Of a stretch of 64,000 bases of DNA, positions 1 to 64,000 are shown piece by piece. The DNA lies in NCBI GenBank assembly GCA_964291625.2, contig OZ220089.1, positions 4,160,001 to 4,224,000 of the forward strand, read 5' to 3'. This DNA is from Candidatus Latescibacterota bacterium (GTDB lineage Bacteria > Latescibacterota > UBA2968 > UBA8231). Positions within the stretch are counted from its first letter, which is position 1, and every line of letters starts with the position of its first letter. The translations under genes were made by a program, and so were the position numbers. The notes beneath the pieces are model-generated. The model had not been told where the DNA came from, ran no database searches, and saw only the letters and a program-made list of their open reading frames with translations.

Positions 1-558
1 CTTCAGTTCTCCCCCGACGACCGCCGCTTCGTCTTCCTCCACCGCTGGCAGACGAGCCCCGACGCCCCCCGCCATCACCGCATGATCACGGCGCGGCCCG
101 ACGGCGGCGAGGTGGCCATCGTCGCCTCCCACGGCGCCGTCTCCCACTTCGACTGGCGCGACCCGGACCACATCCTGGCCTGGGGCTTCCACCGGGGCAT
201 CGGCGACCGCTACCTCCTCTTCCGGGACCGCTCCCACCACCAGGTGGAGGTGCTCGGCGAGGGCCAGCTGACCGAGGACGGCCACTGCAGCTACTCGCCC
301 GGCGGCCGCTGGCTGCTCACCGACACCTATCCCCGGGGCGGGACCACCCGCACCCTGATCCTCTACGACCTGGCCGGGGACCGGCGGATCGACGTGGGGC
401 GGTTCCACTCGCCGCCCGCCATCACCGGCGAGATCCGCTGCGACCTCCACCCCCGCTGGAACCGCGACGGCACGCAGGTCTGCATCGATTCGGCCCACGA
501 GGGCCACCGCCAGCTCTACATCGTCGACGTGAGCGGCCTCACCGCCGCCGGCGGCTGA
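1..558 (+). CDS. TolB-like/oligogalacturonate-lyase-like beta-propeller protein, 5'-truncated by the window edge
   Basis: Frame 1 is open from base 1 (LQFSPDDRRFVFLHRW...). Propeller-type motifs GHCSYSPGGRWLLTDTYP and RCDLHPRWNRDGTQVCIDS. Confidence 0.75.
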   Translation, partial: LQFSPDDRRFVFLHRWQTSPDAPRHHRMITARPDGGEVAIVASHGAVSHFDWRDPDHILAWGFHRGIGDRYLLFRDRSHHQVEVLGEGQLTEDGHCSYSPGGRWLLTDTYPRGGTTRTLILYDLAGDRRIDVGRFHSPPAITGEIRCDLHPRWNRDGTQVCIDSAHEGHRQLYIVDVSGLTAAGG

Positions 559-582
559 GAGCTCCGGCGCCGGCCGGCCCCG

Positions 583-3126
583 TCAGCTTCCGAAGATCCC
601 CGAGTCGAACCGCGCCAGGCTCGCCCCGGCGCTCCAGCCGGCCCGGTCCAGCCGCCGGGTGACGTCGAGGCGCAGCAGGTGGAAGACCACCAGCGAGAGC
701 CCGGCCTCGTGGCGGAAGCCGTCCTGGTAGCGCGGATCGTAGCCCAGGCCGGCCAGGCGCTGCGGGTCGATCCAGGTGCGGCCGGACGCCCCGTGCACCA
801 CCAGCCCCGCCCCGCGCATGGCGAGGTCCCAGAGTCCCAGCAGCTCGAAGGGGGCGCTCTTGAAGTCGTGCTCCCAGTAGAGGGCGGCGTAGTGCTCGCC
901 TTCGTGGGGATGGCCGCGCACGCTGCGGAAGGCGCCGAAGGGGGAGAAGGGGAGCAAGCCGGCCTCCAGGGCGCCGAAGCGCTGCAGAGGCAGGCGGCCG
1001 AAGGCGTAGCCCGCCACCAGCCGCAGGGACAGGGCGTTCGGGGTGGAGCGCCGCCGGAGGAAGGTCGGGAAGTGGCCGTCGAGGGCCAGGTGCAGGCGCG
1101 TGAAGGAGAAGTCGCCGCCGAGCAGGCCGCCGTGCTCCGCCTTCGCCTCCACGCGCCGGTTGGCCCTCAGCCCGAAGGGCCGGTAGGGGCCGCCCCACTC
1201 GAAGCGGGCCTCCAGCGAGCGCAGCCGGCCCTCCTCGACGGCGGGATTCGGCCGCGGCTGCCAGTCGCGGCCCAGGAGATTGAAGCGGGTCGTCTCCGCC
1301 AGGGAGGAGTGGTCCTCGTCCCGGAGGCCCGCCTCCAGGGCGGTCCGGCCCGGCAGCCACAGCCGCAGGCGGGCGCGCATGCCCTCGCGCCAGTACCAGT
1401 CGAAGTAGTCGTCCAGGCCCAGCAGGCTCTGGGCGCTGTTGAGCAGCGGGGTCCAGCTGTCCGAAGGACTGCGCGGCGCCTTGCCGCTGCCGTATTCCAG
1501 GTCGACCCGGAGGCGGGTCGTGACCCGGGACTGGACCAGGGTGTGGCCCGGGGTCGTGGTCGTGGTCCGCTCCTCCTTCTGCCATCCCCAGGCGGCGTGG
1601 CCGCGCCAGGACCCGCGCTTGAGGCCCAGATCCCAGGCGCCGCCGCCTCCCGCCTCCAGGCCCGCGAGACCGGCCCCTCCGGGACCAGGGCTCCAGACCA
1701 TGGTCGTCCCCGGCGCGGCCTCCTGCCACCGGGGCGCCTGCCACCTGCGGCTTCCCGCCAGGCCCAGGTGGGCTCCACCGACGCGGTCGTAGAGCAGATC
1801 CGGCTTCCAGTCGATCCCCGCCGGCCGCCCCGGGCCCGCGCCCTTCGCGGCTGGCTGACTGACGGCGCCCTTCCCGTCCTCCTCTCCCATGTCCGGGAGG
1901 AGCCGTCGGGCGAGGAACCCCGTGGGCCGGAAGGCCCGTTCCAGCCGCAGGGTGCTGTCTATGGTGGCGTAGGCCTCCCGCTCCCGGTCGGAGAGGGGCA
2001 CCTTGTCCGCCAGTCCGGCGAAGGTGCTGTCCCGGGCCACGGCCGCGGTATCGACGCGCACTACCGGCCCGCCGGCGTAGAGCGAGTCGGGCAGGTCGGC
2101 GTTGACCTCGTAGTCGTCGAGCCGCGTCAGGGAGGAGAACCGGGCCGCGGGGAAGCGCAGCCCGGCCATGCCGATCTTCGCCTCCAGCGAGAACCGGTGG
2201 TCCACCGGCAGCCAGACCTCCCCGAAGCCGCGGAACTGCTGGCGCCAGGCCAGGTCCAGGCGCTCCAGCACGGGCAGGGGTACGGCCGAGGTCAGGACCG
2301 CCCGGCTGGGCGCCAGGTCCACCTCGAGGAGGACGAAGGCCCCGTCGAGGACCGAGACGCGGCCCGTGAAGGCGGCCGCCAGCCGGCTCCTCGGCTCCAC
2401 GGAGATGTCGAAGACCACCCGGTCGTCCAGGTAGCGCCGGCCCACCAGGCGGAACCGGTAGTGGTCGAGGGCCTCCGGGTGGGTCGGACCGATCAGCGTC
2501 TGTCCGACCATGTGGATGTCGTCGTCGTAGAAGTCGACGAACCCCTCCAGGGCCGGGGTGATGCCGGTCTCCCCCTCCACGTTGCGGGTGGTGCGGCGGG
2601 ACTTGACCACCTCGCGCAGGCCGCGGTCCCGGTCCCAGTAGATCTCCGAGGCGGTCTCGCCGATGGTGACGATGCCGTCGTCGTTCTCCAGGACCCGGCG
2701 CGTGTAGGCGCGGGCGCGGTACCCGGCCACCAGCGGCCTCCAGACCTGCTTGTTGCGGATCACCCGGGCCATGATCCCCTCCGCCGGGTCCCCGGGGGTG
2801 ACCACGAGGGGCTCGAGGGGGTAAGGCGCCGGGACCAGGGCGAAGTCCACCGGTCCCGGAGGCGCCGTCAGGACGCTGTCCCGGGAGGCGTAGCCGATGT
2901 GGGTCACCTCCAGGCCCGCCGGCCAGCGGCGGACCTCGATGCGGTACTCGCCCTCGTCGTTGGCGATGGTGCCGCGGTAGGAGCCGGCCAGCCGCACCGT
3001 GGCCGCGGGCAGGGGCTGCCCCGTGGCCGCGTCGACGACGGAGCCCTGCACCCACCAGGGCTGGCCCTGGGCGGAACCCGCCCACAGGAGGGCCAGCACC
3101 GCCAGTCCCCTCGTCGCGGCGCCCAT
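583..3126 (-). CDS. Outer-membrane protein with N-terminal carboxypeptidase-regulatory-like domain and DUF5686-type barrel
   Basis: Signal peptide MGAATRGLAVLALLWAGSAQG, then VQGSVVDAATGQPLPAATV...GTIANDEGEY...THIGY (CarboxypepD_reg-like), PTHPEALDHYRFRL and C-terminal beta-strands. The ATG overlaps the kinase stop codon (TGATG). Confidence 0.8.
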   Translation of the reverse strand: MGAATRGLAVLALLWAGSAQGQPWWVQGSVVDAATGQPLPAATVRLAGSYRGTIANDEGEYRIEVRRWPAGLEVTHIGYASRDSVLTAPPGPVDFALVPAPYPLEPLVVTPGDPAEGIMARVIRNKQVWRPLVAGYRARAYTRRVLENDDGIVTIGETASEIYWDRDRGLREVVKSRRTTRNVEGETGITPALEGFVDFYDDDIHMVGQTLIGPTHPEALDHYRFRLVGRRYLDDRVVFDISVEPRSRLAAAFTGRVSVLDGAFVLLEVDLAPSRAVLTSAVPLPVLERLDLAWRQQFRGFGEVWLPVDHRFSLEAKIGMAGLRFPAARFSSLTRLDDYEVNADLPDSLYAGGPVVRVDTAAVARDSTFAGLADKVPLSDREREAYATIDSTLRLERAFRPTGFLARRLLPDMGEEDGKGAVSQPAAKGAGPGRPAGIDWKPDLLYDRVGGAHLGLAGSRRWQAPRWQEAAPGTTMVWSPGPGGAGLAGLEAGGGGAWDLGLKRGSWRGHAAWGWQKEERTTTTTPGHTLVQSRVTTRLRVDLEYGSGKAPRSPSDSWTPLLNSAQSLLGLDDYFDWYWREGMRARLRLWLPGRTALEAGLRDEDHSSLAETTRFNLLGRDWQPRPNPAVEEGRLRSLEARFEWGGPYRPFGLRANRRVEAKAEHGGLLGGDFSFTRLHLALDGHFPTFLRRRSTPNALSLRLVAGYAFGRLPLQRFGALEAGLLPFSPFGAFRSVRGHPHEGEHYAALYWEHDFKSAPFELLGLWDLAMRGAGLVVHGASGRTWIDPQRLAGLGYDPRYQDGFRHEAGLSLVVFHLLRLDVTRRLDRAGWSAGASLARFDSGIFGS

Positions 3127-4420
3127 CAGAAGCGGATGGAGAACCGCGTCGGCTCGCCGGCCGGGCTCTCCAGGGAGAAGGCGAAGCGGTGGCGCCCCAG
3201 GATCTCCTGCACCAGGGTCAGGCCGAGGCCCCGGCGGTTCTCCCGGGTGCTGAAGAAGGGGGTGAAGAGGCTCTCGGCCACCTCGGGGTCGATCCCCGGC
3301 CCCGAGTCCTCGATCACGGCGAAGGGCCGGTCCTCGACCCCCAGGCGAATGGTGATGCGCCCGTCCTCGCCGATCGCCTCCACCGCGTTCCTCAGGACGT
3401 TGACGAAGACCTGCTCCATCTGGCCCTCGTCCATGGCGACCGGGGCCAGCTCCTCCTGCACCTGCCACTCCCACTCGATCCGGCGCTGCTCGCACTCGGC
3501 GCGCATGAGCAGGGCGATGCCGCGCAGCAGGGCCTCCAGGTCCACCGGGCGGGGGCGCGGCGCCGGCAGCCGCACCACGTCGGCGTAGCTGCGCATGAAG
3601 GCGCTGAGGTGGTCGATGCGGCCGCTGGCCACCCGCAGGGCGTTCTCGAAGTCGCCGCGGTCGGCCTCGCGCAGCTGGTCCTTGTAGTGGAGACAGGAGT
3701 GGAGCAGGGAGTTGACGGCTCCCGTCGAGTTGTTCACCTCGTGCGAGAGCAGGCGGATCACCTTCTCGTAGGCCTCCTTCTCCGACAGGCGCAGTTCCTC
3801 GGTGAGCTCCTCCATGAGGATGAAGTGGCGGGGGAAGCCCTGGTCGATGAACTGCGACCTGCGGCAGCGCACGCGCCGGCCCTGCACCCGCAGGACCTCG
3901 GACCCGCCCACGTCGAGAGCCTCCAGGGAGCGGCCGAAGTCCGTGCCCAGCTCGTCGAGCCCGCGGCCCTCGGCCTCGTCCCCGGCCAGCCCCAGGAGGC
4001 GCGCCGCGGCGGGGTTGGCCAGGGCGATCCGGCCGTCGAAGTCGAGGGTGACGATCCCCGACGGCGACGCCGCCAGGATCCTGTCCATGAAGTGGTGCTG
4101 TTCCTCCAGCCGCGTGCGCTCCTCGCGAAGCTGGTCGATCATGCGGTTGTACACGCCCACGAGGCGGTCCATCTCCGGCTGGCCCACCTCGATGAACTTG
4201 CTGGTGAAGTCCTGCTCGCCGATCAGCTCGGCGCCGGTGCCGATCAGGTCGAGGGGCACCCGCAGGTGGTGGACCAGGCGTGCGCCGGCCAGGAAGGAGA
4301 GGAGGAAGAACAGCTCGAGGGCGAGGAGCCACGGCTTCTCGTCGATCAGCAGGTACCCGGAGACCCCGGCGAATACGAGGTGGATGCCGAGCAGGTAGAG
4401 GATCAGCTTGAGGCGCAGGC

Positions 4421-4424
<4 letters not shown>
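3126..4424 (-). CDS. Sensor histidine kinase (2 TM, HAMP, PAS; NtrY-like)
   Basis: H-box LSHEVNNS, N-box NVLRNAVEA, G1 DSGPGI, F-box LFTPFFST, G2 GLGL. TTG start overlaps the regulator stop codon (TTGA). Confidence 0.9.
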
Positions 4425-5814
<1,390 letters not shown>

Positions 5815-5818
<4 letters not shown>

Positions 5819-6981
5819 TCGGAGTGCAGGGCCTCGGCCGGCCGCACGCGGCAGGCGAGCCGCCCCGGGTAGAGACTGCAGACGACCACGAGCCCGTAGA
5901 CGACCAGGGCCGACAGGACCAGGCTCAGGGCGAAGATCCCGCCGCCGTAGTCGAGCAGGTCGAGCAGGGGCAGCTGCACGATCAGCACCGCGGCGGCGAG
6001 GACGCCGGCGCTGGCCACGATCAGCATCTCCCCCGTCAGCTGGGAAAAGATACCGACCGCCGACCCGCCCAGGGCCCTCCTCAGACCGATCTCCTCGACC
6101 CTCAGGGTGGCCCGCTGCCAGAGCACGCCGCTCAGGGAGAGGGCCACCATGGCCAGGACCAGGGCCGAGACGACCCCGAGGGCGAAGAGGGGCACCAGGG
6201 TCAGCTTGAAGGCCGAGGCGCGGTCCTCCGCCAGGGTGGTGATCCTCACGCCGTGGCCCGGCGCCAGGGCCCGGAGCCGCCGGTCGATCTCCTCCTGGGC
6301 CGCCAGGGGGGTGCCGGCGCGCACCTCGACCAGGAACTGAGCGGGATCGTCCTCCCCAAGGCGCTGGAATACGAAGAACCCGGGATCGGACAGCTCGCCG
6401 CCGCGGCGGTAGTCGGATACGACCCCGACGATTCGCCCGTGGAAGCCTTGCCATTCCTCGATGCGCCGGCCGAGGGGGTCCTCGTCGCCGAAGAGGGCCT
6501 CGGCGAGGGGCCGGGTGACCACGACCGGGTCCCAGTCCAGGGCCGCGTCCTCCTCGCCGAACCACCGGCCGCTGACCAGCTCGATCCCGAGGGTGTGGTG
6601 GAACTCGTCGGAGACGACGCCGTTGGAGACGAAGCGCCCGTCCACGGTGAACTGGGACTGGAAGCCGAAGGCGAAGGGGAGGGCGATGTACTCCGCGGAG
6701 GCGACCGACTCGACCCAGTCGAACCCCCGCAGGGCCAGGTAGACCTGCTCGCGGCTCACGGGCGCGGCTTCCCCGTCCGGCTGCAACAGTCCGTCCGGGT
6801 GGAAGGCCACCACCCACCGGTCCTCGTAGGAGTACCCGAGGGGCCGCCGGTAGTTGGCGGACTTGTCGAGGGCGAGGGAGAGGGTGACGAAGAGGAGCAC
6901 GAAGGAGATGAAGATCTGCAGGGTTGTGAGCCCGTTCGACCTCCTGCGGTTCCAGACGATCTTGCACAGGTGGCGGATCAT
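5815..6981 (-). CDS. ABC transporter permease, MacB/FtsX family (type B, pair 3)
   Basis: Starts MIRHLCKIVWNRRR, has MacB periplasmic core (GRWF...IVGVV), RVEEIGLRRALG and C-terminal PAEALHSE. Confidence 0.9.
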
Positions 6982-8225
6982 CGGTTCCTCCTCCGGAAGG
7001 CCTCCACCACGTGGAGGCGGGACATCTTCCACGCCGGCCAGACGCCGGAGACGAGACCGAAGAACAGGGTCATCACCAGGCCGTAGAGGAAGATGCGGTG
7101 GTTCAGCTGGAAGTCGGCGTACTGGACGACGGCGGCGGCGCCGAGCATCTGCAGGACCAGCCAGGTCAGGGCCAGCCCCAGGGCGCCCCCGAGGAGGGTG
7201 AGGATGACGTTCTCCGCCAGGAACTGCCCCACCAGGGTCAGCGACGACCCGCCGAAGGCCTTGCGCACGCCGATCTCGGAGGCGCGCTCGAGGATGCGGG
7301 TGGTGTTGATGTTGACCAGGCTGACCACGGGCAGGAGCATGAAGAGCAGGGCCAGGACGACGACGAGGACCATGAGGCCGCGGCCGGTCAGCGCGCCGAG
7401 GGCGAAGACGATGTTCGCCACCATGTCCAGCAGGGTCGTCGGGCTGGCGACGAGGCGGTTGATCTCACCGGGATTGGGGTACTCGATGCGCGTGAGCACG
7501 TCGGCGAACTCCTCGTGAATGAGGGGGATCGCCGCCGCTCCGGGCGCCAGGATCAGCGCCTGGAAGTGCCCGAAGAGCGAGTCGTACCGGCGGTAGGCGC
7601 CGGTCCCGAAGGCGCTGTGGGGCACCCAGATGTCGGCGAAGGGGACCATGCGGTAGAACGGCACGTCGGGCACGACCCCGACGACGCGGAAAGGCAGGCC
7701 CTTCAGCTCGATGTACTTGCCGACGGCCTCTTCCTCCGCGAAGAACACGCGGCGCGTCGCCTCGTTGATCACCGCCACCCGCCGGCCCTCCTCCACCTCC
7801 TCCCCGGAGTAGGGGCGCCCTTCGAGGAAGTCGAACTCGAGGATCTCCCAGAACACCCCGTCCGTGCACTTGAGCTGGGACTCGACCTTCCCGCCCTCGC
7901 GGAAGGTGGTCACCGTGGTGCTCGTGCGGTAGATGGAGACCTTCTCCGCATTCGCCAGGGGCGAGACGTAGCGCTCGAGGAAGGCGTAGCTCGGCCCCTG
8001 GAGGCGATAGCCCGGCGACTCGTCGTGCTCGCCCCTCATGGAGCTCACCAGCAGGGTGCGGTCCGAGCGCGTCTCCGGGGGAAAGGAGCCGAAGACGTGG
8101 TCGAACAAGGAGGCCGCCACCATCAGCACCATGAGGGTGAAGCTGATGGTGAAGAGGCTGATGCAGGTGAACAGCTTGCGCCGCAGCAGCACCTTGAGGG
8201 CCATCTTCGTGTAGTTCTTCAGCAT
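6978..8225 (-). CDS. ABC transporter permease, MacB/FtsX family (type A, pair 3)
   Basis: MLKNYTKMALKVLLRRK, ERASEIGVRKAFG, 4-TM FtsX topology. Confidence 0.92.
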   Translation of the reverse strand: MLKNYTKMALKVLLRRKLFTCISLFTISFTLMVLMVAASLFDHVFGSFPPETRSDRTLLVSSMRGEHDESPGYRLQGPSYAFLERYVSPLANAEKVSIYRTSTTVTTFREGGKVESQLKCTDGVFWEILEFDFLEGRPYSGEEVEEGRRVAVINEATRRVFFAEEEAVGKYIELKGLPFRVVGVVPDVPFYRMVPFADIWVPHSAFGTGAYRRYDSLFGHFQALILAPGAAAIPLIHEEFADVLTRIEYPNPGEINRLVASPTTLLDMVANIVFALGALTGRGLMVLVVVLALLFMLLPVVSLVNINTTRILERASEIGVRKAFGGSSLTLVGQFLAENVILTLLGGALGLALTWLVLQMLGAAAVVQYADFQLNHRIFLYGLVMTLFFGLVSGVWPAWKMSRLHVVEAFRRRNR

Positions 8226-8746
8226 GACGACCTCCGCGTGAAAGGTTGCCTGGCCCGGGTCAGTCGATGAACTCGAGGGTGCCCTTCATGGCGACCACCC
8301 CGAGGACCGAGCACCAGTCCCCAGAAGAAGCCATCGTTGCGGCTCTCCACTCTCCTTTTGCGAAGACGCTTCCCATGGCCTTCCCGGTACCCCTGGACGT
8401 ACTCGATGCCCTTACCCCGGATGGCCCCGTACTCCTTCTGCGTCATCGAGCCGTCGCTCGGGGTGTATCCGTCGCACACGAACAGACCGACGAAGCTGAA
8501 GCCGCACACGTAGCCGGACAGCCACCACCACCGGGTCCCCTTGAACTCGGCGGCCATCTCGCCGTCGAGGGCGCCCTGCTCCCGCGAGTACCCCGGCAGG
8601 ACGGGCTGCGGCTCTCCGGACGGCCCCTGGGCGAGCACGAATCCCAGGTGCCGCCTCTCGCCCGGCGGTTCCAGTCGAGCCTCCCCATGCGCGCCCGTCA
8701 GACTCAGAAGACCAAGCAGCACGAGGACTGCCGACATCGGCTTCAT
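8219..8746 (-). CDS. Small secreted/membrane hypothetical protein; possible frameshift near the 3' end (alternative stop at 8260)
   Basis: Strong RBS (AGAAGGAGGGAG) before ATG 8746, signal peptide MKPMSAVLVLLGLLSLTGAHG, hydrophobic WWWLSGYVCGFSFVGLF segment. Confidence 0.55.
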   Translation of the reverse strand: MKPMSAVLVLLGLLSLTGAHGEARLEPPGERRHLGFVLAQGPSGEPQPVLPGYSREQGALDGEMAAEFKGTRWWWLSGYVCGFSFVGLFVCDGYTPSDGSMTQKEYGAIRGKGIEYVQGYREGHGKRLRKRRVESRNDGFFWGLVLGPRGGRHEGHPRVHRLTRARQPFTRRSSC

Positions 8747-8768
8747 CACTCCCTCCTTCTGGTTTCTT

Positions 8769-9947
8769 TCAGTAGTCATGGTGCAGGGCCTCGGCCGGCT
8801 TCACCCGCGCCGCCAGCCAGCTGGGGTAGAGTCCGCACAGCATCACCCCCAGGTAGAGGACGAGGGCCGTGGCCCCCACGCCGGCGGCCGCCACGGGCCC
8901 CGGCACCCGGCTCCCGAGCACCATGTCCAGCAGCCCGAGTTGGAGCAGGGGCCAGCAGCCCAGGGCGATGGCCGCGGTCACCAGCACCGCCAGCTCTCCC
9001 AGGAACTGGCCGTAGATGCGGCCGGCCGGCGCCCCCACGGCGCGGCGGATGCCGATCTCGCGGGTGCGGCGGCGCACGTTCAGCCACATGATGCCGATCA
9101 GGCCGAGAGCCACCATGAGCATCATCAGGCCGCTGATGGCGGCGATGAAGGCCAGGTTCATGAGCCGATCCAGGCGGGAGTCCTCGCGGATCTGCGCCAG
9201 GGACTCGACCCCGAAGTTCACGGACTGGCCGGCAGGGAGGACCTCCCGGATCCTGGACCGGAGCCTCTCGCCGAGGGCGGGTCCGGAGCCCGGGGAAGCC
9301 TCTACGAGGAAGATGATCCAGCTCTGCCTGGGGGTTTCCAGCCACCGGTCGGAGAAACGCAGGAAGACGAACCCCGGCACCTCCGCGTGCTGGTAGCTGC
9401 CGTAGTAGAAACAGCTCTCCACCACCCCGACGACGCGGACCTCGTCCGGGGAGTCCCCGATCGTCCGCCCCAGCGGATCGTCGCCGCCGAAGAGGGCCTG
9501 GCTCAGCTCCCGGTCGATCACCGCCGGGGTCCAGTCGAGGGCCTCGTCCTCGGGCCGGAACCAGCGTCCGGCGAGCAGCCGCAGCCCCAGGGCTTCCAGG
9601 CCCTCGTCCGAGACGTGGACGGCGCTGATCCCGTTCCAGTAGTCGGAGAAGCGGAGGGGCGCCTGGCTGGCCAGGGCCACGGCCTGGACTCCGTCGACGG
9701 CCCGAAGCTCGCGTCCGACCAGGTCGACATCACGCAGGTCCTCCGGGCCCAGGAGATCCCCTACGCTCAGTCTGACGGACCACACGTTCTCGTGCTCGAA
9801 GCCGAGGGGCCTGAGCCGTTCCGCGGCAAAGAGCACCCAGCCGGCGGTCAGGGGCGTGAGCACCAGGAACGCCAGGAGCAGCTCGGCCACGAGGAGCAGG
9901 TACCGCCGCCGCCGGTTCCACGCCAGTCGGCACAGATGAGCGATCAT
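8769..9947 (-). CDS. ABC transporter permease, MacB/FtsX family (type B, pair 2)
   Basis: MIAHLCRLAWNRRRR, RRTREIGIRRAVGA, C-terminal PAEALHHDY. ATGA overlap with the upstream gene. Confidence 0.9.
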   Translation of the reverse strand: MIAHLCRLAWNRRRRYLLLVAELLLAFLVLTPLTAGWVLFAAERLRPLGFEHENVWSVRLSVGDLLGPEDLRDVDLVGRELRAVDGVQAVALASQAPLRFSDYWNGISAVHVSDEGLEALGLRLLAGRWFRPEDEALDWTPAVIDRELSQALFGGDDPLGRTIGDSPDEVRVVGVVESCFYYGSYQHAEVPGFVFLRFSDRWLETPRQSWIIFLVEASPGSGPALGERLRSRIREVLPAGQSVNFGVESLAQIREDSRLDRLMNLAFIAAISGLMMLMVALGLIGIMWLNVRRRTREIGIRRAVGAPAGRIYGQFLGELAVLVTAAIALGCWPLLQLGLLDMVLGSRVPGPVAAAGVGATALVLYLGVMLCGLYPSWLAARVKPAEALHHDY

Positions 9948-11236
9948 CCCTCCCTCCCGGTCAGAGCCCGGACGGGGTGCAGGCGCGCCATTCTCCAGGC
10001 GGGATACGCTCCGGAGACCGTGCCGAAGAACAAGGCGAGCAACACGCCGTAGAAGAAGGTGCGCGCCAACACGCCGGTATCGATGTGAGCCAGGCCCGCC
10101 ACCGCGAAGGGCGCCAGGATGGCCCAGCTGAAGGGCAGACTGAGCGCTCCACCCATCAAGGTGAGGAGCACGTTCTCCGCTACGAACTGCCCCACCAGGA
10201 TGCGGGTCGAGGCGCCGAAGGACTTGCGCACTCCGATCTCGGAGGTGCGCTCCTCGATGCGGCCCATGTTGAGGTTGACCAGGTGAAGGGCCGGCAGGAG
10301 CATGAACAGCAGCGCACCGCCGGCCAGGGTGAGCAGCCACCACCGGAGCCGGGCCACCGCCGCCCGCTGCGGATCCTCGCCTGTCCTGAAGTCATCGGCC
10401 CAATCTCCCTTGCTTTCCTGGGCCCACTTCTCCAGCGTGGTGAGCAGCGGAGCGGATATGTCGATGACGGTCAGGTGCTCGTGGGGTGGAGGTTCCACCT
10501 GCTTCAGTACGGCGGCGAACTCGGCGCGGATGCGCTCCCTGTGCGCCGGCTTCGGTGCCAACACGGCCGCGTTGAAGTTTCCGTTGAGCTTGTAGGTGCG
10601 CCACTCCCCGGAGGGAGCGGTGGTCAGCGGCACCCAGACTTCGGCGAGCGTTCTCGTGCGGATGAGGAAGTCGGCCACCACGCCGACGATGCGGTAGTTC
10701 CGGCCGTCGATGGACACGCTCTCTCCCACCACTTCCTCCGACCCGAAGGACCGGCGGCTGAATTCGGCGCCGATGACGGCCACGAAATCCCCGGACTCCA
10801 CTTCCTCGGCGGTGTAGGGCCGGCCCTGGCGGAAGTCATAGCGGAAGACCTCCCAGAAATCCCCATCGGTCATTCTCACCTCCACCTGAACGTCCTCCGC
10901 TCCACCGTGTATTCCCCTGTGGTCGACATCGGAGAACACGGTCACCCTTTCCGCCGTCTTCAGCGTTCGCACGTAGCGGTCCAGGAAGGCGTAGCTGGGC
11001 TTCCAGATCACCGGCCCGGGCGTTTCCGCCGAGGCATGCTGCACGATCAGCCAGTCGAGATACAGCGTGCGGCCGGCGTGGACCTCGGGCGGTATGGGGC
11101 CTGCTTCCTGGTCGATGAAGGCCGCCGCCACCATGAGCACCACCAGGGTGAAGCAGATGCCGAAGAGGTTGACGGCGGTGAAGAACTTGTGCCGCCAGAA
11201 CACCTTGAGGGCGACCTTGACGTAGTTCCTAAACAC
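9944..11236 (-). CDS. ABC transporter permease, MacB/FtsX family (type A, pair 2)
   Basis: GTG start after GAGAGGAG. (M)FRNYVKVALKVFWRHK, ERTSEIGVRKSFGA. Confidence 0.9.
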   Translation of the reverse strand: MFRNYVKVALKVFWRHKFFTAVNLFGICFTLVVLMVAAAFIDQEAGPIPPEVHAGRTLYLDWLIVQHASAETPGPVIWKPSYAFLDRYVRTLKTAERVTVFSDVDHRGIHGGAEDVQVEVRMTDGDFWEVFRYDFRQGRPYTAEEVESGDFVAVIGAEFSRRSFGSEEVVGESVSIDGRNYRIVGVVADFLIRTRTLAEVWVPLTTAPSGEWRTYKLNGNFNAAVLAPKPAHRERIRAEFAAVLKQVEPPPHEHLTVIDISAPLLTTLEKWAQESKGDWADDFRTGEDPQRAAVARLRWWLLTLAGGALLFMLLPALHLVNLNMGRIEERTSEIGVRKSFGASTRILVGQFVAENVLLTLMGGALSLPFSWAILAPFAVAGLAHIDTGVLARTFFYGVLLALFFGTVSGAYPAWRMARLHPVRALTGREG

Positions 11237-11276
11237 CTGCACTCCTCTCAGTGGGACGCGTATCGCCCATGATCCC

Positions 11277-12547
11277 TCACTCGTGGTGCAGAGCCTCGGC
11301 CGGCCTGACGCGCGCCGCCAGCCAGCTTGGATAGAGGCCGCACAGCAGCACCAGCAGATAGAGCACCAGTGCAGCCGCGGCGAGACCGCCCATGGCGATG
11401 TGGATCGGTATCCAGCTGTCGAGCACCAGGCCCAGCAGATCGAAATGGAGGATGGGCACACCGCCCAGGGCGACGGCCGCCGTCGCCAGCACGACCAGCT
11501 CGCCGAGGAAGAGGGCGTAGACGTTGCCGCCGGCGGCCCCTACGGCCCGTCGGACCCCGATCTCCCGGGTGCGGCGGCGCACGGCCTGCCACAGGATGCC
11601 GCTCAGCCCCAGGGCAACCATGAGCATCAGCAGGCCGCTGAGCAGGGCGGTGTTCTTCAGACTCTGGACCTGCCCAGCCTGCCTGCGGTCCTGCATCTGG
11701 GCCAGGGAGCGCACGTTGAAGCGCATGGCCTGGCTCGCCGGAACGACGGCCCGCACTCTGTTTCGGAGCTCTTCGCCGAACTCCGCTCCACTCCGCGAGG
11801 GGGTCCTCAAGAGCAGATTCACGCCGCGGGATGACTCGAGCGTATCGACTCGCGTGTCGGGCATGAGGAAAAAGAGCGTGCCCGGCACCCTGCTCCGTGA
11901 GGATCCGTACTTCCCGTAGTAGAGGCAGTCTTCCACGACACCTACTACGGGGAAACTGCCGACCGGGGAGTGCATGGTCATGTTCAGGCTCCTGTATCCC
12001 TCCAGCCCGAACTTCTCTCTCACCTGTTCCGCGTCGAGTATCTTTCCCAGCGGGTCCTGGTCGCCGAACAGGGCGCGGCTGAGCTGGCGGTCCATCACGA
12101 CGGGACTCCGGTCGCCGGAGAGCGCCTCGTCTTCCGGCTCGAACCAGCGCCCGCTGTGCAGCCGCAGCCCCAGCGTTTCCAGGCCCTCCTTCGAGATGTT
12201 GACGGCGGCCATCCCGTTCCAGGCGCCCATGCCTTCGAACGGTGACTGCTCGGCGAGCGCCGCCGATTCGACGGCGCCGAGAGCCTCCATCTCCCGCCGG
12301 ACCATCGTCACGGTGCGCCCGAAATCGGACGACTGCTCCCCCGAGGGCTCCCGCATCCAATCGTGCCTCGCCAGGTTCACCGACCACACATCCTCGTACT
12401 CGAAGCCCGGCGATTCCATGCTCTCGACGGCGAACAACACCCAGCCCACACCCATGAAGGCGACAATGACGAAGACCAGCGTCAGCTCGCCGACGAGCAG
12501 CAGGTTGGTCCGCCGCCGGTTCCACGCCAGCCGGCACAGGTGGAGAA

Positions 12548-12551
<4 letters not shown>
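11277..12551 (-). CDS. ABC transporter permease, MacB/FtsX family (type B, pair 1)
   Basis: MILHLCRLAWNRRRTN, RRTREIGVRRAVGA, C-terminal PAEALHHE. Confidence 0.9.
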
Positions 12552-13834
<1,283 letters not shown>

Positions 13835-13841
13835 GGCGTCC

Positions 13842-14507
<666 letters not shown>

Positions 14508-14517
14508 GGCTTCCTCC

Positions 14518-15795
14518 TTACTTGATCTGGACCTCGTCCAGGTGCAGGTAGTCCTTCATGCTGGAGATGATTACCTCGTCGCCCTCGAGCAGGCCCTCCA
14601 CGACCTCGTAGTGCTCGAAGCTGGCGATGCCGGTGCGGATCTCGGTCTTCACCGCCGAGCCGCCGCGGATCACGAAGACCTCGTGCAGGCCGGCGCCCCC
14701 GGAGATGAAGGGCCCGCGCTTGAGGCGCAGGGCCCGGTCCTTGCGGGCGGTGACGATGTAGGCGTCGACTCGCTGGTTGGGTCTAAGCAAGGCGTGTGCC
14801 GAGTCCTCCAGCTCCACTTCCAGGGTGATGATGTTGTTGTCCACCGTGGGCAGGATGCGGGCGACGCGGCCGCTGACGAAGCTCTCCTCGTCGACGCGCA
14901 GGCGCACCGGCAGCCCCGTGCCCAGGCGGCGGGCGTGGAGGTCGGAGACGGTGACGTCGGCCCGGAAGGAGCTGAGGTCGGCGATGCGGGCGATCTCCTC
15001 GCCCTGGCGGATGGGGGCGCCCACGACGGGTGAGACCGCGGTGAGGACGCCGTTTCGGTCGGCCAGAACGCGGGCCCGCTCGAGGCGGCGGCGGGCCTCC
15101 TCGCCCTCGCGCTCGAGGGTCCGCATCTCCACCTCCAGCGCCTCCACCTGGGCCCGGGTCGATTCGAGCAGGTTGCGGCGGTCCTCCTCGATCTGCTGCA
15201 GCTCGATGCCGCTGCGCTGCGCCTCCAGCTGCACCTGCTGGAGAGCCTCCTGGGAGACGGCGCCGATCTCCTGCAGCTCCACGTACTGGCCGACGCGGGT
15301 CTGAAGCCGCTGCAGGTCGAGCTTCTTCAGGCGCAGCTGGGTCTCGAGGTCGCTCAGCCTCTGGCGCTCGTCCAGCTCAAGCTGGGTGCGGCGGTTGCGC
15401 TTGAGGGCCAGGTCCTCCTCGCGTCTCTCCACCTCGAGGCGGGCCCCGTTCAGGTCCAGCTCGACGATCGGCTGGCCCTTCTCCAGCACCGCGCCCGGCT
15501 TCTCCAGGATGCGCAGGAGGCGCGTGTCGATGGGGCTGAAGAGGACCTGCTCGAACTCGGGCACGATCGTCCCCGAGGCGGTGATCGTCTCCTCCACCGG
15601 GCCCTGCTGCACCTTGGCGGTGCGGATGCGGTCGGGGTCCACCGACGGCCGGACCAGTCCGGGCAGCCACAGGAAGAGCCAGACCGCCGCCGCCAGTCCC
15701 GCCGCCGAAGCGGCGATGCGCCTGAGGCGCCGGCGCTGCAGGAAGGTCGGGTCCACCGGCCGGTCCATGGGATTGCTGGAGGTCTGCTCGTCCAT
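14518..15795 (-). CDS. Efflux periplasmic adaptor / membrane fusion protein (HlyD/MacA family); the start may be at 15768
   Basis: N-terminal TM anchor, ITASGTIVPE, lipoyl-like halves flanking a long coiled coil, C-terminal GLLEGDEVIIS. Confidence 0.92.
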   Translation of the reverse strand: MDEQTSSNPMDRPVDPTFLQRRRLRRIAASAAGLAAAVWLFLWLPGLVRPSVDPDRIRTAKVQQGPVEETITASGTIVPEFEQVLFSPIDTRLLRILEKPGAVLEKGQPIVELDLNGARLEVERREEDLALKRNRRTQLELDERQRLSDLETQLRLKKLDLQRLQTRVGQYVELQEIGAVSQEALQQVQLEAQRSGIELQQIEEDRRNLLESTRAQVEALEVEMRTLEREGEEARRRLERARVLADRNGVLTAVSPVVGAPIRQGEEIARIADLSSFRADVTVSDLHARRLGTGLPVRLRVDEESFVSGRVARILPTVDNNIITLEVELEDSAHALLRPNQRVDAYIVTARKDRALRLKRGPFISGGAGLHEVFVIRGGSAVKTEIRTGIASFEHYEVVEGLLEGDEVIISSMKDYLHLDEVQIK

Positions 15796-15808
15796 GGGAT
15801 GGCTGCAT

Positions 15809-15824
15809 CACAAATTCCGTGCCA
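15809..15824 (-). promoter_or_regulatory. Candidate sigma-54 (-24/-12) promoter
   Basis: Minus strand reads TGGCAC-GGAAT-TTGTG against the consensus TGGCAC-N5-TTGC(A/T). It lies directly upstream of an operon that encodes a sigma-54 activator. Confidence 0.65.
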
Positions 15825-15878
15825 GGGTCGGCGGGGGCGGGTGCGGCGGGTGCGGCGGGCGGTGGCGGCCCCTCCCTG

Positions 15879-15915
15879 TGTCCGCTATCGAACAGCGGTC
15901 TTTCGATTCTGGACA
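15879..15915. promoter_or_regulatory. Paired bEBP upstream activator sites
   Basis: TGTCCGCTATCGAACA (15879-15894, TGT-N10-ACA) and an inverted near-copy TGTCCAGAATCGAAAG (minus strand, 15900-15915), 21 bp apart. Confidence 0.55.
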
Positions 15916-16229
15916 CCCGCTGGGGGGGCAGGGTTCTGCCCATCCCCCGGAGGGAGCCACAGGCTCCGGGAGTTACGGCAGGTGCCAAGGGAGGAACGGA
16001 TCCGACAGGTAGAGAGCGGTCTTACAGACTCTGGATCAGCCGCGTCAGGGGCCGGGGGCCCAAGGTATGCGTAGCGAGGCACCGATGACCTCCAAGCCTC
16101 GGAGACCCGCGAACCTCGGGTGGAACGGCGGTTGCTCTGCGATCCTCCCGAGTCCCATGTTTCGTCGAACGCGCCAGAGCGGCTCGTTTCTCGGACTCGC
16201 CAAACACCCAAGACAGGAAGGAAAGGAAC

Positions 16230-16748
16230 ATGCCCCTCGCCCTTCTCGCCCTCGCCTTGTTCATCGGTTGCACCTCTGCTACGCCTGCGAGCAGGCTCAA
16301 GCCCATCTATCCGCCCGCGGCTGCCCTGGACGCCATAGAGATGCTGCAGGCCTGTCCAGAACTCACCCTGCTCGATTCCGCCATGACCGAACAAATCGAG
16401 GTGATGTCCGTGGCCTATGACGCCCATGTCAAGGCCACCCCTCCGGTGCCGGATTCGTCCATGCAGCGCCTCCCCCAGGACAGGAGTGAAGTGGCGAGCC
16501 AGCAGAGGGGTGCGGCCTGGTACTATGAGCAGATGAGCGCTTCCGATCTCGCAGTCCGGTTGCGGCACCTCAAGGGCTACCAGTACCCCATCGCCAAGGC
16601 CCTGGAAGCCTGCCGGTCCCAACCGAAAGGCCCGTTTGGCCAACGCTCGCTCTCCGATGACTCGAGGAAAGCAACCATGAGGGCCTTCACTCTGCTGCTC
16701 GTCCTGACCTCCGGCGCGGCCTTCGATGTGGAGGACACGAGTGAATGA
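16230..16748 (+). CDS. Hypothetical lipoprotein
   Basis: Purine-rich RBS (GGAAAGGA) before ATG, lipobox-like MPLALLALALFIG-C. No recognisable family. Confidence 0.5.
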   Translation: MPLALLALALFIGCTSATPASRLKPIYPPAAALDAIEMLQACPELTLLDSAMTEQIEVMSVAYDAHVKATPPVPDSSMQRLPQDRSEVASQQRGAAWYYEQMSASDLAVRLRHLKGYQYPIAKALEACRSQPKGPFGQRSLSDDSRKATMRAFTLLLVLTSGAAFDVEDTSE

Positions 16749-16844
16749 GTCTGGGTGGCGCTGTGCCGGTGGTCAGAGCCGGTAGGATCGAGGGGTCGGC
16801 CGGAGCAGGGCGTCCCGGCGGCGGCCCTACCCGGCACCCCGACC

Positions 16845-18473
16845 TCACTCCCGGAGCGGATCCTCCCGCAGCCAGGTGACCCAGCTCATGATCTCGTCCT
16901 GGCGGCCGGACATCTCGACCTCGACCAGGGACGGTCCGGCCGCGGCCAGGGCCCGCTCCAGGGCGGGGCGGAACCCGCCGAGGTCGGCAACCCTCTCGGC
17001 GTGGATCCCGAAGGAGCGGGCGAAGGCGACGAAGTCGGGGTTGGTCAGCTCCGTGTCGATGGTGCGGCCCTCGCAGTCGCGCCGCTGGGAGCCCTTGATC
17101 GCGGTCAGGGCCGAGTCGTTGACGACGACGACGGTCACGTCGATGCCGTAGCGCACGGCCGTGGCCAGCTCGAAGCTGCCCATGAGGAAGCCGCCGTCGC
17201 CGGAGAAGCAGACCACGGGCCGGTCGGGCCGCGCCAGCCGGGCTCCGAGGGCGGCGGGGAAGGCGTGGCCCAGGGAGACGCCGATGCAGGGGTAGAGGAA
17301 GGTCTCGGGGTCGCGGACGGGATACTCGGCGAAGGCCGAGTAGCCGATGCCGTGGACGTCCACGGAGAGGATGCCGTCGTCGGGCAGGAGTTCGCGGATC
17401 TCGGGCAGCAGCGGCAGGGGAGGCTGCGCGGCGAACCGCCGGCGCCAGGTCTCCAGCAGCGGCATCCACTCGCCGCCGCCTCCGGGTACCTGTTCGCACA
17501 GGCTCTCCAGGCTGAGGCGGAGGTCGCCGGCGATCCCGACGTCGCAGTCGTACTCGCGGCCGATCTCGGACGCCTCGGGATCGAGCTGGATCAGGGGCCC
17601 CGGGAAGCGGCACTCCCACTGGCTCGTGTCGATGGAGGTGAAGCGGCAGCCCACGGCGAGGGTGCAGTCGGCGGCCTCCACCGCCTGCCGCGCCAGGTAG
17701 CCGCGGATGTCGCAGAGGGCCAGCTCGTGGTCCTCGGCCAGGGCGCCCTTGCCGCGCCGGGTCGCGGCCACCGGCGCCCGGAGCTTCTCGGCCAGGGCCC
17801 GCAGCGGCTCCCGGGCTCCTCCCGAGATCACGGCGTTGCCGGCCAGGATCAGGGGCCGCGAGGCGGCGCCCAGGCTCCGGGCCGCCTCGGCCAGCTGCGC
17901 CTCGTCGGGGGTCCCCGCGGCGAGGGAGGGCACCCGGGCCGGAACGGCGGCGCCGTCGGCCGGCCCGGTGATCGCGTCCTGGGGGAACTCCAGCATCGCC
18001 GGCCCCGGCCGCGGCGCCCGCAGGACCCGGAACGCCTCCTCCACCACGCGCGGGATGTCGGCGGCGGTGCGGGCGATCTCCCGGTAGCGGGTGATCGGCT
18101 CGAAGAAGGCCATCTGGTCGAGGCCGTGGAACAGCTTGGCGGGATCGCGCCCGTAGTGCCGCGAGTCGTGCTGACCGGTGATCAGGAGCACGGGCACGCA
18201 GTCGGTGTAGGCCTGCAGCAGCCCCGTGGAGGCGTTGCTGGCGCCGGGGCCGGGCACGGTGAGGGCGACCCCCACGTCGCCGCTGGCGCGGGCGTAGCCG
18301 TCGGCCATCACCGTGGCGCCGTACTCGTGGCGGACCAGGTAGTGGTCGATGGCGCCGGCGCCGCGGCGCAGCAGGGAGTCGTAGATCTGGAGGTTCTGGG
18401 TGCCGGGCATGCCGAAGAGGCAGCGCACGCCCTGGGCCTTCAGGCACTCGACGAGGAGGTCGCCGCCCCTCAT
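16845..18473 (-). CDS. Thiamine pyrophosphate-dependent enzyme (acetolactate synthase large subunit-like)
   Basis: LFGMPG, VRHEYGATVMADGYAR, PGPGASN, TPP motif GDGGFLM...VVVND. Confidence 0.93.
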   Translation of the reverse strand: MRGGDLLVECLKAQGVRCLFGMPGTQNLQIYDSLLRRGAGAIDHYLVRHEYGATVMADGYARASGDVGVALTVPGPGASNASTGLLQAYTDCVPVLLITGQHDSRHYGRDPAKLFHGLDQMAFFEPITRYREIARTAADIPRVVEEAFRVLRAPRPGPAMLEFPQDAITGPADGAAVPARVPSLAAGTPDEAQLAEAARSLGAASRPLILAGNAVISGGAREPLRALAEKLRAPVAATRRGKGALAEDHELALCDIRGYLARQAVEAADCTLAVGCRFTSIDTSQWECRFPGPLIQLDPEASEIGREYDCDVGIAGDLRLSLESLCEQVPGGGGEWMPLLETWRRRFAAQPPLPLLPEIRELLPDDGILSVDVHGIGYSAFAEYPVRDPETFLYPCIGVSLGHAFPAALGARLARPDRPVVCFSGDGGFLMGSFELATAVRYGIDVTVVVVNDSALTAIKGSQRRDCEGRTIDTELTNPDFVAFARSFGIHAERVADLGGFRPALERALAAAGPSLVEVEMSGRQDEIMSWVTWLREDPLRE

Positions 18474-19267
18474 GGGCCGATCAGCAACTCCGGGGTGGCC
18501 TCGACCCCGGGGAGCAGGTTGGTGTAGCCGTCGCCCCGGGAGCCGGCGCGCCCGCGCACCAGGAAGACGGGATGGGGATGGCTGTCGACGTCGACCCAGG
18601 CGGTGTCGGTGCTGCAGTAGCGGACGGTGTACCCGGCGCGGCGCCGGTCGCTGTGGTTGGCGTCGCTGCCGTGGAGGATGAAGGAGTCGTGGATCGACAG
18701 GCTGCCGGCGCCCATCTCCAGGGTCACCGCCGAGGCCTCCTGCTCCGGGGAGACGGGGACGCTGCGCCGGAGCATCTGGTCGTCGCCGGAGTCGACGGTC
18801 TCCAGCTCGCGCCAGCCGCGGTGGGAGCCGGGGATGACCCTCATGGCGCTGTTGGCGGCGTCGGCGGGATCGACGGCGAGCCACAGGGTGACGACGTCGG
18901 TGCCGTGGACGCTCGGCCAGTAGGTGTTGTCCTGGTGCCAGCCCACCTTCACGGGGGAGCCGGGCTGCTTGATGAAGACGGAGGAGTAGACCAGGATCAG
19001 GTTCGGCCCGAGGATCGACTCGACGGCGTCGAGGACACGGGGGTGGCGGCAGAGGTCGAGCCAGCGCAGGTCCCTGACGTGAGGCTCGCCGACGTAGCCG
19101 GCCCGGTCCAGGGCGCGGTCGGACGGCTGCGGCAGCGGCGCCTCCAGGGCCTCCTCCAGCATCTGCCGCAGGTCCCCGGCCTCGGCCGCGGTGAGGACGT
19201 CCGGGAAGAGGCAGTATCCCAGCTCGGCGAAGCGGGCGGGGTCGGTGTTCAGGTGGTTGGAGGACAT
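18470..19267 (-). CDS. PhyH-family Fe(II)/2-oxoglutarate dioxygenase
   Basis: WHQD facial-triad motif, IPGSH, LHGSDANHSDRRR. Confidence 0.92.
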   Translation of the reverse strand: MSSNHLNTDPARFAELGYCLFPDVLTAAEAGDLRQMLEEALEAPLPQPSDRALDRAGYVGEPHVRDLRWLDLCRHPRVLDAVESILGPNLILVYSSVFIKQPGSPVKVGWHQDNTYWPSVHGTDVVTLWLAVDPADAANSAMRVIPGSHRGWRELETVDSGDDQMLRRSVPVSPEQEASAVTLEMGAGSLSIHDSFILHGSDANHSDRRRAGYTVRYCSTDTAWVDVDSHPHPVFLVRGRAGSRGDGYTNLLPGVEATPELLIGP

Positions 19268-19441
19268 CGCTTTTCGCGGGGGGCAGCCTCGCCGGAGCGC
19301 TGCCGGCCGGCTGCGCAAGTGTAGGACCCGGCCGCCTCCGGGGACAACGCCGGCCGACCCGGGCTCGCCCGCCCTGCGACGGCGACGGCACGCGGCGTCG
19401 GACCCGCACTGGTTCGCTGCTTGCGGCGGCGTGCGGCGTGC

Positions 19442-19689
19442 CCCGCGCTGCTTGCGGCGCCGGCGGACAGCGCCCGCCGGACCTGCTCTCCGGCCTGCGG
19501 CGGCCACCACCGCGGCAACGGCCGCCGGCCGGGCTCCGCCCGGCTTGCGGCGCATCCGTGGCCTGTGGCGGCGGCCGGGGCGTCGACCCGCGCTGCTTGC
19601 GGCGCCGGCGGACAGCGCCCGCCGGACCTGCTCTCCGGCCTGCGGCGGCCACCACCGCGGCACCGCCCGCCGGCCGGGTCCCGCCCGGC
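19442..19689. repeat. Intergenic direct repeat with a 145-bp period
   Basis: 76 bp identical at 19442-19517 and 19587-19662 (cccgcgctgcttgcggcgccggcggacag...ccaccaccgcggca), extending imperfectly for about 27 bp more. Confidence 0.9.
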
Positions 19690-19763
19690 CTGTGGCGGCG
19701 GCCCGGCGGCGCAGACCTGCGCGGCTTGCAGCGTCGGCGGACAGGGCACGAGGTTTCCCCCCC

Positions 19764-20891
19764 ATGGACCTCATCGCTCCCACTCATACCGTCGAGGTGC
19801 CCGGCTGGGTGACCTACCCGGAGGAGGACTGGCAGACGGTCACGCCGGAGCAGGCCGGCCTCGACCCGGAGGGGTTCGGCCGCTGGCTGGCCGGGCTCGA
19901 GGTGCGCGGCGCCCGCTTCGGGGGCGAGGACCACGGCGGCGACCGCTACGGCGCCGTCCTGACCCGCGGCGGCTGCCTCGTGCACGCCTGGGGGGACCGC
20001 CACTACCGGCACCAGACCGCCTCCGTGGGCAAGGCCCTCACCTGGGCGGTCCTGGGCGCGGCGGCGGCCGACGGGCTCCTCGACCCGGACGAGCCGATCC
20101 ACCGGACCTGGACCGGCGAGGGCGAGCTCTCCCATCCGCACAAGTACCTCACCGCCGGCCACCACGAGCGGCTGACCTGGCGCCACTTGGTGGGCCGGCG
20201 GGACGAGAGCGTGCACTGGGGCGGGTTCCCCTTCGAGATCGGCATCCGCTGGCGCCAGAAGCGCACCGGCCTGGAGGAGGCCGACGCGGTCCCCGGCGTG
20301 CCCGCGTGGGCCCGGTGGACGGGGGACCCCTTCTTCGACTGCTACTCCCACGCCGAGCCGGGCACCGTCGGCCTCTACAGCAGCGCCGGCTTCTGGCGCC
20401 TGGGGCAGGCCCTGACCGCGGCCTGGGGCCGCGACCTGAAGGACGTGGTGCAGGAGCGGCTCTTCGACGCCATCGGCATCCCCGCCGGGAGCTGGGACTG
20501 GCTGCCGGGAGGCGAGGTCAAGGACCGCAGGTTCCTCTACCCGACGATCCCGGACAGCTACACCTACCTCGACCCGCCGTACGAGATCGGCGGCCAGGTC
20601 GTCCGCAGCGGACCCGGGTGGGTGGTGATCAGCGCTTCCGACCTGGCCCGCTTCGGGCACCTCAACGCCACCCGCGGCCTCTGGAAGGGCGAGCGGATCA
20701 TCGACGCCGACTGGCTGCGCGGGCACAGCGGCGGCAACCGCAGCGGCGCCAGCGGCGAGAGCGGACAGTTCACCGCCCTCGGCGTGGTCACCACCGAGGG
20801 GCTGCCCGAGCACCGGCACGCCGTCGAGACCGCCAGCATCCTGCCCGGCGAGCTCTTCACCGGGCCCGTCAGGCCTCCGGCGCGGTCCTGA
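19764..20891 (+). CDS. Serine hydrolase, beta-lactamase/transpeptidase-like family
   Basis: SxxK (ASVGK), PGTVGLYSS (YxN-equivalent), ISASDLARFG, HSGG. Confidence 0.85.
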   Translation: MDLIAPTHTVEVPGWVTYPEEDWQTVTPEQAGLDPEGFGRWLAGLEVRGARFGGEDHGGDRYGAVLTRGGCLVHAWGDRHYRHQTASVGKALTWAVLGAAAADGLLDPDEPIHRTWTGEGELSHPHKYLTAGHHERLTWRHLVGRRDESVHWGGFPFEIGIRWRQKRTGLEEADAVPGVPAWARWTGDPFFDCYSHAEPGTVGLYSSAGFWRLGQALTAAWGRDLKDVVQERLFDAIGIPAGSWDWLPGGEVKDRRFLYPTIPDSYTYLDPPYEIGGQVVRSGPGWVVISASDLARFGHLNATRGLWKGERIIDADWLRGHSGGNRSGASGESGQFTALGVVTTEGLPEHRHAVETASILPGELFTGPVRPPARS

Positions 20892-21957
20892 ACTCCTCGA
20901 GGAAGGCCTCGTCGAAGTCGAGACCGAGGCCGGGGCGCTCGGTCATCTCCACCTCTCCATCGGTCACCGCGAAGGGCGGGTCGTAGAGCCGCGACCAGAT
21001 CTGGTAGGGCTCGGTGTGGGGGCAGGCGGGGATGATCAGGCCGTTGGGCACGGCCGCCACGAGGTGGCAGTTGATCTCGGGGAAGCTGGCCCCGTGGGGG
21101 GCGACGTGGGCGTGGTGCGACTCGGCCACGGCGGCGATCCGCATGAGCCCGGTGACCCCGCCCCCGATGAGGATGTCGCTCTGGGCGACCTGCAGCCCCC
21201 CCTCGACGATGAGGCGGCGGATCCCGTAGATCGTGCCCTCGCCCTCGCCGCCGGCCAGCAGGGCGGGGCCGGCCGCCTCGCGCACCATGCGCAGGTGCCC
21301 GGGCTCGTCGTCGCCGCGGACCGGCTCCTCGATCCAGTAGAGGTCGTACGGGGCGAAGGCCCGGGCCATGCGCGCCGCCACGTGGCCGTCCCACAGGCGG
21401 CGCCCGTCGATCATCAGGCGGCGGTCCGGGCCCAGGGCCCGCCGGGAGGCCTCGACCTTGGCCAGGGCGACCTCGGGATCCGGGCCGGTGAGGTGGAACT
21501 TGACGGCCCGGTACCCCAGGGCGGCGTGCCTCGCCACCAGCTCCGCCACCTCGGCGGCGTCGGCGTCGGCATAGCCGATGCCGTCGGCGTAGGCCGGCAC
21601 GCGGGAGCGGCAGCCGCCGAGGAGGCGCCACACCGGCTCGCCGCAGGCCTTGCCGTAGAGGTCCCACAGGGCCACGTCGAGGGCGCCGATGCTGCTCATG
21701 GCGGCGCGCCCCGGGCCGCCGGGTCCCCAGGCCGCGTCGTACATCCTCTGCCAGAGCCGCGCCGTGCAACGCGGGTCCTCGCCCACCAGCAGGGGCGCCA
21801 GGTGCCGCTCGATCAGCTCGCGGCTGCCGCCCCGGCCGATGCCGACGAGGCCGCCGCCGGCGTGGACGCGGTGCACGGTCCAGGCCCGGGTGGCGCCGCT
21901 TCCGGGCGGCCCCCAGGGCAGCTCCAGCACGATCGTCTCGATCCTCTCGATGCGCAT
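20869..21957 (-). CDS. Mandelate racemase/muconate lactonizing enzyme family protein
   Basis: ALDVALWDLYGKACGEPVWRLLGG, metal ligands ID/WIEEP/GGEGE, VAPHG. Confidence 0.92.
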   Translation of the reverse strand: MRIERIETIVLELPWGPPGSGATRAWTVHRVHAGGGLVGIGRGGSRELIERHLAPLLVGEDPRCTARLWQRMYDAAWGPGGPGRAAMSSIGALDVALWDLYGKACGEPVWRLLGGCRSRVPAYADGIGYADADAAEVAELVARHAALGYRAVKFHLTGPDPEVALAKVEASRRALGPDRRLMIDGRRLWDGHVAARMARAFAPYDLYWIEEPVRGDDEPGHLRMVREAAGPALLAGGEGEGTIYGIRRLIVEGGLQVAQSDILIGGGVTGLMRIAAVAESHHAHVAPHGASFPEINCHLVAAVPNGLIIPACPHTEPYQIWSRLYDPPFAVTDGEVEMTERPGLGLDFDEAFLEEFRTAPEA

Positions 21958-21977
21958 GGTTCCCTCCTTCGGCCGGG

Positions 21978-23141
21978 CTAGCCGTCCCCGGCGGGCGCCG
22001 GGTCGATCTGCCGGTGGAAGAGCTTCTCCCCCTCCCGGATGGTCATGATCACCACGCTCTTGGATGGGTGGCGGTTGTCGTCGTACCCGGCGATCCGCGT
22101 GGCGCCCGCGTAGCCCTCTGTGGCCGCCAGCTGGGCCCGGATCGCCTCCGGGTCGAGGCGGCCGGCGCGTTCCACGGCCTGCGCCAGGAGCCGGACGGCG
22201 TCGTAGCTCACGGCGTCGCCGCCGGTGGGCGGGATGCCGTACCGGGAGCGGTAGGCGTCGACGAAGGCGCGGGCCCCCGGCGAGTCCGCATCCGGAGAGA
22301 AGTGGGTGCTGAAGAAGCTGCCCTCCAGCTCTTCGGCTTCACCGGCGAGCAGCTCGGGATGATCCCAGGCATCGGCGCCGAGGAAGCGCACGGGCTCACC
22401 CGCCGGGTCGACCAGCGGCAGGGCCCGGGCCTGCCGCGTCACGAGGGCGATCTCCTCCACGAACCCGGAGACGAAGACGGCTTCCGGCTCCGCCTCGGCC
22501 AGGCGGCCCAGAACCTCCGTGAAGTCGGTCTCCCCGCGGTCGAAGAACACCTCCGCCGCCACCGTCCCGCCGGAACCGCGGAAGCCGGCGACGAAGAACT
22601 CGGAGACGCCTTCGGTGTAGACCTCGCCGCCCATGGTCAGGACCGCCACCCGGTCCAGGCCGAGCTCCTCACGCGCAAAGCGCGCCATGGCGCCCCCCTG
22701 GAAGAGATCGGTGAAGGCCGCCATGAAGATGTAGTCGCCGGCCTTTGTCACGTCCGGGTTCGTGGCGGAGGTCGTGATCATCGGCAGGCCGCGGCGCTGG
22801 GCCGTCTCTCCCACGACCACCGCGTGGGAGGACCGGTTGGGTCCGACGAGGGCGATCACCTCGTGGGCGAGGATCATCTCCTCCGCGGCCTGCACGGAGG
22901 CCTCGGGCTCTTCCATCCCCGACCGGGCGACGAGCTCCACGGTCCGGCCGAGCAGGCCCCCGGCCTCGTTGATCCCGTCCACCGCGATGCCGGCGGCGTC
23001 CACATAGCTGCCGCGGTCTCCCGCGGCGAGGAAGCCGATCCTGACGGTGCTCTCCGGTCCGGCCGCGTCGCGGCCCCGGTCGCAGCCCGGCAGGGCCGCC
23101 GCCGGGAGGAGGAGAGCGGTGATCCACAGCATGGTCTGCAT
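21978..23141 (-). CDS. Branched-chain amino acid-type ABC substrate-binding lipoprotein (LivK/Peripla_BP_6)
   Basis: Lipobox LPGC, INEAGGLLGRTVELV, TSATNPDVT, SYDAVRLLAQAVERAG. Confidence 0.9.
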   Translation of the reverse strand: MQTMLWITALLLPAAALPGCDRGRDAAGPESTVRIGFLAAGDRGSYVDAAGIAVDGINEAGGLLGRTVELVARSGMEEPEASVQAAEEMILAHEVIALVGPNRSSHAVVVGETAQRRGLPMITTSATNPDVTKAGDYIFMAAFTDLFQGGAMARFAREELGLDRVAVLTMGGEVYTEGVSEFFVAGFRGSGGTVAAEVFFDRGETDFTEVLGRLAEAEPEAVFVSGFVEEIALVTRQARALPLVDPAGEPVRFLGADAWDHPELLAGEAEELEGSFFSTHFSPDADSPGARAFVDAYRSRYGIPPTGGDAVSYDAVRLLAQAVERAGRLDPEAIRAQLAATEGYAGATRIAGYDDNRHPSKSVVIMTIREGEKLFHRQIDPAPAGDG

Positions 23142-23282
23142 CCGGATCCTCCTGAAGGTGATCGAAAGATACGGCGGCGCCGGGGTTCCCGGTGCGCCGG
23201 CGATCCTTGACCACCGCAGGGGCAGCCCCTTTCGTGGTACGATGGTTGCTCGCCCCGCTCCATCCTTCCCCTGGAGGCCCAG

Positions 23283-25019
23283 ATGACCCCCGGCCATCGC
23301 AAGTTCCTCATCTTCGCCGCCGCCCTGGTCGTGTCCTGGATCGTGGGCGTCAACGTGCCGGCCACCTGGATGGTGGAGCAGGTGGCCCTGGACGCCAAGA
23401 CCGACGCCGACGGCCGGCTCTACTACATCTTCAAGAAGCAGCCCGCCTACTTCGAGGCCGTCCCCCTCGAACAGGCCGTGCTCAACCCCGCCCGCGTCGA
23501 CGGCTCGAGGGAGGAGCCCGCGGTCAGGGAGGAGTTCGTCTCCGTCGAGACGCTGGTGGATGGCGAGGCCCGGACCCTCTACTACCAGCACCTGGCCAAG
23601 CACCACTGGGGCTTCTGGTCCCTGCTGCCGGCGGTGGTCGCCGTGCTCCTCTGCTGGCTCACCCGGGAGCCGGTCCCCTCCCTGCTGGGGGGCATCGTCG
23701 CCGGCGCCCTGCTGCTGACCCGCTACGACTTCACCGGGGACGTGCTCATCCCCTCCCTGGCCTCGACCAACGCCGCCGGGGTCCTGCTGCTCTACCTGTG
23801 GCTGCTGGGCGGCCTCATGGGCATCTGGTCGCGCACCGGCGCGGCCCAGGCCTTCGCCGAGTTCATGACCGTGCGCTTCGTCCGCGGCCCCCGCAGCGCC
23901 AAGCTCGTGTCGTGGATGCTCGGCGTCGTCTTCTTCCAGGGCGGAACCGTGAGCACCGTCCTCGTGGGCACCACGGTCAAGCCGATCGCCGACAAGGAGA
24001 AGGTCAGCCACGAGGAGCTGGCCTACATCGTCGACTCCACCGCCTCTCCCATCGCCTCCCAGCTCGCCTTCAACGCCTGGCCCGGGTACATCCAGGCTTT
24101 CATCTTCGTCTCCGGCGTCAGCTTCCTGGCCACCGAGAGCGACCGGCTCGGCTTCTTCTTCCAGAGCGTTCCCTTCTGCTTCTACGCCATCTTCGCGGTC
24201 CTGGGGACCTTCCTCCTCAGCATCGAGAAGCCCTACTTCCTCGGCGGGCGGCTCAGGGCCGCCATGGAGCGCTCCCGGCAGACCGGCCAGCTGGACGCCG
24301 AGGGCGCCGCCCCCCTGAGCGCCAAGGAGCTGCAGGGGAGCAACGTTCCCGAGGGCTACAAGCCGCACATCCTCGAGTTCTTCCTGCCCCTGGGCTCGCT
24401 CATCGCCATCGCCGTGGGCACCTTCATCGCCTCGGGATCCCCCAACGTGCAGTGGGCCTTCGGCTTCGCCCTGCTGCTGGCCGCAAGCATGGCCCTGGCC
24501 AAGGGCATGTCGCTCAAGGACCTGGTCGCCGGTTTCCACGACGGCCTCAAGGGCGTCGTCCTCGGCTCGGTGATCCTGCTGCTGGCCATCACCATCGGCG
24601 GCATCAGCAAGGAGACGGGCGGCGGCGTCTTCCTCGTCGAGCAGCTCGGAGAGGCGATCCCCTACTTCCTCCTGCCCGTCCTGCTGCAGGTCATCACGAT
24701 CGTCATCGCCTTCTCCACGGGCACCAGCTGGGGCACCTACGCCGTCGCCTTCCCCCTGGCCATGCCGCTGGCCTGGGCGGTGGCCGGCGCCCACGGCCTG
24801 GCCCACCCCGAGCTGTTCATGACCCTCTGCTTCGCCGCGGTCATGGACGGCAGCGTCTACGGCGACCAGTGCTCACCGATCTCCGACACCACCGTGCTCA
24901 GCTCGATGTGCACGGGCTGCGACCTGATGGACCACGTCAAGACGCAGATCCCCCAGGCCTCGATGGCCGCCGCCCTCGCGGCCGTCTGCTGGACCGTGGT
25001 CGCCTTCTTCACCGCCTGA
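23283..25019 (+). CDS. Na+/H+ antiporter NhaC family membrane protein
   Basis: ELAYIVDSTASP, FSTGTSWGT, GDQCSPISDTTVLSSM, DHVKTQIP. Confidence 0.9.
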   Translation: MTPGHRKFLIFAAALVVSWIVGVNVPATWMVEQVALDAKTDADGRLYYIFKKQPAYFEAVPLEQAVLNPARVDGSREEPAVREEFVSVETLVDGEARTLYYQHLAKHHWGFWSLLPAVVAVLLCWLTREPVPSLLGGIVAGALLLTRYDFTGDVLIPSLASTNAAGVLLLYLWLLGGLMGIWSRTGAAQAFAEFMTVRFVRGPRSAKLVSWMLGVVFFQGGTVSTVLVGTTVKPIADKEKVSHEELAYIVDSTASPIASQLAFNAWPGYIQAFIFVSGVSFLATESDRLGFFFQSVPFCFYAIFAVLGTFLLSIEKPYFLGGRLRAAMERSRQTGQLDAEGAAPLSAKELQGSNVPEGYKPHILEFFLPLGSLIAIAVGTFIASGSPNVQWAFGFALLLAASMALAKGMSLKDLVAGFHDGLKGVVLGSVILLLAITIGGISKETGGGVFLVEQLGEAIPYFLLPVLLQVITIVIAFSTGTSWGTYAVAFPLAMPLAWAVAGAHGLAHPELFMTLCFAAVMDGSVYGDQCSPISDTTVLSSMCTGCDLMDHVKTQIPQASMAAALAAVCWTVVAFFTA

Positions 25020-25041
25020 CCGCGGCGACCATCGGCCGTCC

Positions 25042-25476
25042 ATGAGCCAGGGCCTGGATCTCGAGCGGCCGGCGGGGGAGTACGATGTCCTGGCGCCGGA
25101 CGGCTCGGAGATCCGGCTGCTGGCCCGCGGCCGCCGCGGCAGCATGGTCCACTGCACCCTGAACCCCGGGCAGGTCTCCCGGCCCGTGGCCCACCGCACC
25201 GTCGAGGAGTTGTGGTACGTCCTGGAGGGAAGGGGGCAGGTGTGGCGCCGCCTCGGCGGGGAGGAGCGGATCGTCGATGTCTCCCCGGGGGCCAGCCTGT
25301 CGATCCCGGTGGGCGCCCACTTCCAGTTCCGGACCGTGGGCGACCGGCCGCTGCGGATCGCCATCGTCACCATGCCGCCCTGGCCGGGGGAGGAGGAGGC
25401 CTGTGGCGTGGAGGGGTGCTGGCCCGTGGGTGGGTCCGGTCCGGCCGGGGCGGGTTCGGCGAGCCCTGGCGGGTAG
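25042..25476 (+). CDS. Cupin domain protein (mannose-6-phosphate isomerase-like cupin)
   Basis: APDGSEIRLL, HRTVEELWYVLEGRG, IPVGAHFQFR. Confidence 0.88.
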   Translation: MSQGLDLERPAGEYDVLAPDGSEIRLLARGRRGSMVHCTLNPGQVSRPVAHRTVEELWYVLEGRGQVWRRLGGEERIVDVSPGASLSIPVGAHFQFRTVGDRPLRIAIVTMPPWPGEEEACGVEGCWPVGGSGPAGAGSASPGG

Positions 25477-25566
25477 GTCATCTTCGGCGCCGGCCAGGTA
25501 GATCTCCTGGCGCGTCAGCGCCAGCCAGGGCCCGGGAGGTCGCGGCCCGGGGGTTTCGGCTCTCCT

Positions 25567-26334
25567 ATGGATCAAGCGTTCGAGCAGTACGAGCGGGACG
25601 GCTACTGCATCGCGGACGAGCAGGTCGCGCCGGACGGTGTGCTGGAGAAGGCGCTTCGGGGGATGGCCGCGGTGCGCGACGGGTCGTTCGACACGGGGCT
25701 GCCGCCGACCGCCCATCCCGGGTATGATCCGGCGGTGTTGTGCAAGATCGACAATCCCCACCGGTCGGATACGGGGCTGCATGGACTGGTGACCTGCCCG
25801 CAGGTGGGACGCAAGGTCGCGGCGATGACGGGCTCGCGGCGGGTCCAGGTGTGGGCGAGCCAGTTGCTGATCAAGCCGCCGGGGTCAGAGGCCGCGGGGA
25901 ATGTCGGCTGGCACCAGGACCGGCAGTACTGGCGCATATGGCAGGCGGACGAGGGGCTGTTCACGGCGTGGATCGCCCTGTGCGACGTGGGACCGGAGGC
26001 GGGACCGATGCTCTTCGTGTGCGGGTCCCACCGCTGGGGGTTCCTGGACCGGGGGAACTTCTTCGGCAAGGACCAGCACAAGCTGCGGGAGGAGATCGCC
26101 GTGCCCGCGGGCGAGACCTGGGAGGAGGTGCCGGCCCTGATGCCCATGGGCGGGCTCAGCGTCCACCACTGTCTGACCTACCACGGCTCCAACGCCAATC
26201 TCTCGGACTCGGCGCGCTGGAGCCTGGCCGTGCACCTGCGCGACGAGCGCGCCGTGCCGGTGCCCGGCGACCAGGGCTACTACACCGCGCACCTGGACGA
26301 CCCCCGGATCTGCCCGGTGATGTACGAAGCCTGA
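25567..26334 (+). CDS. PhyH-family dioxygenase
   Basis: WHQD, GSHRWG, HHCLTYHGSNAN. Confidence 0.92.
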   Translation: MDQAFEQYERDGYCIADEQVAPDGVLEKALRGMAAVRDGSFDTGLPPTAHPGYDPAVLCKIDNPHRSDTGLHGLVTCPQVGRKVAAMTGSRRVQVWASQLLIKPPGSEAAGNVGWHQDRQYWRIWQADEGLFTAWIALCDVGPEAGPMLFVCGSHRWGFLDRGNFFGKDQHKLREEIAVPAGETWEEVPALMPMGGLSVHHCLTYHGSNANLSDSARWSLAVHLRDERAVPVPGDQGYYTAHLDDPRICPVMYEA

Positions 26335-26377
26335 GCCGCCATCGGGGGACCCGTCCGAGGCTCCCCGACCCGGAATC

Positions 26378-27202
26378 CTAGCCCGTCCCCAGAAGCAGGT
26401 AGTCGATCGGCTCTTCGGTGAAGACGGCGTTGTGGTCCAGGGCGCAGTCCGGGAAGGCGGACTCGCAGCCCCGGGCGAAGGTCACGGTGCGGCTGCGGTG
26501 GAACCAGCGGATGTTGTGGATCATGGCGATCATGTGGCGCGGGCGGTCGGACCGGTTGGGCACGCCGCGGTGCCAGAGCCGCATGTCCCGCATCAGGACG
26601 CTGCCCTTGCGGGCGTTGCCGCGCACCGGCGGCACCACGGCCCGGCGGGCGGCTTCGGTCTCGGCGTCGGGGACGGACCCCACGTCCGTTATCAGATGCG
26701 TGCCGGGCCACAGCTCGACACTGCCGTTCTCCTCGCTCACGTCATGGGGCGAGACGTTGACCACCACCTGCGCCGCCGGGTGAGCCTGCTCGAGCCCGGG
26801 CCAGAGGTGATCGGAATCGCGGTGCAGCGGCTGGGTGCCGCTTCCGGGACAGTTGCTGTTGCCATTGTAGAAGTTGTTGAAGAAACCGTCGCCGAGCAGG
26901 GCGTGGCTGACCTGGATCACGAAGGGATTGGCCACGATGTCGCGGTGGACGAAGGGCGCGAAGGGCGGCGCCCCCTGCTGCAGGTGTCCGGGGAGCCCCC
27001 CGGCGCCGCCCCACCGTTCGGCGGCGATGAGCCGCTGGGAGTCCTGGTCCATCCGTTCCCGCAGTTGGTCCAGATGGTCGTGGGCGATGATCTCCTCGAG
27101 GACCACGTATCCGTCGTTCCGGATCGCGGCCACCGCCCGGTCCAGGTGCGCCGCCGACAGGGCTTCCGCCGAGCGTTCCCGGGCGCTGAGCGTTATCTCC
27201 AT
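26378..27202 (-). CDS. PhyH-family dioxygenase
   Basis: QPLHRD, NGSVELWPGTH, RLWHRGVPNRSDRPR. Confidence 0.92.
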   Translation of the reverse strand: MEITLSARERSAEALSAAHLDRAVAAIRNDGYVVLEEIIAHDHLDQLRERMDQDSQRLIAAERWGGAGGLPGHLQQGAPPFAPFVHRDIVANPFVIQVSHALLGDGFFNNFYNGNSNCPGSGTQPLHRDSDHLWPGLEQAHPAAQVVVNVSPHDVSEENGSVELWPGTHLITDVGSVPDAETEAARRAVVPPVRGNARKGSVLMRDMRLWHRGVPNRSDRPRHMIAMIHNIRWFHRSRTVTFARGCESAFPDCALDHNAVFTEEPIDYLLLGTG

Positions 27203-27218
27203 GAGTGCCTGACTCCTT

Positions 27219-28211
27219 TCAGTCCAGCGGGTAGCTGACGGTACGCCCCTCGCGATGGGCGCGGTAGGCGCCCTCCATCAGCTCGGTGAGTTGAATGCCC
27301 TCGGTGAGGCCGTAGTCGATGGGGCCGCCGCCGGCGATGGCGTCGATCCACTGCGTGACCGGATGCACCAGCGGCTCCTGCAGGCTCTCCGGCTCCACCC
27401 AGTCGTCGCTGCCAGACCACTTCGGGGCCTGAACGCGCGTCTTCCCATCCGGCCCGCCGGTGACGTAGTTGCCCTCGGTCCCGTTGATCTCCAGGTAGAA
27501 CACCCCTCCATGCTGCACGAAGCTGGTCTCGTTGATGGCGATCCCCTGATTCGCGAAGGTGATCACCGACAGGGTATTGTCCTCCACGGCACGTCCGGTG
27601 ATGTGGTTGAAGGTTGAAGCGATCTGCCGGGGCTCGCCCAGCAGCCAGCGCGCGATGTACATGCCGTGGGCCCCCAGGTCGATCATCGCTCCGCCGCCGC
27701 AGGCGACGGGATCGTAGAAGTGCGGCGGCAGCCAGCCGGCCACGGAGCCGCCGTGGGCGACCCGGATGCGTAGCAGGGTGACCTGTCCCAGGTGCCCGCC
27801 CGCAATCAGCTGTCCGGCGAGCTGGACCTCGGGCAGCCCCCGCCGCGGGAAGGAGATGCAGAACTCGACGCCCGCCCGGGTCACCGCGTCGGCGATGGCC
27901 CGGCACTCCCGGACCGTGGCGGCCATGACCTTCTCGGTGAAGATGTGCTTGCCGGCCCGGGCGGCTCTGATCATCACCTCGGGATGCATGTTGGTCGGCG
28001 CGTCGACGGCCACCGCGTCGATGTCGTCCCGCGCCAGCAGGCGGTCCAGGTCGGCCTCGAAGTCGACCCCCAGCTCGCCGGCCCAACTCCGGCCGCGTTC
28101 GGGCTCCTCATCCCAGACGGCGACCACCTCCGCCCGCTCCTCGTCGTTGATGCGCGAGGCATACTCGTCGGCATGGACATGCCAGCGGCTCAACATGGCT
28201 ACCCTGACCAT
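27219..28211 (-). CDS. Gfo/Idh/MocA family oxidoreductase
   Basis: AGKHIFTEK, GGGAMIDLGAH. The start at MVRVAMLS follows the RBS GAAGGAGG. Confidence 0.93.
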   Translation of the reverse strand: MVRVAMLSRWHVHADEYASRINDEERAEVVAVWDEEPERGRSWAGELGVDFEADLDRLLARDDIDAVAVDAPTNMHPEVMIRAARAGKHIFTEKVMAATVRECRAIADAVTRAGVEFCISFPRRGLPEVQLAGQLIAGGHLGQVTLLRIRVAHGGSVAGWLPPHFYDPVACGGGAMIDLGAHGMYIARWLLGEPRQIASTFNHITGRAVEDNTLSVITFANQGIAINETSFVQHGGVFYLEINGTEGNYVTGGPDGKTRVQAPKWSGSDDWVEPESLQEPLVHPVTQWIDAIAGGGPIDYGLTEGIQLTELMEGAYRAHREGRTVSYPLD

Positions 28212-28307
28212 TCGCCCTCCTTCGGGGTGTCGATGATGATTGCAGCCGTGCATTATACTCTCGCCCCCCAACCTGGACCATGATCACCGCCGATGGAGAG
28301 GACAGGC

Positions 28308-29609
28308 ATGCCCACCGACCTCGCGCAACACATCGAAGAGACGCCCCTGTGCGACACCCACGAGCACCTGCGCAGGGAACCCGACTGGGTCGACGACGGC
28401 CCGGACATCCTCCGCGATCTGTTCGAGAACTACGTGCCCGCCGACCTGCACTGCGCCGGGGCCCCGGAGGAAGCGATGGCCCGGCTCATGGACGCGTCGG
28501 ACCCGGACGTGGAAGGCCGCTTCGAGGGCATCCGGCCGGCCTGGGAGGCGGCGCAGTTCACCGGATACGGCGAGGCCGTGCGCCTCATCGCCAGCGAGAT
28601 CTACGGCCTGCCGGAGCTGACCGGTGCCCGTCTGGCCGGCGCCCAGGAGACCCTGAACGGGCTTCGCCGGCCGGGTCAGCGTCTCCATCTGCTGCGCGAC
28701 CGCGCCAACCTCGACCACGTGCAGGTGGACGACTTCCGCTGGGTCAGCGAGCCCGACGCCTCCGGGCCGGAGTTCTTCCTCTACGACCTGTCGTGGGCGA
28801 ACTTCTGCTCGGGGACGATCGACTTCGGGGCCGTTGCGGCCGAGACCGGGGTGACGGTGACGGACCTGGCGTCACTGCGGCAGGGGATGGAGGGCCTCTT
28901 CGAGAAGCACGGTCCCTGCGCCATCGCGGTGAAGGCCCAGCACGCCTACAACCGGACCCTGCTGTGGGAGGAGCGCAGCGACGCCGACGCCGCCCGGGCC
29001 CTGGAGGCGGCCCTGAAGCCGGACCCGGAGGGGCTGGATGAGGGCACCCGCCTCTGCCTGGGCGACTGGTGCTGGGCCCGCGGCGTGGAGCTGGCCATCG
29101 AGCACGACCTGCCCTTCAAGCTGCACACCGGCTACTACGCGGGCAGCGACCGGATGCCGGTGGACCGGATCCCGGCGGGCAACCTGTGCCGCCTGCTGGC
29201 GAAGTACCCCGACGCCCGGTTCGTGCTGATGCACATCGCCTATCCGTACTGCGACGAGCTGGTGGCCCTGGCCAAGCACTACCGCAACGTCTGGGTCGAC
29301 CTGTGCTGGGCCTGGGCGATCGATCCCTTCAGCTCCTGCGATTTCGTGCGCCGCTTCCTGCACGCGGCGCCGGTGAACAAGCTCTTCGGCTTCGGCGGCG
29401 ACACGGGCTGGCCGACGAGCGCCGCGGCGTACGCGATTCAGGCGCGGCGGTGGCTGACGCGGGCCCTGGAGGCGGAGGTGGGGGACGGCCTGCTGACGGA
29501 GGCCCAGGCCATGGGGGTGGCGACCCGCCTCATGCAGCAGAACCAGCGGGACTGCTTCGACCTGGAGGGCACCCGGTCGGCGATCCGCGAGGCGATGGCC
29601 GGGAGCTGA
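28308..29609 (+). CDS. Amidohydrolase superfamily protein (Amidohydro_2 / uronate isomerase-like)
   Basis: DTHEH, KLHTG, LMHIAYP and FGGD metal-ligand pattern. Confidence 0.85.
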   Translation: MPTDLAQHIEETPLCDTHEHLRREPDWVDDGPDILRDLFENYVPADLHCAGAPEEAMARLMDASDPDVEGRFEGIRPAWEAAQFTGYGEAVRLIASEIYGLPELTGARLAGAQETLNGLRRPGQRLHLLRDRANLDHVQVDDFRWVSEPDASGPEFFLYDLSWANFCSGTIDFGAVAAETGVTVTDLASLRQGMEGLFEKHGPCAIAVKAQHAYNRTLLWEERSDADAARALEAALKPDPEGLDEGTRLCLGDWCWARGVELAIEHDLPFKLHTGYYAGSDRMPVDRIPAGNLCRLLAKYPDARFVLMHIAYPYCDELVALAKHYRNVWVDLCWAWAIDPFSSCDFVRRFLHAAPVNKLFGFGGDTGWPTSAAAYAIQARRWLTRALEAEVGDGLLTEAQAMGVATRLMQQNQRDCFDLEGTRSAIREAMAGS

Positions 29610-29611
29610 GA

Positions 29612-30757
29612 ATGAAGATCGTCGACGTCGGGGCGGTCCTGCTGCAGCCGATGCCGTGGGTGCTGGTCAAGGTGCGCACCGACGAGGGGGTCACCGGCAT
29701 CGGCGAGGCCTACCACGGGGCCGGGGTCCACCACATCGCCGTCGACGAGCGCCTCACCCGGCGCGCCCTCATCGGCCAGGACCCGCGCAACGTGGACAGG
29801 CTCTTCCGCGACATGAAGGACTCCATGTCGGCCTCGGGGTACTACCAGGGGGCGGTGATGAGCGCCATCAGCGGCCTCGAGATGGCCCTGTGGGACATCA
29901 CCGGGCAGGCCCTCGGGGTGCCGATCTGGCAACTCCTCGGGGGGGCCTGGCGCGACTCGATCCGCGTCTACAACGACTGCCACGCCGGCGACGAGGACGA
30001 CGATCCCGGGTCCTGGGCGGCCAAGGCGAAGGCGGTGGAGGCCCGCGGCTTCGACGCCCTCAAGTTCGACATCGACCCTCGCCCGGACCGGCGCGACCGC
30101 TACAACCGCACCATGAGCAACCGCGACATCGCCTTCCACGTCGAGGTGGTCACCGCCATCCGCGAGGCCCTCCACCCGAACACGGACCTGCTCATTGACG
30201 CCCACTGGGCCTACGCCCCCCACGACATCCTCAAGGTCGCCTACGCCTTCGAGAAGCTGGACCTGATGTGGCTGGAAGACCCGGTTCCCGCGGAGAACGT
30301 GGCCGCCCTGAAGGAGGTCAAGGCGGCGACGCGGGTTCCGATCTGCACGGGGGAGAACCTCTACACCCGGCACGGGTTCCGGGAGCTGGTGGAGACCCAG
30401 GCGACGGACATCATCTCCCCCGACCTCGCCAAGGCGGGGGGCCTGTCGGAGGGGCGGCGCATCGCCGATCTGGCCGACATCTACTACATGCCGATCTCGC
30501 CCCACAACATCTGCGGCCCCATCGGCACCATGGCGATGGCCCACGTCTGCGCCGCTTCCCCCAACTTCCAGGTCCTCGAGTTCCACCACCTCGACAACGA
30601 GATCTGGAACAGCCTGACGGTGGAGCGCGACCTGATCGTGGACGGGCACATCCCCCTGCCGCGCGCTCCCGGTCTCGGCGTCAGCCTCGACGAGGAGGCG
30701 GCGCGCCGGGCGGCGCGGGAGGACCTGGGGTTCTTCGACGGGGAGGGCGGCGGCTAG
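29612..30757 (+). CDS. Enolase-superfamily dehydratase (galactonate/gluconate dehydratase-like)
   Basis: VKVRTDEGVTGIGE, AISGLEMALWDITG, KxD (LKFD), IDAH/LEDP/TGEN, SPHN. Confidence 0.92.
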   Translation: MKIVDVGAVLLQPMPWVLVKVRTDEGVTGIGEAYHGAGVHHIAVDERLTRRALIGQDPRNVDRLFRDMKDSMSASGYYQGAVMSAISGLEMALWDITGQALGVPIWQLLGGAWRDSIRVYNDCHAGDEDDDPGSWAAKAKAVEARGFDALKFDIDPRPDRRDRYNRTMSNRDIAFHVEVVTAIREALHPNTDLLIDAHWAYAPHDILKVAYAFEKLDLMWLEDPVPAENVAALKEVKAATRVPICTGENLYTRHGFRELVETQATDIISPDLAKAGGLSEGRRIADLADIYYMPISPHNICGPIGTMAMAHVCAASPNFQVLEFHHLDNEIWNSLTVERDLIVDGHIPLPRAPGLGVSLDEEAARRAAREDLGFFDGEGGG

Positions 30758-30758
30758 G

Positions 30759-31643
30759 CTACCAGGTCCTCTCCTTCAGCAGGTCCTGGATCGCCTCCCT
30801 CGGGACCGGCAGCTCGTCCATGCGGTCTTCCAGCCACTCGGAGAAGTCCGCCTCCATGGCGTCCGTCCACCGGTCGTCGACCTGGCCGGGGGTGTACTTC
30901 CCTTCCCGCAGCCGCTGCTGGCCGAACATGTCCCTGAGCCGGACCAGCTCGGAGGTCTGCACCAAGCTCTCGGCGAGGTGGGGTGGGATGAAGACGACCC
31001 CCTCGCGCTTGCCGAGGACCACGTCCCCCGGCATGACCGTGGCCTGTCCGATGCGGATGATCGTGTTGACGCCGGTGAGCATGATCGTCGGCGAGGCGTA
31101 GGAGGGATGCCAGCCGCGGACGAAGCAGGGGAAGTCGGGCATCTCCTCGATCCCTTCCAGGTCGCGAACCGACCCGTCGAAGACCACGCCGTTGCCGGAG
31201 TTTGCGTAGATCGCCGTCGCCAGGTTGTCGCCGATGATGGGGCCCTGGTCCACCTTGCCGAACATGTCGGCCACGTAGACGTCGCCCGCCACCAGCATGT
31301 CGATGGGCCAGGAGATCTGGTCGCCGATGCAGCCGTGGTCGGCCCCCCTGGCGTCCATGACCGCGCGCACGGCGGGTCTCCGGGGCATGTACATCGCCGT
31401 GAGGGCCCGGCCCACCAGCGTCTGGCCGGGATGCGTCTGCTGCCATCCCCCCTCGTACTGGTGCTGGTACCCCGCGCCGCCCACAACGCCCCAGGCCTGG
31501 GTGATGGTCACGCCCTGCATCCGCTCGAGGATCGCGTCCGGCACCCTCGGGCGGCCGTCGGCAGAGCGCTCGCCGTCCCAGTCCGGCGTGTACTCGACCA
31601 GTTCCTCGGGGGTCAGGTTGAGGGGGCAGAACCTCCCGGACAT
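30759..31643 (-). CDS. RraA family protein / HMG aldolase-like
   Basis: LVGRALTA, GDNLATAI, FDGSVRD, VMPGDVVLGKREGVVFIP. Confidence 0.88.
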   Translation of the reverse strand: MSGRFCPLNLTPEELVEYTPDWDGERSADGRPRVPDAILERMQGVTITQAWGVVGGAGYQHQYEGGWQQTHPGQTLVGRALTAMYMPRRPAVRAVMDARGADHGCIGDQISWPIDMLVAGDVYVADMFGKVDQGPIIGDNLATAIYANSGNGVVFDGSVRDLEGIEEMPDFPCFVRGWHPSYASPTIMLTGVNTIIRIGQATVMPGDVVLGKREGVVFIPPHLAESLVQTSELVRLRDMFGQQRLREGKYTPGQVDDRWTDAMEADFSEWLEDRMDELPVPREAIQDLLKERTW

Positions 31644-31651
31644 CTGGCGGC

Positions 31652-32728
31652 TCAGCCCAGGTCCAGGTTGAAGTCCGCGGGGTCGAGGCCGCTCTCCCCG
31701 GCCAGTCCCCGCAGGCTGATCAGGACGTCCTCGGGCATGGCGATCCCCTCGGCCAGGGCCCGCTCCCGGTGGTTCCACTCGATCTCGCCCGGCAGGAAGA
31801 TGGTCCCCCCCCTGGCCGGAGAGGCGCCCTTGATCTCCTGGCACATGGCGTCCATGCGGGCGTGGAACTCCTGCAGCGGCATCATGGCGCCCACGTCGAT
31901 GGCGACGAAGGCGTGACCCTGGTTCGAGGGCTCGTCCGTGTCGGCCACCCAGCTGTGGACGCCGCTCATCATCGCCGCTCCGCTGAGGGTGGCCGTCAAC
32001 ATCTCCACCAGCACGGCCAGGCCGTACCCCTTGTGGCCGGCCATGGGCAGCTGCGCCCCCTTCTCGGGAAACCCGGTGGGGTTGGTCGTGGGGACGCCCT
32101 CCTCGTCCACCAGCCAGGTGTCGGGAATGCTGCGGCCTTCGTTCTTTGCCGCGAAGATCTTGGTGGCCGCCACGGCGCTGGTGGCGATGTCGAGCATGAC
32201 CGTGCGGCCGGTGCCGGTCGGTGCGGCGTAGGCGATCGGATTGGTCCCCAGGACCCGGCTCTTGCCGCCCGGCACGGTCATGCACGGTTCGACGTTGCAC
32301 ATGGACAGGCCGATCATGTCGTTCTCGGCGATCATGTTGGCGTAGAACCCGGCGGCGCCGTAGTGGCTGCTGCCCCGGATGCCGATGTAGCACATGCCGC
32401 TTTCGCGGGCCTTGGCGACGGCCCGCTCGACGGCGCGGCAGGAGATCGCCGGCGGCATGCCGTCGCAGGCGTCGATGATCGCCCAGGACGGCCCCTCGGC
32501 GACGACCTTTTCGCTTGCGGTGGCGACCAGGCGTCCTCGACGCGCATTCTGCATCAGGCCGCGGATCTGACGGCTGCCGTGCGTGAAGGTGCCCCACGTG
32601 TCGGTGGTGACGAAGACGTGGGCGCTGAGCTCGGCGTCTTCCCGGCTGAGACCGGCTTTGACCATGGCGGCGGTGCAGAACGCCTTCAGGTCGTCCGGTT
32701 GGATGTTCCGGCGAGTGGATTCAGTCAA
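31652..32728 (-). CDS. Ldh_2 family oxidoreductase (malate/L-lactate/ureidoglycolate dehydrogenase-like)
   Basis: GTFTHG, SSHYGAAGFY, GTNPIAYA, LDIATS, GHKGYGL, LPGE. Confidence 0.93.
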   Translation of the reverse strand: MTESTRRNIQPDDLKAFCTAAMVKAGLSREDAELSAHVFVTTDTWGTFTHGSRQIRGLMQNARRGRLVATASEKVVAEGPSWAIIDACDGMPPAISCRAVERAVAKARESGMCYIGIRGSSHYGAAGFYANMIAENDMIGLSMCNVEPCMTVPGGKSRVLGTNPIAYAAPTGTGRTVMLDIATSAVAATKIFAAKNEGRSIPDTWLVDEEGVPTTNPTGFPEKGAQLPMAGHKGYGLAVLVEMLTATLSGAAMMSGVHSWVADTDEPSNQGHAFVAIDVGAMMPLQEFHARMDAMCQEIKGASPARGGTIFLPGEIEWNHRERALAEGIAMPEDVLISLRGLAGESGLDPADFNLDLG

Positions 32729-32917
32729 TGGATCGGTCCCTCTTGTGGTTGGTGTGGGGTCTGCTCGCAGGGACGTATAGTTTTCCCGGCGGCGCGGTCA
32801 AGGAGGGATGGCTTCCGTCGTCCTTCGGGCCCGTCCTTGACGGGTATGGGAGAGGGCCCTTTCGTGCCCGGCCATCCACTCGCTGACCTGGCATCGCAGT
32901 CACTCCGGGAGACCACA

Positions 32918-33703
32918 ATGGGCGGCAGCACGGGGCTTGAAGAGTACGTGACCATGGAGGAGTACCTCGAGGGCCGGCGCTGCATCATCACCGGCGCCGG
33001 CGGGACGATCGGCAAGCTCCTCGCGACCTTCATCGCCTCGCGCGGCGGAGTCCCCATTCTGGTCGATGTGGTGCCGCAAGAGGAGACCGAGGAGGCCGTT
33101 GCAGCCTACGGCGGCGACTACAGCTCACACCGCGTGGACCTGAGCGATGTGGATCAGATCAGGTCCTTCTACGCCGAGATCGCCGAACGCTACGACGGCC
33201 TCGACCTGCTCATCAACAACGCCGGCCTCCTCAGCGAGGTGAAGCTCCTCGACATGACCGAGGACGACTGGGACCGCGTCCTCGACGTGAATGCCAGGGG
33301 CGCGGCCTTCATGAGCCAGGGCGCGGTGGGCCTGATGCAGCATGGCAGCGGCGACCGGCAGATCATCAATATCGTGTCCCTGGCCGCACTGGTGGGCGGG
33401 CTGTACGTGGGGGCGCCCTATGTCTGCAGCAAGGCGGCCCTCCTCGGGCTCAGCCGCAACTACGCGGTGCAGGCGGGCCGGGAGTTCGGGATTCGCGTCA
33501 ACTCCATCAGCCCGGTCATCGTAAGGGGCCAGATGATCTCCAACACGCCCCGCGAGGCGATCGACGGGGTGAAGAGCCTGATGAAGGTGTGGAACCAGGA
33601 AGTGCCGCCCGTGCACCTCCTCTACGTTCTTGAAATGTTGTGCAGGACTCCGTCGATGACGGGAAAGAACATCGTCCTCGACGGCGGCATTCTGCTGGAG
33701 TAG
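32918..33703 (+). CDS. Short-chain dehydrogenase/reductase
   Basis: TGAGGTIG, NNAG, YxxxK (YVCSK), IRVNSISP. Confidence 0.92.
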   Translation: MGGSTGLEEYVTMEEYLEGRRCIITGAGGTIGKLLATFIASRGGVPILVDVVPQEETEEAVAAYGGDYSSHRVDLSDVDQIRSFYAEIAERYDGLDLLINNAGLLSEVKLLDMTEDDWDRVLDVNARGAAFMSQGAVGLMQHGSGDRQIINIVSLAALVGGLYVGAPYVCSKAALLGLSRNYAVQAGREFGIRVNSISPVIVRGQMISNTPREAIDGVKSLMKVWNQEVPPVHLLYVLEMLCRTPSMTGKNIVLDGGILLE

Positions 33704-33705
33704 GC

Positions 33706-34503
33706 ATGGCTTTCGATACCACTCTCCACGACCCCGCGCTGAGCGCCGCCGAGCTCCAGCGGTTTCGCGAACAGGGCTACGTGCGCCTCGGCCACGTGGC
33801 TCCCCGGGAGGAGATCGGGGCCCTCTGCCGGCGCATCGACCAGATCATGCTCGGCGAGGTGCGCTACGACAGCATGCTCATGCAGCTGTGCCCTTCAGCC
33901 GGCAACCCCGAACTGTCGCGGCAGACCAGGCAGTTCAAGGGGTCCTCCCTCAAGTACCGCAAGATCCAGGACCTGGAGCAGGACCCGCTGTTTCTGGACT
34001 ACATGCAGAAGCCGCTCTTCCGCGACTTGACCGCGAAGATCGTCGGCCCGGAGATCTCGGTCTTCCGCGCCATGTTCTTCAACAAGCCCGCGGAGCAGGG
34101 CGTCATGATCAACTGGCACCAGGACGGCGCCGGCGGCTGGCAACTGAGCATTCCCCCCAGGGTCACGGTGTGGACGGCCCTCGACGACACGTGCGTTGCC
34201 AACGGCTGCCTGCAGATCATCCCGGGCTCGCACCACACCATGATCCCCGAGAAGGGCGACCAGCTCTCGGCGGGGGAGCGCGCCCTGCACGCCCCGGACG
34301 AGAAGCGGCTGTACCTGGAACTGGACAAGGGCGAGGTGGTGCTCCTGCACAACTGGACCCTGCACCGCTCGGAGACGAACAGCACCGACCGCCCGCGCCG
34401 CGCCTTCAGCGTCTGCTACATCGACGCGGCCACCCGCCAGACGACCACGGGGCGCGCCTATCCCCGCGTCTTCCCGGACTACCAGCCCATCACAGATAGT
34501 TGA
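33706..34503 (+). CDS. PhyH-family dioxygenase
   Basis: WHQD, NGCLQIIPGSH, LHRSETNSTDRPRR. Confidence 0.92.
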   Translation: MAFDTTLHDPALSAAELQRFREQGYVRLGHVAPREEIGALCRRIDQIMLGEVRYDSMLMQLCPSAGNPELSRQTRQFKGSSLKYRKIQDLEQDPLFLDYMQKPLFRDLTAKIVGPEISVFRAMFFNKPAEQGVMINWHQDGAGGWQLSIPPRVTVWTALDDTCVANGCLQIIPGSHHTMIPEKGDQLSAGERALHAPDEKRLYLELDKGEVVLLHNWTLHRSETNSTDRPRRAFSVCYIDAATRQTTTGRAYPRVFPDYQPITDS

Positions 34504-35938
34504 TGAAGGCGACCTTGTGCTCGGTGAAGAACTCGATCCCGGTGTCGCCCGATTCGGGGATCCCGTGCCCCGACGACTTCACCCCGCCGAATGAGAGCTG
34601 GGGTTCGCGGTAGGCCGTCATCATGTTGACGTGGGTCAGCCCCACGTCGGTCTCTTCGAGGAACCGGAAGGCCCGCCCCATGTCGCGCGTGAAGATCGAC
34701 GACGCCAGCCCGAACTCCACGCCATTGGCGATCTCCAGGGCTTCGGAGAAGTCCTCCGCCACCATCAGGCACAACACCGGGCCGAAGATCTCCTCCTGGG
34801 CGATTCGCATCTGCGGCTGCACGTCGGTGAAGACCGTGGGCGCCATGAAGCACCCCTTGTCGAGTCCGTTCCCGGTCAGGCGCTCGCCTCCGTGGGCGAG
34901 GCAGGCCCCCTCCGCCTGGCCGATCTCGATGTAGCCCTCGATGGTCTCGAGCTGGTCCGTGCCGCACACCGGTCCCATGTCCACCCCGTCCTCGGTCCCG
35001 CGCCCAACGCGGATTCCCCTGACGCGCTCCAGCACCTTGGCGGTGAAGGCCGCGGCGACCTCGCCCTCGGCGATGGCCCGGCTCGTGGAAGTGCACCACT
35101 GGCCGGCGCAGGCGTAGGCCGCCTTGACGACGGCATCCGCGGCCAGGTCGAGGTCGGCGTCGGCCAGGATCACCGCGGGGTTCTTGCCGCCCATCTCCAG
35201 CTGCGTGCGGATCATCCCCCGGGCGGCGCGCTGCTGAATCCCCCGGCCCACCTCGGTCGAGCCGGTAAAGGAGATCGACTGCACCAGGGGATGGGTGATC
35301 ATCGTCTCTCCGACGGTGCTCCCCCCGCCGCAGACGAAGTTCAGCACCCCCGGAGGCAGTCCCGCCTCGGCGAAGATGTCGACGAAAGCCCGCCCGGCTC
35401 CGGGCGTCAGGCTCGCCGGCTTGAAGACGATGGTGTTGCCGCTGACCAGCGCCGGCGTGCACTTGCGGCCCGGCACGTTGAAGGGAAAGTTCCAGGGGCT
35501 GATGATCGACGCCACCCCGAGGGGCCGCCGCACGCCGTAGGCGAACACCCCGGCCTGCGCCGAGGGCGCGGTCTGGCCGCACATGGAGATCCCCCGGGCG
35601 ATCTGGAACTCCATCTCGCGCACCGCCGACGCCACTTCGGTGCGCCCTTCGTCGAGGGTCTTGCCGTTCTCCGCGGTGAGGACGGCGGCGATTTCCTCGG
35701 TCCGCCCTTTGAGCACCGCCACGGCCCTCGACAGGTGCTCCGCTCGCTGGTACACGCCCATCTCCGCCCATGCCGGAAACGCCGCGTGGGCCGCTTCGAT
35801 GGCTTGCCCGGCGTCGGCGCTGGTGCCCTGGGGCCACTCCCCGGTTACGTGCTCCAGGTCGGCGGGATTGCGCTGGGAAAAGGTCTTTCCGTTCGAGGCG
35901 CCGACCGACCGGCCGTCGATGTAGTTCAGAGATTCCAT
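34490..35938 (-). CDS. Aldehyde dehydrogenase (alpha-ketoglutaric semialdehyde dehydrogenase-like)
   Basis: PWNFP, FTGSTEVG, LEMGGKNP, catalytic Cys in GQWCT, EEIFGPV. Confidence 0.95.
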   Translation of the reverse strand: MESLNYIDGRSVGASNGKTFSQRNPADLEHVTGEWPQGTSADAGQAIEAAHAAFPAWAEMGVYQRAEHLSRAVAVLKGRTEEIAAVLTAENGKTLDEGRTEVASAVREMEFQIARGISMCGQTAPSAQAGVFAYGVRRPLGVASIISPWNFPFNVPGRKCTPALVSGNTIVFKPASLTPGAGRAFVDIFAEAGLPPGVLNFVCGGGSTVGETMITHPLVQSISFTGSTEVGRGIQQRAARGMIRTQLEMGGKNPAVILADADLDLAADAVVKAAYACAGQWCTSTSRAIAEGEVAAAFTAKVLERVRGIRVGRGTEDGVDMGPVCGTDQLETIEGYIEIGQAEGACLAHGGERLTGNGLDKGCFMAPTVFTDVQPQMRIAQEEIFGPVLCLMVAEDFSEALEIANGVEFGLASSIFTRDMGRAFRFLEETDVGLTHVNMMTAYREPQLSFGGVKSSGHGIPESGDTGIEFFTEHKVAFINYL

Positions 35939-36186
35939 GGGAGCTCCAGTGAGAAGTGATTCGTGGATGCGCTGCGGCGCCCCGGACCGGGGACCGTGGC
36001 TGACCCCGCGGCGTCAGCAGCAGTCATGTACGCACTCCGCGGGTTGTGGTATCTTGTGCCGGCCGGAATCAAGGAGGTCCCGGCTCGGCGCCGCCACTCC
36101 GCCGCGAAGGGTGGACGCCATCCGGGTTGCGTGCAAGGCGAGGGACCGGTAGCAGCCTCCTCCTGCAACCACGAGGATCGAGTCCC

Positions 36187-37941
36187 ATGAGCCGACTGGG
36201 CGCCCTGAGCGCCGCGGGGGCAGCGGCCGTCCTCTGCCTGGCCCCGCCCGCGGGCGGGGCCGATCAACCCGCGCCTCCTCCCGCGGTGGAGTACGTCGAC
36301 GTGGCCGGGCAGGTCGGGGTCGACTTCCGGCACGTCACCGGCGCGAGCGGCCGGCGGTACTTCCCGGAGACCATGGGCTCCGGGGTCGGCTTCGTCGACT
36401 TCGACGGCGACCAGGACCTGGACATCTACTTCGTCAACGGCGCCGCCTTCCCGGGATACGAGGGACCGCCGGGCCCGGTCAACGCCCTCTTTCGCAACGA
36501 CGGCGGCCGCTTCGTGGAGGCGGCGCGGGAGGCCGGCGTGGCCGACCCCGGCCACGGCATGGGGTGCGCCTTCGCCGACCATGACAACGACGGCGACGCC
36601 GACCTCTACCTGACCAACTACGGCGCCAACGTCTTCTACCGGAACGACGGCGGCGGCAGGTACCGCGATGTCACCCGCCAGGCCGCGGCGGCGGACACCG
36701 CCTGGAGCACGGGCAGCACCTTCTTCGACTACGACAACGACGGCGACCTCGACCTCTACGTGGCCAACTACGTCCACTACGACCTCGCCTTCGCGGGCAA
36801 GGACCTGGAAGCCTATCTGCCCGTCTCACGGCGGGCCCCGGGAGAAGGGATCGAGGCCTACCCCCATCCGCGGAACTTCGCCGGCGCCGAGGACCACCTG
36901 TTCCGCAACGAGGGCGGCGGCCGTTTCCGCGACGTCACCCGGCCGGCCGGGCTGGTGGACACCTCGGCCGCGGCCGGACGGGGGCTGGGCGTGGTGGCCA
37001 CCGACTACGACAACGACGGCTGGAGCGACCTCTACGTGGCCAACGACGCCGTGCCCAACTTCCTATACCACAACGAGGGCGGCGGGCGCTTCTCGGAGGT
37101 CGGCGGCGTGGCCGGCGTGGCCTACGGCGAGGACGGCCAGGAGGAGGCGGGGATGGGGGTCGACGCCGCCGACTACGACAACGACGGCCGCGCGGACCTG
37201 GTGGTCACCAATTTCGAGAACGAGCCCAACAGCCTCTACCGGAACCGGGGGAGCGGGTACTTCCCCCACGCCTCTTTCCCCGCCGGGGTCGGCCGGGTCA
37301 GCCTGCGCTTCCTCTCCTTCGGCATCGGATTTCTCGACTACGACAACGACGGCTACCAGGACCTGTTCGTCGCCAACGGCCACGTCCTCGACAACGCCTC
37401 CGCCTTCCACAAGTCCAGCCGCTACGGCCAGCCGAACCAGTTGCTGCGGAACCTGGGGCCCGACGCCGCCGGCCGCTACCGCTTCCGCGACATCTCGTCG
37501 CGGGCGGGGGAGGCCCTGACCCGGGCGCGGGTCAGCCGCGGCTGCGCCGTGGGCGACTACGACGACGACGGCGACACCGACATCGTGGTCAGCAACAGCG
37601 GGCAGCCGGCGGCCCTGCTGCGCAACGAGGGCGGGAACTCGCGCCGCTGGCTCACCATCTCCGCCCGGGGCGGGCCCGGCAACCGCGACGCCATCGGCGC
37701 GCGGATCGAGGTGTGGGCGGGGGACCTCTACCAGGTGAGGGAGGTCCGGGGCAGCTTCAGCTATCTTTCGCAGCGGGACCTGCGGGTGAGCTTCGGCCTG
37801 GGCGCCCGGACGCGGGTCGACTCGCTGCGGGTCCACTGGCCCGGCGGCGGCGTCGAGCGCCTGGCCGATCTGCAGGCCGATCGCTTCGTCACGCTGGTCG
37901 AGGGCCGGGTGGGACACCCCGACCCGGCTCCCGGCCCTTGA
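36187..37941 (+). CDS. CRTAC1/ASPIC-UnbV family FG-GAP repeat secreted protein
   Basis: Signal peptide, repeated DYDNDGxxDLYVxN motifs, C-terminal NRDAIGARI...SQRDLRVSFGLG...VHWPGG. Confidence 0.92.
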   Translation: MSRLGALSAAGAAAVLCLAPPAGGADQPAPPPAVEYVDVAGQVGVDFRHVTGASGRRYFPETMGSGVGFVDFDGDQDLDIYFVNGAAFPGYEGPPGPVNALFRNDGGRFVEAAREAGVADPGHGMGCAFADHDNDGDADLYLTNYGANVFYRNDGGGRYRDVTRQAAAADTAWSTGSTFFDYDNDGDLDLYVANYVHYDLAFAGKDLEAYLPVSRRAPGEGIEAYPHPRNFAGAEDHLFRNEGGGRFRDVTRPAGLVDTSAAAGRGLGVVATDYDNDGWSDLYVANDAVPNFLYHNEGGGRFSEVGGVAGVAYGEDGQEEAGMGVDAADYDNDGRADLVVTNFENEPNSLYRNRGSGYFPHASFPAGVGRVSLRFLSFGIGFLDYDNDGYQDLFVANGHVLDNASAFHKSSRYGQPNQLLRNLGPDAAGRYRFRDISSRAGEALTRARVSRGCAVGDYDDDGDTDIVVSNSGQPAALLRNEGGNSRRWLTISARGGPGNRDAIGARIEVWAGDLYQVREVRGSFSYLSQRDLRVSFGLGARTRVDSLRVHWPGGGVERLADLQADRFVTLVEGRVGHPDPAPGP

Positions 37942-37964
37942 AAGCTCATACAGGAGGAGCACAC

Positions 37965-39851
37965 ATGGCAGTCACCCTGGAAGCCCGCGAGTCCGCCCGG
38001 ACGCCACCGCAGTGGGCCGTGTTGCAGCGCCAGCTCTTCGACGCCATCGAGGACGCCGCTCCGCGGGCCCTCGAGCGGTACACCCATCCGGACGGGCGCC
38101 TGCTCTGGCCCCCGAGTCCCGACTTCCAGAGCATCGACGCCCTGGACGACTGCTACGAGAGCTTCCACAACTGGCCCCTCTTCTACCTGCTCGGCGGCAG
38201 CGACCGCTTCCTGGCCGACGGCCAGCGGGAGTTCGACGCCATCAACGAGCAGATGAGCCGACATGGCACCGGGCACGGCTACCCCATGGTGGTGGGGGAG
38301 TACCAGCCGGGCTACGACTGGTTCCACCAGGGCGAGGGCAACTACCTGTTCTACATGCTCTGCATGGCCGATCCGGCCAACGGGGCCAACATCGAGCGGG
38401 CCCGGCGCTTCGCCGGGCTGTTCCTCGGTGAGGACCCGGAGGCGCCCAACTACGACCCGGAGCACCGGATCATCCGCTGCGCGAGGAACGGCAGCAAGGG
38501 GCCGGCCTGGTGGGCCTTCGACGAAGGCCCCCACTGGCCCTACGAGGGCTACAACCTGCCCTTCTACGACGTGCCGGGATGCACCGATCACGAGGCGGTG
38601 CGAGCCGATCCCGAGCTGGGCGTGCGGCTGGGGGAGGCGATGCGCGACCGCATGGGTCGCGGCGACGCCGTGGTCAACCTCCTGGCCACCACCCTGGCGG
38701 CCAACGCCTTCCTGCTGACGGGGGACGGGAAGTACCGCGACTGGGTCCTGGAGTACACCGAGGCGTGGATGGAGCGCGCCGGCGCCAACGGCGGCATCGT
38801 GCCCGACAACGTCGGCCTCTCCGGGGTCGTGGGCGAGCACCTCAACGGCAAGTGGTACGGGTCGATGTACGGCTGGGCCTGGCCCCACGGCTGGCACAGC
38901 GTCGGGCAGGCCGTGGGGGTGGCGGCCCAGAACTGCGCCCTGCTGACGCGGCGGCTGGAGTACATGGAGTTTGCGCGGTCGCAGATCGACGCCCTCGTCT
39001 CCCGCGGGATCGAGCGCGACGACCAGCTCTACGTGCCCCACAAGTACGACGATCCCGGGCTCGTCGACTACAAGCCGGGCGAGTGGATGTGGTACCCCAT
39101 CCGCAAGGAGGACGGCACCGCCCTGCAGCAGGACGGCTGGTTCGAGTTCATGCCCATGTACCCGTCCGACATCGCCCACCTGTGGTGCATGTCGATGGAC
39201 CGGGCCGACTCGGGGCGGTTCGAGCGGACCCGCAAGCGCTCGGGCGACCCCTTCGACATCAGCTCGTGGCACCACACCAAGGACCAGGGCGGGCACGACT
39301 GGGGCTGGATGGCGTACCTGCACGGCGGGTTCCCCGAGTATCCGGAGCGGATCCTGCAGCACAATCTGGACCAGATGCAGGCGCGCCTCGACTTCATGGC
39401 CCAGGACGAGCAGGACCCCGCCACCTACAACGACGCCTATTTCCAGCAGCGGAACCCGGTCACCTGCGAAGGCCTGGTGCAACTCACCCTGGGCGCCCCC
39501 CTCCCGCACTACAACGGGGGTCTGCTGGTCACGCGGCTGCGTCACTTCGACATCCAGCGCCGCCGGCCGGGGCTGCCGCCCGACGTGGCCGCCCTGGTCT
39601 CGGGGCTGAGCGGCGACCGGGCCGAGCTGACCATGGTGAACCTGAGCCCGACGGAGCGCCGCGAGGTGCTGATCCAGGCGGGGGGCATGGGGGAGCACGA
39701 GTTCACCGAGGTCGAGGTCGACGGGGCGGATCGGCGGGTTCCGGTGAACGCCGGAACTTTCGCGCTGGCCCTGCCCCCGAGCACCCGGGCCCGGCTCGTG
39801 CTGGGCATGGAGCGGTATGTCCACGAGCCGAGCCTGGCCCTGCCGTGGTGA
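37965..39851 (+). CDS. Conserved hypothetical protein, probable (alpha/alpha)6-barrel enzyme
   Basis: Strong RBS AGGAGGAG, GC3-biased codons, aromatic/acidic motifs DDCYESFHNWPLFYLLGG and YDWFHQGEG. The fold is inference. Confidence 0.75.
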   Translation: MAVTLEARESARTPPQWAVLQRQLFDAIEDAAPRALERYTHPDGRLLWPPSPDFQSIDALDDCYESFHNWPLFYLLGGSDRFLADGQREFDAINEQMSRHGTGHGYPMVVGEYQPGYDWFHQGEGNYLFYMLCMADPANGANIERARRFAGLFLGEDPEAPNYDPEHRIIRCARNGSKGPAWWAFDEGPHWPYEGYNLPFYDVPGCTDHEAVRADPELGVRLGEAMRDRMGRGDAVVNLLATTLAANAFLLTGDGKYRDWVLEYTEAWMERAGANGGIVPDNVGLSGVVGEHLNGKWYGSMYGWAWPHGWHSVGQAVGVAAQNCALLTRRLEYMEFARSQIDALVSRGIERDDQLYVPHKYDDPGLVDYKPGEWMWYPIRKEDGTALQQDGWFEFMPMYPSDIAHLWCMSMDRADSGRFERTRKRSGDPFDISSWHHTKDQGGHDWGWMAYLHGGFPEYPERILQHNLDQMQARLDFMAQDEQDPATYNDAYFQQRNPVTCEGLVQLTLGAPLPHYNGGLLVTRLRHFDIQRRRPGLPPDVAALVSGLSGDRAELTMVNLSPTERREVLIQAGGMGEHEFTEVEVDGADRRVPVNAGTFALALPPSTRARLVLGMERYVHEPSLALPW

Positions 39852-39863
39852 AGGTCGAGAGCG

Positions 39864-40744
39864 CTATGGTCCCGCCGCCCACTCCTCGTAGGCCCGGCGC
39901 ACCGCTTCGCGATCGACGAACGGCCGGTACAGGAGCCGCGCACGGTAGCGGTATGTGCGGCCGATCTCCGGGGCGCGGATGACGTACTGCCAGTCCCAGG
40001 CCGGGCTGTGCGGGTCCGGCCGTCCGCGCTCGTCCGGATGAAGTTCCACAGGGCGAAGCGGACCGGCGCCTCCTGGTCGAACATCATGGCGTAGACCATC
40101 CCGCTCTCCGCCAGACCGTAGTAGAAGGGCCGCAGGAAGCGCTTCCGGGGATCCTCGACGATGTTGAGGGTTTGCGCCCCTTCCTCGTACGGGAGGGGAT
40201 CGGCCGAGGCGTGGGCGACGGTGCCGGTCTCGAAGCCGCCGTCGGCGAGGTCCTCGCCGAAGCGGACCCAGCCCTCCTCCCCGTCGCAGGTCCCGTGGAA
40301 GTGAATCTCCCGGCCGCGGGTGCGGTTCATGTAGGAGGCCCACATGAAGGCGACGTACCCGAGGGGGGCGCAGCCCTCGTCGGTCAGGCGGGCGGTGAAC
40401 TCCATGTCGACGCAGTCCGGCCCGAGGCGGTAGCGCATCTCGCTCTCGATCCCCCAGGAGGAGTCGGCGGCCGGGTGGCGGACCGACGCTTCGCCGGGCG
40501 CGTGGGAGAGGAGGAGGCAGCGGTCCCTGCGGGGGGTGAACATCGAGCGGGGGGCGTCGGCGGCGGCGCCGTTCATGACGTGCTCGAAGTTCAGGCCCAC
40601 GGCGTCGTCCCGGAAGAGGTTGCGGTCGGGGCGGCTTTCGTGGCACAGGGGGGTGAAGCCGCTCCCCTGGCGGTCGGCGTTCGCCTCGTTGTCGAGGAGG
40701 AGGCCTTTGAAGGAGCCGCCTTCCAGTTCGATCGTCTCGGCCAT
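39864..40744 (-). CDS. Hypothetical galactose-mutarotase-like (beta-sandwich) protein, split by an apparent frameshift near 40035
   Basis: MAETIELEGG...GLNFEH...FMWASYM...FALWNFIR in one frame continues as DERGRPDPHSPAWDWQYVI...YEEWAAGP* in another. One extra G restores the frame. Confidence 0.65.
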
Positions 40745-41014
40745 GCTGAATCCCCGTGCTTGCCGCGGCGCACGCCCGCCGAGGGACACCGGCCTGGGGA
40801 CCGGTCTCGGTCGGGGCCCCTCGGGCGGCTCTCATCCGCGCCTCGCCGGCGCGGCACCCTTCCCTATACTAGACGGACCCGACGTGCCAGGGGAAGCCGG
40901 CTCCGGGTGGGCTGTCCCGACCACGGGCCCCGCGGCGCCCCACGCACTCCCGGTGGGACCACCGCTGCAGCCGCTCCCCCGGGTCCCGCCCCGTGATCGA
41001 GTGGGAGCCCGCGA

Positions 41015-42553
41015 TTGCATCCGATGTACGCAGCCCTGATTGGCCGCACCCTCTTCGCCCTGATGGCAACGGGACTGGGCGCCTGCCAGGCACCCGAACC
41101 GCCGCCGCCGGACCCGGAGCGGGACCGCCTCCGCGCCCTCGGGAACAGCCGTTTCCGCCAGGCCCGGTACCGCGACGCGCTGGCCGCCTATCAGCAGGCG
41201 TTGGCCCTGGACCCACACTCGGCGCGGGCTCACCACGATCTTGCCACGGCCTACATGAAGCTGGGCCGCAGGGACTCGGCCGAGACCGCGTATATCACGG
41301 CCCTGCGCCTGGATTCCACCTTCGTTCGCGCCTACCACAATCTGGCCGTGGCCTACGGGGAGGAGGGACGCCACCCGGAAGGGGTGGCCCTGCTGGAGGA
41401 GGCCGTACGCATCGATCCGGGCGCGGCGCCCTCGTACCGGCTTCTGGCCGGCCTGCACCAGGAGCAGGGGGCGTACGACCGGGCCGAGGAGGTCCTGCTG
41501 CGGGCCGTGGCGGCCGATTCGGCCGATGGGGAGGCGTGGTCGAGCCTGGGCCGGCTCCTGCGGCTGCAGGGGCGCATGGCGGAAGCCGAGGAGATGCTCA
41601 AGCGCGCTGTCCGATTCGCTCCCGCCAACAGGGAAGCCCACCGGGAGCTCGGGGTGCTCTACACCTACGCGGAGCGCTACGCGGAGGCCGAGGGCATGCT
41701 GCGCCGGGCTCTCGAGATCGACCCGGGATGGCCCGAGGCGTACCACAGCCTGGCCCGACTCCACTCCGCCCGCGGACGCGTGGAGGAGGCGCGGATCCTG
41801 CTGGACCGCTTTGCCGAGCTGAACCGGCGGGCCTCCCAGGTGCGCGCCCTGGAGGAGCAGGTGAATCAGGCCGGCGGCGGCCTCGGCTCCTACCTGGCGG
41901 CGGGGCGCTCCTACGGCGAGCTCGGCCGCTGGGAGGAGGCCACCGGAATGTACCGGGCCGTCCTGGAGCGCGAGCCCGGCCATCTCAGGGCTCTGGCGGG
42001 GTTGAGCCATGCCCGCCTGAACCGGGGCGACCTGGAGGAGGCGGTGGCGCTGGCCCGTCGGGTGATCTCCCTGGCCCCCCGTCGGCGCGAGGCCTGCGAG
42101 GCGCACTACACCATCGGCTACGCCGCGGTGCGGAACCAGCGCCTGGACCGGGCGCGGCAGGCCTTCGAGCGGGCCCTGCAGGTGGACACGACCTTTGCCA
42201 AGGCGCACCACGCCCTGGGCAACGTGGCCATGCTCCAGGGGCGGCCGGCCGAGGCCGAGGGATGCTACCGGAGGGCGATCCGCCATCGGCCGGACTGGGC
42301 GGATCCCCTGCTGAGCCTCGGACAGCTCTACCTCCGCCGGGGGGACCATGACCGGGCGATCGGGATGCTGCAGGCCGCGCTGCGGCTGGACTCGACCAGC
42401 GCCAGGGCCTACCTCGCCCTGGGGGACGCCTGGGAGAAGCTGGGGAAGGCGGGTGCGGCCGAGGAGGCCTGGCGAGCGGCGGCCGCCCACTGGCGGGGAG
42501 GCGGGCGCCAGCTCGCGGCGATCGAGGCTCGGATCGCGCGGCTTTCCCCCTGA
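41015..42553 (+). CDS. Tetratricopeptide-repeat lipoprotein
   Basis: Lipobox LGAC followed by a Pro linker and many TPRs (YQQALALDPHSARAHHDLA; ALEIDPGWPEAYHSLA). Confidence 0.9.
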   Translation: MHPMYAALIGRTLFALMATGLGACQAPEPPPPDPERDRLRALGNSRFRQARYRDALAAYQQALALDPHSARAHHDLATAYMKLGRRDSAETAYITALRLDSTFVRAYHNLAVAYGEEGRHPEGVALLEEAVRIDPGAAPSYRLLAGLHQEQGAYDRAEEVLLRAVAADSADGEAWSSLGRLLRLQGRMAEAEEMLKRAVRFAPANREAHRELGVLYTYAERYAEAEGMLRRALEIDPGWPEAYHSLARLHSARGRVEEARILLDRFAELNRRASQVRALEEQVNQAGGGLGSYLAAGRSYGELGRWEEATGMYRAVLEREPGHLRALAGLSHARLNRGDLEEAVALARRVISLAPRRREACEAHYTIGYAAVRNQRLDRARQAFERALQVDTTFAKAHHALGNVAMLQGRPAEAEGCYRRAIRHRPDWADPLLSLGQLYLRRGDHDRAIGMLQAALRLDSTSARAYLALGDAWEKLGKAGAAEEAWRAAAAHWRGGGRQLAAIEARIARLSP

Positions 42554-42572
42554 GGGAGCGGGGCGTTTTTCC

Positions 42573-42602
42573 TTGTTGCCCTACGAGGCCGTCAACTACA
42601 TT
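42573..42602 (+). promoter_or_regulatory. Possible sigma-70-type promoter
   Basis: TTGTTG-N18-TACATT in an AT-richer patch upstream of the envelope locus. Confidence 0.3.
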
Positions 42603-42626
42603 CAGCGGATTGAGGCTCGCGACGAG

Positions 42627-42642
42627 GCCTGGGATCCCAGGC
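42627..42642. promoter_or_regulatory. Perfect 16-bp palindrome (candidate operator or hairpin)
   Basis: GCCTGGGATCCCAGGC is its own reverse complement. Confidence 0.4.
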
Positions 42643-42945
42643 TGTGCGGGCGTTCACGTGCGCCGGAGTTCGCTTCATGACTGTCCGCCGGGCCCCCTCG
42701 AGTCAGAGTACCCCCCACCAGGTGCGCACCGAGTGCCCGGGGCGTCCGCCCCCCGGAGGCGGACCAGGGCCCTGCTGCGCCGGATCACCCCCGCGGCGTC
42801 TGCCTGCACCCCGACGATCAGACCTGCACCCCGGCCTGGGGGCGTGCGGCCGAAGCCATTCACGATGTTCCCGCATCTCAACCCGATTCCCTGCGGTCCC
42901 AGAGAGCCTGGGGCCGGGGAATCAGCATTCGGAGGTTCTGCAGCA

Positions 42946-43878
42946 ATGAAGAGAGTCTCATTCGCCCTCTGCCTGACCGTGGGCCTCGCCGTTTCGGCCC
43001 GGGCTCACGTGCCGGAGGGCCAGGTTCTGCTCGCCTTCCAGTTCCCGGCGGGCGCGGAGCCCACCCTGGACGGGGATCTGTCCGAGTGGGCCGTGGTTCC
43101 CTCGGACTACTGGATCGGGCCGGAGCTCTACACGGCCCCGGACGGATCGCAGTGGACGGACCTGTCCGACATGAACAGCAAGGTCATCGTCGGTTACAGC
43201 GCCAGCACCGACCGTCTCTACATCCACCACGAGTACTTCGACGACTTCCGCAAGCGGGACTTCGCCAATCTCCCGCCGGTGGCGGGCCTGTTCGGTGACG
43301 AACAGAACCTGCCCGACACCTTCGAGATCCAGGTCGACGGGGACCACGGCGGCGAAGACTCCTGGTTCGACCCGGCGGAACAGCCGGAGAACGGCTCGCG
43401 CTGGGCCCAGAATACCCACTTCCGCATCCCGGATCTGGATCCTTCTGTGGAGAACGTGAACGATGAGAAGACGGCATGGGCCTGGTACTGGCAGAGCCAG
43501 GCTACCTGGACCGGCAACCTGCCGTGGGCGACCAGTGGGTATTCGTCGGATGTCGTCGAGCTCAACGCCCCCGACGTCAACGGCCAGGCGGAGTGGATGT
43601 TCACGGCGTGGGACAACCTGCAGTGGGATGACCCGGACGCCAGCGTGGTGCACGACATGGTAGAAGGCCAGATCATCGGCATGAACTGGCAGATCTCCGA
43701 CTACGACAACCTGGAGGACAACTCGAAGGAAGACTGGCTCCTGAACGGCCAGGCCACCATCTGGCAGACCTCGTCGGTAGCCACCGACTTCCTCCTGGCT
43801 CCGGTGGAGGATGTCGAGTTCGGCACCGCCGTCGAAGCCAGGAGCTGGGGCCGCGTCAAGGCTGCCTTCACCGAGTAG
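42946..43878 (+). CDS. Secreted acidic CBM9/DOMON-like protein with C-terminal 'TAVEARSWGRVKAAF' tail
   Basis: RBS GGAGG, signal peptide MKRVSFALCLTVGLAVSARA, PTLDGDLSEW, DTFEIQVDGDHGG, GQIIGMNWQISDYD (CBM9-like hallmarks). Confidence 0.8.
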   Translation: MKRVSFALCLTVGLAVSARAHVPEGQVLLAFQFPAGAEPTLDGDLSEWAVVPSDYWIGPELYTAPDGSQWTDLSDMNSKVIVGYSASTDRLYIHHEYFDDFRKRDFANLPPVAGLFGDEQNLPDTFEIQVDGDHGGEDSWFDPAEQPENGSRWAQNTHFRIPDLDPSVENVNDEKTAWAWYWQSQATWTGNLPWATSGYSSDVVELNAPDVNGQAEWMFTAWDNLQWDDPDASVVHDMVEGQIIGMNWQISDYDNLEDNSKEDWLLNGQATIWQTSSVATDFLLAPVEDVEFGTAVEARSWGRVKAAFTE

Positions 43879-43884
43879 AGCAGG

Positions 43885-43909
43885 CGGCGGCGGGCCGATC
43901 TCGCCGCCG
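43885..43909 (+). terminator. GC-rich stem-loop after the SWGxVK gene (terminator or mRNA-stabilising hairpin)
   Basis: CGGCGGCGGG-CCGAT-CTCGCCGCCG forms a 10-bp stem with one G-U pair. There is no U-tract. Confidence 0.45.
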
Positions 43910-44024
43910 GCGATCAGGCTCATGGCACGAAGGAAGGGGGGATGTGGCTTCACATCCCCCCTTCACTGAATCAGCCCCACGGTGCAGGCCGGGTCTGTGC
44001 CGCACACGACAAGAGGGTGACATC

Positions 44025-45989
44025 TTGCCAGCAGGGCGATTGGCCAGCCTGCTCTTCTGCCAGTTGGCGGGCGCGGGGATGTGGGGCCCCGCGGAGGCGG
44101 TGACGATCTACCGGCTGGGCGGCGAGGACCACGCCAGCTTCCCCTTGCCTCCCGAGGTGGCGGACGGCCGCGCCGGGTTCGAGCAGTTGAGCTGGAGGGG
44201 CGTGGATCCCGCCCGGGCCGGCGTCTCCGACAACGTCAACCTGGATGGAGCCCTGGTCCCTTTCTACCACGGCAGCGACGAGAACATCCTGGCCGCGGCG
44301 GGAGAGCGTGGCGGCTTCCTGAGGACCGAGCGTTACACGGGCTATGGCCACGATCCGGACCTGGACGTGGTCGCCGATGGGGACTTCACCACCTTCGTCC
44401 TGAGGCATATTTCGTCGGTGGATTACAGTCCGGCTTCCGGCACCCACGGCTTGACCCTGTACTTCGATCTGGGCGGCCTGTTCCCGGTGAACCGGGTGCG
44501 CGTGTCGCCGCGCCCCGGCTCCACCCACTACATCGAGCACATCGCCATCGCCGCCGGCAGCGGCGAACCCCACGGGGGAACGCCGAACCGGTCCCACCTG
44601 GAATTCCACAGAAAGCTCGTCCGGGAAACGCCGTTTGACTTCGATCTGGTGGCGGAGATCACCCAGAACAAGAACCCGGTGGTGGAGATCCCCCTGGACC
44701 GGACGCCGGTGCGGCAGCTGGCGCTGTGGGTGGACCCGTTTCAGCGGGAGCCATGGGAGATTGCGGAGGTGGAGGTCTTCGCCGAGGGGTATGTGCCGTT
44801 CGCCGGCTATACCTCGAACACCATTCCCCTGGGCGCCCCCTCCAGCCTGGGGAGGGTGCGCTGGTCGGGCCGCCAGGACGAGTCGGCCCGGGTATCGATC
44901 CGCAGCCGCGGCGGCGACGATCCGGACCCGTCCCGGTACTGGCGGCGGACCTTCCGGTCCGACGAGGAGGTGCCGTACGGCGCGGACGGATCGACGCTGA
45001 CCCGGGACCAGTACGACAAGCTGGAGGGGAAGGAGAAGGGCCGCATCACCCACGACGCCGCAAACTGGGAGCTGTGGTCGGCGCCGTATCCCTTCGGCGA
45101 CAGTCTGGGGGTGGCGATGGTGGCGCCGAGGCCGCGCACCTACGTGCAGTTCTCGATCGACTTCGCCAGTGACTTCCTCGCCGGCGGGCAGGTCGATTAC
45201 CTGGAGTTCGCGGTATCGTCGCCGCCGGCGGCGACGGACCTGGTGGGGGAGGTCGATCCCTGGCGGGCCGAGGCCTCGGAGCCGACGGAGTTCACCTGCG
45301 CCGTGCGGCCGACCCTGTCGCTGCAGGACCGGGGATTCGACAGCCTGGAGCTGCGGTTCCAGGGCGGCCGGGTGGAGGAGGTGACCGGGGTCGAGGCGGC
45401 GGGAGCGGCCGTGGCCTTCACCGAGGTGGACAGCCTGCGCACCGACGACCGGGTGGTCGTGAGCTTCCCCCGGCTGGGAGTGAACGAGAGCGGCGAGCTG
45501 CTGCGGGTGAGGCTCCGGGGCGAGGCCTACCGCTACGCGGCGACCTTCCAGGTCCGGGTCTTCGACAGCGAGGCACCGGAGGAGGTCTGGCAACCGGTGA
45601 GGGCCGGCGACGCCACCGACGCCCTGGACGGCAACCGTCTGTCGGTGGAAGCCCTGGCCCTGGGGGCGTCGACGGTGGGGGGGCTGCAGGTCGAGCCGGC
45701 CGCCTTCACCCCCAACGGGGACGGGATCAACGACGAGGTGGCGATCCGCTACGACCTGCTGAAGCTGACCGAGGACCGGCGGGTGCGGGTGCGGGTGTGG
45801 GATCTGGCGGGCCGGCTGGTGCGGGACCTGTATGACGGGCGGGACCGTTCGGGGCGCTACGTCCAGCCCTGGGACGGCCGCGACGGCCGCGGCCGGCGGG
45901 TGCCGCCGGGACTCTATCTGTGCCGCGTCGCCGTCGACCGGGAAGGGGGCCGCGACGGCGAGACCCGCCTGATCGCGGTGGCGTACTGA
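44025..45989 (+). CDS. Secreted discoidin(F5/8C)-like + FlgD-Ig/CHU_C C-terminal domain protein (paralog 1); start uncertain
   Basis: VADGDFTTF...FDLGGLFPVNRVRVSPR, then FTPNGDGINDE...WDGRDGRGRRVPPGLY, ending IAVAY. Confidence 0.8.
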   Translation: MPAGRLASLLFCQLAGAGMWGPAEAVTIYRLGGEDHASFPLPPEVADGRAGFEQLSWRGVDPARAGVSDNVNLDGALVPFYHGSDENILAAAGERGGFLRTERYTGYGHDPDLDVVADGDFTTFVLRHISSVDYSPASGTHGLTLYFDLGGLFPVNRVRVSPRPGSTHYIEHIAIAAGSGEPHGGTPNRSHLEFHRKLVRETPFDFDLVAEITQNKNPVVEIPLDRTPVRQLALWVDPFQREPWEIAEVEVFAEGYVPFAGYTSNTIPLGAPSSLGRVRWSGRQDESARVSIRSRGGDDPDPSRYWRRTFRSDEEVPYGADGSTLTRDQYDKLEGKEKGRITHDAANWELWSAPYPFGDSLGVAMVAPRPRTYVQFSIDFASDFLAGGQVDYLEFAVSSPPAATDLVGEVDPWRAEASEPTEFTCAVRPTLSLQDRGFDSLELRFQGGRVEEVTGVEAAGAAVAFTEVDSLRTDDRVVVSFPRLGVNESGELLRVRLRGEAYRYAATFQVRVFDSEAPEEVWQPVRAGDATDALDGNRLSVEALALGASTVGGLQVEPAAFTPNGDGINDEVAIRYDLLKLTEDRRVRVRVWDLAGRLVRDLYDGRDRSGRYVQPWDGRDGRGRRVPPGLYLCRVAVDREGGRDGETRLIAVAY

Positions 45990-46000
45990 GGCGCGGCCAC

Positions 46001-48526
46001 ATGAACGGCAGGATCGGCGCGGCGCTGGTTGTCGGGGTCCTCTGGGGGAGTGCGGTCTGGGGCCAGGCGTACCTGCTCCGCGGCAACCAGATCGTGGTGG
46101 AGGGCCGCCACCTGAAGACCTGGGAGTACCCCGTGGGCACGATCGAGTTCCCGGCCCCGACGGCCGCCGCCCGGCCGCACTTCGTGGCCAAGGACATCGA
46201 CGCCACCCGCGACATCGTCGAGCACCTGCGGCGGCATCCGCCCCCGGGAGTCGAGGCCCAGGACCTCGACTTCCTGCACGCCGTGAGGGCCGGCACCAAT
46301 GCCGCCGGGGTAGCCAACCTCGTCGACGGGGATCCGGCCACGTACTGGCAGCCCGACCCGGACCAGCCGCTGCGCGACTGGTGGTTCGAGCTGGACCTGG
46401 GGCGGGTCGTCTCCGCGACCCGCATCCTCCTGACCTTCGTGGACGAGGATCTCGGGGATCCCTTTCTCCAGTATACCCTTCTGACCTCGGACGGCGAGCG
46501 TCCCGAGCAGGGCCTGCGGGACGTCAGGAGCTTCGTCGTCGCCTACGCGTCGCCGGGCGCCAACAAGAGCCGGCGCGTCTTCGAAATCGAGGTGAAACCT
46601 TCGGGAGACTCCCGGGATTCCGCGTGGCGGGGAGACGAGATCCGGTACGTGCAGCTCGTGGTGACGGAAAGCGACTCGGTCCGCGGCGCCGAGGTATCGG
46701 GCGCCGTCTACGACGCCCTGGAGCCGGCCCGCCGGGGGACGGTGGACTACTACAAGAAGGTGGCCGATGGGAGCATCCGGGTCGAGCGGGAGGTCTACGA
46801 GGCGATCGACCCCCGGTTGCGCGGCGAGGTCCGCTACTTCCGCCGCGAGCGTCCTCGTCTGGCCGGGATGGAAGTGCGGACGATCGGCGAGAACATCGCC
46901 CTGGGGTTGACGGCCCGCCGGGGGGTGGCGCTGAAGATCGAGACCGATACCACCGCGGTCACCGGCCTGGTGGACGGCCTGTATGAGACGACGGTCCTGA
47001 CCACGGTCCGCACCCCCGCCCTGCGCTTCTTCTACTTCGACCTCGGCGCCCACTACTGGGTGGATCGAGTGCAGATGTTCTTCCAGAACAAGGGCTTTCA
47101 GGGACCGATCACCGAGTACGAAGTCAGGACCTCGGACGGGAGCCGGACGCCCGACGGAAACCTGGCCTGGACCAGCCAGGCCCTCGGGGGCCGGGACGGC
47201 ATGGACTACCACGCCAAGGCCTTCGCGCCCACGGTCGCCCGCTACATCAGCATTCCCTACTCCGGCGGCATGGCGGGAGGCCAGGCGGACACGCGGGAGA
47301 TGCAGTTCTACGGTGAGGGATACCAGCCCCGGGTTTCGCTCACGTCCCCCCTGATCGCGCTGGACGGCGCCCGGACGCTGAGTTCGATCGAGTGGGAGGG
47401 CGAGACCCCTCCCGGGACCTCCATTGCCCTGCGCAGCCGGACCGGCAACCAGCTCGTCGATGTCCTCCGCTATCTCCAGCAGGACGGCAGCGAGATCACG
47501 GAGGAGCAGTACGACAAGCTGAACAAGTTCCAGAAGAAGGAAGTCGAGATCGTGACCGAGCAGGTGCCCGGGGGTGACTGGAGCGACTGGAGCGAGGAAT
47601 ACCGGGCCTCCGGGGCGCCCGTCACGTCGCCGAGCCCCCGGGAGTACCTCATGCTCCAGGCCTGGCTGACGACCGACCATCCGCACGAGGCCGCCTCCCT
47701 GCGGTCGATCCGGCTGAACTTCCTCGATCCCCTGGCCCGGCAGGCCCGGGGCGAGCTCGAGCCGGCCCTGGTGTCCGGGTTGGGCGCCGCCGACACCTTG
47801 TCCCTCTTCGTCAAGGCCGACTTCCTGCGCGACGGACCGGGAATGGACCAGATCCGCCTCTACGCTCCCGGCGTGGATCTGGACTTCCAGCTCCTCCGCA
47901 TGGGGCGGGAGTCCCAGTGGGAGGCCGGCCCGGCGGCCGAGCTGGGACCATCCGATCTGGAGCGGGTCCCGGCCGCCTCCGACTCGCTGTGGGTGCGCCT
48001 CGATTCGGCGGTGGGTCCCGAGGTCGACCTGATCGAAGTGCGGTTCACCGCGACCCTGTTCCGCCCCGGAGCCATCGTGCAGGCGGAACTGGGGAACTCC
48101 TCCGAGGCCGATCGATGGCAACGGGTGGACCCCGGCGACGCCACGGCCCTGGCCTCGAGTCAGGGGATGATGTTGCGGGGGTCCCTCGAAGCCGGGCGGG
48201 TGATTGGCCCGTTGAGGGTCAGCGCTCCGGTCCTGACCCCGAACGGGGACGGGATCAACGACGAGACCCGGTTCGAGTTCGCGGTGCTCCGCCTCGGCGG
48301 GCAGCGCGCGGTGAGGACCCGCCTCTACGATCTGGGCGGCGGCCTCGTGCGGGAGTGGGAGGAGCGGCGTCCCCTCGTGAGCGGGTCCTACGAGGTCCGC
48401 TGGTCCGGCGACGACCAGAGCGGCCGGCTGGTGCCTCCCGGGATCTATCTGCTGGAGATCGAGGTCGATGCGGACGCGGAGGTGTCGGGCCGCAAGGCGC
48501 ACCGCCTGGTCCATGTAGCGTATTGA
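46001..48526 (+). CDS. Secreted tandem discoidin-like + FlgD-Ig/CHU_C domain protein (paralog 2)
   Basis: Signal peptide, LVDGDPATYW...LDLGRVV and LVDG...FDLGAHYWVDRV, LTPNGDGINDE...WSGDDQSGRLVPPGIY, ending VHVAY. Confidence 0.82.
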   Translation: MNGRIGAALVVGVLWGSAVWGQAYLLRGNQIVVEGRHLKTWEYPVGTIEFPAPTAAARPHFVAKDIDATRDIVEHLRRHPPPGVEAQDLDFLHAVRAGTNAAGVANLVDGDPATYWQPDPDQPLRDWWFELDLGRVVSATRILLTFVDEDLGDPFLQYTLLTSDGERPEQGLRDVRSFVVAYASPGANKSRRVFEIEVKPSGDSRDSAWRGDEIRYVQLVVTESDSVRGAEVSGAVYDALEPARRGTVDYYKKVADGSIRVEREVYEAIDPRLRGEVRYFRRERPRLAGMEVRTIGENIALGLTARRGVALKIETDTTAVTGLVDGLYETTVLTTVRTPALRFFYFDLGAHYWVDRVQMFFQNKGFQGPITEYEVRTSDGSRTPDGNLAWTSQALGGRDGMDYHAKAFAPTVARYISIPYSGGMAGGQADTREMQFYGEGYQPRVSLTSPLIALDGARTLSSIEWEGETPPGTSIALRSRTGNQLVDVLRYLQQDGSEITEEQYDKLNKFQKKEVEIVTEQVPGGDWSDWSEEYRASGAPVTSPSPREYLMLQAWLTTDHPHEAASLRSIRLNFLDPLARQARGELEPALVSGLGAADTLSLFVKADFLRDGPGMDQIRLYAPGVDLDFQLLRMGRESQWEAGPAAELGPSDLERVPAASDSLWVRLDSAVGPEVDLIEVRFTATLFRPGAIVQAELGNSSEADRWQRVDPGDATALASSQGMMLRGSLEAGRVIGPLRVSAPVLTPNGDGINDETRFEFAVLRLGGQRAVRTRLYDLGGGLVREWEERRPLVSGSYEVRWSGDDQSGRLVPPGIYLLEIEVDADAEVSGRKAHRLVHVAY

Positions 48527-48540
48527 GCTGTCGAGCGGGA

Positions 48541-50715
48541 ATGCAGCGGATCAGCCTCGGCCTGGCCATGGCCGCCACACTGTGCCTGGTGGCCCGCGAT
48601 CTGGCTGCCGAGAGCCGGACCCTGGGCGGCGCCGGCGATCGACCCTGGAACGGCGGCGGCGGAGAGATCCCGGCCGCGGTGCAGACCAGCGTCGACGGGG
48701 CCGCGGTCACCAACACTCCGGGCGATGTGGTGGACTTCGACTTTCCCGGCCGACCGGGCTGGATCTTCCCCGAGAGGGCCGACTCCACGAGGAATATCGC
48801 CGCCGAGGCCGCCCTGACCTCGCCGAACATCCTGACCGAGGGCATCGCCGAGGAACTGCTCCTGATGGTGGACGGCGATCTCGAGACCGCTTTCACCCAG
48901 AAGGGCGAACCAGGGGGGCCGCAGGTCCTCGCCTTCGGGGCCATGTTCGACGTCGACCTGGGGGCGCGCTTCGGGGTGAACCGGGTCCAGTTCTTTCCGA
49001 GGAACGCTCCGGGATTCGAGGCCCCCGGCTTTCCTTTCCAGAACGATTATCTGCGCGCCTACGAGCTCCTCGTCAACGACGGCAGCGAGAACTCCAGGGA
49101 CGAGTCCGGCAGGCCGGTGCTGACCACCTTCAAGCTGGAGCTGCAGAACGACCGGCCCGTGGTCGACCTGCGGATTCCCCCCCAGTACCTGCGCTTCCTG
49201 CGGCTGAAGTCGCAGACGGTCGTCGGCTTCGAGATCGCCGAGTTTCGGGTATTCGGGGCGGGGTTCGTGCCAGAGGCCCGGTACATCTCCAGTGTATTCG
49301 ACCTGGGGACCCGCTGGGGGGTGTGGGGCAAGATCCGGTGGATCGAGGAGACCCTGGGTCCCGAAGGGCTGGCCCGGGCCCGCATCACGACCCGGGCGGG
49401 GCATGACGATACGCCCCTGGAGTTCACCCGCCCCGGTCCGGATTCGGAGGACATCCCCTGGCAGCGGGGAGCGGTGGCCACCACGGCCGAGGGGGAGGAG
49501 ATCGCCCTGGACGATCTCGAGCCCCTCGAAGCCCTGCGGGCCTACCGCGCCCTGCCCCTGGCGGAGAAGAACCGGGTGGCCCTGAGCCTGGAGGAGTATC
49601 TCGGCCTGAAGCCACGGGGCCGGATCCGCGACGATCCGGACGCCTGGACCCCGTGGTCGGCTCCGTATGGGCCGGAAGGCAGCCGCGGCATCACGACGGA
49701 GAATATCGATGACGAGCGCCTCGGGGCGGTCGTCACCACTCCGGGCCCACGGCGCTACTTCCAGGTCCGGGTGGAACTGTTGAGCCGGGACCTGGAGGCA
49801 GCCACCGGCATCGGGCAGCTGGCCTTCACGGTGCACCCCCCGGCGGCGGAGCGGATCGTCGGAGAGATCTACCCGCGCCAGGCCGGGCTGGCCGTGGCCG
49901 AGACGTTCACCTACGCGGCCATGCCCACCCGCATACGGCCGGGCCGGGACAGCGGCTTCGACACCTTCGAGATCGCCACGCCGGTCCGCGTCGAGGCGAT
50001 CGAGACGGTGCAGGTCCGCTTCCACGACGGCCGCACCGAGGCGGCGGATTTCTCGGGTCGGGATCTGGGCCCGTCGGCGTTGCCCACCGATCCGGCCGCC
50101 GACTTCGGCATCGAGCTGGTGGAGGAACGGCGGTTCCGGGTCCGCTTCCCGGCCATCACGAGGAGCGACCTCGAGGCCGGCGAGACCGCCGTCCTGACGA
50201 TCCGGTTCCGCTGCCGCGTCCTCCGCTACGGGACGACCTTTCCCGGGTGGGCCGGCCGCACCGGCAGCGGCAGCGCCGGCCAGAAGATCCTCGCCGGCAA
50301 CGCCGCCCACCTCGGTCCCGGGGACCCCGCCTTTCCTCCCCTGGGCACGGCGGACCCGCGGGTCCTGTCGGTGGACGTTCCCCTCGCGGGCGGCGGCGTC
50401 CTGATCAACGCCCGGGTGTGGCCGCGGCCCTTCAGCCCCAACGGCGACGGGGTCAACGACGGGACCCGCGTCTCCTACGACCTGTCCCGCGTCATCGGTC
50501 CCGTGGCCGTGGAGGTGAGGATCCTCGACGTGGCGGGGCGCGTCGTTCGCCGCCTCTTCACCGGCGAGCAGGAGGGCGGGCACTGGTCGATGCCCTGGGA
50601 TGGGACCGACGGCGGCGGTTCCCCGGTGCCGCCCGGGATCTACCTGGCCCACGTGGCGGTGAACAGCGCGGCCAGCGTCGAGACGGCGGCTGCCGTCGTC
50701 GAAGTGGCATACTGA
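48541..50715 (+). CDS. Secreted discoidin-like + FlgD-Ig/CHU_C domain protein (paralog 3)
   Basis: Signal peptide MQRISLGLAMAATLCLVA, MVDGDLETAF...DLGARFGVNRVQFFPR, FSPNGDGVND...WDGTDGGGSPVPPGIY, ending VEVAY. Confidence 0.82.
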   Translation: MQRISLGLAMAATLCLVARDLAAESRTLGGAGDRPWNGGGGEIPAAVQTSVDGAAVTNTPGDVVDFDFPGRPGWIFPERADSTRNIAAEAALTSPNILTEGIAEELLLMVDGDLETAFTQKGEPGGPQVLAFGAMFDVDLGARFGVNRVQFFPRNAPGFEAPGFPFQNDYLRAYELLVNDGSENSRDESGRPVLTTFKLELQNDRPVVDLRIPPQYLRFLRLKSQTVVGFEIAEFRVFGAGFVPEARYISSVFDLGTRWGVWGKIRWIEETLGPEGLARARITTRAGHDDTPLEFTRPGPDSEDIPWQRGAVATTAEGEEIALDDLEPLEALRAYRALPLAEKNRVALSLEEYLGLKPRGRIRDDPDAWTPWSAPYGPEGSRGITTENIDDERLGAVVTTPGPRRYFQVRVELLSRDLEAATGIGQLAFTVHPPAAERIVGEIYPRQAGLAVAETFTYAAMPTRIRPGRDSGFDTFEIATPVRVEAIETVQVRFHDGRTEAADFSGRDLGPSALPTDPAADFGIELVEERRFRVRFPAITRSDLEAGETAVLTIRFRCRVLRYGTTFPGWAGRTGSGSAGQKILAGNAAHLGPGDPAFPPLGTADPRVLSVDVPLAGGGVLINARVWPRPFSPNGDGVNDGTRVSYDLSRVIGPVAVEVRILDVAGRVVRRLFTGEQEGGHWSMPWDGTDGGGSPVPPGIYLAHVAVNSAASVETAAAVVEVAY

Positions 50716-50728
50716 GAGGAGGTCGACG

Positions 50729-53527
50729 TTGACGACTGGCAGGACGTCGGGGGTGCTGAGTCTCGTGGTGCTCATCGCCACGATGCAGGCGTCCGATCTG
50801 TTCGGTCAGGCCGGCCGGCGACTCGGAGAGCGGCGGGGGGGAGAGATCACCTACGAACCCAGGGGCCCCGGGGTCATCTTCGACGCCCTCGATCCGGCCC
50901 TCAGGAAATGGTACGTGCCGCAGGAGCTCTACGAGCTGTACGGCTGGCAGCAGTGGCAGTACTCCAACTACGCCCGCACACCGTACCAGCGGTACGTGGG
51001 CACCGACCGCGAGGGCGACCCCTTCTACGATCTCTACGGCAACTACCTGACCCGGGGCTGGCTGATCTGGGACTGGAACCAGAGCCAGCCCGGCCAGTTC
51101 GGTTCCTCCCTCTACAAGGATCCCAGGTTCGCCGGCTGGTTCAGCAGCGTTCTCGTGAGTTCGGATTCGAGGGGCCAGTTCCACTACGCCATCACCGCCG
51201 GGAATCAGATCCGGACGGCGTTGACGCCGCTCACCTTCTCGAAGCCGATCTTCAACGGCCTGCAGATGGACCTGGCCACGGACAAGTACCGCGGCACCCT
51301 TCTGTTCTCGCGGATCAGCTCTCCGGTGGCCAGCACCACGTCCTCGAGGGAGCCCAGGACGGTCACCAACGCCACCAACCTGATGGGGGGGCGGGTCGTG
51401 GCCGAGGTCGGGGACTTCGTGGAGGTGGGAGCGACCCTGGTGAACGCCCACAACTCCCAGACCTTCGAGGACGCCTTCGAGCGGAACCCGCTCCAGGGCG
51501 CGCTGGCTGCCAACCAGGGAGCGGTCCCGGTTCGCCGCCTGGCCCTGGTTCTGAGCGACGATTCACCGGAGGACGGAGTGGCCGGCGCCGCCCTGTTCTC
51601 GCACGAGATCATCGTGACCACGGAGGACCCGGCCACCGGGAGGCGGCAGGAGATCCGCCAGCGGGCCCTGGCGACCGATCCGGCCCGGTGGCCCGTGGTC
51701 AGCGGCGGGTTCCACCACGAGGGTTTCCAGAGCGCCGACGGGGACGAGAAGATCGTCATCAGCTACGACCTCAACGACATCTCCTACACCGGGCCGCGTC
51801 CGGGCACGATCACCAGGATCACCTTCGAGGTGGTGGTGGCCAACGACTACCGCATCCAGGTCTGGTCCGACCGTCAGACCGGACTGCGCCCCACGCCCAG
51901 CCTGCCGCTCAGCGGCGAGGATATCGACGAGCTCGCGCCGGCCCTCTTCGAAGTGGCAAGGGCCGCGGGCAATGTGTCGGACAACTCCAACCAGACCCGG
52001 CTGGTCTTCGAGTACGGCCTGCCCACGGCGAACATGGTCTACGGGTTCACCGTGGACGTGAAGGAGGTGATGGGCTTCGATGCCTACGCCGAGCTGGCCA
52101 TCAACCGGTCCTGGCACCAGTTCCCCAACCCCGCCCTGGCCCAGGCGGACCGCGCCCTGTCGGGCCACTCCAGGGATGCAGAGGCATGGATGGTCAACGT
52201 GTCGAAGGTGGACTACCCGTTCTTCGCCTTCGGAGAAGCGTTCAGCCTGGATCCCGACTACTCCACCACGGCGTACCTCGTGGACAGCGAAGGGGACGTC
52301 CTCTACGACCATACGACCCGGCACCTCTACGAGTTCGTCGACGACAATGACGACCAGGACCGGTTCCCCGACTGGAGCCGGTGGCAGCAGGGCTCCGGCG
52401 ATGCCAACGTCTTCCCGGGATGGGACGAGAACAACGACTTCGTGTCGGACTTCAATCAGAACGACAGCAACATCCTGTCGAACCGCATCCCCGACTACGA
52501 GGAGCCCTTCTTCCGCTACCACTCGGACCGGCCCGAGTTCCTCTTCGGTATCGACCTGAACAACAACCACTGGGTCGACCGCTTCGAGAACGACGATCTG
52601 GCCGACTACCCCTACAAGCGGGACCAGCGGGGGTACAACGTCTACGGCGGCCTCTTCGCGACCCCCGGCGTCAAGGCCTCCCTGGGGCGCATGCGGGTCG
52701 ACGCCCTCTCCTCCGACCGGAAGAACCACACCACGTACGGACTGGTCACCGTCACCCACGACGATCCGCGCTTCGGCCGGGTCCGGATCTACGACATGCT
52801 CAAGCGGACCCGGGACACCATACCCGACGACCGCCGCGAGATGACTCCCTACCTCGGTCTCGCCACGGGCAATCTGATCAACATCGAGGATCAGCTCCCG
52901 GCGCGCGATACCTGGGTCAACTCGGCCTACCTGGAGTTGAGTCTCCGCCCGGTGGGGGAGATGAAGGCGGTGACCAAGCTGAAGCACGACCTGTACGCCC
53001 AGCAGGGAGACGCCCACGAACGGGGGGTCGGGCCCGTGCTCGAGGACCGCACCCATTTCTTCGGGATCATCAACAAGGCGGACTACACCTGGCGCGCCCG
53101 CAGCCTGGAGGTGCAGCCCAGGATCAAGAGCGAGTACCTCAACCAGACGCCCTTCATCCTGGACGGAGACGAGCGCCGGGAGTGGACGGGCACGGGCATC
53201 CTGCTGCTGCGGCATCCCATGTTGGGCGCCTCCTCCCTGGAGGCGGGGCTGGAGTACCACCGCGTTGCGGACCTGATGCTGAACGAGGAGGAGGCCCTGG
53301 CCGCCAACCGCGTGGGGGCCACGGGCGACTCCCGCAGCCTGGTGCTGGCCGCCCAGTGGTCCACCGTCGGCGAATACCAGGGATATACGCTGATCACCCG
53401 ATTCGGCATCATGTACACCCGGGTCTGGGACGAGTTCATCACCGCCGGCGGCCTGGGAGCCTCGGTGAAGGAAGACCGGGGCCGCGAACTGAGCACCACC
53501 TTCATCACCATAAACGCCGGACTGTGA
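50729..53527 (+). CDS. Large secreted hypothetical protein, putative outer-membrane beta-barrel with Asp/Asn-rich Ca-binding loops (paralog A)
   Basis: TTG start after GAGGAGG, signal peptide, DDNDDQD/DENNDFVSD/DLNNNHWVD loops, amphipathic strands at the C-terminus ending FITINAGL. Confidence 0.75.
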   Translation: MTTGRTSGVLSLVVLIATMQASDLFGQAGRRLGERRGGEITYEPRGPGVIFDALDPALRKWYVPQELYELYGWQQWQYSNYARTPYQRYVGTDREGDPFYDLYGNYLTRGWLIWDWNQSQPGQFGSSLYKDPRFAGWFSSVLVSSDSRGQFHYAITAGNQIRTALTPLTFSKPIFNGLQMDLATDKYRGTLLFSRISSPVASTTSSREPRTVTNATNLMGGRVVAEVGDFVEVGATLVNAHNSQTFEDAFERNPLQGALAANQGAVPVRRLALVLSDDSPEDGVAGAALFSHEIIVTTEDPATGRRQEIRQRALATDPARWPVVSGGFHHEGFQSADGDEKIVISYDLNDISYTGPRPGTITRITFEVVVANDYRIQVWSDRQTGLRPTPSLPLSGEDIDELAPALFEVARAAGNVSDNSNQTRLVFEYGLPTANMVYGFTVDVKEVMGFDAYAELAINRSWHQFPNPALAQADRALSGHSRDAEAWMVNVSKVDYPFFAFGEAFSLDPDYSTTAYLVDSEGDVLYDHTTRHLYEFVDDNDDQDRFPDWSRWQQGSGDANVFPGWDENNDFVSDFNQNDSNILSNRIPDYEEPFFRYHSDRPEFLFGIDLNNNHWVDRFENDDLADYPYKRDQRGYNVYGGLFATPGVKASLGRMRVDALSSDRKNHTTYGLVTVTHDDPRFGRVRIYDMLKRTRDTIPDDRREMTPYLGLATGNLINIEDQLPARDTWVNSAYLELSLRPVGEMKAVTKLKHDLYAQQGDAHERGVGPVLEDRTHFFGIINKADYTWRARSLEVQPRIKSEYLNQTPFILDGDERREWTGTGILLLRHPMLGASSLEAGLEYHRVADLMLNEEEALAANRVGATGDSRSLVLAAQWSTVGEYQGYTLITRFGIMYTRVWDEFITAGGLGASVKEDRGRELSTTFITINAGL

Positions 53528-56405
53528 TGTCCGGGCTTCCCGAAGGGCGCACGGTGCGGCCCGGGCTGGCCGCGGGCCCCTCGCGGACCCTCGTTCTCGC
53601 CGCCCTCGCGGTGGCCCTGGTCGCCGGCCCCGGCGCCGCCCGGTGGGACTACGGGAACCGCCTCGGCCTCCGCGAGGGCGGCCGGGTGAGCTACTACCCG
53701 GCGGCTCCCAGCATCGACGCGCAGACCTTCGATCCATCTCTGAAGAAGTGGTACAGGCCCCAGCAGATCGCCAACCAGTACCGCTGGCGCTGGGAGGAGA
53801 CCAACTACGCCCTCCAACGCTACCTGCGTTACCTGGCCACCGATCAGGAGGGCGACCATCAGTACGATCTCTACGGCAGGTTGCTCACCCGGGGTTGGCT
53901 GATCTACGACTGGCAGCAGAGCCGTCCCCGCACGTCGGAAGGGAACCTGCTCCACAAGACCGGGGAGTACAAGGACCTTCTCGGTTCCCTCGTGGTCTCT
54001 TCCGACGCCAAGGGGCAGCACTTCTTCCGGGTGACCGTGGGCGACGAGATCAGCACGACCCTGACGCCCATGACCTTCCGGAAGACGGCCTTCAACGGGG
54101 TCCAGTTCGACTACATGTCCGATCGCGGCTCGGCGACGGCCCTCATGTCCCGGGTCAACATCCCGCTGGTGGAGCCGAGGGCCAGTTTCGTCGACGAGTT
54201 CACCACCCTCGTCGGTCTCCGGACCGTCTGGAACGCCGCCGACTTCGTCCGCATCGGGGGGACCTTCGTGAACGCCCACAACGGGCGGAGCTCGACCCGT
54301 CCCTTCGACGGCAGTCCCTACACGGGGAGGCTGAGCTCCCACCAGGCGGGCGCCCGCATCAACCGGATCACGGTGCAGATCAGCGACGACTCCCCGGCAG
54401 ACGGCGGGGCCGGTCCCGCCCTCTACGCCCACGACATCGAGATCACCACGCGCATAGGGGAGCTGGACACGGTGCTGGTGGGCAGCCGGACCGGGTTCCA
54501 CCCGAGGGTTTCGGGCGGGGTCGCCCGGGACGGCTTCCTGGCAGCCGAAGGCGCCGGCGACCTGGGGCGGATCCGGCTGGAATACGTCTTCGCCGATCTG
54601 GAGGCGGCGGTGCCCCTGGCCGACGTGGTGAACAACATCAGCCAGGTCCGCTTCCGGATGGTCCTGAGCAACGACTACAAGGTGGAGGTCACCTCCGACC
54701 AGCAGACGGACAACGCCCTCTTCGAGCCGCGTCCGGTCTTCCGGACCCTGGCGCGGGCGCCGGGGAACGTGAAGGACCACTCCAACCTGGGCTCCGTGGT
54801 CTTCGACTACGGACTGCCCACGGCCACCCAGGTCCTCGGCTTTACGGTGGAGGCCGACGATCTGGCCGGGTTCCGGCTCTACGGCGAGTTCAACGTGAAC
54901 CACCGCTACCGCAAGTACCCCGACGTGAGCCGCGGCACCCACACCACCTCGTCCGGCATCGGCGGCCATCCCTACGCCGAAGGGTGGATGGTCAACGTGG
55001 CCAGGGTCCTCTACCCGTACTACGTCTTCGGCGAGGCCTTCGGCATGGACGCCGAGTACTCGACGTCCATGCGGTTCCTGGACACGGCGGGCCGCGTCGA
55101 CTACTCGGACACGCCCCGGGCCAGGTCCCGCTACCTCTACGACCTGGTGGACGACAACGACGACAACGACCGCAAGAACGACCAGAAGCGCATCTTCGAC
55201 GACGGCCGCACGGGAGGGGAGCGGGGCCTGGGCGTGGTGCGCGGGTTCGAGGGGTACGCGGACGAGGCGGTCTTTCCCGGCCTCGACGAGAACAACGACT
55301 TCATCTCCGATTTCAACCAGAACGACACCCGGGAGCGGCCCAACCACATCCCCGACTACGCCGAGCCCTTCCTGCGCTACAGCGTCGACCGGCCCGAGTA
55401 TCTCTTCGCCGTGGACATGAACAACAACGGCTGGGGAGACCGTTTCGAGAACGACGACGAACCCGACTACCCGTACAAGCGGGACCGCCGCGGATACAAC
55501 GTGTACGGCGGAGCGTGGATCCTGCCGGGGGCCAAGGTCACCGCGGGCCACCAGCGGGTGCGCCGCCCCTCGACGGGCGAGACGAACGCGACCAGCTATG
55601 CCCTTCTCGCCTTCGAGGGCAGCTATCCCGGCGTGGGCGAGCTGACCGTCTACAACATGCTCAAGCGGGTCGAGGACGACATCCCGGACGACCTCTTCCA
55701 GTGGCTCCAGGGGAGGTTCAGGGTCGCGGGCATGACCCCGGTACCGGACCCGCTGGCCATGCCGGACACCTGGGTCAACAAGCTCGCCCTCGGCTTCGAG
55801 CGCCTCGGGAACACCGGCATCAACTCGGAGAGCAGGCTGATCCACGAGGTGCTGCGGCAGCGGCGGGAGCTCACCGCGGATCGGGGGGGCGGAGGATCCC
55901 GAAGAGCACCCGGCGCCTCGGTCTGATCAACAAGCTGGACTGGCTCCATGCCCTGGGCCACGGCATCCAGCTCCGTCCGCGCTTCAAGCACGAGCTGTTC
56001 CTGGACGATACCCCCTACAACACGGAGTGGCTCCTGAACGACCGGGTCTTCGAGCGCCGGGAGTGGGCCGGCATGGCCTCCCTGCGGCTGGACATCCCGG
56101 TGCTGAGCCACAGCACGGTGATCGTCGGCCTGGAGCAGGTCGTCTTCCGCGACCTGGCCCAGCGGGAGGTCGCCTTCGACGAGGACCCCGTGGCGGGCCT
56201 GAATCCGGGCGATGCCACGGGGGACTTCGATGAGCTGTCCCTCGCCTTGCAGCTGGCCAATGCGAGCACGTACATGGGATACAGACTGATGGCCACCATC
56301 GGGATTCGCGTGGACAGACGGAAGAGCGACACCTTCGCCGCCAGGGACCGCTCGGATACAAGCGGTCTGTCCTTTTTCACCGTCTACGCAGGATTGAGGG
56401 AATGA
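53527..56405 (+). CDS. Paralog B of the putative beta-barrel, with an apparent frameshift at the G7 run 55883-55889
   Basis: Collinear with paralog A (YDLYGxxLTRGWLIxDW; DYPYKRDxRGYNVYGG). After the G-run, a different frame carries GLINKLDW (paralog A: GIINKADY) and ends FTVYAGLRE. Confidence 0.72.
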
Positions 56406-58081
56406 TGGGACCAGCCGGAGCGGTGCTGATCCTGGCCGCGGGGGCGGTCCTGGCCGGTTGCGGGGAAGACCCCCGCGGGCCGGTGCTGGCCGAGGTGGGG
56501 GACTCCCGCATCCACGCGTCCGACCTGCGCCGCTACGAAGAGCGCCTGGCCGAGAGCCTGAGGTCCCGGGAGGCGGGCATCGAAGGCCGGCGGCAGCATC
56601 TGCAGGCCCTGATCGACAAGGAGATCCTCATTCGGGAGGCGGCGGCGCGGGGATGGGACCGGGACCGCGACATGCGCCGCAGGCTGGAGCGCGAATGGAC
56701 CCGGCGGCTGGTGCAGGAGTTCCTGGCCCGGGAGGTGGATGCCAGGATCACCCTCGAGGAGCAGGAGGTCCGGGACCAGTACCTCAAGAGCGGACGAGAC
56801 CGCGCGGTCCGGTGCGGCCGGATCGATGTCGGGACCAGGGAAGAGGCCGAGGAGATCGTGCGCCTCCTCGAGGGCGGCGCCGACTTCGGGGAGTTGGCGA
56901 GGCAGCGCTCGACCCACCGTCCGACGGCGGCGCAGGGGGGCCTCTACACCGGCTACGTCACCCGGGACCAGATCCCCCTGGCCATCATGCGGGAGCAGGT
57001 CTATCCCCTCGAGAAGGGGGAGATCTCCGAGCCGCTGCCCCTCCCGGGCGGCTCCTACGGCGTGTTCCAGGTCGTGGAGGAGGTGACGGTTCCCCTCGAA
57101 CGGGTGCGGCGCCTGGTGGAAGCCGAACTCCACCGGGAGAAGGCCCGCGTCCGGTCCATGGAGCTGGGCCGGGAACTGCGGGATGCCCTGGACGCGCGTC
57201 CCCGGGAAGACGGTTTCGAGCTTCTCGCCGCGCGTCTGGAGAGCGGGGCCAGCTCGCTCTCCGAGGCGGAGCGCGGCGCGGTCCTCTACGAGTTCGACGG
57301 CGGCGCCGTCACCGTGGGGGAGCTCGTCGACTCGGCCCGCGAGAACTACCGGCGGTTTTCCGGCGACGCGCGGGAGCAGGTGCGGTGGTTCGCGGAGTCC
57401 GTCCTGGTTCCTCGGGCGCTGATCGTGCAGGCCGCCCGCAATGCCGGCATCGACCGCGAGCCGGGGATGGCCGCCTGGCGCCGGGCCAGGGAGCACGAGC
57501 GCCTGCTGACGGTCATCCGGAGAGAGGTGACCGACGACGTCTCCGTGGCCGAGGCCGAGGCCCGGCGCTTCCATCGCGAGAATCCGCGGCTCTTCGTCCC
57601 CCAGGAGGATCTGACGCTGGACGAGATCCTGGTGGCGACACGGGAAGAGGCGGTTGCGGTCCGCCGCCGGATCGAGGCCGGTGAGGACCTGCGGCTCCTG
57701 GCCCTGGAGCACACCCTGCGGCACCAGGCCATTCCGGACAGCGGGAGATTCCACCTCCATGAGTACGAGAGAGAGGCCCACGAGGCCCTCTTCGAAGCCG
57801 CTCGGGGAGCCGCGCCGGGCGACCTGGTGGGTCCCGTCGAAGTGGAACTGCCGGCGTCAGGAGACCGCTTCCATTCGGTGTTCCGGGTCGTCGAGTCGAC
57901 CCTCGGCGCCGGCCCCCGGCCCTTCGCCGAGGTCGAGACCCGCGCCCGGGCGATGGTCCTGCGCCGCAAGCGCGATGCGGCCTTCTACCGGTTTCTGGGG
58001 GAGTTGCGGAAACGGTACGAGTCCCAGGTCAGGATCCACGAAGAGAGCCTGAAAGCGCTGGTACGACAGGAGGGCAGCTGA
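56402..58081 (+). CDS. Parvulin-type peptidyl-prolyl cis-trans isomerase lipoprotein (PrsA/SurA-like, two rotamase domains)
   Basis: Lipobox LAGC, VLAEVG, GADFGELARQRS...GGL...GEISEP, and a second domain EILVAT...GEDLRLLALEHT...GDLVGPV. Confidence 0.88.
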   Translation: MMGPAGAVLILAAGAVLAGCGEDPRGPVLAEVGDSRIHASDLRRYEERLAESLRSREAGIEGRRQHLQALIDKEILIREAAARGWDRDRDMRRRLEREWTRRLVQEFLAREVDARITLEEQEVRDQYLKSGRDRAVRCGRIDVGTREEAEEIVRLLEGGADFGELARQRSTHRPTAAQGGLYTGYVTRDQIPLAIMREQVYPLEKGEISEPLPLPGGSYGVFQVVEEVTVPLERVRRLVEAELHREKARVRSMELGRELRDALDARPREDGFELLAARLESGASSLSEAERGAVLYEFDGGAVTVGELVDSARENYRRFSGDAREQVRWFAESVLVPRALIVQAARNAGIDREPGMAAWRRAREHERLLTVIRREVTDDVSVAEAEARRFHRENPRLFVPQEDLTLDEILVATREEAVAVRRRIEAGEDLRLLALEHTLRHQAIPDSGRFHLHEYEREAHEALFEAARGAAPGDLVGPVEVELPASGDRFHSVFRVVESTLGAGPRPFAEVETRARAMVLRRKRDAAFYRFLGELRKRYESQVRIHEESLKALVRQEGS

Positions 58082-58104
58082 AGCGCCGTGCGGCCCGGGG
58101 GCTG

Positions 58105-61100
58105 ATGCGGCGGCTGGTCGTCTGGCTGACGCTGCCGGTGCTGTGCGCCGCCGCCCGGGCGGACGCGGACGGCATCCGCGCCACCGTGGAGTTCATGGCC
58201 TCCGTCGGCTCCCGGGTCAGTGGCTACCCGGGCAGCGACCTGGCCGCCGACTACGTGGCCGACGCCTTCGCCGCCGCCGGCGTCCGCGAGGTCGCCGTCG
58301 AGGAGTACCCGATCACCGTGCCCCTCGACCGCGGCGGCGAGCTCACCCTCACCGCCTCGGGCGAGCGCTTCCGCCTCCACGGCCTGTGGCCCAACCACGT
58401 GCGGACCCCCACGGTGCCGGATTCCGGGCTCTCCGGTCACCTGATCTACGGCGGGGAAGGGCGCCTGTCCGAGTACGCGGGCCTCGAGCTCGCCGGCAGC
58501 ATCGTCCTCCTCGAGTTCAACACGGGCAACCGCTGGCTGGAGGCCGCCTCCCTCGGGGCCCGCGCCATCCTGTTCATCGAGCCGCAGGCCACCTCCGGGC
58601 GCGAGGCGGGGGCCAAGTTCGTCTCCGTCCCCCTCGACATACCGAGGCTCTGGATCGACGCCGCCGCCGGCGCCCGCCTGAGGGACCTGGCGGAGGACGG
58701 ACCCCTCGAGGCGCGCCTGGGGAGCCGCATGGACTGGGTCTCGCGGAAGGGCCGCAACATCTGGGGCGTGGTCCCCGGTCACCACCCCGAGCTCGGGGGG
58801 GAGACGATCGTCGTCCAAGCCTACTACGACGGCATCTCCATCGTCCCGGCCCTGGCGCCCTCGGCCGAGACCGCCGGCGGCGTCGCCGCCCTGCTGGAGC
58901 TGGCCCGGCATCTCCAACGCCGCCCGCCGGCGCGGACCGTCGTCCTGGTGGCGACCGGGGCCCACTTCCTCGCCCGGCGGGGGATCGTCGACTTCCTCGA
59001 CCGCCATGCCCGCACCCACGAGGAGTACGCCGGGCTCATGGAGAAGCCCCTCGATCCGGCCCTCTTCATCGGCCTGGACCTGACCAGCGGCAGCGATCGC
59101 ATCGGCATCTGGAACAACACCGACCGCTACGACATCAAGCGGTTCTACGTCCCCTTCGGCCGCGCCTTCACCGCCTACGCCGAGGCGGCGGCGCCCCTCC
59201 TGGGGCGCAGGGCGGAGCGCGCCCTGGTCAACGGCATCAGTCCCCTCAAGGGCCTCGACTGGTCGACCTACGTGCCCGGGGGGGTCACCGTGGACGGCCA
59301 GGTGGCCATGGCCGCGGGGCTCGTGGCCCTCTCCTTCGTCACCATCGGCGACGGCCGCTTCGTCGTCGACACGCCCCTGGACCGGCCGCAGCGGGTCGAC
59401 TTCGACAACCTGTCCCGGCAGAGCGCCTTCCTCAACCAGATCCTGAGCCGGGCCTTCGACGATCCCCGGCTGCTGGCCGACCTGGAGGACTTCGGCCCGG
59501 TCCTGAAGGACGAGCTGCGCACCTTCCGCGTCGACGTGCGCGCCTTCCCGCGCCGCAGCCAGGTGCCCGACCGGATCGTCGAGGGGGCCATCGTCGCCCT
59601 GGGCGCGGGCGCCGCGCGGCGGGCCGGGCCGGGCTTCAAGCCCCACAAGGGAGTGCGCGCCTTCCGCTTCCACCTGGCCGACGGCAACGGCAGCGCCGTG
59701 ATCCCCGGGCTGCCCCTCGGGGCCGTGCCGGTGAGCGCCTACGTCCTCGACCCCGAGACCGGCGATGTCGTCTACGCCCCCGACAGCGGCGAGCGCGCCG
59801 GCAGGCACCACGGCAAGAAGCTGGCCCAGGCGATCCGCTTCGCCGGCGAGCACAAGACCCTCGTCGTCTTCCCCTGCGCGTCCCGGCCCTTCTACGGCCT
59901 CGTCGACCCCCGATCCCTCACGGCCGTCCGGCAGATCCGGGTCGTGAACCACACGGGCGTGGCGCCCAAGGAATACGGCGTGGCCAGGGGCGAAGGCGTC
60001 CGGGAGCCGGTGGCGGTGGCCTTCGCCGCGGCCGACGACAGCCTCATGTACCTCATGTCGGACAGCATGATTCTCACCAACAGCCGCACCGACCCGCGCG
60101 GCACCGGGTACGTGGTCGGCCGGGACCCTCTCGAGCGCACCGACTACCTGGCGGTGCAGGACATGTGGCGGATCAACGACGAGCGCCTGGCGGCGATGCG
60201 CGACCACGCCATCGAGAATCCGCGGCTGGCGGCGCTGCACGCCTGGGGACGCGAGCTGATCGACCAGGCCGGGGCCGCGGCCGAGAGGCGGGACTGGGAC
60301 GCCTTCATGTCCAGGGTGCGGGCCGCCCGGGGCGTCACCTCGCGGGCCTACCCGGACGTGATGGCCACTCTGAACGACGTCATCAAGGGGCTCGTGTTCT
60401 TCCTCGCCCTGGTGCTGCCGGCCGCCTTCTTCGGCGAGCGTCTGGTCTTCGCCGCCGCCGACATCCGCTGGCAGCTGTCCGGCTTCGCCCTGATCATGGC
60501 GATCGTCTGGGCGGCCATCTCCCAGGTCCATCCGGCCTTCGACATCGCCCATCCGGCGATCATCCTCCTCGCCTTCGCCATCATGGCCATGGCCGTCTTC
60601 GTCTTCGCCATGATCTTCTCGCGCTTCAACCACTACGTGGAGGAGTTCCATGCCCGCGCCTCCCAGGTGCACCGGGCCGACATCAACCGCGTCAGCGCCT
60701 CCTACGCCGCCTTCATGCTCGGCATCTCCAACATGCGGCGCCGCAAGCTGCGCACGACTCTGACCCTGGTGACGTTGACCCTGCTCACCTTCACCGTCCT
60801 CTCCTTCACCTCCTTCCGGCAGCAGCTCGCCTTCCTCGCCTTCCCCACCGCCCACGAGGCCCGTCACGAGGGGGTCCTGATCCGCCACCCCGGCTGGAAG
60901 GAGCTGTCGTCTCCGACCCTCGACTACGTGCGCTCCCACTTCTCCCGCCATGGCGTCGTGAGCCCGCGCAACTGGCTGGTGGCCGACGCGGGCAAGCCGA
61001 AGAGCTACATCGAGGTCCAGGGGAAGGCGGGCACGGTGCGCGCCGCCGGCCTGCTGGGACTGTCGCCGCAGGAGCCCCGGGTCACCGGCATCGACGAGGC

Positions 61101-62499
61101 CCTGGCGGCGGGCCGTTTCTTCGAGAGGGACGACGAGAGCACGTGCCTCCTTCCCGGGAGAATGGCCGCGGCCCTCGGCATCGGCGCGGCGGACGTGGGC
61201 CGGGCCGCCGTTCGCGTCTTCGGCCGGGACCTCGTGGTCCGCGGCATCGTCGACGCCGGCCGGCTGGACGCCATCCGCGATCTCGACGCCGAACCGCTCA
61301 CGCCGGCCGACTTCCAGAGCGGCGAGGTGCAGTTGCCCGGAGGCCGGGAGAGGGTCTCCATGGAGATCGAGGAAGAAGCGGGTCCGGACCGGATCGAGCC
61401 CTTCCTCCACATGGCGGCCGACAACGTCCTGATCCTGCCCTACGGCGCCGTGTGGGTGGCCGGCGGCACCCTGCGCTCCGTCGGCGTCCGCTTCGACGAC
61501 GGCGTCGACGGCCGTCCCCTGCTGGAGGGCTTCCTGACGCGCGTGGCCGCAACCCTCTTCGCCAGCCTCCGCGACCCCGGGACGGGCGAGCTCGAGGTCT
61601 CCTCCTACACCTCCGTGGGCCTGACGGCGGTGGAAGGACTCGCGGCGCTGTTCGTGCCCATCGTCATCGCCGCCCTCATCGTCCTCAACACCATGCTGGG
61701 CGCCGTGTACGAGCGTCTCCGGGAGATCGGCGTCTACTCCTCCGTGGGGCTGGCGCCGATGCACATCGCCCTGCTCTTCGTGGCCGAGGCCTGTGTCTAC
61801 GCCGTCCTCGGCGTCACCCTCGGCTACCTCCTGGGCCAGGGGTCGGCCAGGCTGCTGCTGACCCTCGACCTCGTGCACGCCATGGACCTGAACTACTCCT
61901 CCACGGCGGCGGTCTCGGCGGCCCTCATGGTCATGGTCCTGGTGCTGCTGTCCACCCTCTACCCGGCGCGAGTCGCCGCCGCCAGGGCGGTGCCGGACAC
62001 GGTGCGGCGCTGGGTGCCGCCCGACCCGGAGGGCGACCGCTGGGAGTTCGACTTCCCCTTTGCCGTGGGGACGGGCGAGGTCCGGGGACTGAGCGGGTTC
62101 CTGGCCGGCTGGTTCGGGTCCTGCAACGAGGACTCCGTCGGCGACTTCTACGCCGAGAAGGTGCGCCTCGTCACCGGCGGGGAGGCCGGGGCCCCCGCGT
62201 ACTCCCTGCAGATGCTGACCTGGCTGGCCCCCTTCGACAAGGGGGTGAGCCAGTACCTGCAGCTCGACTTCGCGCCCTCCCCGGTGGCCACCATCTACCA
62301 GGTGGAGGTCTTCATCGAGCGGATCAGCGGCGAGACGACGTCGTGGCGGCGGCTCAACCAGGGCTTCATGAACAGCCTGCGGAAGCAGTTCCTGCTGTGG
62401 CACACCTTCACGGAGGAGGCCAGGGCCCACCACCGGCAGGCCGCCGAAGGGATGCTGGCGGAGAGCGCTGCCCAGGCCGGCGGGGCCGACCTCGCATGA
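58105..62499 (+). CDS. Fusion of PA + M28 peptidase-fold ectodomain with a multi-TM MacB/FtsX-like permease (1464 aa)
   Basis: GSRVSGYPGSDLAADYV, PA domain, NIWGVVPG...ETIVVQAYYD, TM block, GISNMRRRKLRT, and FtsX motif VYERLREIGVYSSVGLAP. Confidence 0.85.
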   Translation: MRRLVVWLTLPVLCAAARADADGIRATVEFMASVGSRVSGYPGSDLAADYVADAFAAAGVREVAVEEYPITVPLDRGGELTLTASGERFRLHGLWPNHVRTPTVPDSGLSGHLIYGGEGRLSEYAGLELAGSIVLLEFNTGNRWLEAASLGARAILFIEPQATSGREAGAKFVSVPLDIPRLWIDAAAGARLRDLAEDGPLEARLGSRMDWVSRKGRNIWGVVPGHHPELGGETIVVQAYYDGISIVPALAPSAETAGGVAALLELARHLQRRPPARTVVLVATGAHFLARRGIVDFLDRHARTHEEYAGLMEKPLDPALFIGLDLTSGSDRIGIWNNTDRYDIKRFYVPFGRAFTAYAEAAAPLLGRRAERALVNGISPLKGLDWSTYVPGGVTVDGQVAMAAGLVALSFVTIGDGRFVVDTPLDRPQRVDFDNLSRQSAFLNQILSRAFDDPRLLADLEDFGPVLKDELRTFRVDVRAFPRRSQVPDRIVEGAIVALGAGAARRAGPGFKPHKGVRAFRFHLADGNGSAVIPGLPLGAVPVSAYVLDPETGDVVYAPDSGERAGRHHGKKLAQAIRFAGEHKTLVVFPCASRPFYGLVDPRSLTAVRQIRVVNHTGVAPKEYGVARGEGVREPVAVAFAAADDSLMYLMSDSMILTNSRTDPRGTGYVVGRDPLERTDYLAVQDMWRINDERLAAMRDHAIENPRLAALHAWGRELIDQAGAAAERRDWDAFMSRVRAARGVTSRAYPDVMATLNDVIKGLVFFLALVLPAAFFGERLVFAAADIRWQLSGFALIMAIVWAAISQVHPAFDIAHPAIILLAFAIMAMAVFVFAMIFSRFNHYVEEFHARASQVHRADINRVSASYAAFMLGISNMRRRKLRTTLTLVTLTLLTFTVLSFTSFRQQLAFLAFPTAHEARHEGVLIRHPGWKELSSPTLDYVRSHFSRHGVVSPRNWLVADAGKPKSYIEVQGKAGTVRAAGLLGLSPQEPRVTGIDEALAAGRFFERDDESTCLLPGRMAAALGIGAADVGRAAVRVFGRDLVVRGIVDAGRLDAIRDLDAEPLTPADFQSGEVQLPGGRERVSMEIEEEAGPDRIEPFLHMAADNVLILPYGAVWVAGGTLRSVGVRFDDGVDGRPLLEGFLTRVAATLFASLRDPGTGELEVSSYTSVGLTAVEGLAALFVPIVIAALIVLNTMLGAVYERLREIGVYSSVGLAPMHIALLFVAEACVYAVLGVTLGYLLGQGSARLLLTLDLVHAMDLNYSSTAAVSAALMVMVLVLLSTLYPARVAAARAVPDTVRRWVPPDPEGDRWEFDFPFAVGTGEVRGLSGFLAGWFGSCNEDSVGDFYAEKVRLVTGGEAGAPAYSLQMLTWLAPFDKGVSQYLQLDFAPSPVATIYQVEVFIERISGETTSWRRLNQGFMNSLRKQFLLWHTFTEEARAHHRQAAEGMLAESAAQAGGADLA

Positions 62500-64000
62500 G
62501 CAAGGCCGTCCCCCGGATCTACCGCCGGCACCTGAGCTCGCGCTCCGAGCCCCTCCTCGAGTCGCGCCACCGCCTGACGTGGCGGGGGTTCTTCGTGGGC
62601 AGCTTCCTGAGCTTCTTCCTGGCCATCGGCGCCCCCTACAGCAACATGGTCATCAAGGGCGCCTACGTGTCCGCCGACATCAGCACCCCGGGGGCGATCT
62701 TCGTCTTCGTCGTGCTCATCGGCCTCCTCAACCTCGCCTTCAAGGCAGCGGCCCGCAGCAAGGGGTCGGCCCTCGCCTTCGCCGCCGCCCTGGGGGCCGC
62801 CTGGCTCTCCGCCTACCGGCCCCTGGGCGATGTCGATGTGCATTCGCCCGGATTCATCTTCTCCACCTTCGCCCTGACCTGCGCCCTCGCCAACGTGCCG
62901 CTGGCCTGGTCCGGCCGCAGCCTGGCCCTCAACCGGGCCGAGCTGATCATGGTCTATGCCATGCTGGCCATGGTCTCGGCCGTGTGCACCATGGGCCTGA
63001 CCGAGATCCTCCTGCCCACCCTCACCGCCGTCTTCTACTACGCCTCGCCGGAGAACCAGTGGCGGGAGAAGCTCTTCCCCCACTTCCCCGAGCACGACAT
63101 CCTCGTGGACGACGGCGCCGGCAACGCCCTGTTCTTCGAGGGCATCTCCAGCTCCGGCGAGGGCATCCCCTACGGCGCCTGGGTCGAGCCGCTCACGTGG
63201 TGGGCGGTCTTCCTGCTGGCCCTCTACGTGTGCATGATCTCGATCGCCGTGATCCTGCGGCGCCAGTGGATGGAGCGGGAGCGGCTGAGCTATCCGGTCG
63301 CCCAGGCCGGTCTGGCCATGATCCGCGGCGAGGACGAGAAAGGCCTGGTGAACGGCTTCTTCAAGCGTCCCTCCGTGTGGATGGGCATGGCCATCCCCTT
63401 CATCGCCGGCAGCCTCCGGGCGATGTCGAACTACGACCCCTCCGTACCCATGGTGTGGATGCGCCTGCCCATACCCTACGCCTCCGGCAAGGTCGACTTC
63501 GCCCTCACCGGCTTCGCCTACCTCATCGACACGAGGATATCGGGGAGCCTGTGGGTGTTCTACCTGCTCGGCAGGATGCAGAAGAGCCTGCTGGCCACCG
63601 CCGGGATCAAGTCGGAGCAGGTCCTCGAGGGCGTCCACGACGCCCCCCTGGTCGGCTACGAGGGGCTGGGGGCCCTGCTGGTGCTGGTGGCGGTGGTGCT
63701 GTGGACGGCCCGCGACCACCTGAAGGCGGTCTGGCTCAAGGCCCTGGGCCGGGCGCCCCTCGTCGACGACCGGGACGAGATCCTCTCCTACCGCGGCGCC
63801 GTGATCGGCGCCCTCGGGGGGATCGCGGTCATGACCGGGTGGCTGTGGATCATGGGCACACCCCTGTGGGTCTCGTTCTTCTTCATCGTCCTGGCCATGG
63901 CGATCTTCATCGGCATCACCCGGATCATCGCCGAGGCCGGGCTGGCGACCCTGCGGACGCCCGTCAACGCCCCCGACTTCGTCATCCTGGGTCTCGGGTC
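62496..64000 (+). CDS. DUF6785-family (OPT-like) polytopic membrane transporter, 3'-truncated by the window edge; absent from the ORF track
   Basis: ATG at 62496 overlaps the previous stop (ATGA). The frame appears open to the window end, with LTWRGFFVG, LNRAELIMVYAM, FYYASPENQW, ILRRQWMERERLSYPVAQ and TRIIAEAG. Confidence 0.8.
   Translation, partial: MSKAVPRIYRRHLSSRSEPLLESRHRLTWRGFFVGSFLSFFLAIGAPYSNMVIKGAYVSADISTPGAIFVFVVLIGLLNLAFKAAARSKGSALAFAAALGAAWLSAYRPLGDVDVHSPGFIFSTFALTCALANVPLAWSGRSLALNRAELIMVYAMLAMVSAVCTMGLTEILLPTLTAVFYYASPENQWREKLFPHFPEHDILVDDGAGNALFFEGISSSGEGIPYGAWVEPLTWWAVFLLALYVCMISIAVILRRQWMERERLSYPVAQAGLAMIRGEDEKGLVNGFFKRPSVWMGMAIPFIAGSLRAMSNYDPSVPMVWMRLPIPYASGKVDFALTGFAYLIDTRISGSLWVFYLLGRMQKSLLATAGIKSEQVLEGVHDAPLVGYEGLGALLVLVAVVLWTARDHLKAVWLKALGRAPLVDDRDEILSYRGAVIGALGGIAVMTGWLWIMGTPLWVSFFFIVLAMAIFIGITRIIAEAGLATLRTPVNAPDFVILGLG

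Follow-up and report, generated by a model that had tools for sequence, protein, structure and literature searches.

A repeatedly duplicated gene module of paired predicted outer-membrane barrels and tyrosine-terminated surface-type proteins in Latescibacterota-type bacteria

We analysed a window of 64,000 nucleotides from a Candidatus Latescibacterota bacterium, the window being the whole stretch of DNA presented above. Calling genes in the window by GC3 frame plot and start-codon scan gave nine genes, g1 to g9, all on the + strand. These genes, their upstream neighbours and one sequence feature are as follows.

36286..37941, + strand: FG-GAP / ASPIC-UnbV protein (Pfam), a recurrent neighbour
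37965..39851, + strand: 628-aa protein without signal peptide or family, a possible accessory gene (relative in locus L028)
41015..42553, + strand: g0, 512-aa TPR protein, an accessory neighbour of g1-g7 (Pfam TPR families, E down to 3e-63)
42946..43878, + strand: g1, secreted 310-aa protein, CBM9-like as a lead only (signal-like N-terminal segment; Atlas)
44025..45989, + strand: g2, Tyr-tail surface-type protein of 654 aa with an uncertain TTG start, ending in ...IAVAY
46001..48526, + strand: g3, Tyr-tail protein of 841 aa with a discoidin domain (F5_F8_type_C), ending in ...VHVAY
48541..50715, + strand: g4, Tyr-tail protein of 724 aa (FlgD_ig), ending in ...VEVAY
50729..53527, + strand: g5, predicted barrel A, 932 aa, unmodelled family (AlphaFold2 model, Foldseek)
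53527..56405, + strand: g6, predicted barrel B, paralog of g5, here in two frames (53527-55926 and 55890-56405)
55884..55890, + strand: G7 homopolymer, site of the g6 frameshift (DNA alignment with loci L001, L041 and L039)
56402..58081, + strand: g7, predicted lipoprotein with two parvulin PPIase domains, SurA/PrsA-like (Rotamase, Rotamase_2)
58105..62499, + strand: g8, 1464-aa inner-membrane protein with a divergent M28/PA-like periplasmic domain and an FtsX/MacB-type permease domain (Pfam, PDB)
62496..64000, + strand: g9, DUF6785 polytopic membrane protein, cut at the window end (Pfam)

The TPR gene and g1 are 392 bp apart and g1 and g2 146 bp, while from 44025 on the gaps shrink to 11, 14 and 13 bp, then 23 bp before g8, with overlaps at 53527 (TGATG), 56402 (ATGA) and 62496 (ATGA). 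The nine co-oriented genes, short gaps and three stop/start overlaps described by the first-pass annotation are thus real according to the frame plot and start-codon scan, and its domain labels were largely borne out (discoidin in g3, FlgD_ig in g4, parvulin in g7, FtsX in g8 and DUF6785 in g9). The gene set was confirmed at nine, with one correction: 53527..56405 is 2879 nt long, which is no multiple of 3, and the frame of g6 is broken. The coding frame switches at the G7 run 55884-55890, where L001, L041 and L039 have one base more than the window in the DNA alignment, and g6 of L001 is a single intact 967-aa ORF; g6 is therefore frameshifted in this assembly by a 1-bp deletion. A programmed frameshift was considered and rejected, since the relatives keep the frame and differ solely in the length of the G-run. 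Another frame break lies near 39960-40020, in an unrelated gene, and the two breaks together point to assembly indels or recent decay.

Synteny was examined in the best 80 related loci, which came from 41 public genomes and included 61 loci with full 10-kb flanks. Among the relatives seen, the module appears to be confined to MAGs labelled Latescibacterota or Gemmatimonadota. Two to four loci of the 80 were present in 27 of the 41 genomes, with a maximum of four per genome. The gene set recurred in all 80 loci, both barrels being present in 79 and at least one Tyr-tail gene in 80, and among the full-flank loci three or more Tyr-tail genes occurred in 54 of 61, a g1-like gene in 52 and the PPIase gene (g7) in 53. 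Gene order was shuffled among paralogous loci, with the same families running through at least seven orders. The barrels were the most conserved members (48-62% identity to the window), and g1 and the PPIase the least (25-43%). The first-pass annotation had named scattered families, or a match to a characterised system, as evidence that would speak against its proposal. What we found is a g1-g7 neighbourhood strongly conserved across 80 loci and 41 genomes despite rearrangements, and every protein of the block fell short of the curated Pfam and NCBIfam cut-offs for Sus, TonB-dependent and T9SS-core families.

The proteins g2, g3 and g4 all end in VAY and are paralogous, g2 and g4 sharing 29% identity over 677 columns (E 5e-49), with 25% (E 6e-24) in a second comparison. 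Pfam identified F5_F8_type_C in g3 (41.4 bits, cut-off 28.2) and FlgD_ig in g4 (42.3 bits, cut-off 27), while the C-terminus of g2 scored 26 bits with both FlgD_ig and CHU_C, barely below the cut-off of 27, and g3 was likewise barely below the cut-offs of these two families. CHU_C scores for the Tyr-tail proteins were 26, 17.7 and 20.2 bits against 27. The C-terminal domain of g3 matched FlgD chain 3osv_A with an E of 0.003. The AlphaFold2 model of g4 (pLDDT 69) shows beta-sandwich domains in a row, the C-terminal one (620-724) being well predicted, and the Foldseek matches of this model in the PDB were generic multi-Ig surface proteins at TM<=0.16, so that no family was assigned to g4 by fold. 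The terminal Tyr was present in all 204 g2/g3/g4-type proteins examined, 113 of which end in VAY and the others in [LVMI][AVTSGL]Y, and a profile of the C-terminal domain gave 210 C-terminal matches, all with terminal Tyr. The Tyr-tail proteins are multi-domain beta-sandwich proteins with discoidin-type domains in front, an Ig-like C-terminal domain and Tyr as the last residue.

These C-terminal domains resemble FlgD_ig and CHU_C, which fits an alternative in which a genome-wide T9SS encoded elsewhere exports the Tyr-tail proteins as ordinary cargo, with the barrels being co-regulated porins or structural outer-membrane proteins and not their partners. A related C-terminal domain is also found on an unrelated DUF3179 protein in L054, suggesting that such domains are more widely used in these genomes. 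That protein, however, has a longer tail and ends in Trp. The T9SS CTD cut-offs (TIGR04183, TIGR04131/CHU_C) were not reached, as TIGR04131 gave 18.4 bits against 35 for g2 and TIGR04183 had no match among the module proteins in NCBIfam; the generic FlgD_ig alone passes, and in g4 only. To our knowledge a strict terminal Tyr has not been described for T9SS cargo. A passage of one paper states that T9SS may occur in other FCB phyla, which would favour this alternative, and that the C-terminus of P. gingivalis T9SS cargo can be extended with function kept, to which the strict terminal Tyr stands in contrast (PMC11285876). Additionally, cargo status would leave unexplained the presence of two same-family barrels alongside the tails in 79 of 80 loci. 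The window and the scanned flanks contained no T9SS core gene. We consider this alternative quite improbable.

The two barrel genes, g5 and g6, are paralogs with 40% identity across 763 residues, and their family, of about 930-970 aa, has no Pfam or NCBIfam model, g5 itself having no match in either. One search returned 916 relatives of g5, called 'hypothetical' wherever named; the family has 952 representatives in a 50%-identity protein library, and species-representative genomes contain at least 620 confirmed barrel genes. In the AlphaFold2 model of g5 (pLDDT 70), long antiparallel strands extend from residue ~140 to 931, whereas residues 1-139 and 534-632 are of low confidence, for which reason the model does not allow a plug or pore to be assessed. 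Foldseek gave 65 PDB matches at E<=1e-3, and those listed were outer-membrane barrels, including LptD, SlpA, MtrB, ushers, porins and TonB-dependent barrels, all at TM<=0.25 (LptD and ushers at TM<=0.22). Since these matches are generic, no family was assigned by Foldseek; the secondary structure of the model and the PDB fold matches together place g5 in the predicted class of outer-membrane beta-barrel folds. Neither Plug nor TonB_dep_Rec was found in g5 or the intact L001 g6 (Pfam at E<=5, and NCBIfam), and the barrels had no PorP_SprF, POTRA/Bac_surface_Ag, Usher or LptD signature in Pfam or NCBIfam. A tree built from 157 barrels (those of 78 loci and g5 of the window) placed all 78 second-position barrels in a single clade, at support 1.0, to the exclusion of all 79 first-position barrels. 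This perfect split indicates that the pair is ancient and has always been retained.

The fold matches also bear on a reading in which the module is a structural envelope complex, that is, a surface lattice or tether anchored in the outer membrane with an SlpA-like role and no specificity for transport or display. SlpA/SDBC barrels occupy ranks 2, 3 and 5 among the fold matches of g5, yet with a TM of just 0.18-0.24; an S-layer protein is among the fold matches of g4, and acidic D-x-N-x-D/N loops, which are Ca-loop-like, are invariant in the barrels (residues 537-626 of g5). Against this, the fold matches are generic barrel ones, and several diverged copies per genome with differing transporters and enzymes would not be expected of a single layer. 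We regard a purely structural role as very improbable.

The remaining two members of the g1-g7 set were less conserved. The first-pass annotation had labelled g1 as CBM9-like, and this label holds as a feature match and not as a family assignment: Atlas scored g1 at 0.97 to clusters with CBM9_1 in 13-37% of members and at 0.93 to a cluster with CBM9_1 in 100% of members, but g1 had no match in Pfam (E<=5), NCBIfam or PDB sequences. g7 matched Rotamase (44.3 bits, cut-off 21.7) and, in two stretches, Rotamase_2 (44.8 bits, cut-off 27). NCBIfam PPIase models covered residues 122-262 and 370-480, all under the equivalog cut-offs, including those of SurA and PrsA. By these matches g7 is a predicted parvulin PPIase of SurA/PrsA-like type, and LAGC at residues 17-20 reads as a probable lipobox.

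In g8, FtsX was above the Pfam cut-off (43.7 bits against 25.5) and M28 below it (18.1 against 21.3), and PDB sequence searches matched residues 1120-1298 to YtrF, MacB and LolC and residues 17-276 to aminopeptidase 2ek8. In g8, a Tyr aligns with the histidine of the 2ek8 H-x-D motif, and 117 of 121 relatives have Tyr here. The position that we take to be the Glu-Glu motif reads Ala-His in g8, and its His is kept in 120 of 121 relatives. D242, E255 and H287 are conserved, so that a non-canonical metal site may be present. The likeness of g8 to type VII ABC permeases (MacB/LolC/FtsX) lies in a C-terminal four-helix FtsX domain that follows a periplasmic domain. It differs from them in the M28/PA-like domain without the canonical histidine, in an extra membrane segment and a C-terminal tail of ~160 aa, in its fusion to a DUF6785/DUF6784 protein in some genomes, and in having no ATPase gene beside it in the window. 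The only ABC_tran gene of the window (13842-14507) belongs to a separate MacAB-like cluster. A search for an ABC ATPase partner of g8 encoded after g9 gave no candidate in L002-L007 and L039, where unrelated genes follow g9 (among them those for EF-P, GcvH, a GH108 lysozyme, an HNH protein and an FAD oxidoreductase); these loci, however, are without g8, and in L001 and L041, which have g8, the flanks stop inside g9 at the 10-kb limit. For g9, DUF6785 was well above the Pfam cut-off (310 bits, E 3e-92), and a full-length relative of 713 aa in L002 matched both DUF6785 (374.5 bits) and DUF6784 (87.1 bits). Atlas gave weak leads (0.76-0.78) to peptide/OPT-type transporters, a PDB sequence search gave no match below E 1, and we found no literature on DUF6785.

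The first-pass annotation had proposed a single nine-gene machine spanning the envelope, which did not hold up: among full-flank loci g8 was present in 2 of 61 and g9 in 25 of 61, and L002-L007 and L039, relatives with 80-86% identity, have no g8 between g7 and g9. The two genes are nevertheless fused into one protein of ~2,100 aa in 8 of 120 listed relatives. This loose linkage to the core and fusion to each other suggest an outer-membrane module beside a separable inner-membrane one, so that g8 and g9 appear to be a second unit, tied together by fusion. We conclude that g1-g7 is an outer-membrane module of Latescibacterota-type bacteria that is conserved, has been duplicated repeatedly and has so far gone undescribed.

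Flanking genes were scanned at 52 loci (151 ORFs), with 83 of 171 candidate ORFs covered in the second batch; the genomes are related and the counts are therefore not independent. Flanks of the 52 loci contained enolase-superfamily dehydratases (10), family-5 solute-binding proteins (7), sulfatases (4), AraC regulators (3) and FGE-sulfatases (2), and the FG-GAP / ASPIC-UnbV architecture recurred in 9 of them. In the window itself, a sugar-acid-type catabolic cluster is located at 25-36 kb (Pfam). In 21 of 61 full loci the g1-like gene is immediately preceded by a g0 relative, whose counterpart in other loci has a PMT_2 domain plus TPR. The 628-aa protein, without Pfam or NCBIfam match, is 49% identical to the product of the gene right after the PPIase gene in L028, and has relatives in 16 of 80 loci. 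No polysaccharide-degrading glycoside hydrolase or lyase was found among the 151 flank ORFs, where the sole GH match was the GH108 lysozyme of L004, on the opposite strand. SusD-family proteins were absent from the module proteins, the upstream window genes and the 151 flank ORFs.

Taken as a set, g1-g7 probably forms a cell-surface complex for the capture or display of material. We tentatively favour capture, and consider a surface complex for ligand capture and uptake to be the most likely reading of the module. The g1 protein and the three Tyr-tail proteins would be ligand-binding proteins of the cell surface, with a glycan as the most likely ligand, and would be held at or delivered through the A/B barrels by way of the C-terminal domain and its free terminal Tyr. 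In the periplasm, the parvulin lipoprotein g7 would act as chaperone for the large beta-rich proteins. The barrel pair would be the outer-membrane conduit for captured material, and adjoining transporters (DUF6785/DUF6784, family-5 binding-protein ABC systems) would move it across the inner membrane. Each copy in a genome might serve another ligand, as in the polysaccharide-utilisation loci of Bacteroidota, with unrelated parts and no TonB signature. We favour this reading because of the conserved linkage, the obligate barrel pair, the barrel fold, the Tyr tail and the conservation gradient, together with the discoidin domain in g3, the CBM9 lead for g1 and the uptake-type flank genes. Against it, the scanned flanks lack the polysaccharide-degrading enzymes of classical polysaccharide-utilisation loci, 36 of 61 full loci are without DUF6785, and the link of g1 to CBM9 lies in feature space only. 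A plug-less barrel this large would also be unusual as an open nutrient channel.

The main rival, which we consider possible and somewhat less likely, is a dedicated surface-display or secretion system, in which the A/B barrels are the translocon and/or anchor for their own Tyr-tail proteins and the product is an adhesive or protective coat, with no import, comparable to PorP/SprF with the type-B CTD or TpsB with TpsA. Every locus has barrels and Tyr-tail proteins of its own, and the gene immediately before barrel A is always of g4 type. Outer-membrane proteins carry a C-terminal aromatic beta-signal, and a free terminal Tyr in all 204 proteins would, in a similar way, suit strand-to-strand docking on a barrel. 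A complex prediction for barrel A (40-932) and the g4 C-terminal domain (620-724), run without controls, scored 0.14 and 0.13, where the mark is 0.32, and speaks neither for nor against such docking. Weak matches of the C-terminal domains to CHU_C (the type-B CTD), PorU-CTD and PorZ-CTD, a dedicated periplasmic chaperone that would suit an export route, scanned flanks without degradative enzymes, and the likeness of the g4 model to multi-Ig adhesins and S-layer proteins also argue for display. However, the barrels match neither PorP/SprF, which are about one third of their size, nor any other family, and have no POTRA or TPS signature, and display would leave the frequent transporter and catabolic neighbours unexplained.

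The capture reading invites comparison with the SusC/SusD loci of Bacteroidota, which likewise occur in many diverged copies per genome, encode a barrel with surface ligand-binding proteins, and adjoin transporters, regulators and catabolic genes. In contrast, the module has no Plug, TonB_dep_Rec or SusD match, two paralogous barrels in place of one barrel with a lid lipoprotein, surface proteins with a C-terminal Ig-like domain and terminal Tyr in place of an N-terminal lipid anchor, and scanned flanks without glycoside hydrolase or lyase. A second comparison is with the T9SS, whose type-B CTD cargo genes adjoin PorP/SprF-like barrel genes. Both share an Ig-like C-terminal domain (by weak CHU_C matches), barrel genes beside the cargo and an FCB-group setting, whereas the module falls under the CTD cut-offs, its barrels are ~930-970 aa, paired and of no known family, its terminal Tyr is invariant, and no core genes are nearby. 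The PPI of the 8gl8 T9SS translocon is presumably cyclophilin-type. That translocon includes a PPI according to the title of entry 8gl8, and the module has a parvulin instead. DUF5916 proteins, in which an N-terminal CBM9-like domain is fused to a large barrel, offer a third parallel, as a CBM9-like module tied to a large outer-membrane barrel in the FCB group. Here, however, the CBM9-like protein is a separate gene, and the barrels have no DUF5916 match at E<=5. We know of no function for DUF5916 either.

A bolder extension, which we consider rather unlikely, is that the module represents an unrecognised class of outer-membrane machine, with an obligate heteromeric pair of giant plug-less barrels that recruits its own ligand-binding proteins by their Ig-like C-terminal domain and its beta-signal-like terminal Tyr for TonB-independent capture and import, a parallel to SusCD that evolved separately. 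If true, docking of a terminal Tyr on a barrel would be a route of surface anchoring independent of lipidation and T9SS.

Latescibacterota and their relatives are widespread and, as far as is known, uncultured. A passage of one genomic study assumes non-specific porins for their uptake of polymers (PMC4454575). Our literature search found nothing linking Latescibacter with FlgD or type IX secretion, and nothing relevant among the papers listed for FlgD Ig-like domains. We offer three results for testing: a new barrel family, a strict C-terminal Tyr rule that is open to mutagenesis, and an FtsX-type protein paired, as fusions support, with a DUF6785/DUF6784 transporter-like protein, with no visible ATPase. 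With its multiple copies and its unmodelled barrel family, the module could be the main interface of these bacteria with their substrates or hosts.

Since the window has a G+C content of about 70% and open frames are plentiful on both of its strands, genes were called by third-position G+C and its phase and by candidate starts. This gave nine plus-strand genes, g1 to g9.

42946-43878, plus strand: g1, putative CBM9-like protein
44025-45989, plus strand: g2, Tyr-tail (discoidin/Ig) protein
46001-48526, plus strand: g3, Tyr-tail protein
48541-50715, plus strand: g4, Tyr-tail protein
50729-53527, plus strand: g5, barrel A
53527-56405, plus strand: g6, barrel B, frame broken
56402-58081, plus strand: g7, double-parvulin PPIase lipoprotein
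58105-62499, plus strand: g8, M28-like and FtsX protein
62496 to the window end, plus strand: g9, DUF6785 membrane protein

Within this block the first-pass annotation gave the gaps and all three stop/start overlaps correctly, while g6, which it took as an intact gene, is not intact as assembled: 53527-56405 spans 2879 nt, and the coding phase shifts near 55880. Frame 1 meets a stop at 55926, and the frame ending at 56405 has no start after 53643. The break site is a G7 run (55884-55890), where the window is one base shorter than the related public loci L001, L041 and L039, and the g6 counterpart in L001 is a single ORF of 967 aa. A second phase break, near 39960-40020, affects an unrelated minus-strand gene (39864-40789) that belongs to no family: its N-terminal part fits the frame of ORF 39542-40789, and its plausible C-terminus fits that of ORF 39864-40835. 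This is likely a second assembly indel. Because the G7 length differs from that of relatives and a second phase break occurs in an unrelated gene, assembly indel error is the simplest reading of the g6 break, with some probability left for a real pseudogene. At L070 (14506-17441) the second barrel was matched in two pieces, 14506-15648 and 15651-17441, perhaps through a further frame break, this time in a public assembly.

When species-representative genomes were scanned for the barrel, at least 678 stretches matched and at least 620 of these could be confirmed; the 80 best, taken with 10-kb flanks, are loci L001-L080. They come from 41 assemblies, 27 of which supply two to four of the 80 each. 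The window's proteins were searched against the 80 loci by tblastn, and each locus was reduced to a string of families; the 61 loci with both flanks complete are called full.

Gene families at the 80 loci and at the 61 full loci
Two barrels: 79/80 loci; 61/61 full loci
At least one Tyr-tail gene: 80/80 loci; 61/61 full loci
At least three Tyr-tail genes: 64/80 loci; 54/61 full loci
g1-like gene: 57/80 loci; 52/61 full loci
PPIase: 65/80 loci; 53/61 full loci
DUF6785: 29/80 loci; 25/61 full loci
TPR gene like g0, the TPR gene of the window: 23/80 loci; 21/61 full loci
g8: 2/80 loci; 2/61 full loci

Only L055, a contig of 5 kb, does not have both barrels. The nine genes had been proposed to form one unit, and of this proposal the core of barrels, Tyr-tail genes, g1-like gene and PPIase recurs, whereas g8 drops out. 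Gene order was variable. With T for TPR, 1 for g1-like, V for Tyr-tail, B for barrel, P for PPIase, D for DUF6785 and lower case for the opposite strand, we found T-1-V-V-V-B-B-P(-D), 1-V-V-V-B-B-P-1, 1-V-V-V-B-B-d-d, V-B-P-B-V-V(-1), p-V-B-B-1-V-V and others, with set membership constant throughout. A constant set in shuffled order is the pattern expected for co-working parts, and shared ancestry of a single arrangement is insufficient to explain it, because paralogous loci in single genomes differ in order.

Gaps of 1-3 kb separate barrel B from the next downstream Tyr-tail gene in L063, L068, L069, L073 and similar loci, and a GmrSD-type restriction gene lies inside the gap in L068, L069 and L073. 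Two identical DDE transposase genes in L071, upstream of barrel A (1281-2369, minus strand, and 6045-7133, plus strand), bracket Tyr-tail genes. Closely related loci among the 80 occur in MAGs labelled Latescibacterota, Gemmatimonadota/-aceae, Bryobacterales and 'Gemmatimonas phototrophica'; these labels are probably inconsistent, and no proof of a wide range for the module.

The two barrels, g5 and g6, are 40% identical to each other and had no Pfam match. One search returned 916 relatives of g5 at E<=1e-3, all called 'hypothetical protein' where a name was given, from MAGs labelled Latescibacteria/-ota, Gemmatimonadetes/-aceae and, in one case among those named, Gammaproteobacteria; a barrel profile matched 952 representatives of a 50%-identity library, 338 of them at E<=1e-30. 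For g5, AlphaFold2 gave a model from 37 sequences (mean pLDDT 70.4) in which long strands pair up from around residue 140 through to the C-terminus, broken by a small inserted sheet and a low-confidence region at 534-632. Foldseek matched this model to 65 PDB chains at E<=1e-3; the matches listed, none with a TM above 0.25, are outer-membrane barrels: LptD, SlpA, MtrB, ushers, porins and TonB-dependent receptors. Given the modelled strands and these matches, all at TM <=0.25, g5 is predicted to be a large outer-membrane barrel by fold class, without family assignment. The most conserved stretch of the family, across the 37 sequences of the barrel A alignment, is g5 residues 537-626 (window about 52337-52606), which AlphaFold2 leaves unstructured. 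It carries invariant D-x-N-x-D/N...D acidic (Asp/Asn) loops that we take to be calcium-loop-like; the stretch looks like a putative calcium-binding site. At the C-terminus of the barrels, ...TFITVYAG is followed by one or two residues.

A tree of both barrels from 78 loci (single ORFs of at least 750 aa each) and the window's g5 was built with FastTree (LG+gamma) after trimming columns with more than 50% gaps; it excludes the broken g6 of the window, L055, and a single locus whose second barrel is split. All 78 second-position barrels fell into one clade (support 1.0), and all 79 first-position barrels fell outside it. The A/B duplication is therefore older than the multiplication of loci, and each locus retains one A and one B, which is the signature of a heteromeric pair.

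The Tyr-tail proteins g2, g3 and g4 are paralogs over their full length, each ending in VAY. Pfam detected a discoidin domain in g3 and FlgD_ig/CHU_C-like C-termini in all three, with g4 alone passing the cut-off; over the whole block, NCBIfam added FlgD, PorU and PorZ C-termini, type-B CTD and MacB/LolC, all below threshold. In the model of g4 (pLDDT 69.3), beta-sandwich domains follow one another and the C-terminal one is well predicted; the PDB matches of this model were generic multi-Ig proteins. Tyrosine was the last residue in 204 of 204 distinct genes of this type whose C-terminus lay inside a locus, within the triplets VAY (113), LAY (26), VVY (21), LVY (18), MVY (13) and a few others. 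A profile of the last 88 residues, searched against every ORF in the loci and in the window, gave 224 domain matches: 210 were C-terminal and Tyr-ending, 11 were second, internal matches in proteins likewise ending in Tyr, and two were cut by a locus end. The remaining one is a DUF3179 protein (L054:3682-5223, minus strand), where a FlgD_ig-type domain is followed by 15 extra residues ending ...LLW; thus the domain type is not confined to the module, and the terminal Tyr is.

The Tyr-tail proteins would be placed at the cell surface. In outer-membrane proteins the beta-signal is typified by an aromatic residue at the C-terminus, and for this reason we infer, by analogy, that the tails may dock on the barrels. 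That these proteins are instead T9SS cargo, and the barrels unrelated, seems improbable, as it explains less. PMC11285876 reports that in P. gingivalis a T9SS C-terminus can be extended with function kept; a strict last-residue rule is therefore not something that this system is described as requiring.

Two further parts accompany these proteins. g1 had no Pfam match and lies near clusters partly carrying CBM9_1 in protein-language-model feature space. g7 has two parvulin regions by Pfam. At its N-terminus a signal-like segment precedes LAGC, a putative lipobox in our reading; g7 may act as a chaperone.

Pfam placed an FtsX domain in g8, where M28 scored below threshold, and matched g9 to DUF6785. 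Among the 80 loci, g8 was found only in L001 and L041; L002-L007 and L039, although 80-86% identical, do not have it, and in them g9 comes about 110-190 bp after g7. g8 is a real, conserved family, with 269 relatives at E<=1e-3, named FtsX-like permease, ABC transporter permease or M28 family peptidase where named. It is tied to g9 because 8 of the 120 listed relatives (2,088-2,143 aa, with DUF6784, FtsX and DUF6785) fuse the two into one protein, in which BLASTP aligned a g8-like part at 48-54% identity, then a g9-like part at 33-37%. The M28-like domain of g8 is alignable with aminopeptidase 2ek8, and the histidine of the 2ek8 H-x-D is replaced by Tyr at that position in 117 of 121 relatives. 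What we take to be the Glu-Glu motif position of M28 is Ala-His in g8. Since D242, E255 and H287 are nearly invariant, 'divergent' is a safer term for this domain than 'dead'.

Relatives of g9 at full length have 713 aa, with DUF6785 and DUF6784. With these two families set aside, the protein clusters nearest g9 in language-model features bore the names of peptide or OPT-type transporters, a weak lead at 0.76-0.78 only. No ATPase gene was present beside g8-g9 in the DNA covered (the window to 64000; L001 and L041, which end inside g9), and the sole ABC_tran gene of the window sits in a separate MacAB-like cluster at 5.8-15.8 kb. This minus-strand cluster (5815-15795) holds five consecutive FtsX/MacB_PCD permease genes, the ABC ATPase (13842-14507) and an HlyD-type adaptor, beside a sigma-54 two-component pair (3126-5818) and a DUF5686/CarboxypepD_reg protein (583-3126).

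Flank ORFs unmatched by the window's proteins were submitted to Pfam in two batches: 68 ORFs from 21 loci, and 83 of 171 candidate ORFs from 31 further loci, hand-picked to avoid near-identical loci. Counts among the 52 loci, which are from related genomes and thus not independent, were 10 for enolase-superfamily dehydratases, nine for FG-GAP/ASPIC-UnbV proteins (L010, L026, L061, L062, L065, L067, L072, L073, L077), seven each for family-5 solute-binding proteins and PMT_2+TPR membrane proteins, four for sulfatases, three for AraC regulators and two for FGE-sulfatase. Aldolases, dehydrogenases and amidohydrolases also recurred; restriction-modification genes, transposases and GmrSD were unrelated insertions, and one TonB-dependent barrel lay near L061. 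The FG-GAP/ASPIC-UnbV neighbours often came with pentapeptide-repeat proteins of about 510-550 aa. Glycoside hydrolase and polysaccharide lyase families were absent from the flank ORFs scanned at these 52 loci, save for one GH108 lysozyme in L004. Upstream of the block, the window itself contains the following.

25042-35938: catabolic cluster of three PhyH-type dioxygenases, GFO/IDH/MocA, amidohydrolase_2, enolase-superfamily dehydratase, RraA-like aldolase, Ldh_2, SDR and aldehyde dehydrogenase
36286-37941: FG-GAP/ASPIC-UnbV gene
37965-39851: 628-aa protein with no family and no signal peptide

The catabolic cluster looks like a sugar-acid-type pathway. The 628-aa protein is 49% identical to the product of the gene that immediately follows the PPIase in L028 and has relatives in 16 of the 80 loci. 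It may be a cytoplasmic enzyme, so far unrecognised, of the module's pathway.

These data establish a conserved multi-copy module in which an obligate pair of barrels goes together with beta-sandwich proteins of the Tyr-tail type, one small secreted protein and the parvulin lipoprotein; g8-g9 is a separate unit linked by fusion. Its role would be ligand capture and uptake, a reading that we tentatively prefer because the copies are many and diverged, some domains are of carbohydrate-binding type, and transporter and catabolic genes lie close by. Not far behind in probability is a pure display or secretion role, in favour of which the scanned flanks hold no degradative enzymes and the barrels, as modelled, give no sign of gating. 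A structural lattice explains less than ligand uptake and is the least probable of the alternatives.

The block had also been set apart from T9SS and Sus, and for its proteins this was borne out: sequence models gave no high-confidence match to either, and assigned no module protein to the Sus, TonB-dependent, T9SS-cargo, PorP/SprF, Omp85/TpsB, usher or LptD families. No paper describing the module was found in the main text of the open-access literature; PMC4454575 assumes non-specific porins. The module is alike in logic to Sus-like loci and to T9SS type-B cargo/barrel pairs, but unlike both in parts. Because it falls outside the known families and no describing paper was found, we rate it as a new kind of outer-membrane system.

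Follow-up and report, generated by a model that had tools for sequence, protein, structure and literature searches.

The core M28 fold is exemplified by the Aeromonas/Vibrio aminopeptidase AAP (1amp) and the S. griseus enzyme SGAP (1xjo), and B. subtilis BSAP/YwaD (6hc6/6hc7), Aneurinibacillus AM-1 (2ek8) and P. aeruginosa PaAP (8ac7) carry a PA domain inserted within it. Transferrin receptor 1, nicastrin and nicalin are membrane proteins with a non-catalytic PA+M28 fold that lacks the zinc site. Type VII ABC transporters and mechanotransducers (MacB, LolCDE, FtsEX, YtrEF, HrtBA and YbbAP) consist of TM1, a large periplasmic domain, TM2-4 and a coupling-helix motif. According to two papers, FtsEX acts via a non-catalytic peptidase-like adaptor, EnvC, which has a degenerate LytM domain (PMC7668044, PMC11491553). 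The bacterial protein described here shares features with all of these systems.

The window is a stretch of 64,000 nucleotides from a Candidatus Latescibacterota bacterium. The target gene encodes a very large inner-membrane protein with seven TM helices, arranged from the N-terminus as a signal peptide, a periplasmic PA+M28-fold head, a beta domain, a helical stalk, three TM helices, one MacB/FtsX module and, in the cytosol, a C-terminal domain. Its AF2 model has a pLDDT of 89.4 and a pTM of 0.89. The genes and the protein regions are as follows:

56402..58081, forward strand: upstream gene for a SurA/PrsA-like PpiC-type peptidyl-prolyl isomerase, 559 aa (Pfam Rotamase_2 2.6e-11, Rotamase 3.6e-11)
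58105..62499, forward strand: target ORF with an ATG start, 1464 aa, PA/M28-like head plus MacB/FtsX-type membrane protein
58105..58161, forward strand: N-terminal signal peptide, residues 1-19, ending ...AAARA, read from the sequence
58162..59484, forward strand: periplasmic M28-fold head, residues ~20-460 (hhalign, PDB profile matches, AF2 and fold matches)
58402-58749, forward strand: PA-domain insert in the head, residues ~100-215, spanned by PDB profile matches 2ek8 and 6hc6
59512..60129, forward strand: beta-rich domain in the middle of the periplasmic part, ~470-675 (AF2 model shows strands)
60139..60411, forward strand: three-helix stalk into the membrane, ~679-769 (AF2 helices, model residues 660-681, 687-708 and 712-750)
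60379..60624, forward strand: three extra TM helices, ~759-785, 790-812 and 816-840 (hydropathy)
60757..61977, forward strand: single MacB/FtsX-type module (Pfam FtsX, PDB profile, Foldseek)
61990..62496, forward strand: conserved cytosolic C-terminal alpha/beta domain, 1296-1464 (AF2 secondary structure, pLDDT 73-90)
62496..64000, forward strand: partner gene for a DUF6785+DUF6784 multi-TM permease, 714 aa, whose ATG overlaps the target TGA (ATGA) and which ends 640 nt past the window

The signal peptide is the least conserved part of the target, and we infer that it is cleaved. The isomerase gene ends 23 nt before the target, a terminator-like hairpin lies just 5' of the isomerase gene (56345-56368), and the two genes probably form one transcription unit; beyond L001-L003, the three loci closest to this one, the neighbor is not retained. 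The other neighbors are heterogeneous (M42-like peptidase, SDR and PspA/YbjN here; heparinase, sulfatase and fucosidase at other loci). The family comprises at least 1157 clusters at E<=1e-30. It is widespread and unstudied, and we found no paper on it.

The Pfam Peptidase_M28 score of the head stays below threshold (18.1 bits versus a cut-off of 21.3, residues 218-286), but the M28 assignment is secure from profile, hhalign and fold matches. In the PDB, the family profile finds aminopeptidases of the PA-M28 type, 2ek8 at E 4e-12 and 6hc6 at E 5.8e-10, and hhalign against 13 canonical M28 proteins yields a probability of 99.4% and an E of 5.6e-22 over 401 columns. The AF2 model, with pLDDT above 90 across most of the head, matches 2ek8 in Foldseek (E 1e-25) and 6hc7 in VIA (Z 27.9). 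It also matches 1amp (VIA Z 27.8, rmsd 2.4 Å, 254 residues), one of the Vibrio/Streptomyces-type aminopeptidases that the earlier note proposed for superposition. The likeness to inactive M28-fold receptors drawn in that note is borne out by the PA+M28 fold of the transferrin receptor (Foldseek 1de4 E 9e-21, VIA 3kas Z 25.1), which GCPII also has; nicalin (7tm3) gives a weak sequence profile match (E 0.0039), and nicastrin is absent among the matches listed. Among the periplasmic domains, conservation peaks in the M28 core (35/245 columns invariant; 26/269 in the MacB-like domain).

The ligand positions were mapped in the profile-profile hhalign alignment to the 13 canonical proteins, whose own residues at these sites, H, D, E, E, D and H, are invariant or nearly so. 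They fall in the five motifs that the earlier note had read correctly from this ORF:

58819..58830, forward strand: AYYD, 239-242, Tyr240 in place of the first His ligand, Asp242 retained
58858..58881, forward strand: PSAETAGG, 252-259, Glu255 in place of the bridging Asp
58957..58968, forward strand: GAHF, 285-288, His287 for the general-base Glu and Phe288 for the ligand Glu
59071..59082, forward strand: GLDL, 323-326, Asp325 as the retained Asp ligand
59365..59382, forward strand: VDTPLD, 421-426, Asp422 in place of the last His ligand, Asp426 retained

Because His, Asp, Glu, Glu and His are replaced by Tyr240, Glu255, His287, Phe288 and Asp422, respectively, the head lacks the canonical two-zinc peptidase site. 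The HMMER alignment to 6hc6 agrees with hhalign in the loss of the co-catalytic zinc site and the Glu-Glu pair, as the earlier note had proposed, and hhalign places its His-to-Tyr, EE and His-to-Asp changes at 240, 287/288 and 422. Conservation was assessed in 121 family members and, separately, in 151 representatives of 50%-identity clusters. Tyr240 is Tyr in 117/121 members and 116/151 representatives, Asp242 is kept in 119/121 and 148/151, His287 in 120/121 and 146/151, and Asp325 in 120/121 and 139/151. Position 255 is Glu in 119/121 members, and Glu (111/151) or Asp (20/151) among the representatives. Position 422 is D in 77, N in 37, A in 4 and G in 3 of the 121 members and D in 124/151 representatives, while Asp426 is kept in all 121 members. 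Among the 151 representatives, position 288 varies (F/Y/H/G/C) and none has Glu at 287 or 288. The signature Y-D-E-H-F-D occurs in 112/121 homologues, and all five paralogues of the source genome, down to 35% identity, retain YDEH(F/H)D.

Carboxylates still occupy two of the five ligand positions because Glu255 replaces Asp and Asp325 is kept. The bridging Asp, described earlier as lost, has thus undergone a conservative swap to Glu255, and Asp325 is retained as claimed but is not the sole surviving acidic ligand. Since the substituted residues are conserved family-wide, the replacement pocket (Tyr240, Asp242, Glu255, His287, Asp325 and Asp/Asn422) appears to be under selection, and the changes form a family-specific, strongly conserved arrangement, not decay. 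The residue conservation points to a functional pocket, either a binding site or a non-canonical metal site, whose geometry is deduced from the structurally equivalent site of 1amp (rmsd 2.4 Å). The label "catalytically dead" holds for the canonical site, but a dead relic is too strong a description given the conservation of His287 and Asp325; the homologue comparison that the note had suggested confirms the missing canonical ligands and leaves room for an alternative metal or catalytic site. Its warning that such proteins would be miscalled aminopeptidases applies to one database homologue (P0090, "M28 family peptidase"), but the majority of named homologues are entered as "FtsX-like permease family protein" or "hypothetical protein".

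Beyond the head, no Pfam family matches residues ~466-699 at E<=10, and the fold-match lists stop short of the middle domain (~470-675). The three extra TM helices are highly conserved (28/82 columns invariant), with no detectable homology to FtsX TM2-4. The fusion to a true MacB/FtsX module reported earlier is corroborated by Pfam FtsX (PF02687, residues 1181-1291, E 3.3e-11, 43.7 bits versus a cut-off of 25.5), by PDB profile matches to YtrF (2.1e-9), MacB (1.1e-7) and LolC (3e-6), and by Foldseek (5gko, 5.7e-15; 3ftj, TM-score 0.60, rmsd 4.0). The module comprises TM1 (884-904), a periplasmic MacB-like domain (906-1174) and TM2-4 (1175-1291), and contains an ERxxEIG coupling-helix motif at 1199-1218 as well as invariant columns. 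The C-terminal domain (29/145 columns invariant) has no Pfam family at E<=10, no usable Atlas match and no P-loop.

The strongest clue to target function is the DUF6785/DUF6784 partner. The earlier note had missed this gene. Its full-length product (L066:496-2640) matches PF20581 (2e-107) and PF20580 (7.4e-26). Among 64 related loci, which come from related genomes and hence are not independent, a DUF6785/6784 gene is found at 56 and a second membrane protein of ~900 aa at 47; 40 have both and 63 at least one, the lone exception (L007) being cut by a contig end. In 8 of the 120 homologues listed, the permease is fused to the target-like protein in the order seen at this locus. The target is thus a genetically obligate, at times covalently fused, partner of the DUF6785/DUF6784 permease, and usually also of the ~900-aa membrane protein. 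An OPT-kind importer identity for the partner was not confirmed. PF03169 matches 0/22 aligned ~900-aa proteins; one divergent paralogue gives weak C-terminal matches to PF03169 (22 bits, below cut-off) and TIGR00728 (E 0.0013). The hhalign comparison with true OPT proteins is collinear but non-significant (probability <1%), and the partner proteins have no PDB sequence match in this comparison. Pfam places the partner in DUF6785/DUF6784, apart from the OPT/Yellow-Stripe-like transporters.

The explanation that we favor, with slightly better than even confidence, is that a remodelled, non-canonical head on an FtsX base serves the partner permease as a non-proteolytic recognition module. The acidic Tyr/His-lined pocket, a descendant of the site for the metals and for the free amino group of a substrate, would most likely bind a hard metal or a ligand that is cationic or carries an amine (a peptide N-terminus or an amino sugar). 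The head would then present the ligand to the permease or gate it, the stalk together with the FtsX module would relay changes of conformation between cytoplasm and periplasm, and a trans-encoded MacB-type ATPase may supply the energy, or none may do so. A less probable reading, which we still take seriously, keeps the head as an enzyme that processes a periplasmic substrate, by trimming or another modification, ahead of uptake by the permease, using a mononuclear or hard-metal site of His287, Glu255, Asp325, Asp422 and Tyr240. Conservation of the substituted positions at the level usual for catalytic residues and the two retained carboxylate positions speak for it, but both canonical sites miss a Zn-type ligand (His to Tyr240, Glu to Phe288, His to Asp/Asn422), position 288 is freely variable and position 422 can also be Asn, Gly, Ala or Phe. 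Glutaminyl cyclases, which work with one zinc, share the head fold (7d1d, VIA Z 25.7), but their Asp, Glu, His site differs from the retained one. A His at the base position is also compatible with catalysis in the Aeromonas aminopeptidase, whose E151H mutant is termed "functional" in the title of PDB entry 2anp.

The two remaining readings turn on the membrane module. The mechanotransmission coupling advanced in the earlier note needs an ABC ATPase and is not supported: none is fused to a family protein in any homologue examined, and no gene beside the target encodes one. A regulator of the FtsEX-EnvC kind is improbable. In it, the FtsX module would be powered by an ATPase from another locus, and the inactive head, in the manner of EnvC's degenerate LytM domain, would turn a distinct hydrolase of the periplasm or an envelope process on and off; the permease neighbors would be secondary. 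The MacB/FtsX fold with its conserved ERxxEIG motif, the EnvC precedent as far as those two papers describe it, the N-terminal LysM repeats of one long family variant (P0214) and a LolD/FtsE-type (MacB-type) ATPase gene ~8 kb downstream are consistent with such a regulator. This ATPase, however, is paired with its own LolC-like permease, the pair is confined to L001 and L002, the two loci closest to this one, no ABC_tran match lies within 40 kb of the other four source-genome paralogues, and the fusions and the adjacency at nearly all loci point to the permease as the core partner. Still more doubtful is a MacB/Lol-kind machine that pumps out or extracts a constituent of the envelope, whether lipoprotein, peptide or polymer, with the head as a periplasmic docking platform. 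The closest solved relatives of the module, MacB, LolCDE and HrtBA, are indeed exporters or extractors, but the target has neither a linked ATPase nor a linked membrane-fusion or outer-membrane partner, and its conserved partners are polytopic permease-like proteins.

Compared with the M28 aminopeptidases, the target shares the core fold and, with the PA-domain enzymes, the domain order, but its His, Glu and His ligands and base Glu have become Tyr, Phe, Asp and His, its bridging Asp has become Glu, and it is membrane-tethered with ~1000 more residues after the head. It resembles transferrin receptor 1, nicastrin and nicalin as a membrane protein with a putatively non-catalytic PA+M28 fold, and differs from them in being bacterial, in being joined to an FtsX module and in the high conservation of its substituted site residues; in place of the helical dimerisation domain that directly follows the M28 core in the transferrin receptor, it has a beta domain. 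Relative to Type VII ABC systems, it retains the membrane architecture without a fused or adjacent ATPase, adds three TM helices and a ~750-residue head N-terminally and a ~170-residue cytosolic domain C-terminally, and has a polytopic permease as its conserved partner instead of an adaptor or outer-membrane duct. Like FtsEX-EnvC, as the two cited papers portray it, the target would combine, in the periplasm, a catalytically incompetent metallopeptidase-fold domain with an FtsX module. The fold is M23 (LytM) in EnvC and M28 in the target, FtsE is required there whereas no ATPase is linked here, and in place of a separate protein that binds the periplasmic domain of FtsX, as EnvC does, the target carries its domain fused in cis.

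The gene at 58105–62499 (+) is a single open frame with an ATG start that encodes 1464 amino acids, in DNA of about 70% G+C whose coding frame is marked by third-position G+C. Residues 1181–1291 match the FtsX C-terminal domain of Pfam, covering TM2–4 (PF02687; E 3.3e-11, 43.7 bits against a cut-off of 25.5). In NCBIfam, the protein yields MacB, LolC and FtsX matches far below threshold and a faint aminopeptidase match, and nothing else. The parts that follow the N-terminal head are arranged as listed here.

Parts of the 1464-residue protein (residue numbers; gene on the + strand)
~470–675: beta-rich middle domain (AlphaFold2 model)
~679–769: three-helix stalk (AlphaFold2 model)
759–785, 790–812 and 816–840: three extra hydrophobic helices (hydropathy)
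Cytoplasmic linker, carrying an invariant LGISNMRRR
884–904, 906–1174 and 1175–1291: TM1, periplasmic domain and TM2–4 of a single MacB/FtsX unit
1199–1209: coupling-helix motif GAVYERLREIG, between TM2 and TM3
C-terminal 170 residues: alpha/beta domain

Since the head lies outside the membrane and seven TM helices follow, the linker, the coupling helix and the C-terminal domain should be cytoplasmic, as in MacB. The membrane segments, the extra helices included, are the best-conserved parts of the protein (28 of 82 and 48 of 117 columns invariant). The order of TM1, a large MacB-type periplasmic domain and TM2–4 is recovered by hydropathy, AlphaFold2 and Foldseek. The AlphaFold2 model of residues 745–1464 (pLDDT 71, pTM 0.44) is confident for the periplasmic and C-terminal domains and of low confidence for the TM part. 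Its best Foldseek match is MacB (5gko, E 5.7e-15), followed by LolCDE, HrtBA, YtrEF and FtsEX, and the isolated MacB periplasmic domain 3ftj superimposes on the target with a TM-score of 0.60 and an rmsd of 4.0. In type VII permeases, a cytoplasmic coupling helix between TM2 and TM3 bears an ERxxEIG motif; across the present family, E1203, R1204 and I1208 are invariant and E1207 nearly so.

The signal peptide, head and three extra helices were also considered as a second, degenerate FtsX unit. This was rejected because hhalign found no homology between the extra helices and TM2–4 (probability 0.4%) and the YtrF alignment begins at residue 885. A known type of ATPase substitute in the C-terminal domain was likewise rejected: the sequence has no P-loop, Pfam gives no match at E≤10 and the Atlas search gave no usable lead. 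The middle domain has no Pfam match at E≤10 either, and no family was found for the stalk. Among the family representatives, P0214, P0180, P0231 and P0251 are long variants (2451–3053 aa) with LysM repeats or Big_5 Ig-like domains N-terminal to the M28-like head, while P0126, P0130, P0132, P0241 and P0246 (800–920 aa) cover the whole ectodomain and are too short for the FtsX module; these shorter ones may represent split versions, or genes truncated where a contig ends.

The head is genuinely homologous to M28, having the AAP/SGAP-type alpha/beta aminopeptidase fold and a PA insert. Peptidase_M28 (PF04389) aligns to residues 218–286 over profile positions 1–65 of 193 with 18.1 bits, below the 21.3 cut-off, and a precomputed PF04389 match exists for 30 of the 120 listed homologues (manual count). 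A profile built from 32 full-length homologues matches two M28 aminopeptidases that contain a PA domain, 2ek8 (E 4e-12) and 6hc6/YwaD (E 5.8e-10), with each alignment passing through the PA insert, and the ectodomain family alignment pairs with a canonical M28 alignment over 401 columns at an hhalign probability of 99.4% (E 5.6e-22). The AlphaFold2 model of residues 20–770, built on a 57-sequence alignment, is confident (pLDDT 89.4, pTM 0.89). Foldseek retrieves 2ek8 (E 9.8e-26), 6hc6 (1.4e-23), PaAP (~1e-21), the transferrin receptor 1de4 (9.4e-21) and GCPII (~5e-19) with this model. VIA-align ranks 6hc7 (Z 27.9; 380 residues, 5.4 Å) and 1amp (Z 27.8; 254 residues, 2.4 Å) ahead of GCPII 4ngr (Z 25.5) and transferrin receptor 3kas (Z 25.1), with all of these matches inside model residues 1 to ~520; the fold-match lists leave the middle beta domain and the stalk uncovered.

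Thirteen M28 proteins from the target's genome and its relatives were aligned as the canonical reference. Its expected His, Asp, Asp, Glu, Asp, His and Asp columns do not vary, and that of the ligand Glu hardly does. Mapping of these columns onto the target by hhalign gave the following correspondences, the first five of which are independently given by the HMMER alignment to 6hc6.

Canonical M28 positions and the residues of the target at those positions (hhalign column mapping)
First His ligand: Tyr240
Second-shell Asp: Asp242
Bridging Asp: Glu255
General-base Glu: His287
Ligand Glu: Phe288
Asp ligand: Asp325
Last His ligand: Asp422
Asp of the H-T-x-x-D motif: Asp426

By this mapping, the earlier note, which described the M28 domain as apparently catalytically dead, had identified all five site motifs correctly. 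Its statement that the Asp of GADDN is lost needs correcting, since the conserved Glu255 stands in its place. The two-zinc ligand set of His, Asp, Glu, Asp and His is no longer complete in the target or across the family, and the general-base Glu before the ligand Glu is replaced by His287, with Glu at 287 or 288 in none of 151 representatives. Among 121 homologues 47–93% identical to the query, Tyr240 is kept in 117, Asp242 and Glu255 in 119 each, His287 and Asp325 in 120 each, Phe288 in 115 and Asp426 in all 121; position 422 is Asp in 77, Asn in 37, Ala in 4 and Gly in 3, and the six-position signature YDEHFD occurs in 112. The 150 best representatives of the family search (all E≤5e-111) plus the query retain His287 in 146 of 151, Asp242 in 148, Asp426 in 142, Asp325 in 139 (Glu in 4 more), Asp422 in 124 and Tyr240 in 116 (His in 10, Phe in 9). 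In the same set, position 255 is Glu in 111 and Asp in 20, and position 288 is Phe in 85, Tyr in 15, His in 14, Gly in 12 and Cys in 11. YDEH(F/H)D is read in all five paralogues of the target's genome, at identities down to 35%. The M28 core is the best-conserved periplasmic domain, with a mean top-residue frequency of 0.74 and 35 of 245 columns invariant, compared with frequencies of 0.69 for the MacB-like domain and 0.64 for the middle domain.

Judged by sequence, the site is remodelled rather than decayed. Given the 2.4 Å superposition on 1amp, the replacement residues (Tyr240, His287 and the carboxylates) are predicted to line the former metal pocket. This conserved Tyr/His/carboxylate site cannot be a canonical two-zinc centre; its plausible occupants are one hard metal or a cationic ligand. 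A second possibility is that the head is a non-canonical enzyme. The exchange of the general-base Glu for His need not on its own abolish catalysis: the title of PDB entry 2anp calls the E151H mutant of the Aeromonas enzyme "functional".

The start codon of the next gene (62496) overlaps the TGA of the target. Its product is a 714-aa multi-TM protein matching DUF6785 (2e-107) and DUF6784 (7.4e-26) in Pfam. A SurA/PrsA-like PPIase gene, itself preceded by a terminator-like hairpin, lies 23 nt upstream of the target. The comparison used 64 loci, retained out of at least 765 related stretches found in contigs representing one genome per species; the source genomes are related, and the loci do not count as independent. 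A DUF6785/6784 gene is adjacent in 56 of the 64 and a Pfam-less multi-TM protein of ~900 aa in 47, both partners being present in 40 and at least one in 63; the remaining locus, L007, is cut off by the edge of its contig. The commonest order is DUF6785/6784, big protein, ~900-aa protein, and the order seen at the target (PPIase, big protein, DUF6785/6784) is common only to the three closest loci. In the target's genome, a ~900-aa gene stands 11.6 kb downstream, with a second copy of DUF6785/6784 after it. Fusions of the big protein to DUF6785/6784 (2088–2143 aa), in the same order as the genes of the target, make up eight of the 120 listed homologues. The genetic, and sometimes covalent, link between the target and DUF6785/6784 is tight.

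Both partner families recur elsewhere in this genome. The DUF6785/6784 gene has 39 DNA matches there, including G000:C1:4236844–4238331 (contig coordinates); one copy is 87% identical and 14 kb downstream, and two form a tandem pair on contig 2, upstream of a further paralogue of the big protein. The ~900-aa family has four copies, mutually 40–69% identical:

L066:12107–14812 (G000:C1:4234107–4236812), ~900-aa family copy
L067:15924–18617, ~900-aa family copy
L068:5353–7836 (-), ~900-aa family copy
L070:4260–6932 (-), ~900-aa family copy

The family contains a loop with a conserved Cys/His knuckle, giving a weak Zf_WRKY19 match in 15 of 22 members (best E 1.6e-4), and an invariant Asp-rich repeat (DDDGDG..DE) close to the C-terminus. 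PF03169 matches none of the 22 aligned ~900-aa proteins; one divergent paralogue matches it weakly (22 bits, below threshold), and the same segment matches TIGR00728 at E 0.0013, also below threshold. The two partner alignments (A4 and A5) pair with each other at E 0.058. Against ten true OPT proteins, both give hhalign probabilities below 1%, with collinearity over 434 columns that lacks significance. Profile searches of the partners against the PDB gave nothing relevant, and Atlas gave no usable match. As these sequence tests are weak, we term the partners permease-like and keep "OPT-like" as a lead.

Beyond this module, the neighbours are mixed, so the substrate is not deducible from the neighbourhood. 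Of the 64 loci, 35 have an M42-like peptidase gene, 37 an SDR gene and 31 a pair of YbjN-like and PspA genes. The M42/M20-like gene is divergent and upstream of the DUF6785/6784 gene (e.g. L067:5807–6946 (-) and L009:6597–7721 (-)), often accompanied by the SDR and a xylose-isomerase-like TIM-barrel or aldo-keto reductase gene. In the last of these pairs, the YbjN/CesT_Tir_1-like gene comes right after the ~900-aa gene (e.g. L015:18000–19111) and precedes the one for PspA/IM30; this pair hints at a link to membrane-stress handling, or may reflect shared synteny. Heparinase II/III, sulfatase, DHDPS-family lyase and alpha-L-fucosidase genes each appear at single loci. A creatininase-family amidohydrolase (PF02633, 1.3e-35) at L066:2683–3405, in the stretch downstream of the target, starts 42 nt after the DUF6785/6784 gene on the same strand; it is kept only in the close orthologous loci L001 and L002, and probably closes the operon. 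Upstream of the target, the window holds a run of large secreted-looking proteins (43944–45989, 45920–48526, 47917–50715 and 50729–53527, all +) with FlgD_ig/CHU_C type IX secretion C-terminal domains and an F5/8 type C domain, two of them paralogues 40% identical.

No cognate ABC ATPase was found fused to the target or beside it. PF00005 is absent from the precomputed domains of all 120 listed homologues and from the 14 long variants, whose extensions are Big_5 or LysM. The genome as a whole has 68 ABC_tran and 44 FtsX matches. The nearest ATPase, at L066:8546–9226, starts ~8 kb downstream of the target stop; it is of the LolD/FtsE type, falls under every equivalog cut-off and directly follows its own LolC-like permease of 395 aa (MacB_PCD plus FtsX). 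Among the loci, L001 and L002 (orthologues 92–94% identical) alone share this ATPase and permease, which L003 (81%) lacks. Four of the 64 loci (L001, L002, L027 and L044) have ATPase-like genes no more than 10 kb away. Those of L027 were rejected as partners of the FtsX module, being a MalK-type sugar importer by Pfam beside BPD_transp_1 permeases, as were those of L044, where the layout is the same by tblastn only. Around the other four paralogues of the genome, no ABC_tran match falls within 40 kb. Even so, the family keeps the coupling-helix motif invariant.

Other FtsX-type genes of the genome form groups of their own. About 44 kb upstream of the target, six FtsX-domain matches stand in a row with one ABC_tran match just beyond (window 5848–12913 (-) and 13998–14447 (-)), which looks like a separate MacB/FtsX-type permease cluster sharing one ATPase. 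A 29-kb array at G000:C1:2197234–2226175 comprises open frames of 790–1041 aa with some two dozen FtsX-domain matches and, inside it, a single partial ABC_tran match at 2212303; its layout suggests a tandem series of a dozen duplicated-permease genes.

The target is a real, conserved seven-TM protein that combines a PA/M28-fold head without the canonical site, a conserved replacement pocket and one MacB/FtsX module. We propose that the head serves the partner permease, either by recognising a ligand for it or by gating it, and that the stalk and the FtsX base would pass the conformational change on. An EnvC-like regulator served by an ATPase in trans is a rival reading, and an ATPase acting in trans is possible. 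ATPase-independent operation of the module is possible as well. A specific form of it, in which the invariant extra TM helices and the conserved cytosolic C-terminal domain couple directly to an ion-driven DUF6785/DUF6784 permease, whose cycle moves the pseudo-peptidase head or is gated by it, so that a secondary transporter instead of ATP powers mechanotransmission, seems to us unlikely. The protein could also be an exporter. Type VII ABC systems such as MacB, Lol and FtsEX are the model for moving force, not substrate, across the inner membrane. To our knowledge, every type VII ABC system studied depends on a dedicated ATPase. Our preferred reading, a ligand-recognising or gating head coupled to the permease, accommodates the tight link to DUF6785/6784 and the conserved pocket.

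The family is very large. An exhaustive profile search of 1.84 billion cluster representatives returned 5263 proteins at E≤0.001; of these, 1941 pass E≤1e-10 and 1157 pass E≤1e-30, the last figure counting clusters at 50% identity. The target's genome alone holds five copies. The literature search found no published work on DUF6785/DUF6784, and the titles and opening parts of abstracts of FtsX, M28 and Latescibacter papers include none on the target protein. This family joins a type VII module to a remodelled aminopeptidase head, with no linked ATPase and with operon overlap or fusion to an uncharacterised permease. Knowing the ligand of the Tyr/His/carboxylate pocket would reveal what DUF6785/DUF6784 does, and what purpose is served by a major envelope system of poorly known uncultured lineages, in records labelled Latescibacterota or Gemmatimonadota.

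The known parallels of a peptidase fold re-used as a receptor, the transferrin receptor and nicastrin, are eukaryotic, and the same knowledge would show such re-use in bacteria. Like the non-catalytic M28 receptors of the TfR1, nicastrin and nicalin type, the target carries a PA plus M28 fold on a membrane protein and has lost the zinc ligands. The PDB profile search found no specific sequence kinship of the head to these families; the head is far closer in sequence to bacterial PA-aminopeptidases (E 4e-12) than to nicalin (0.0039) or TfR (0.14).
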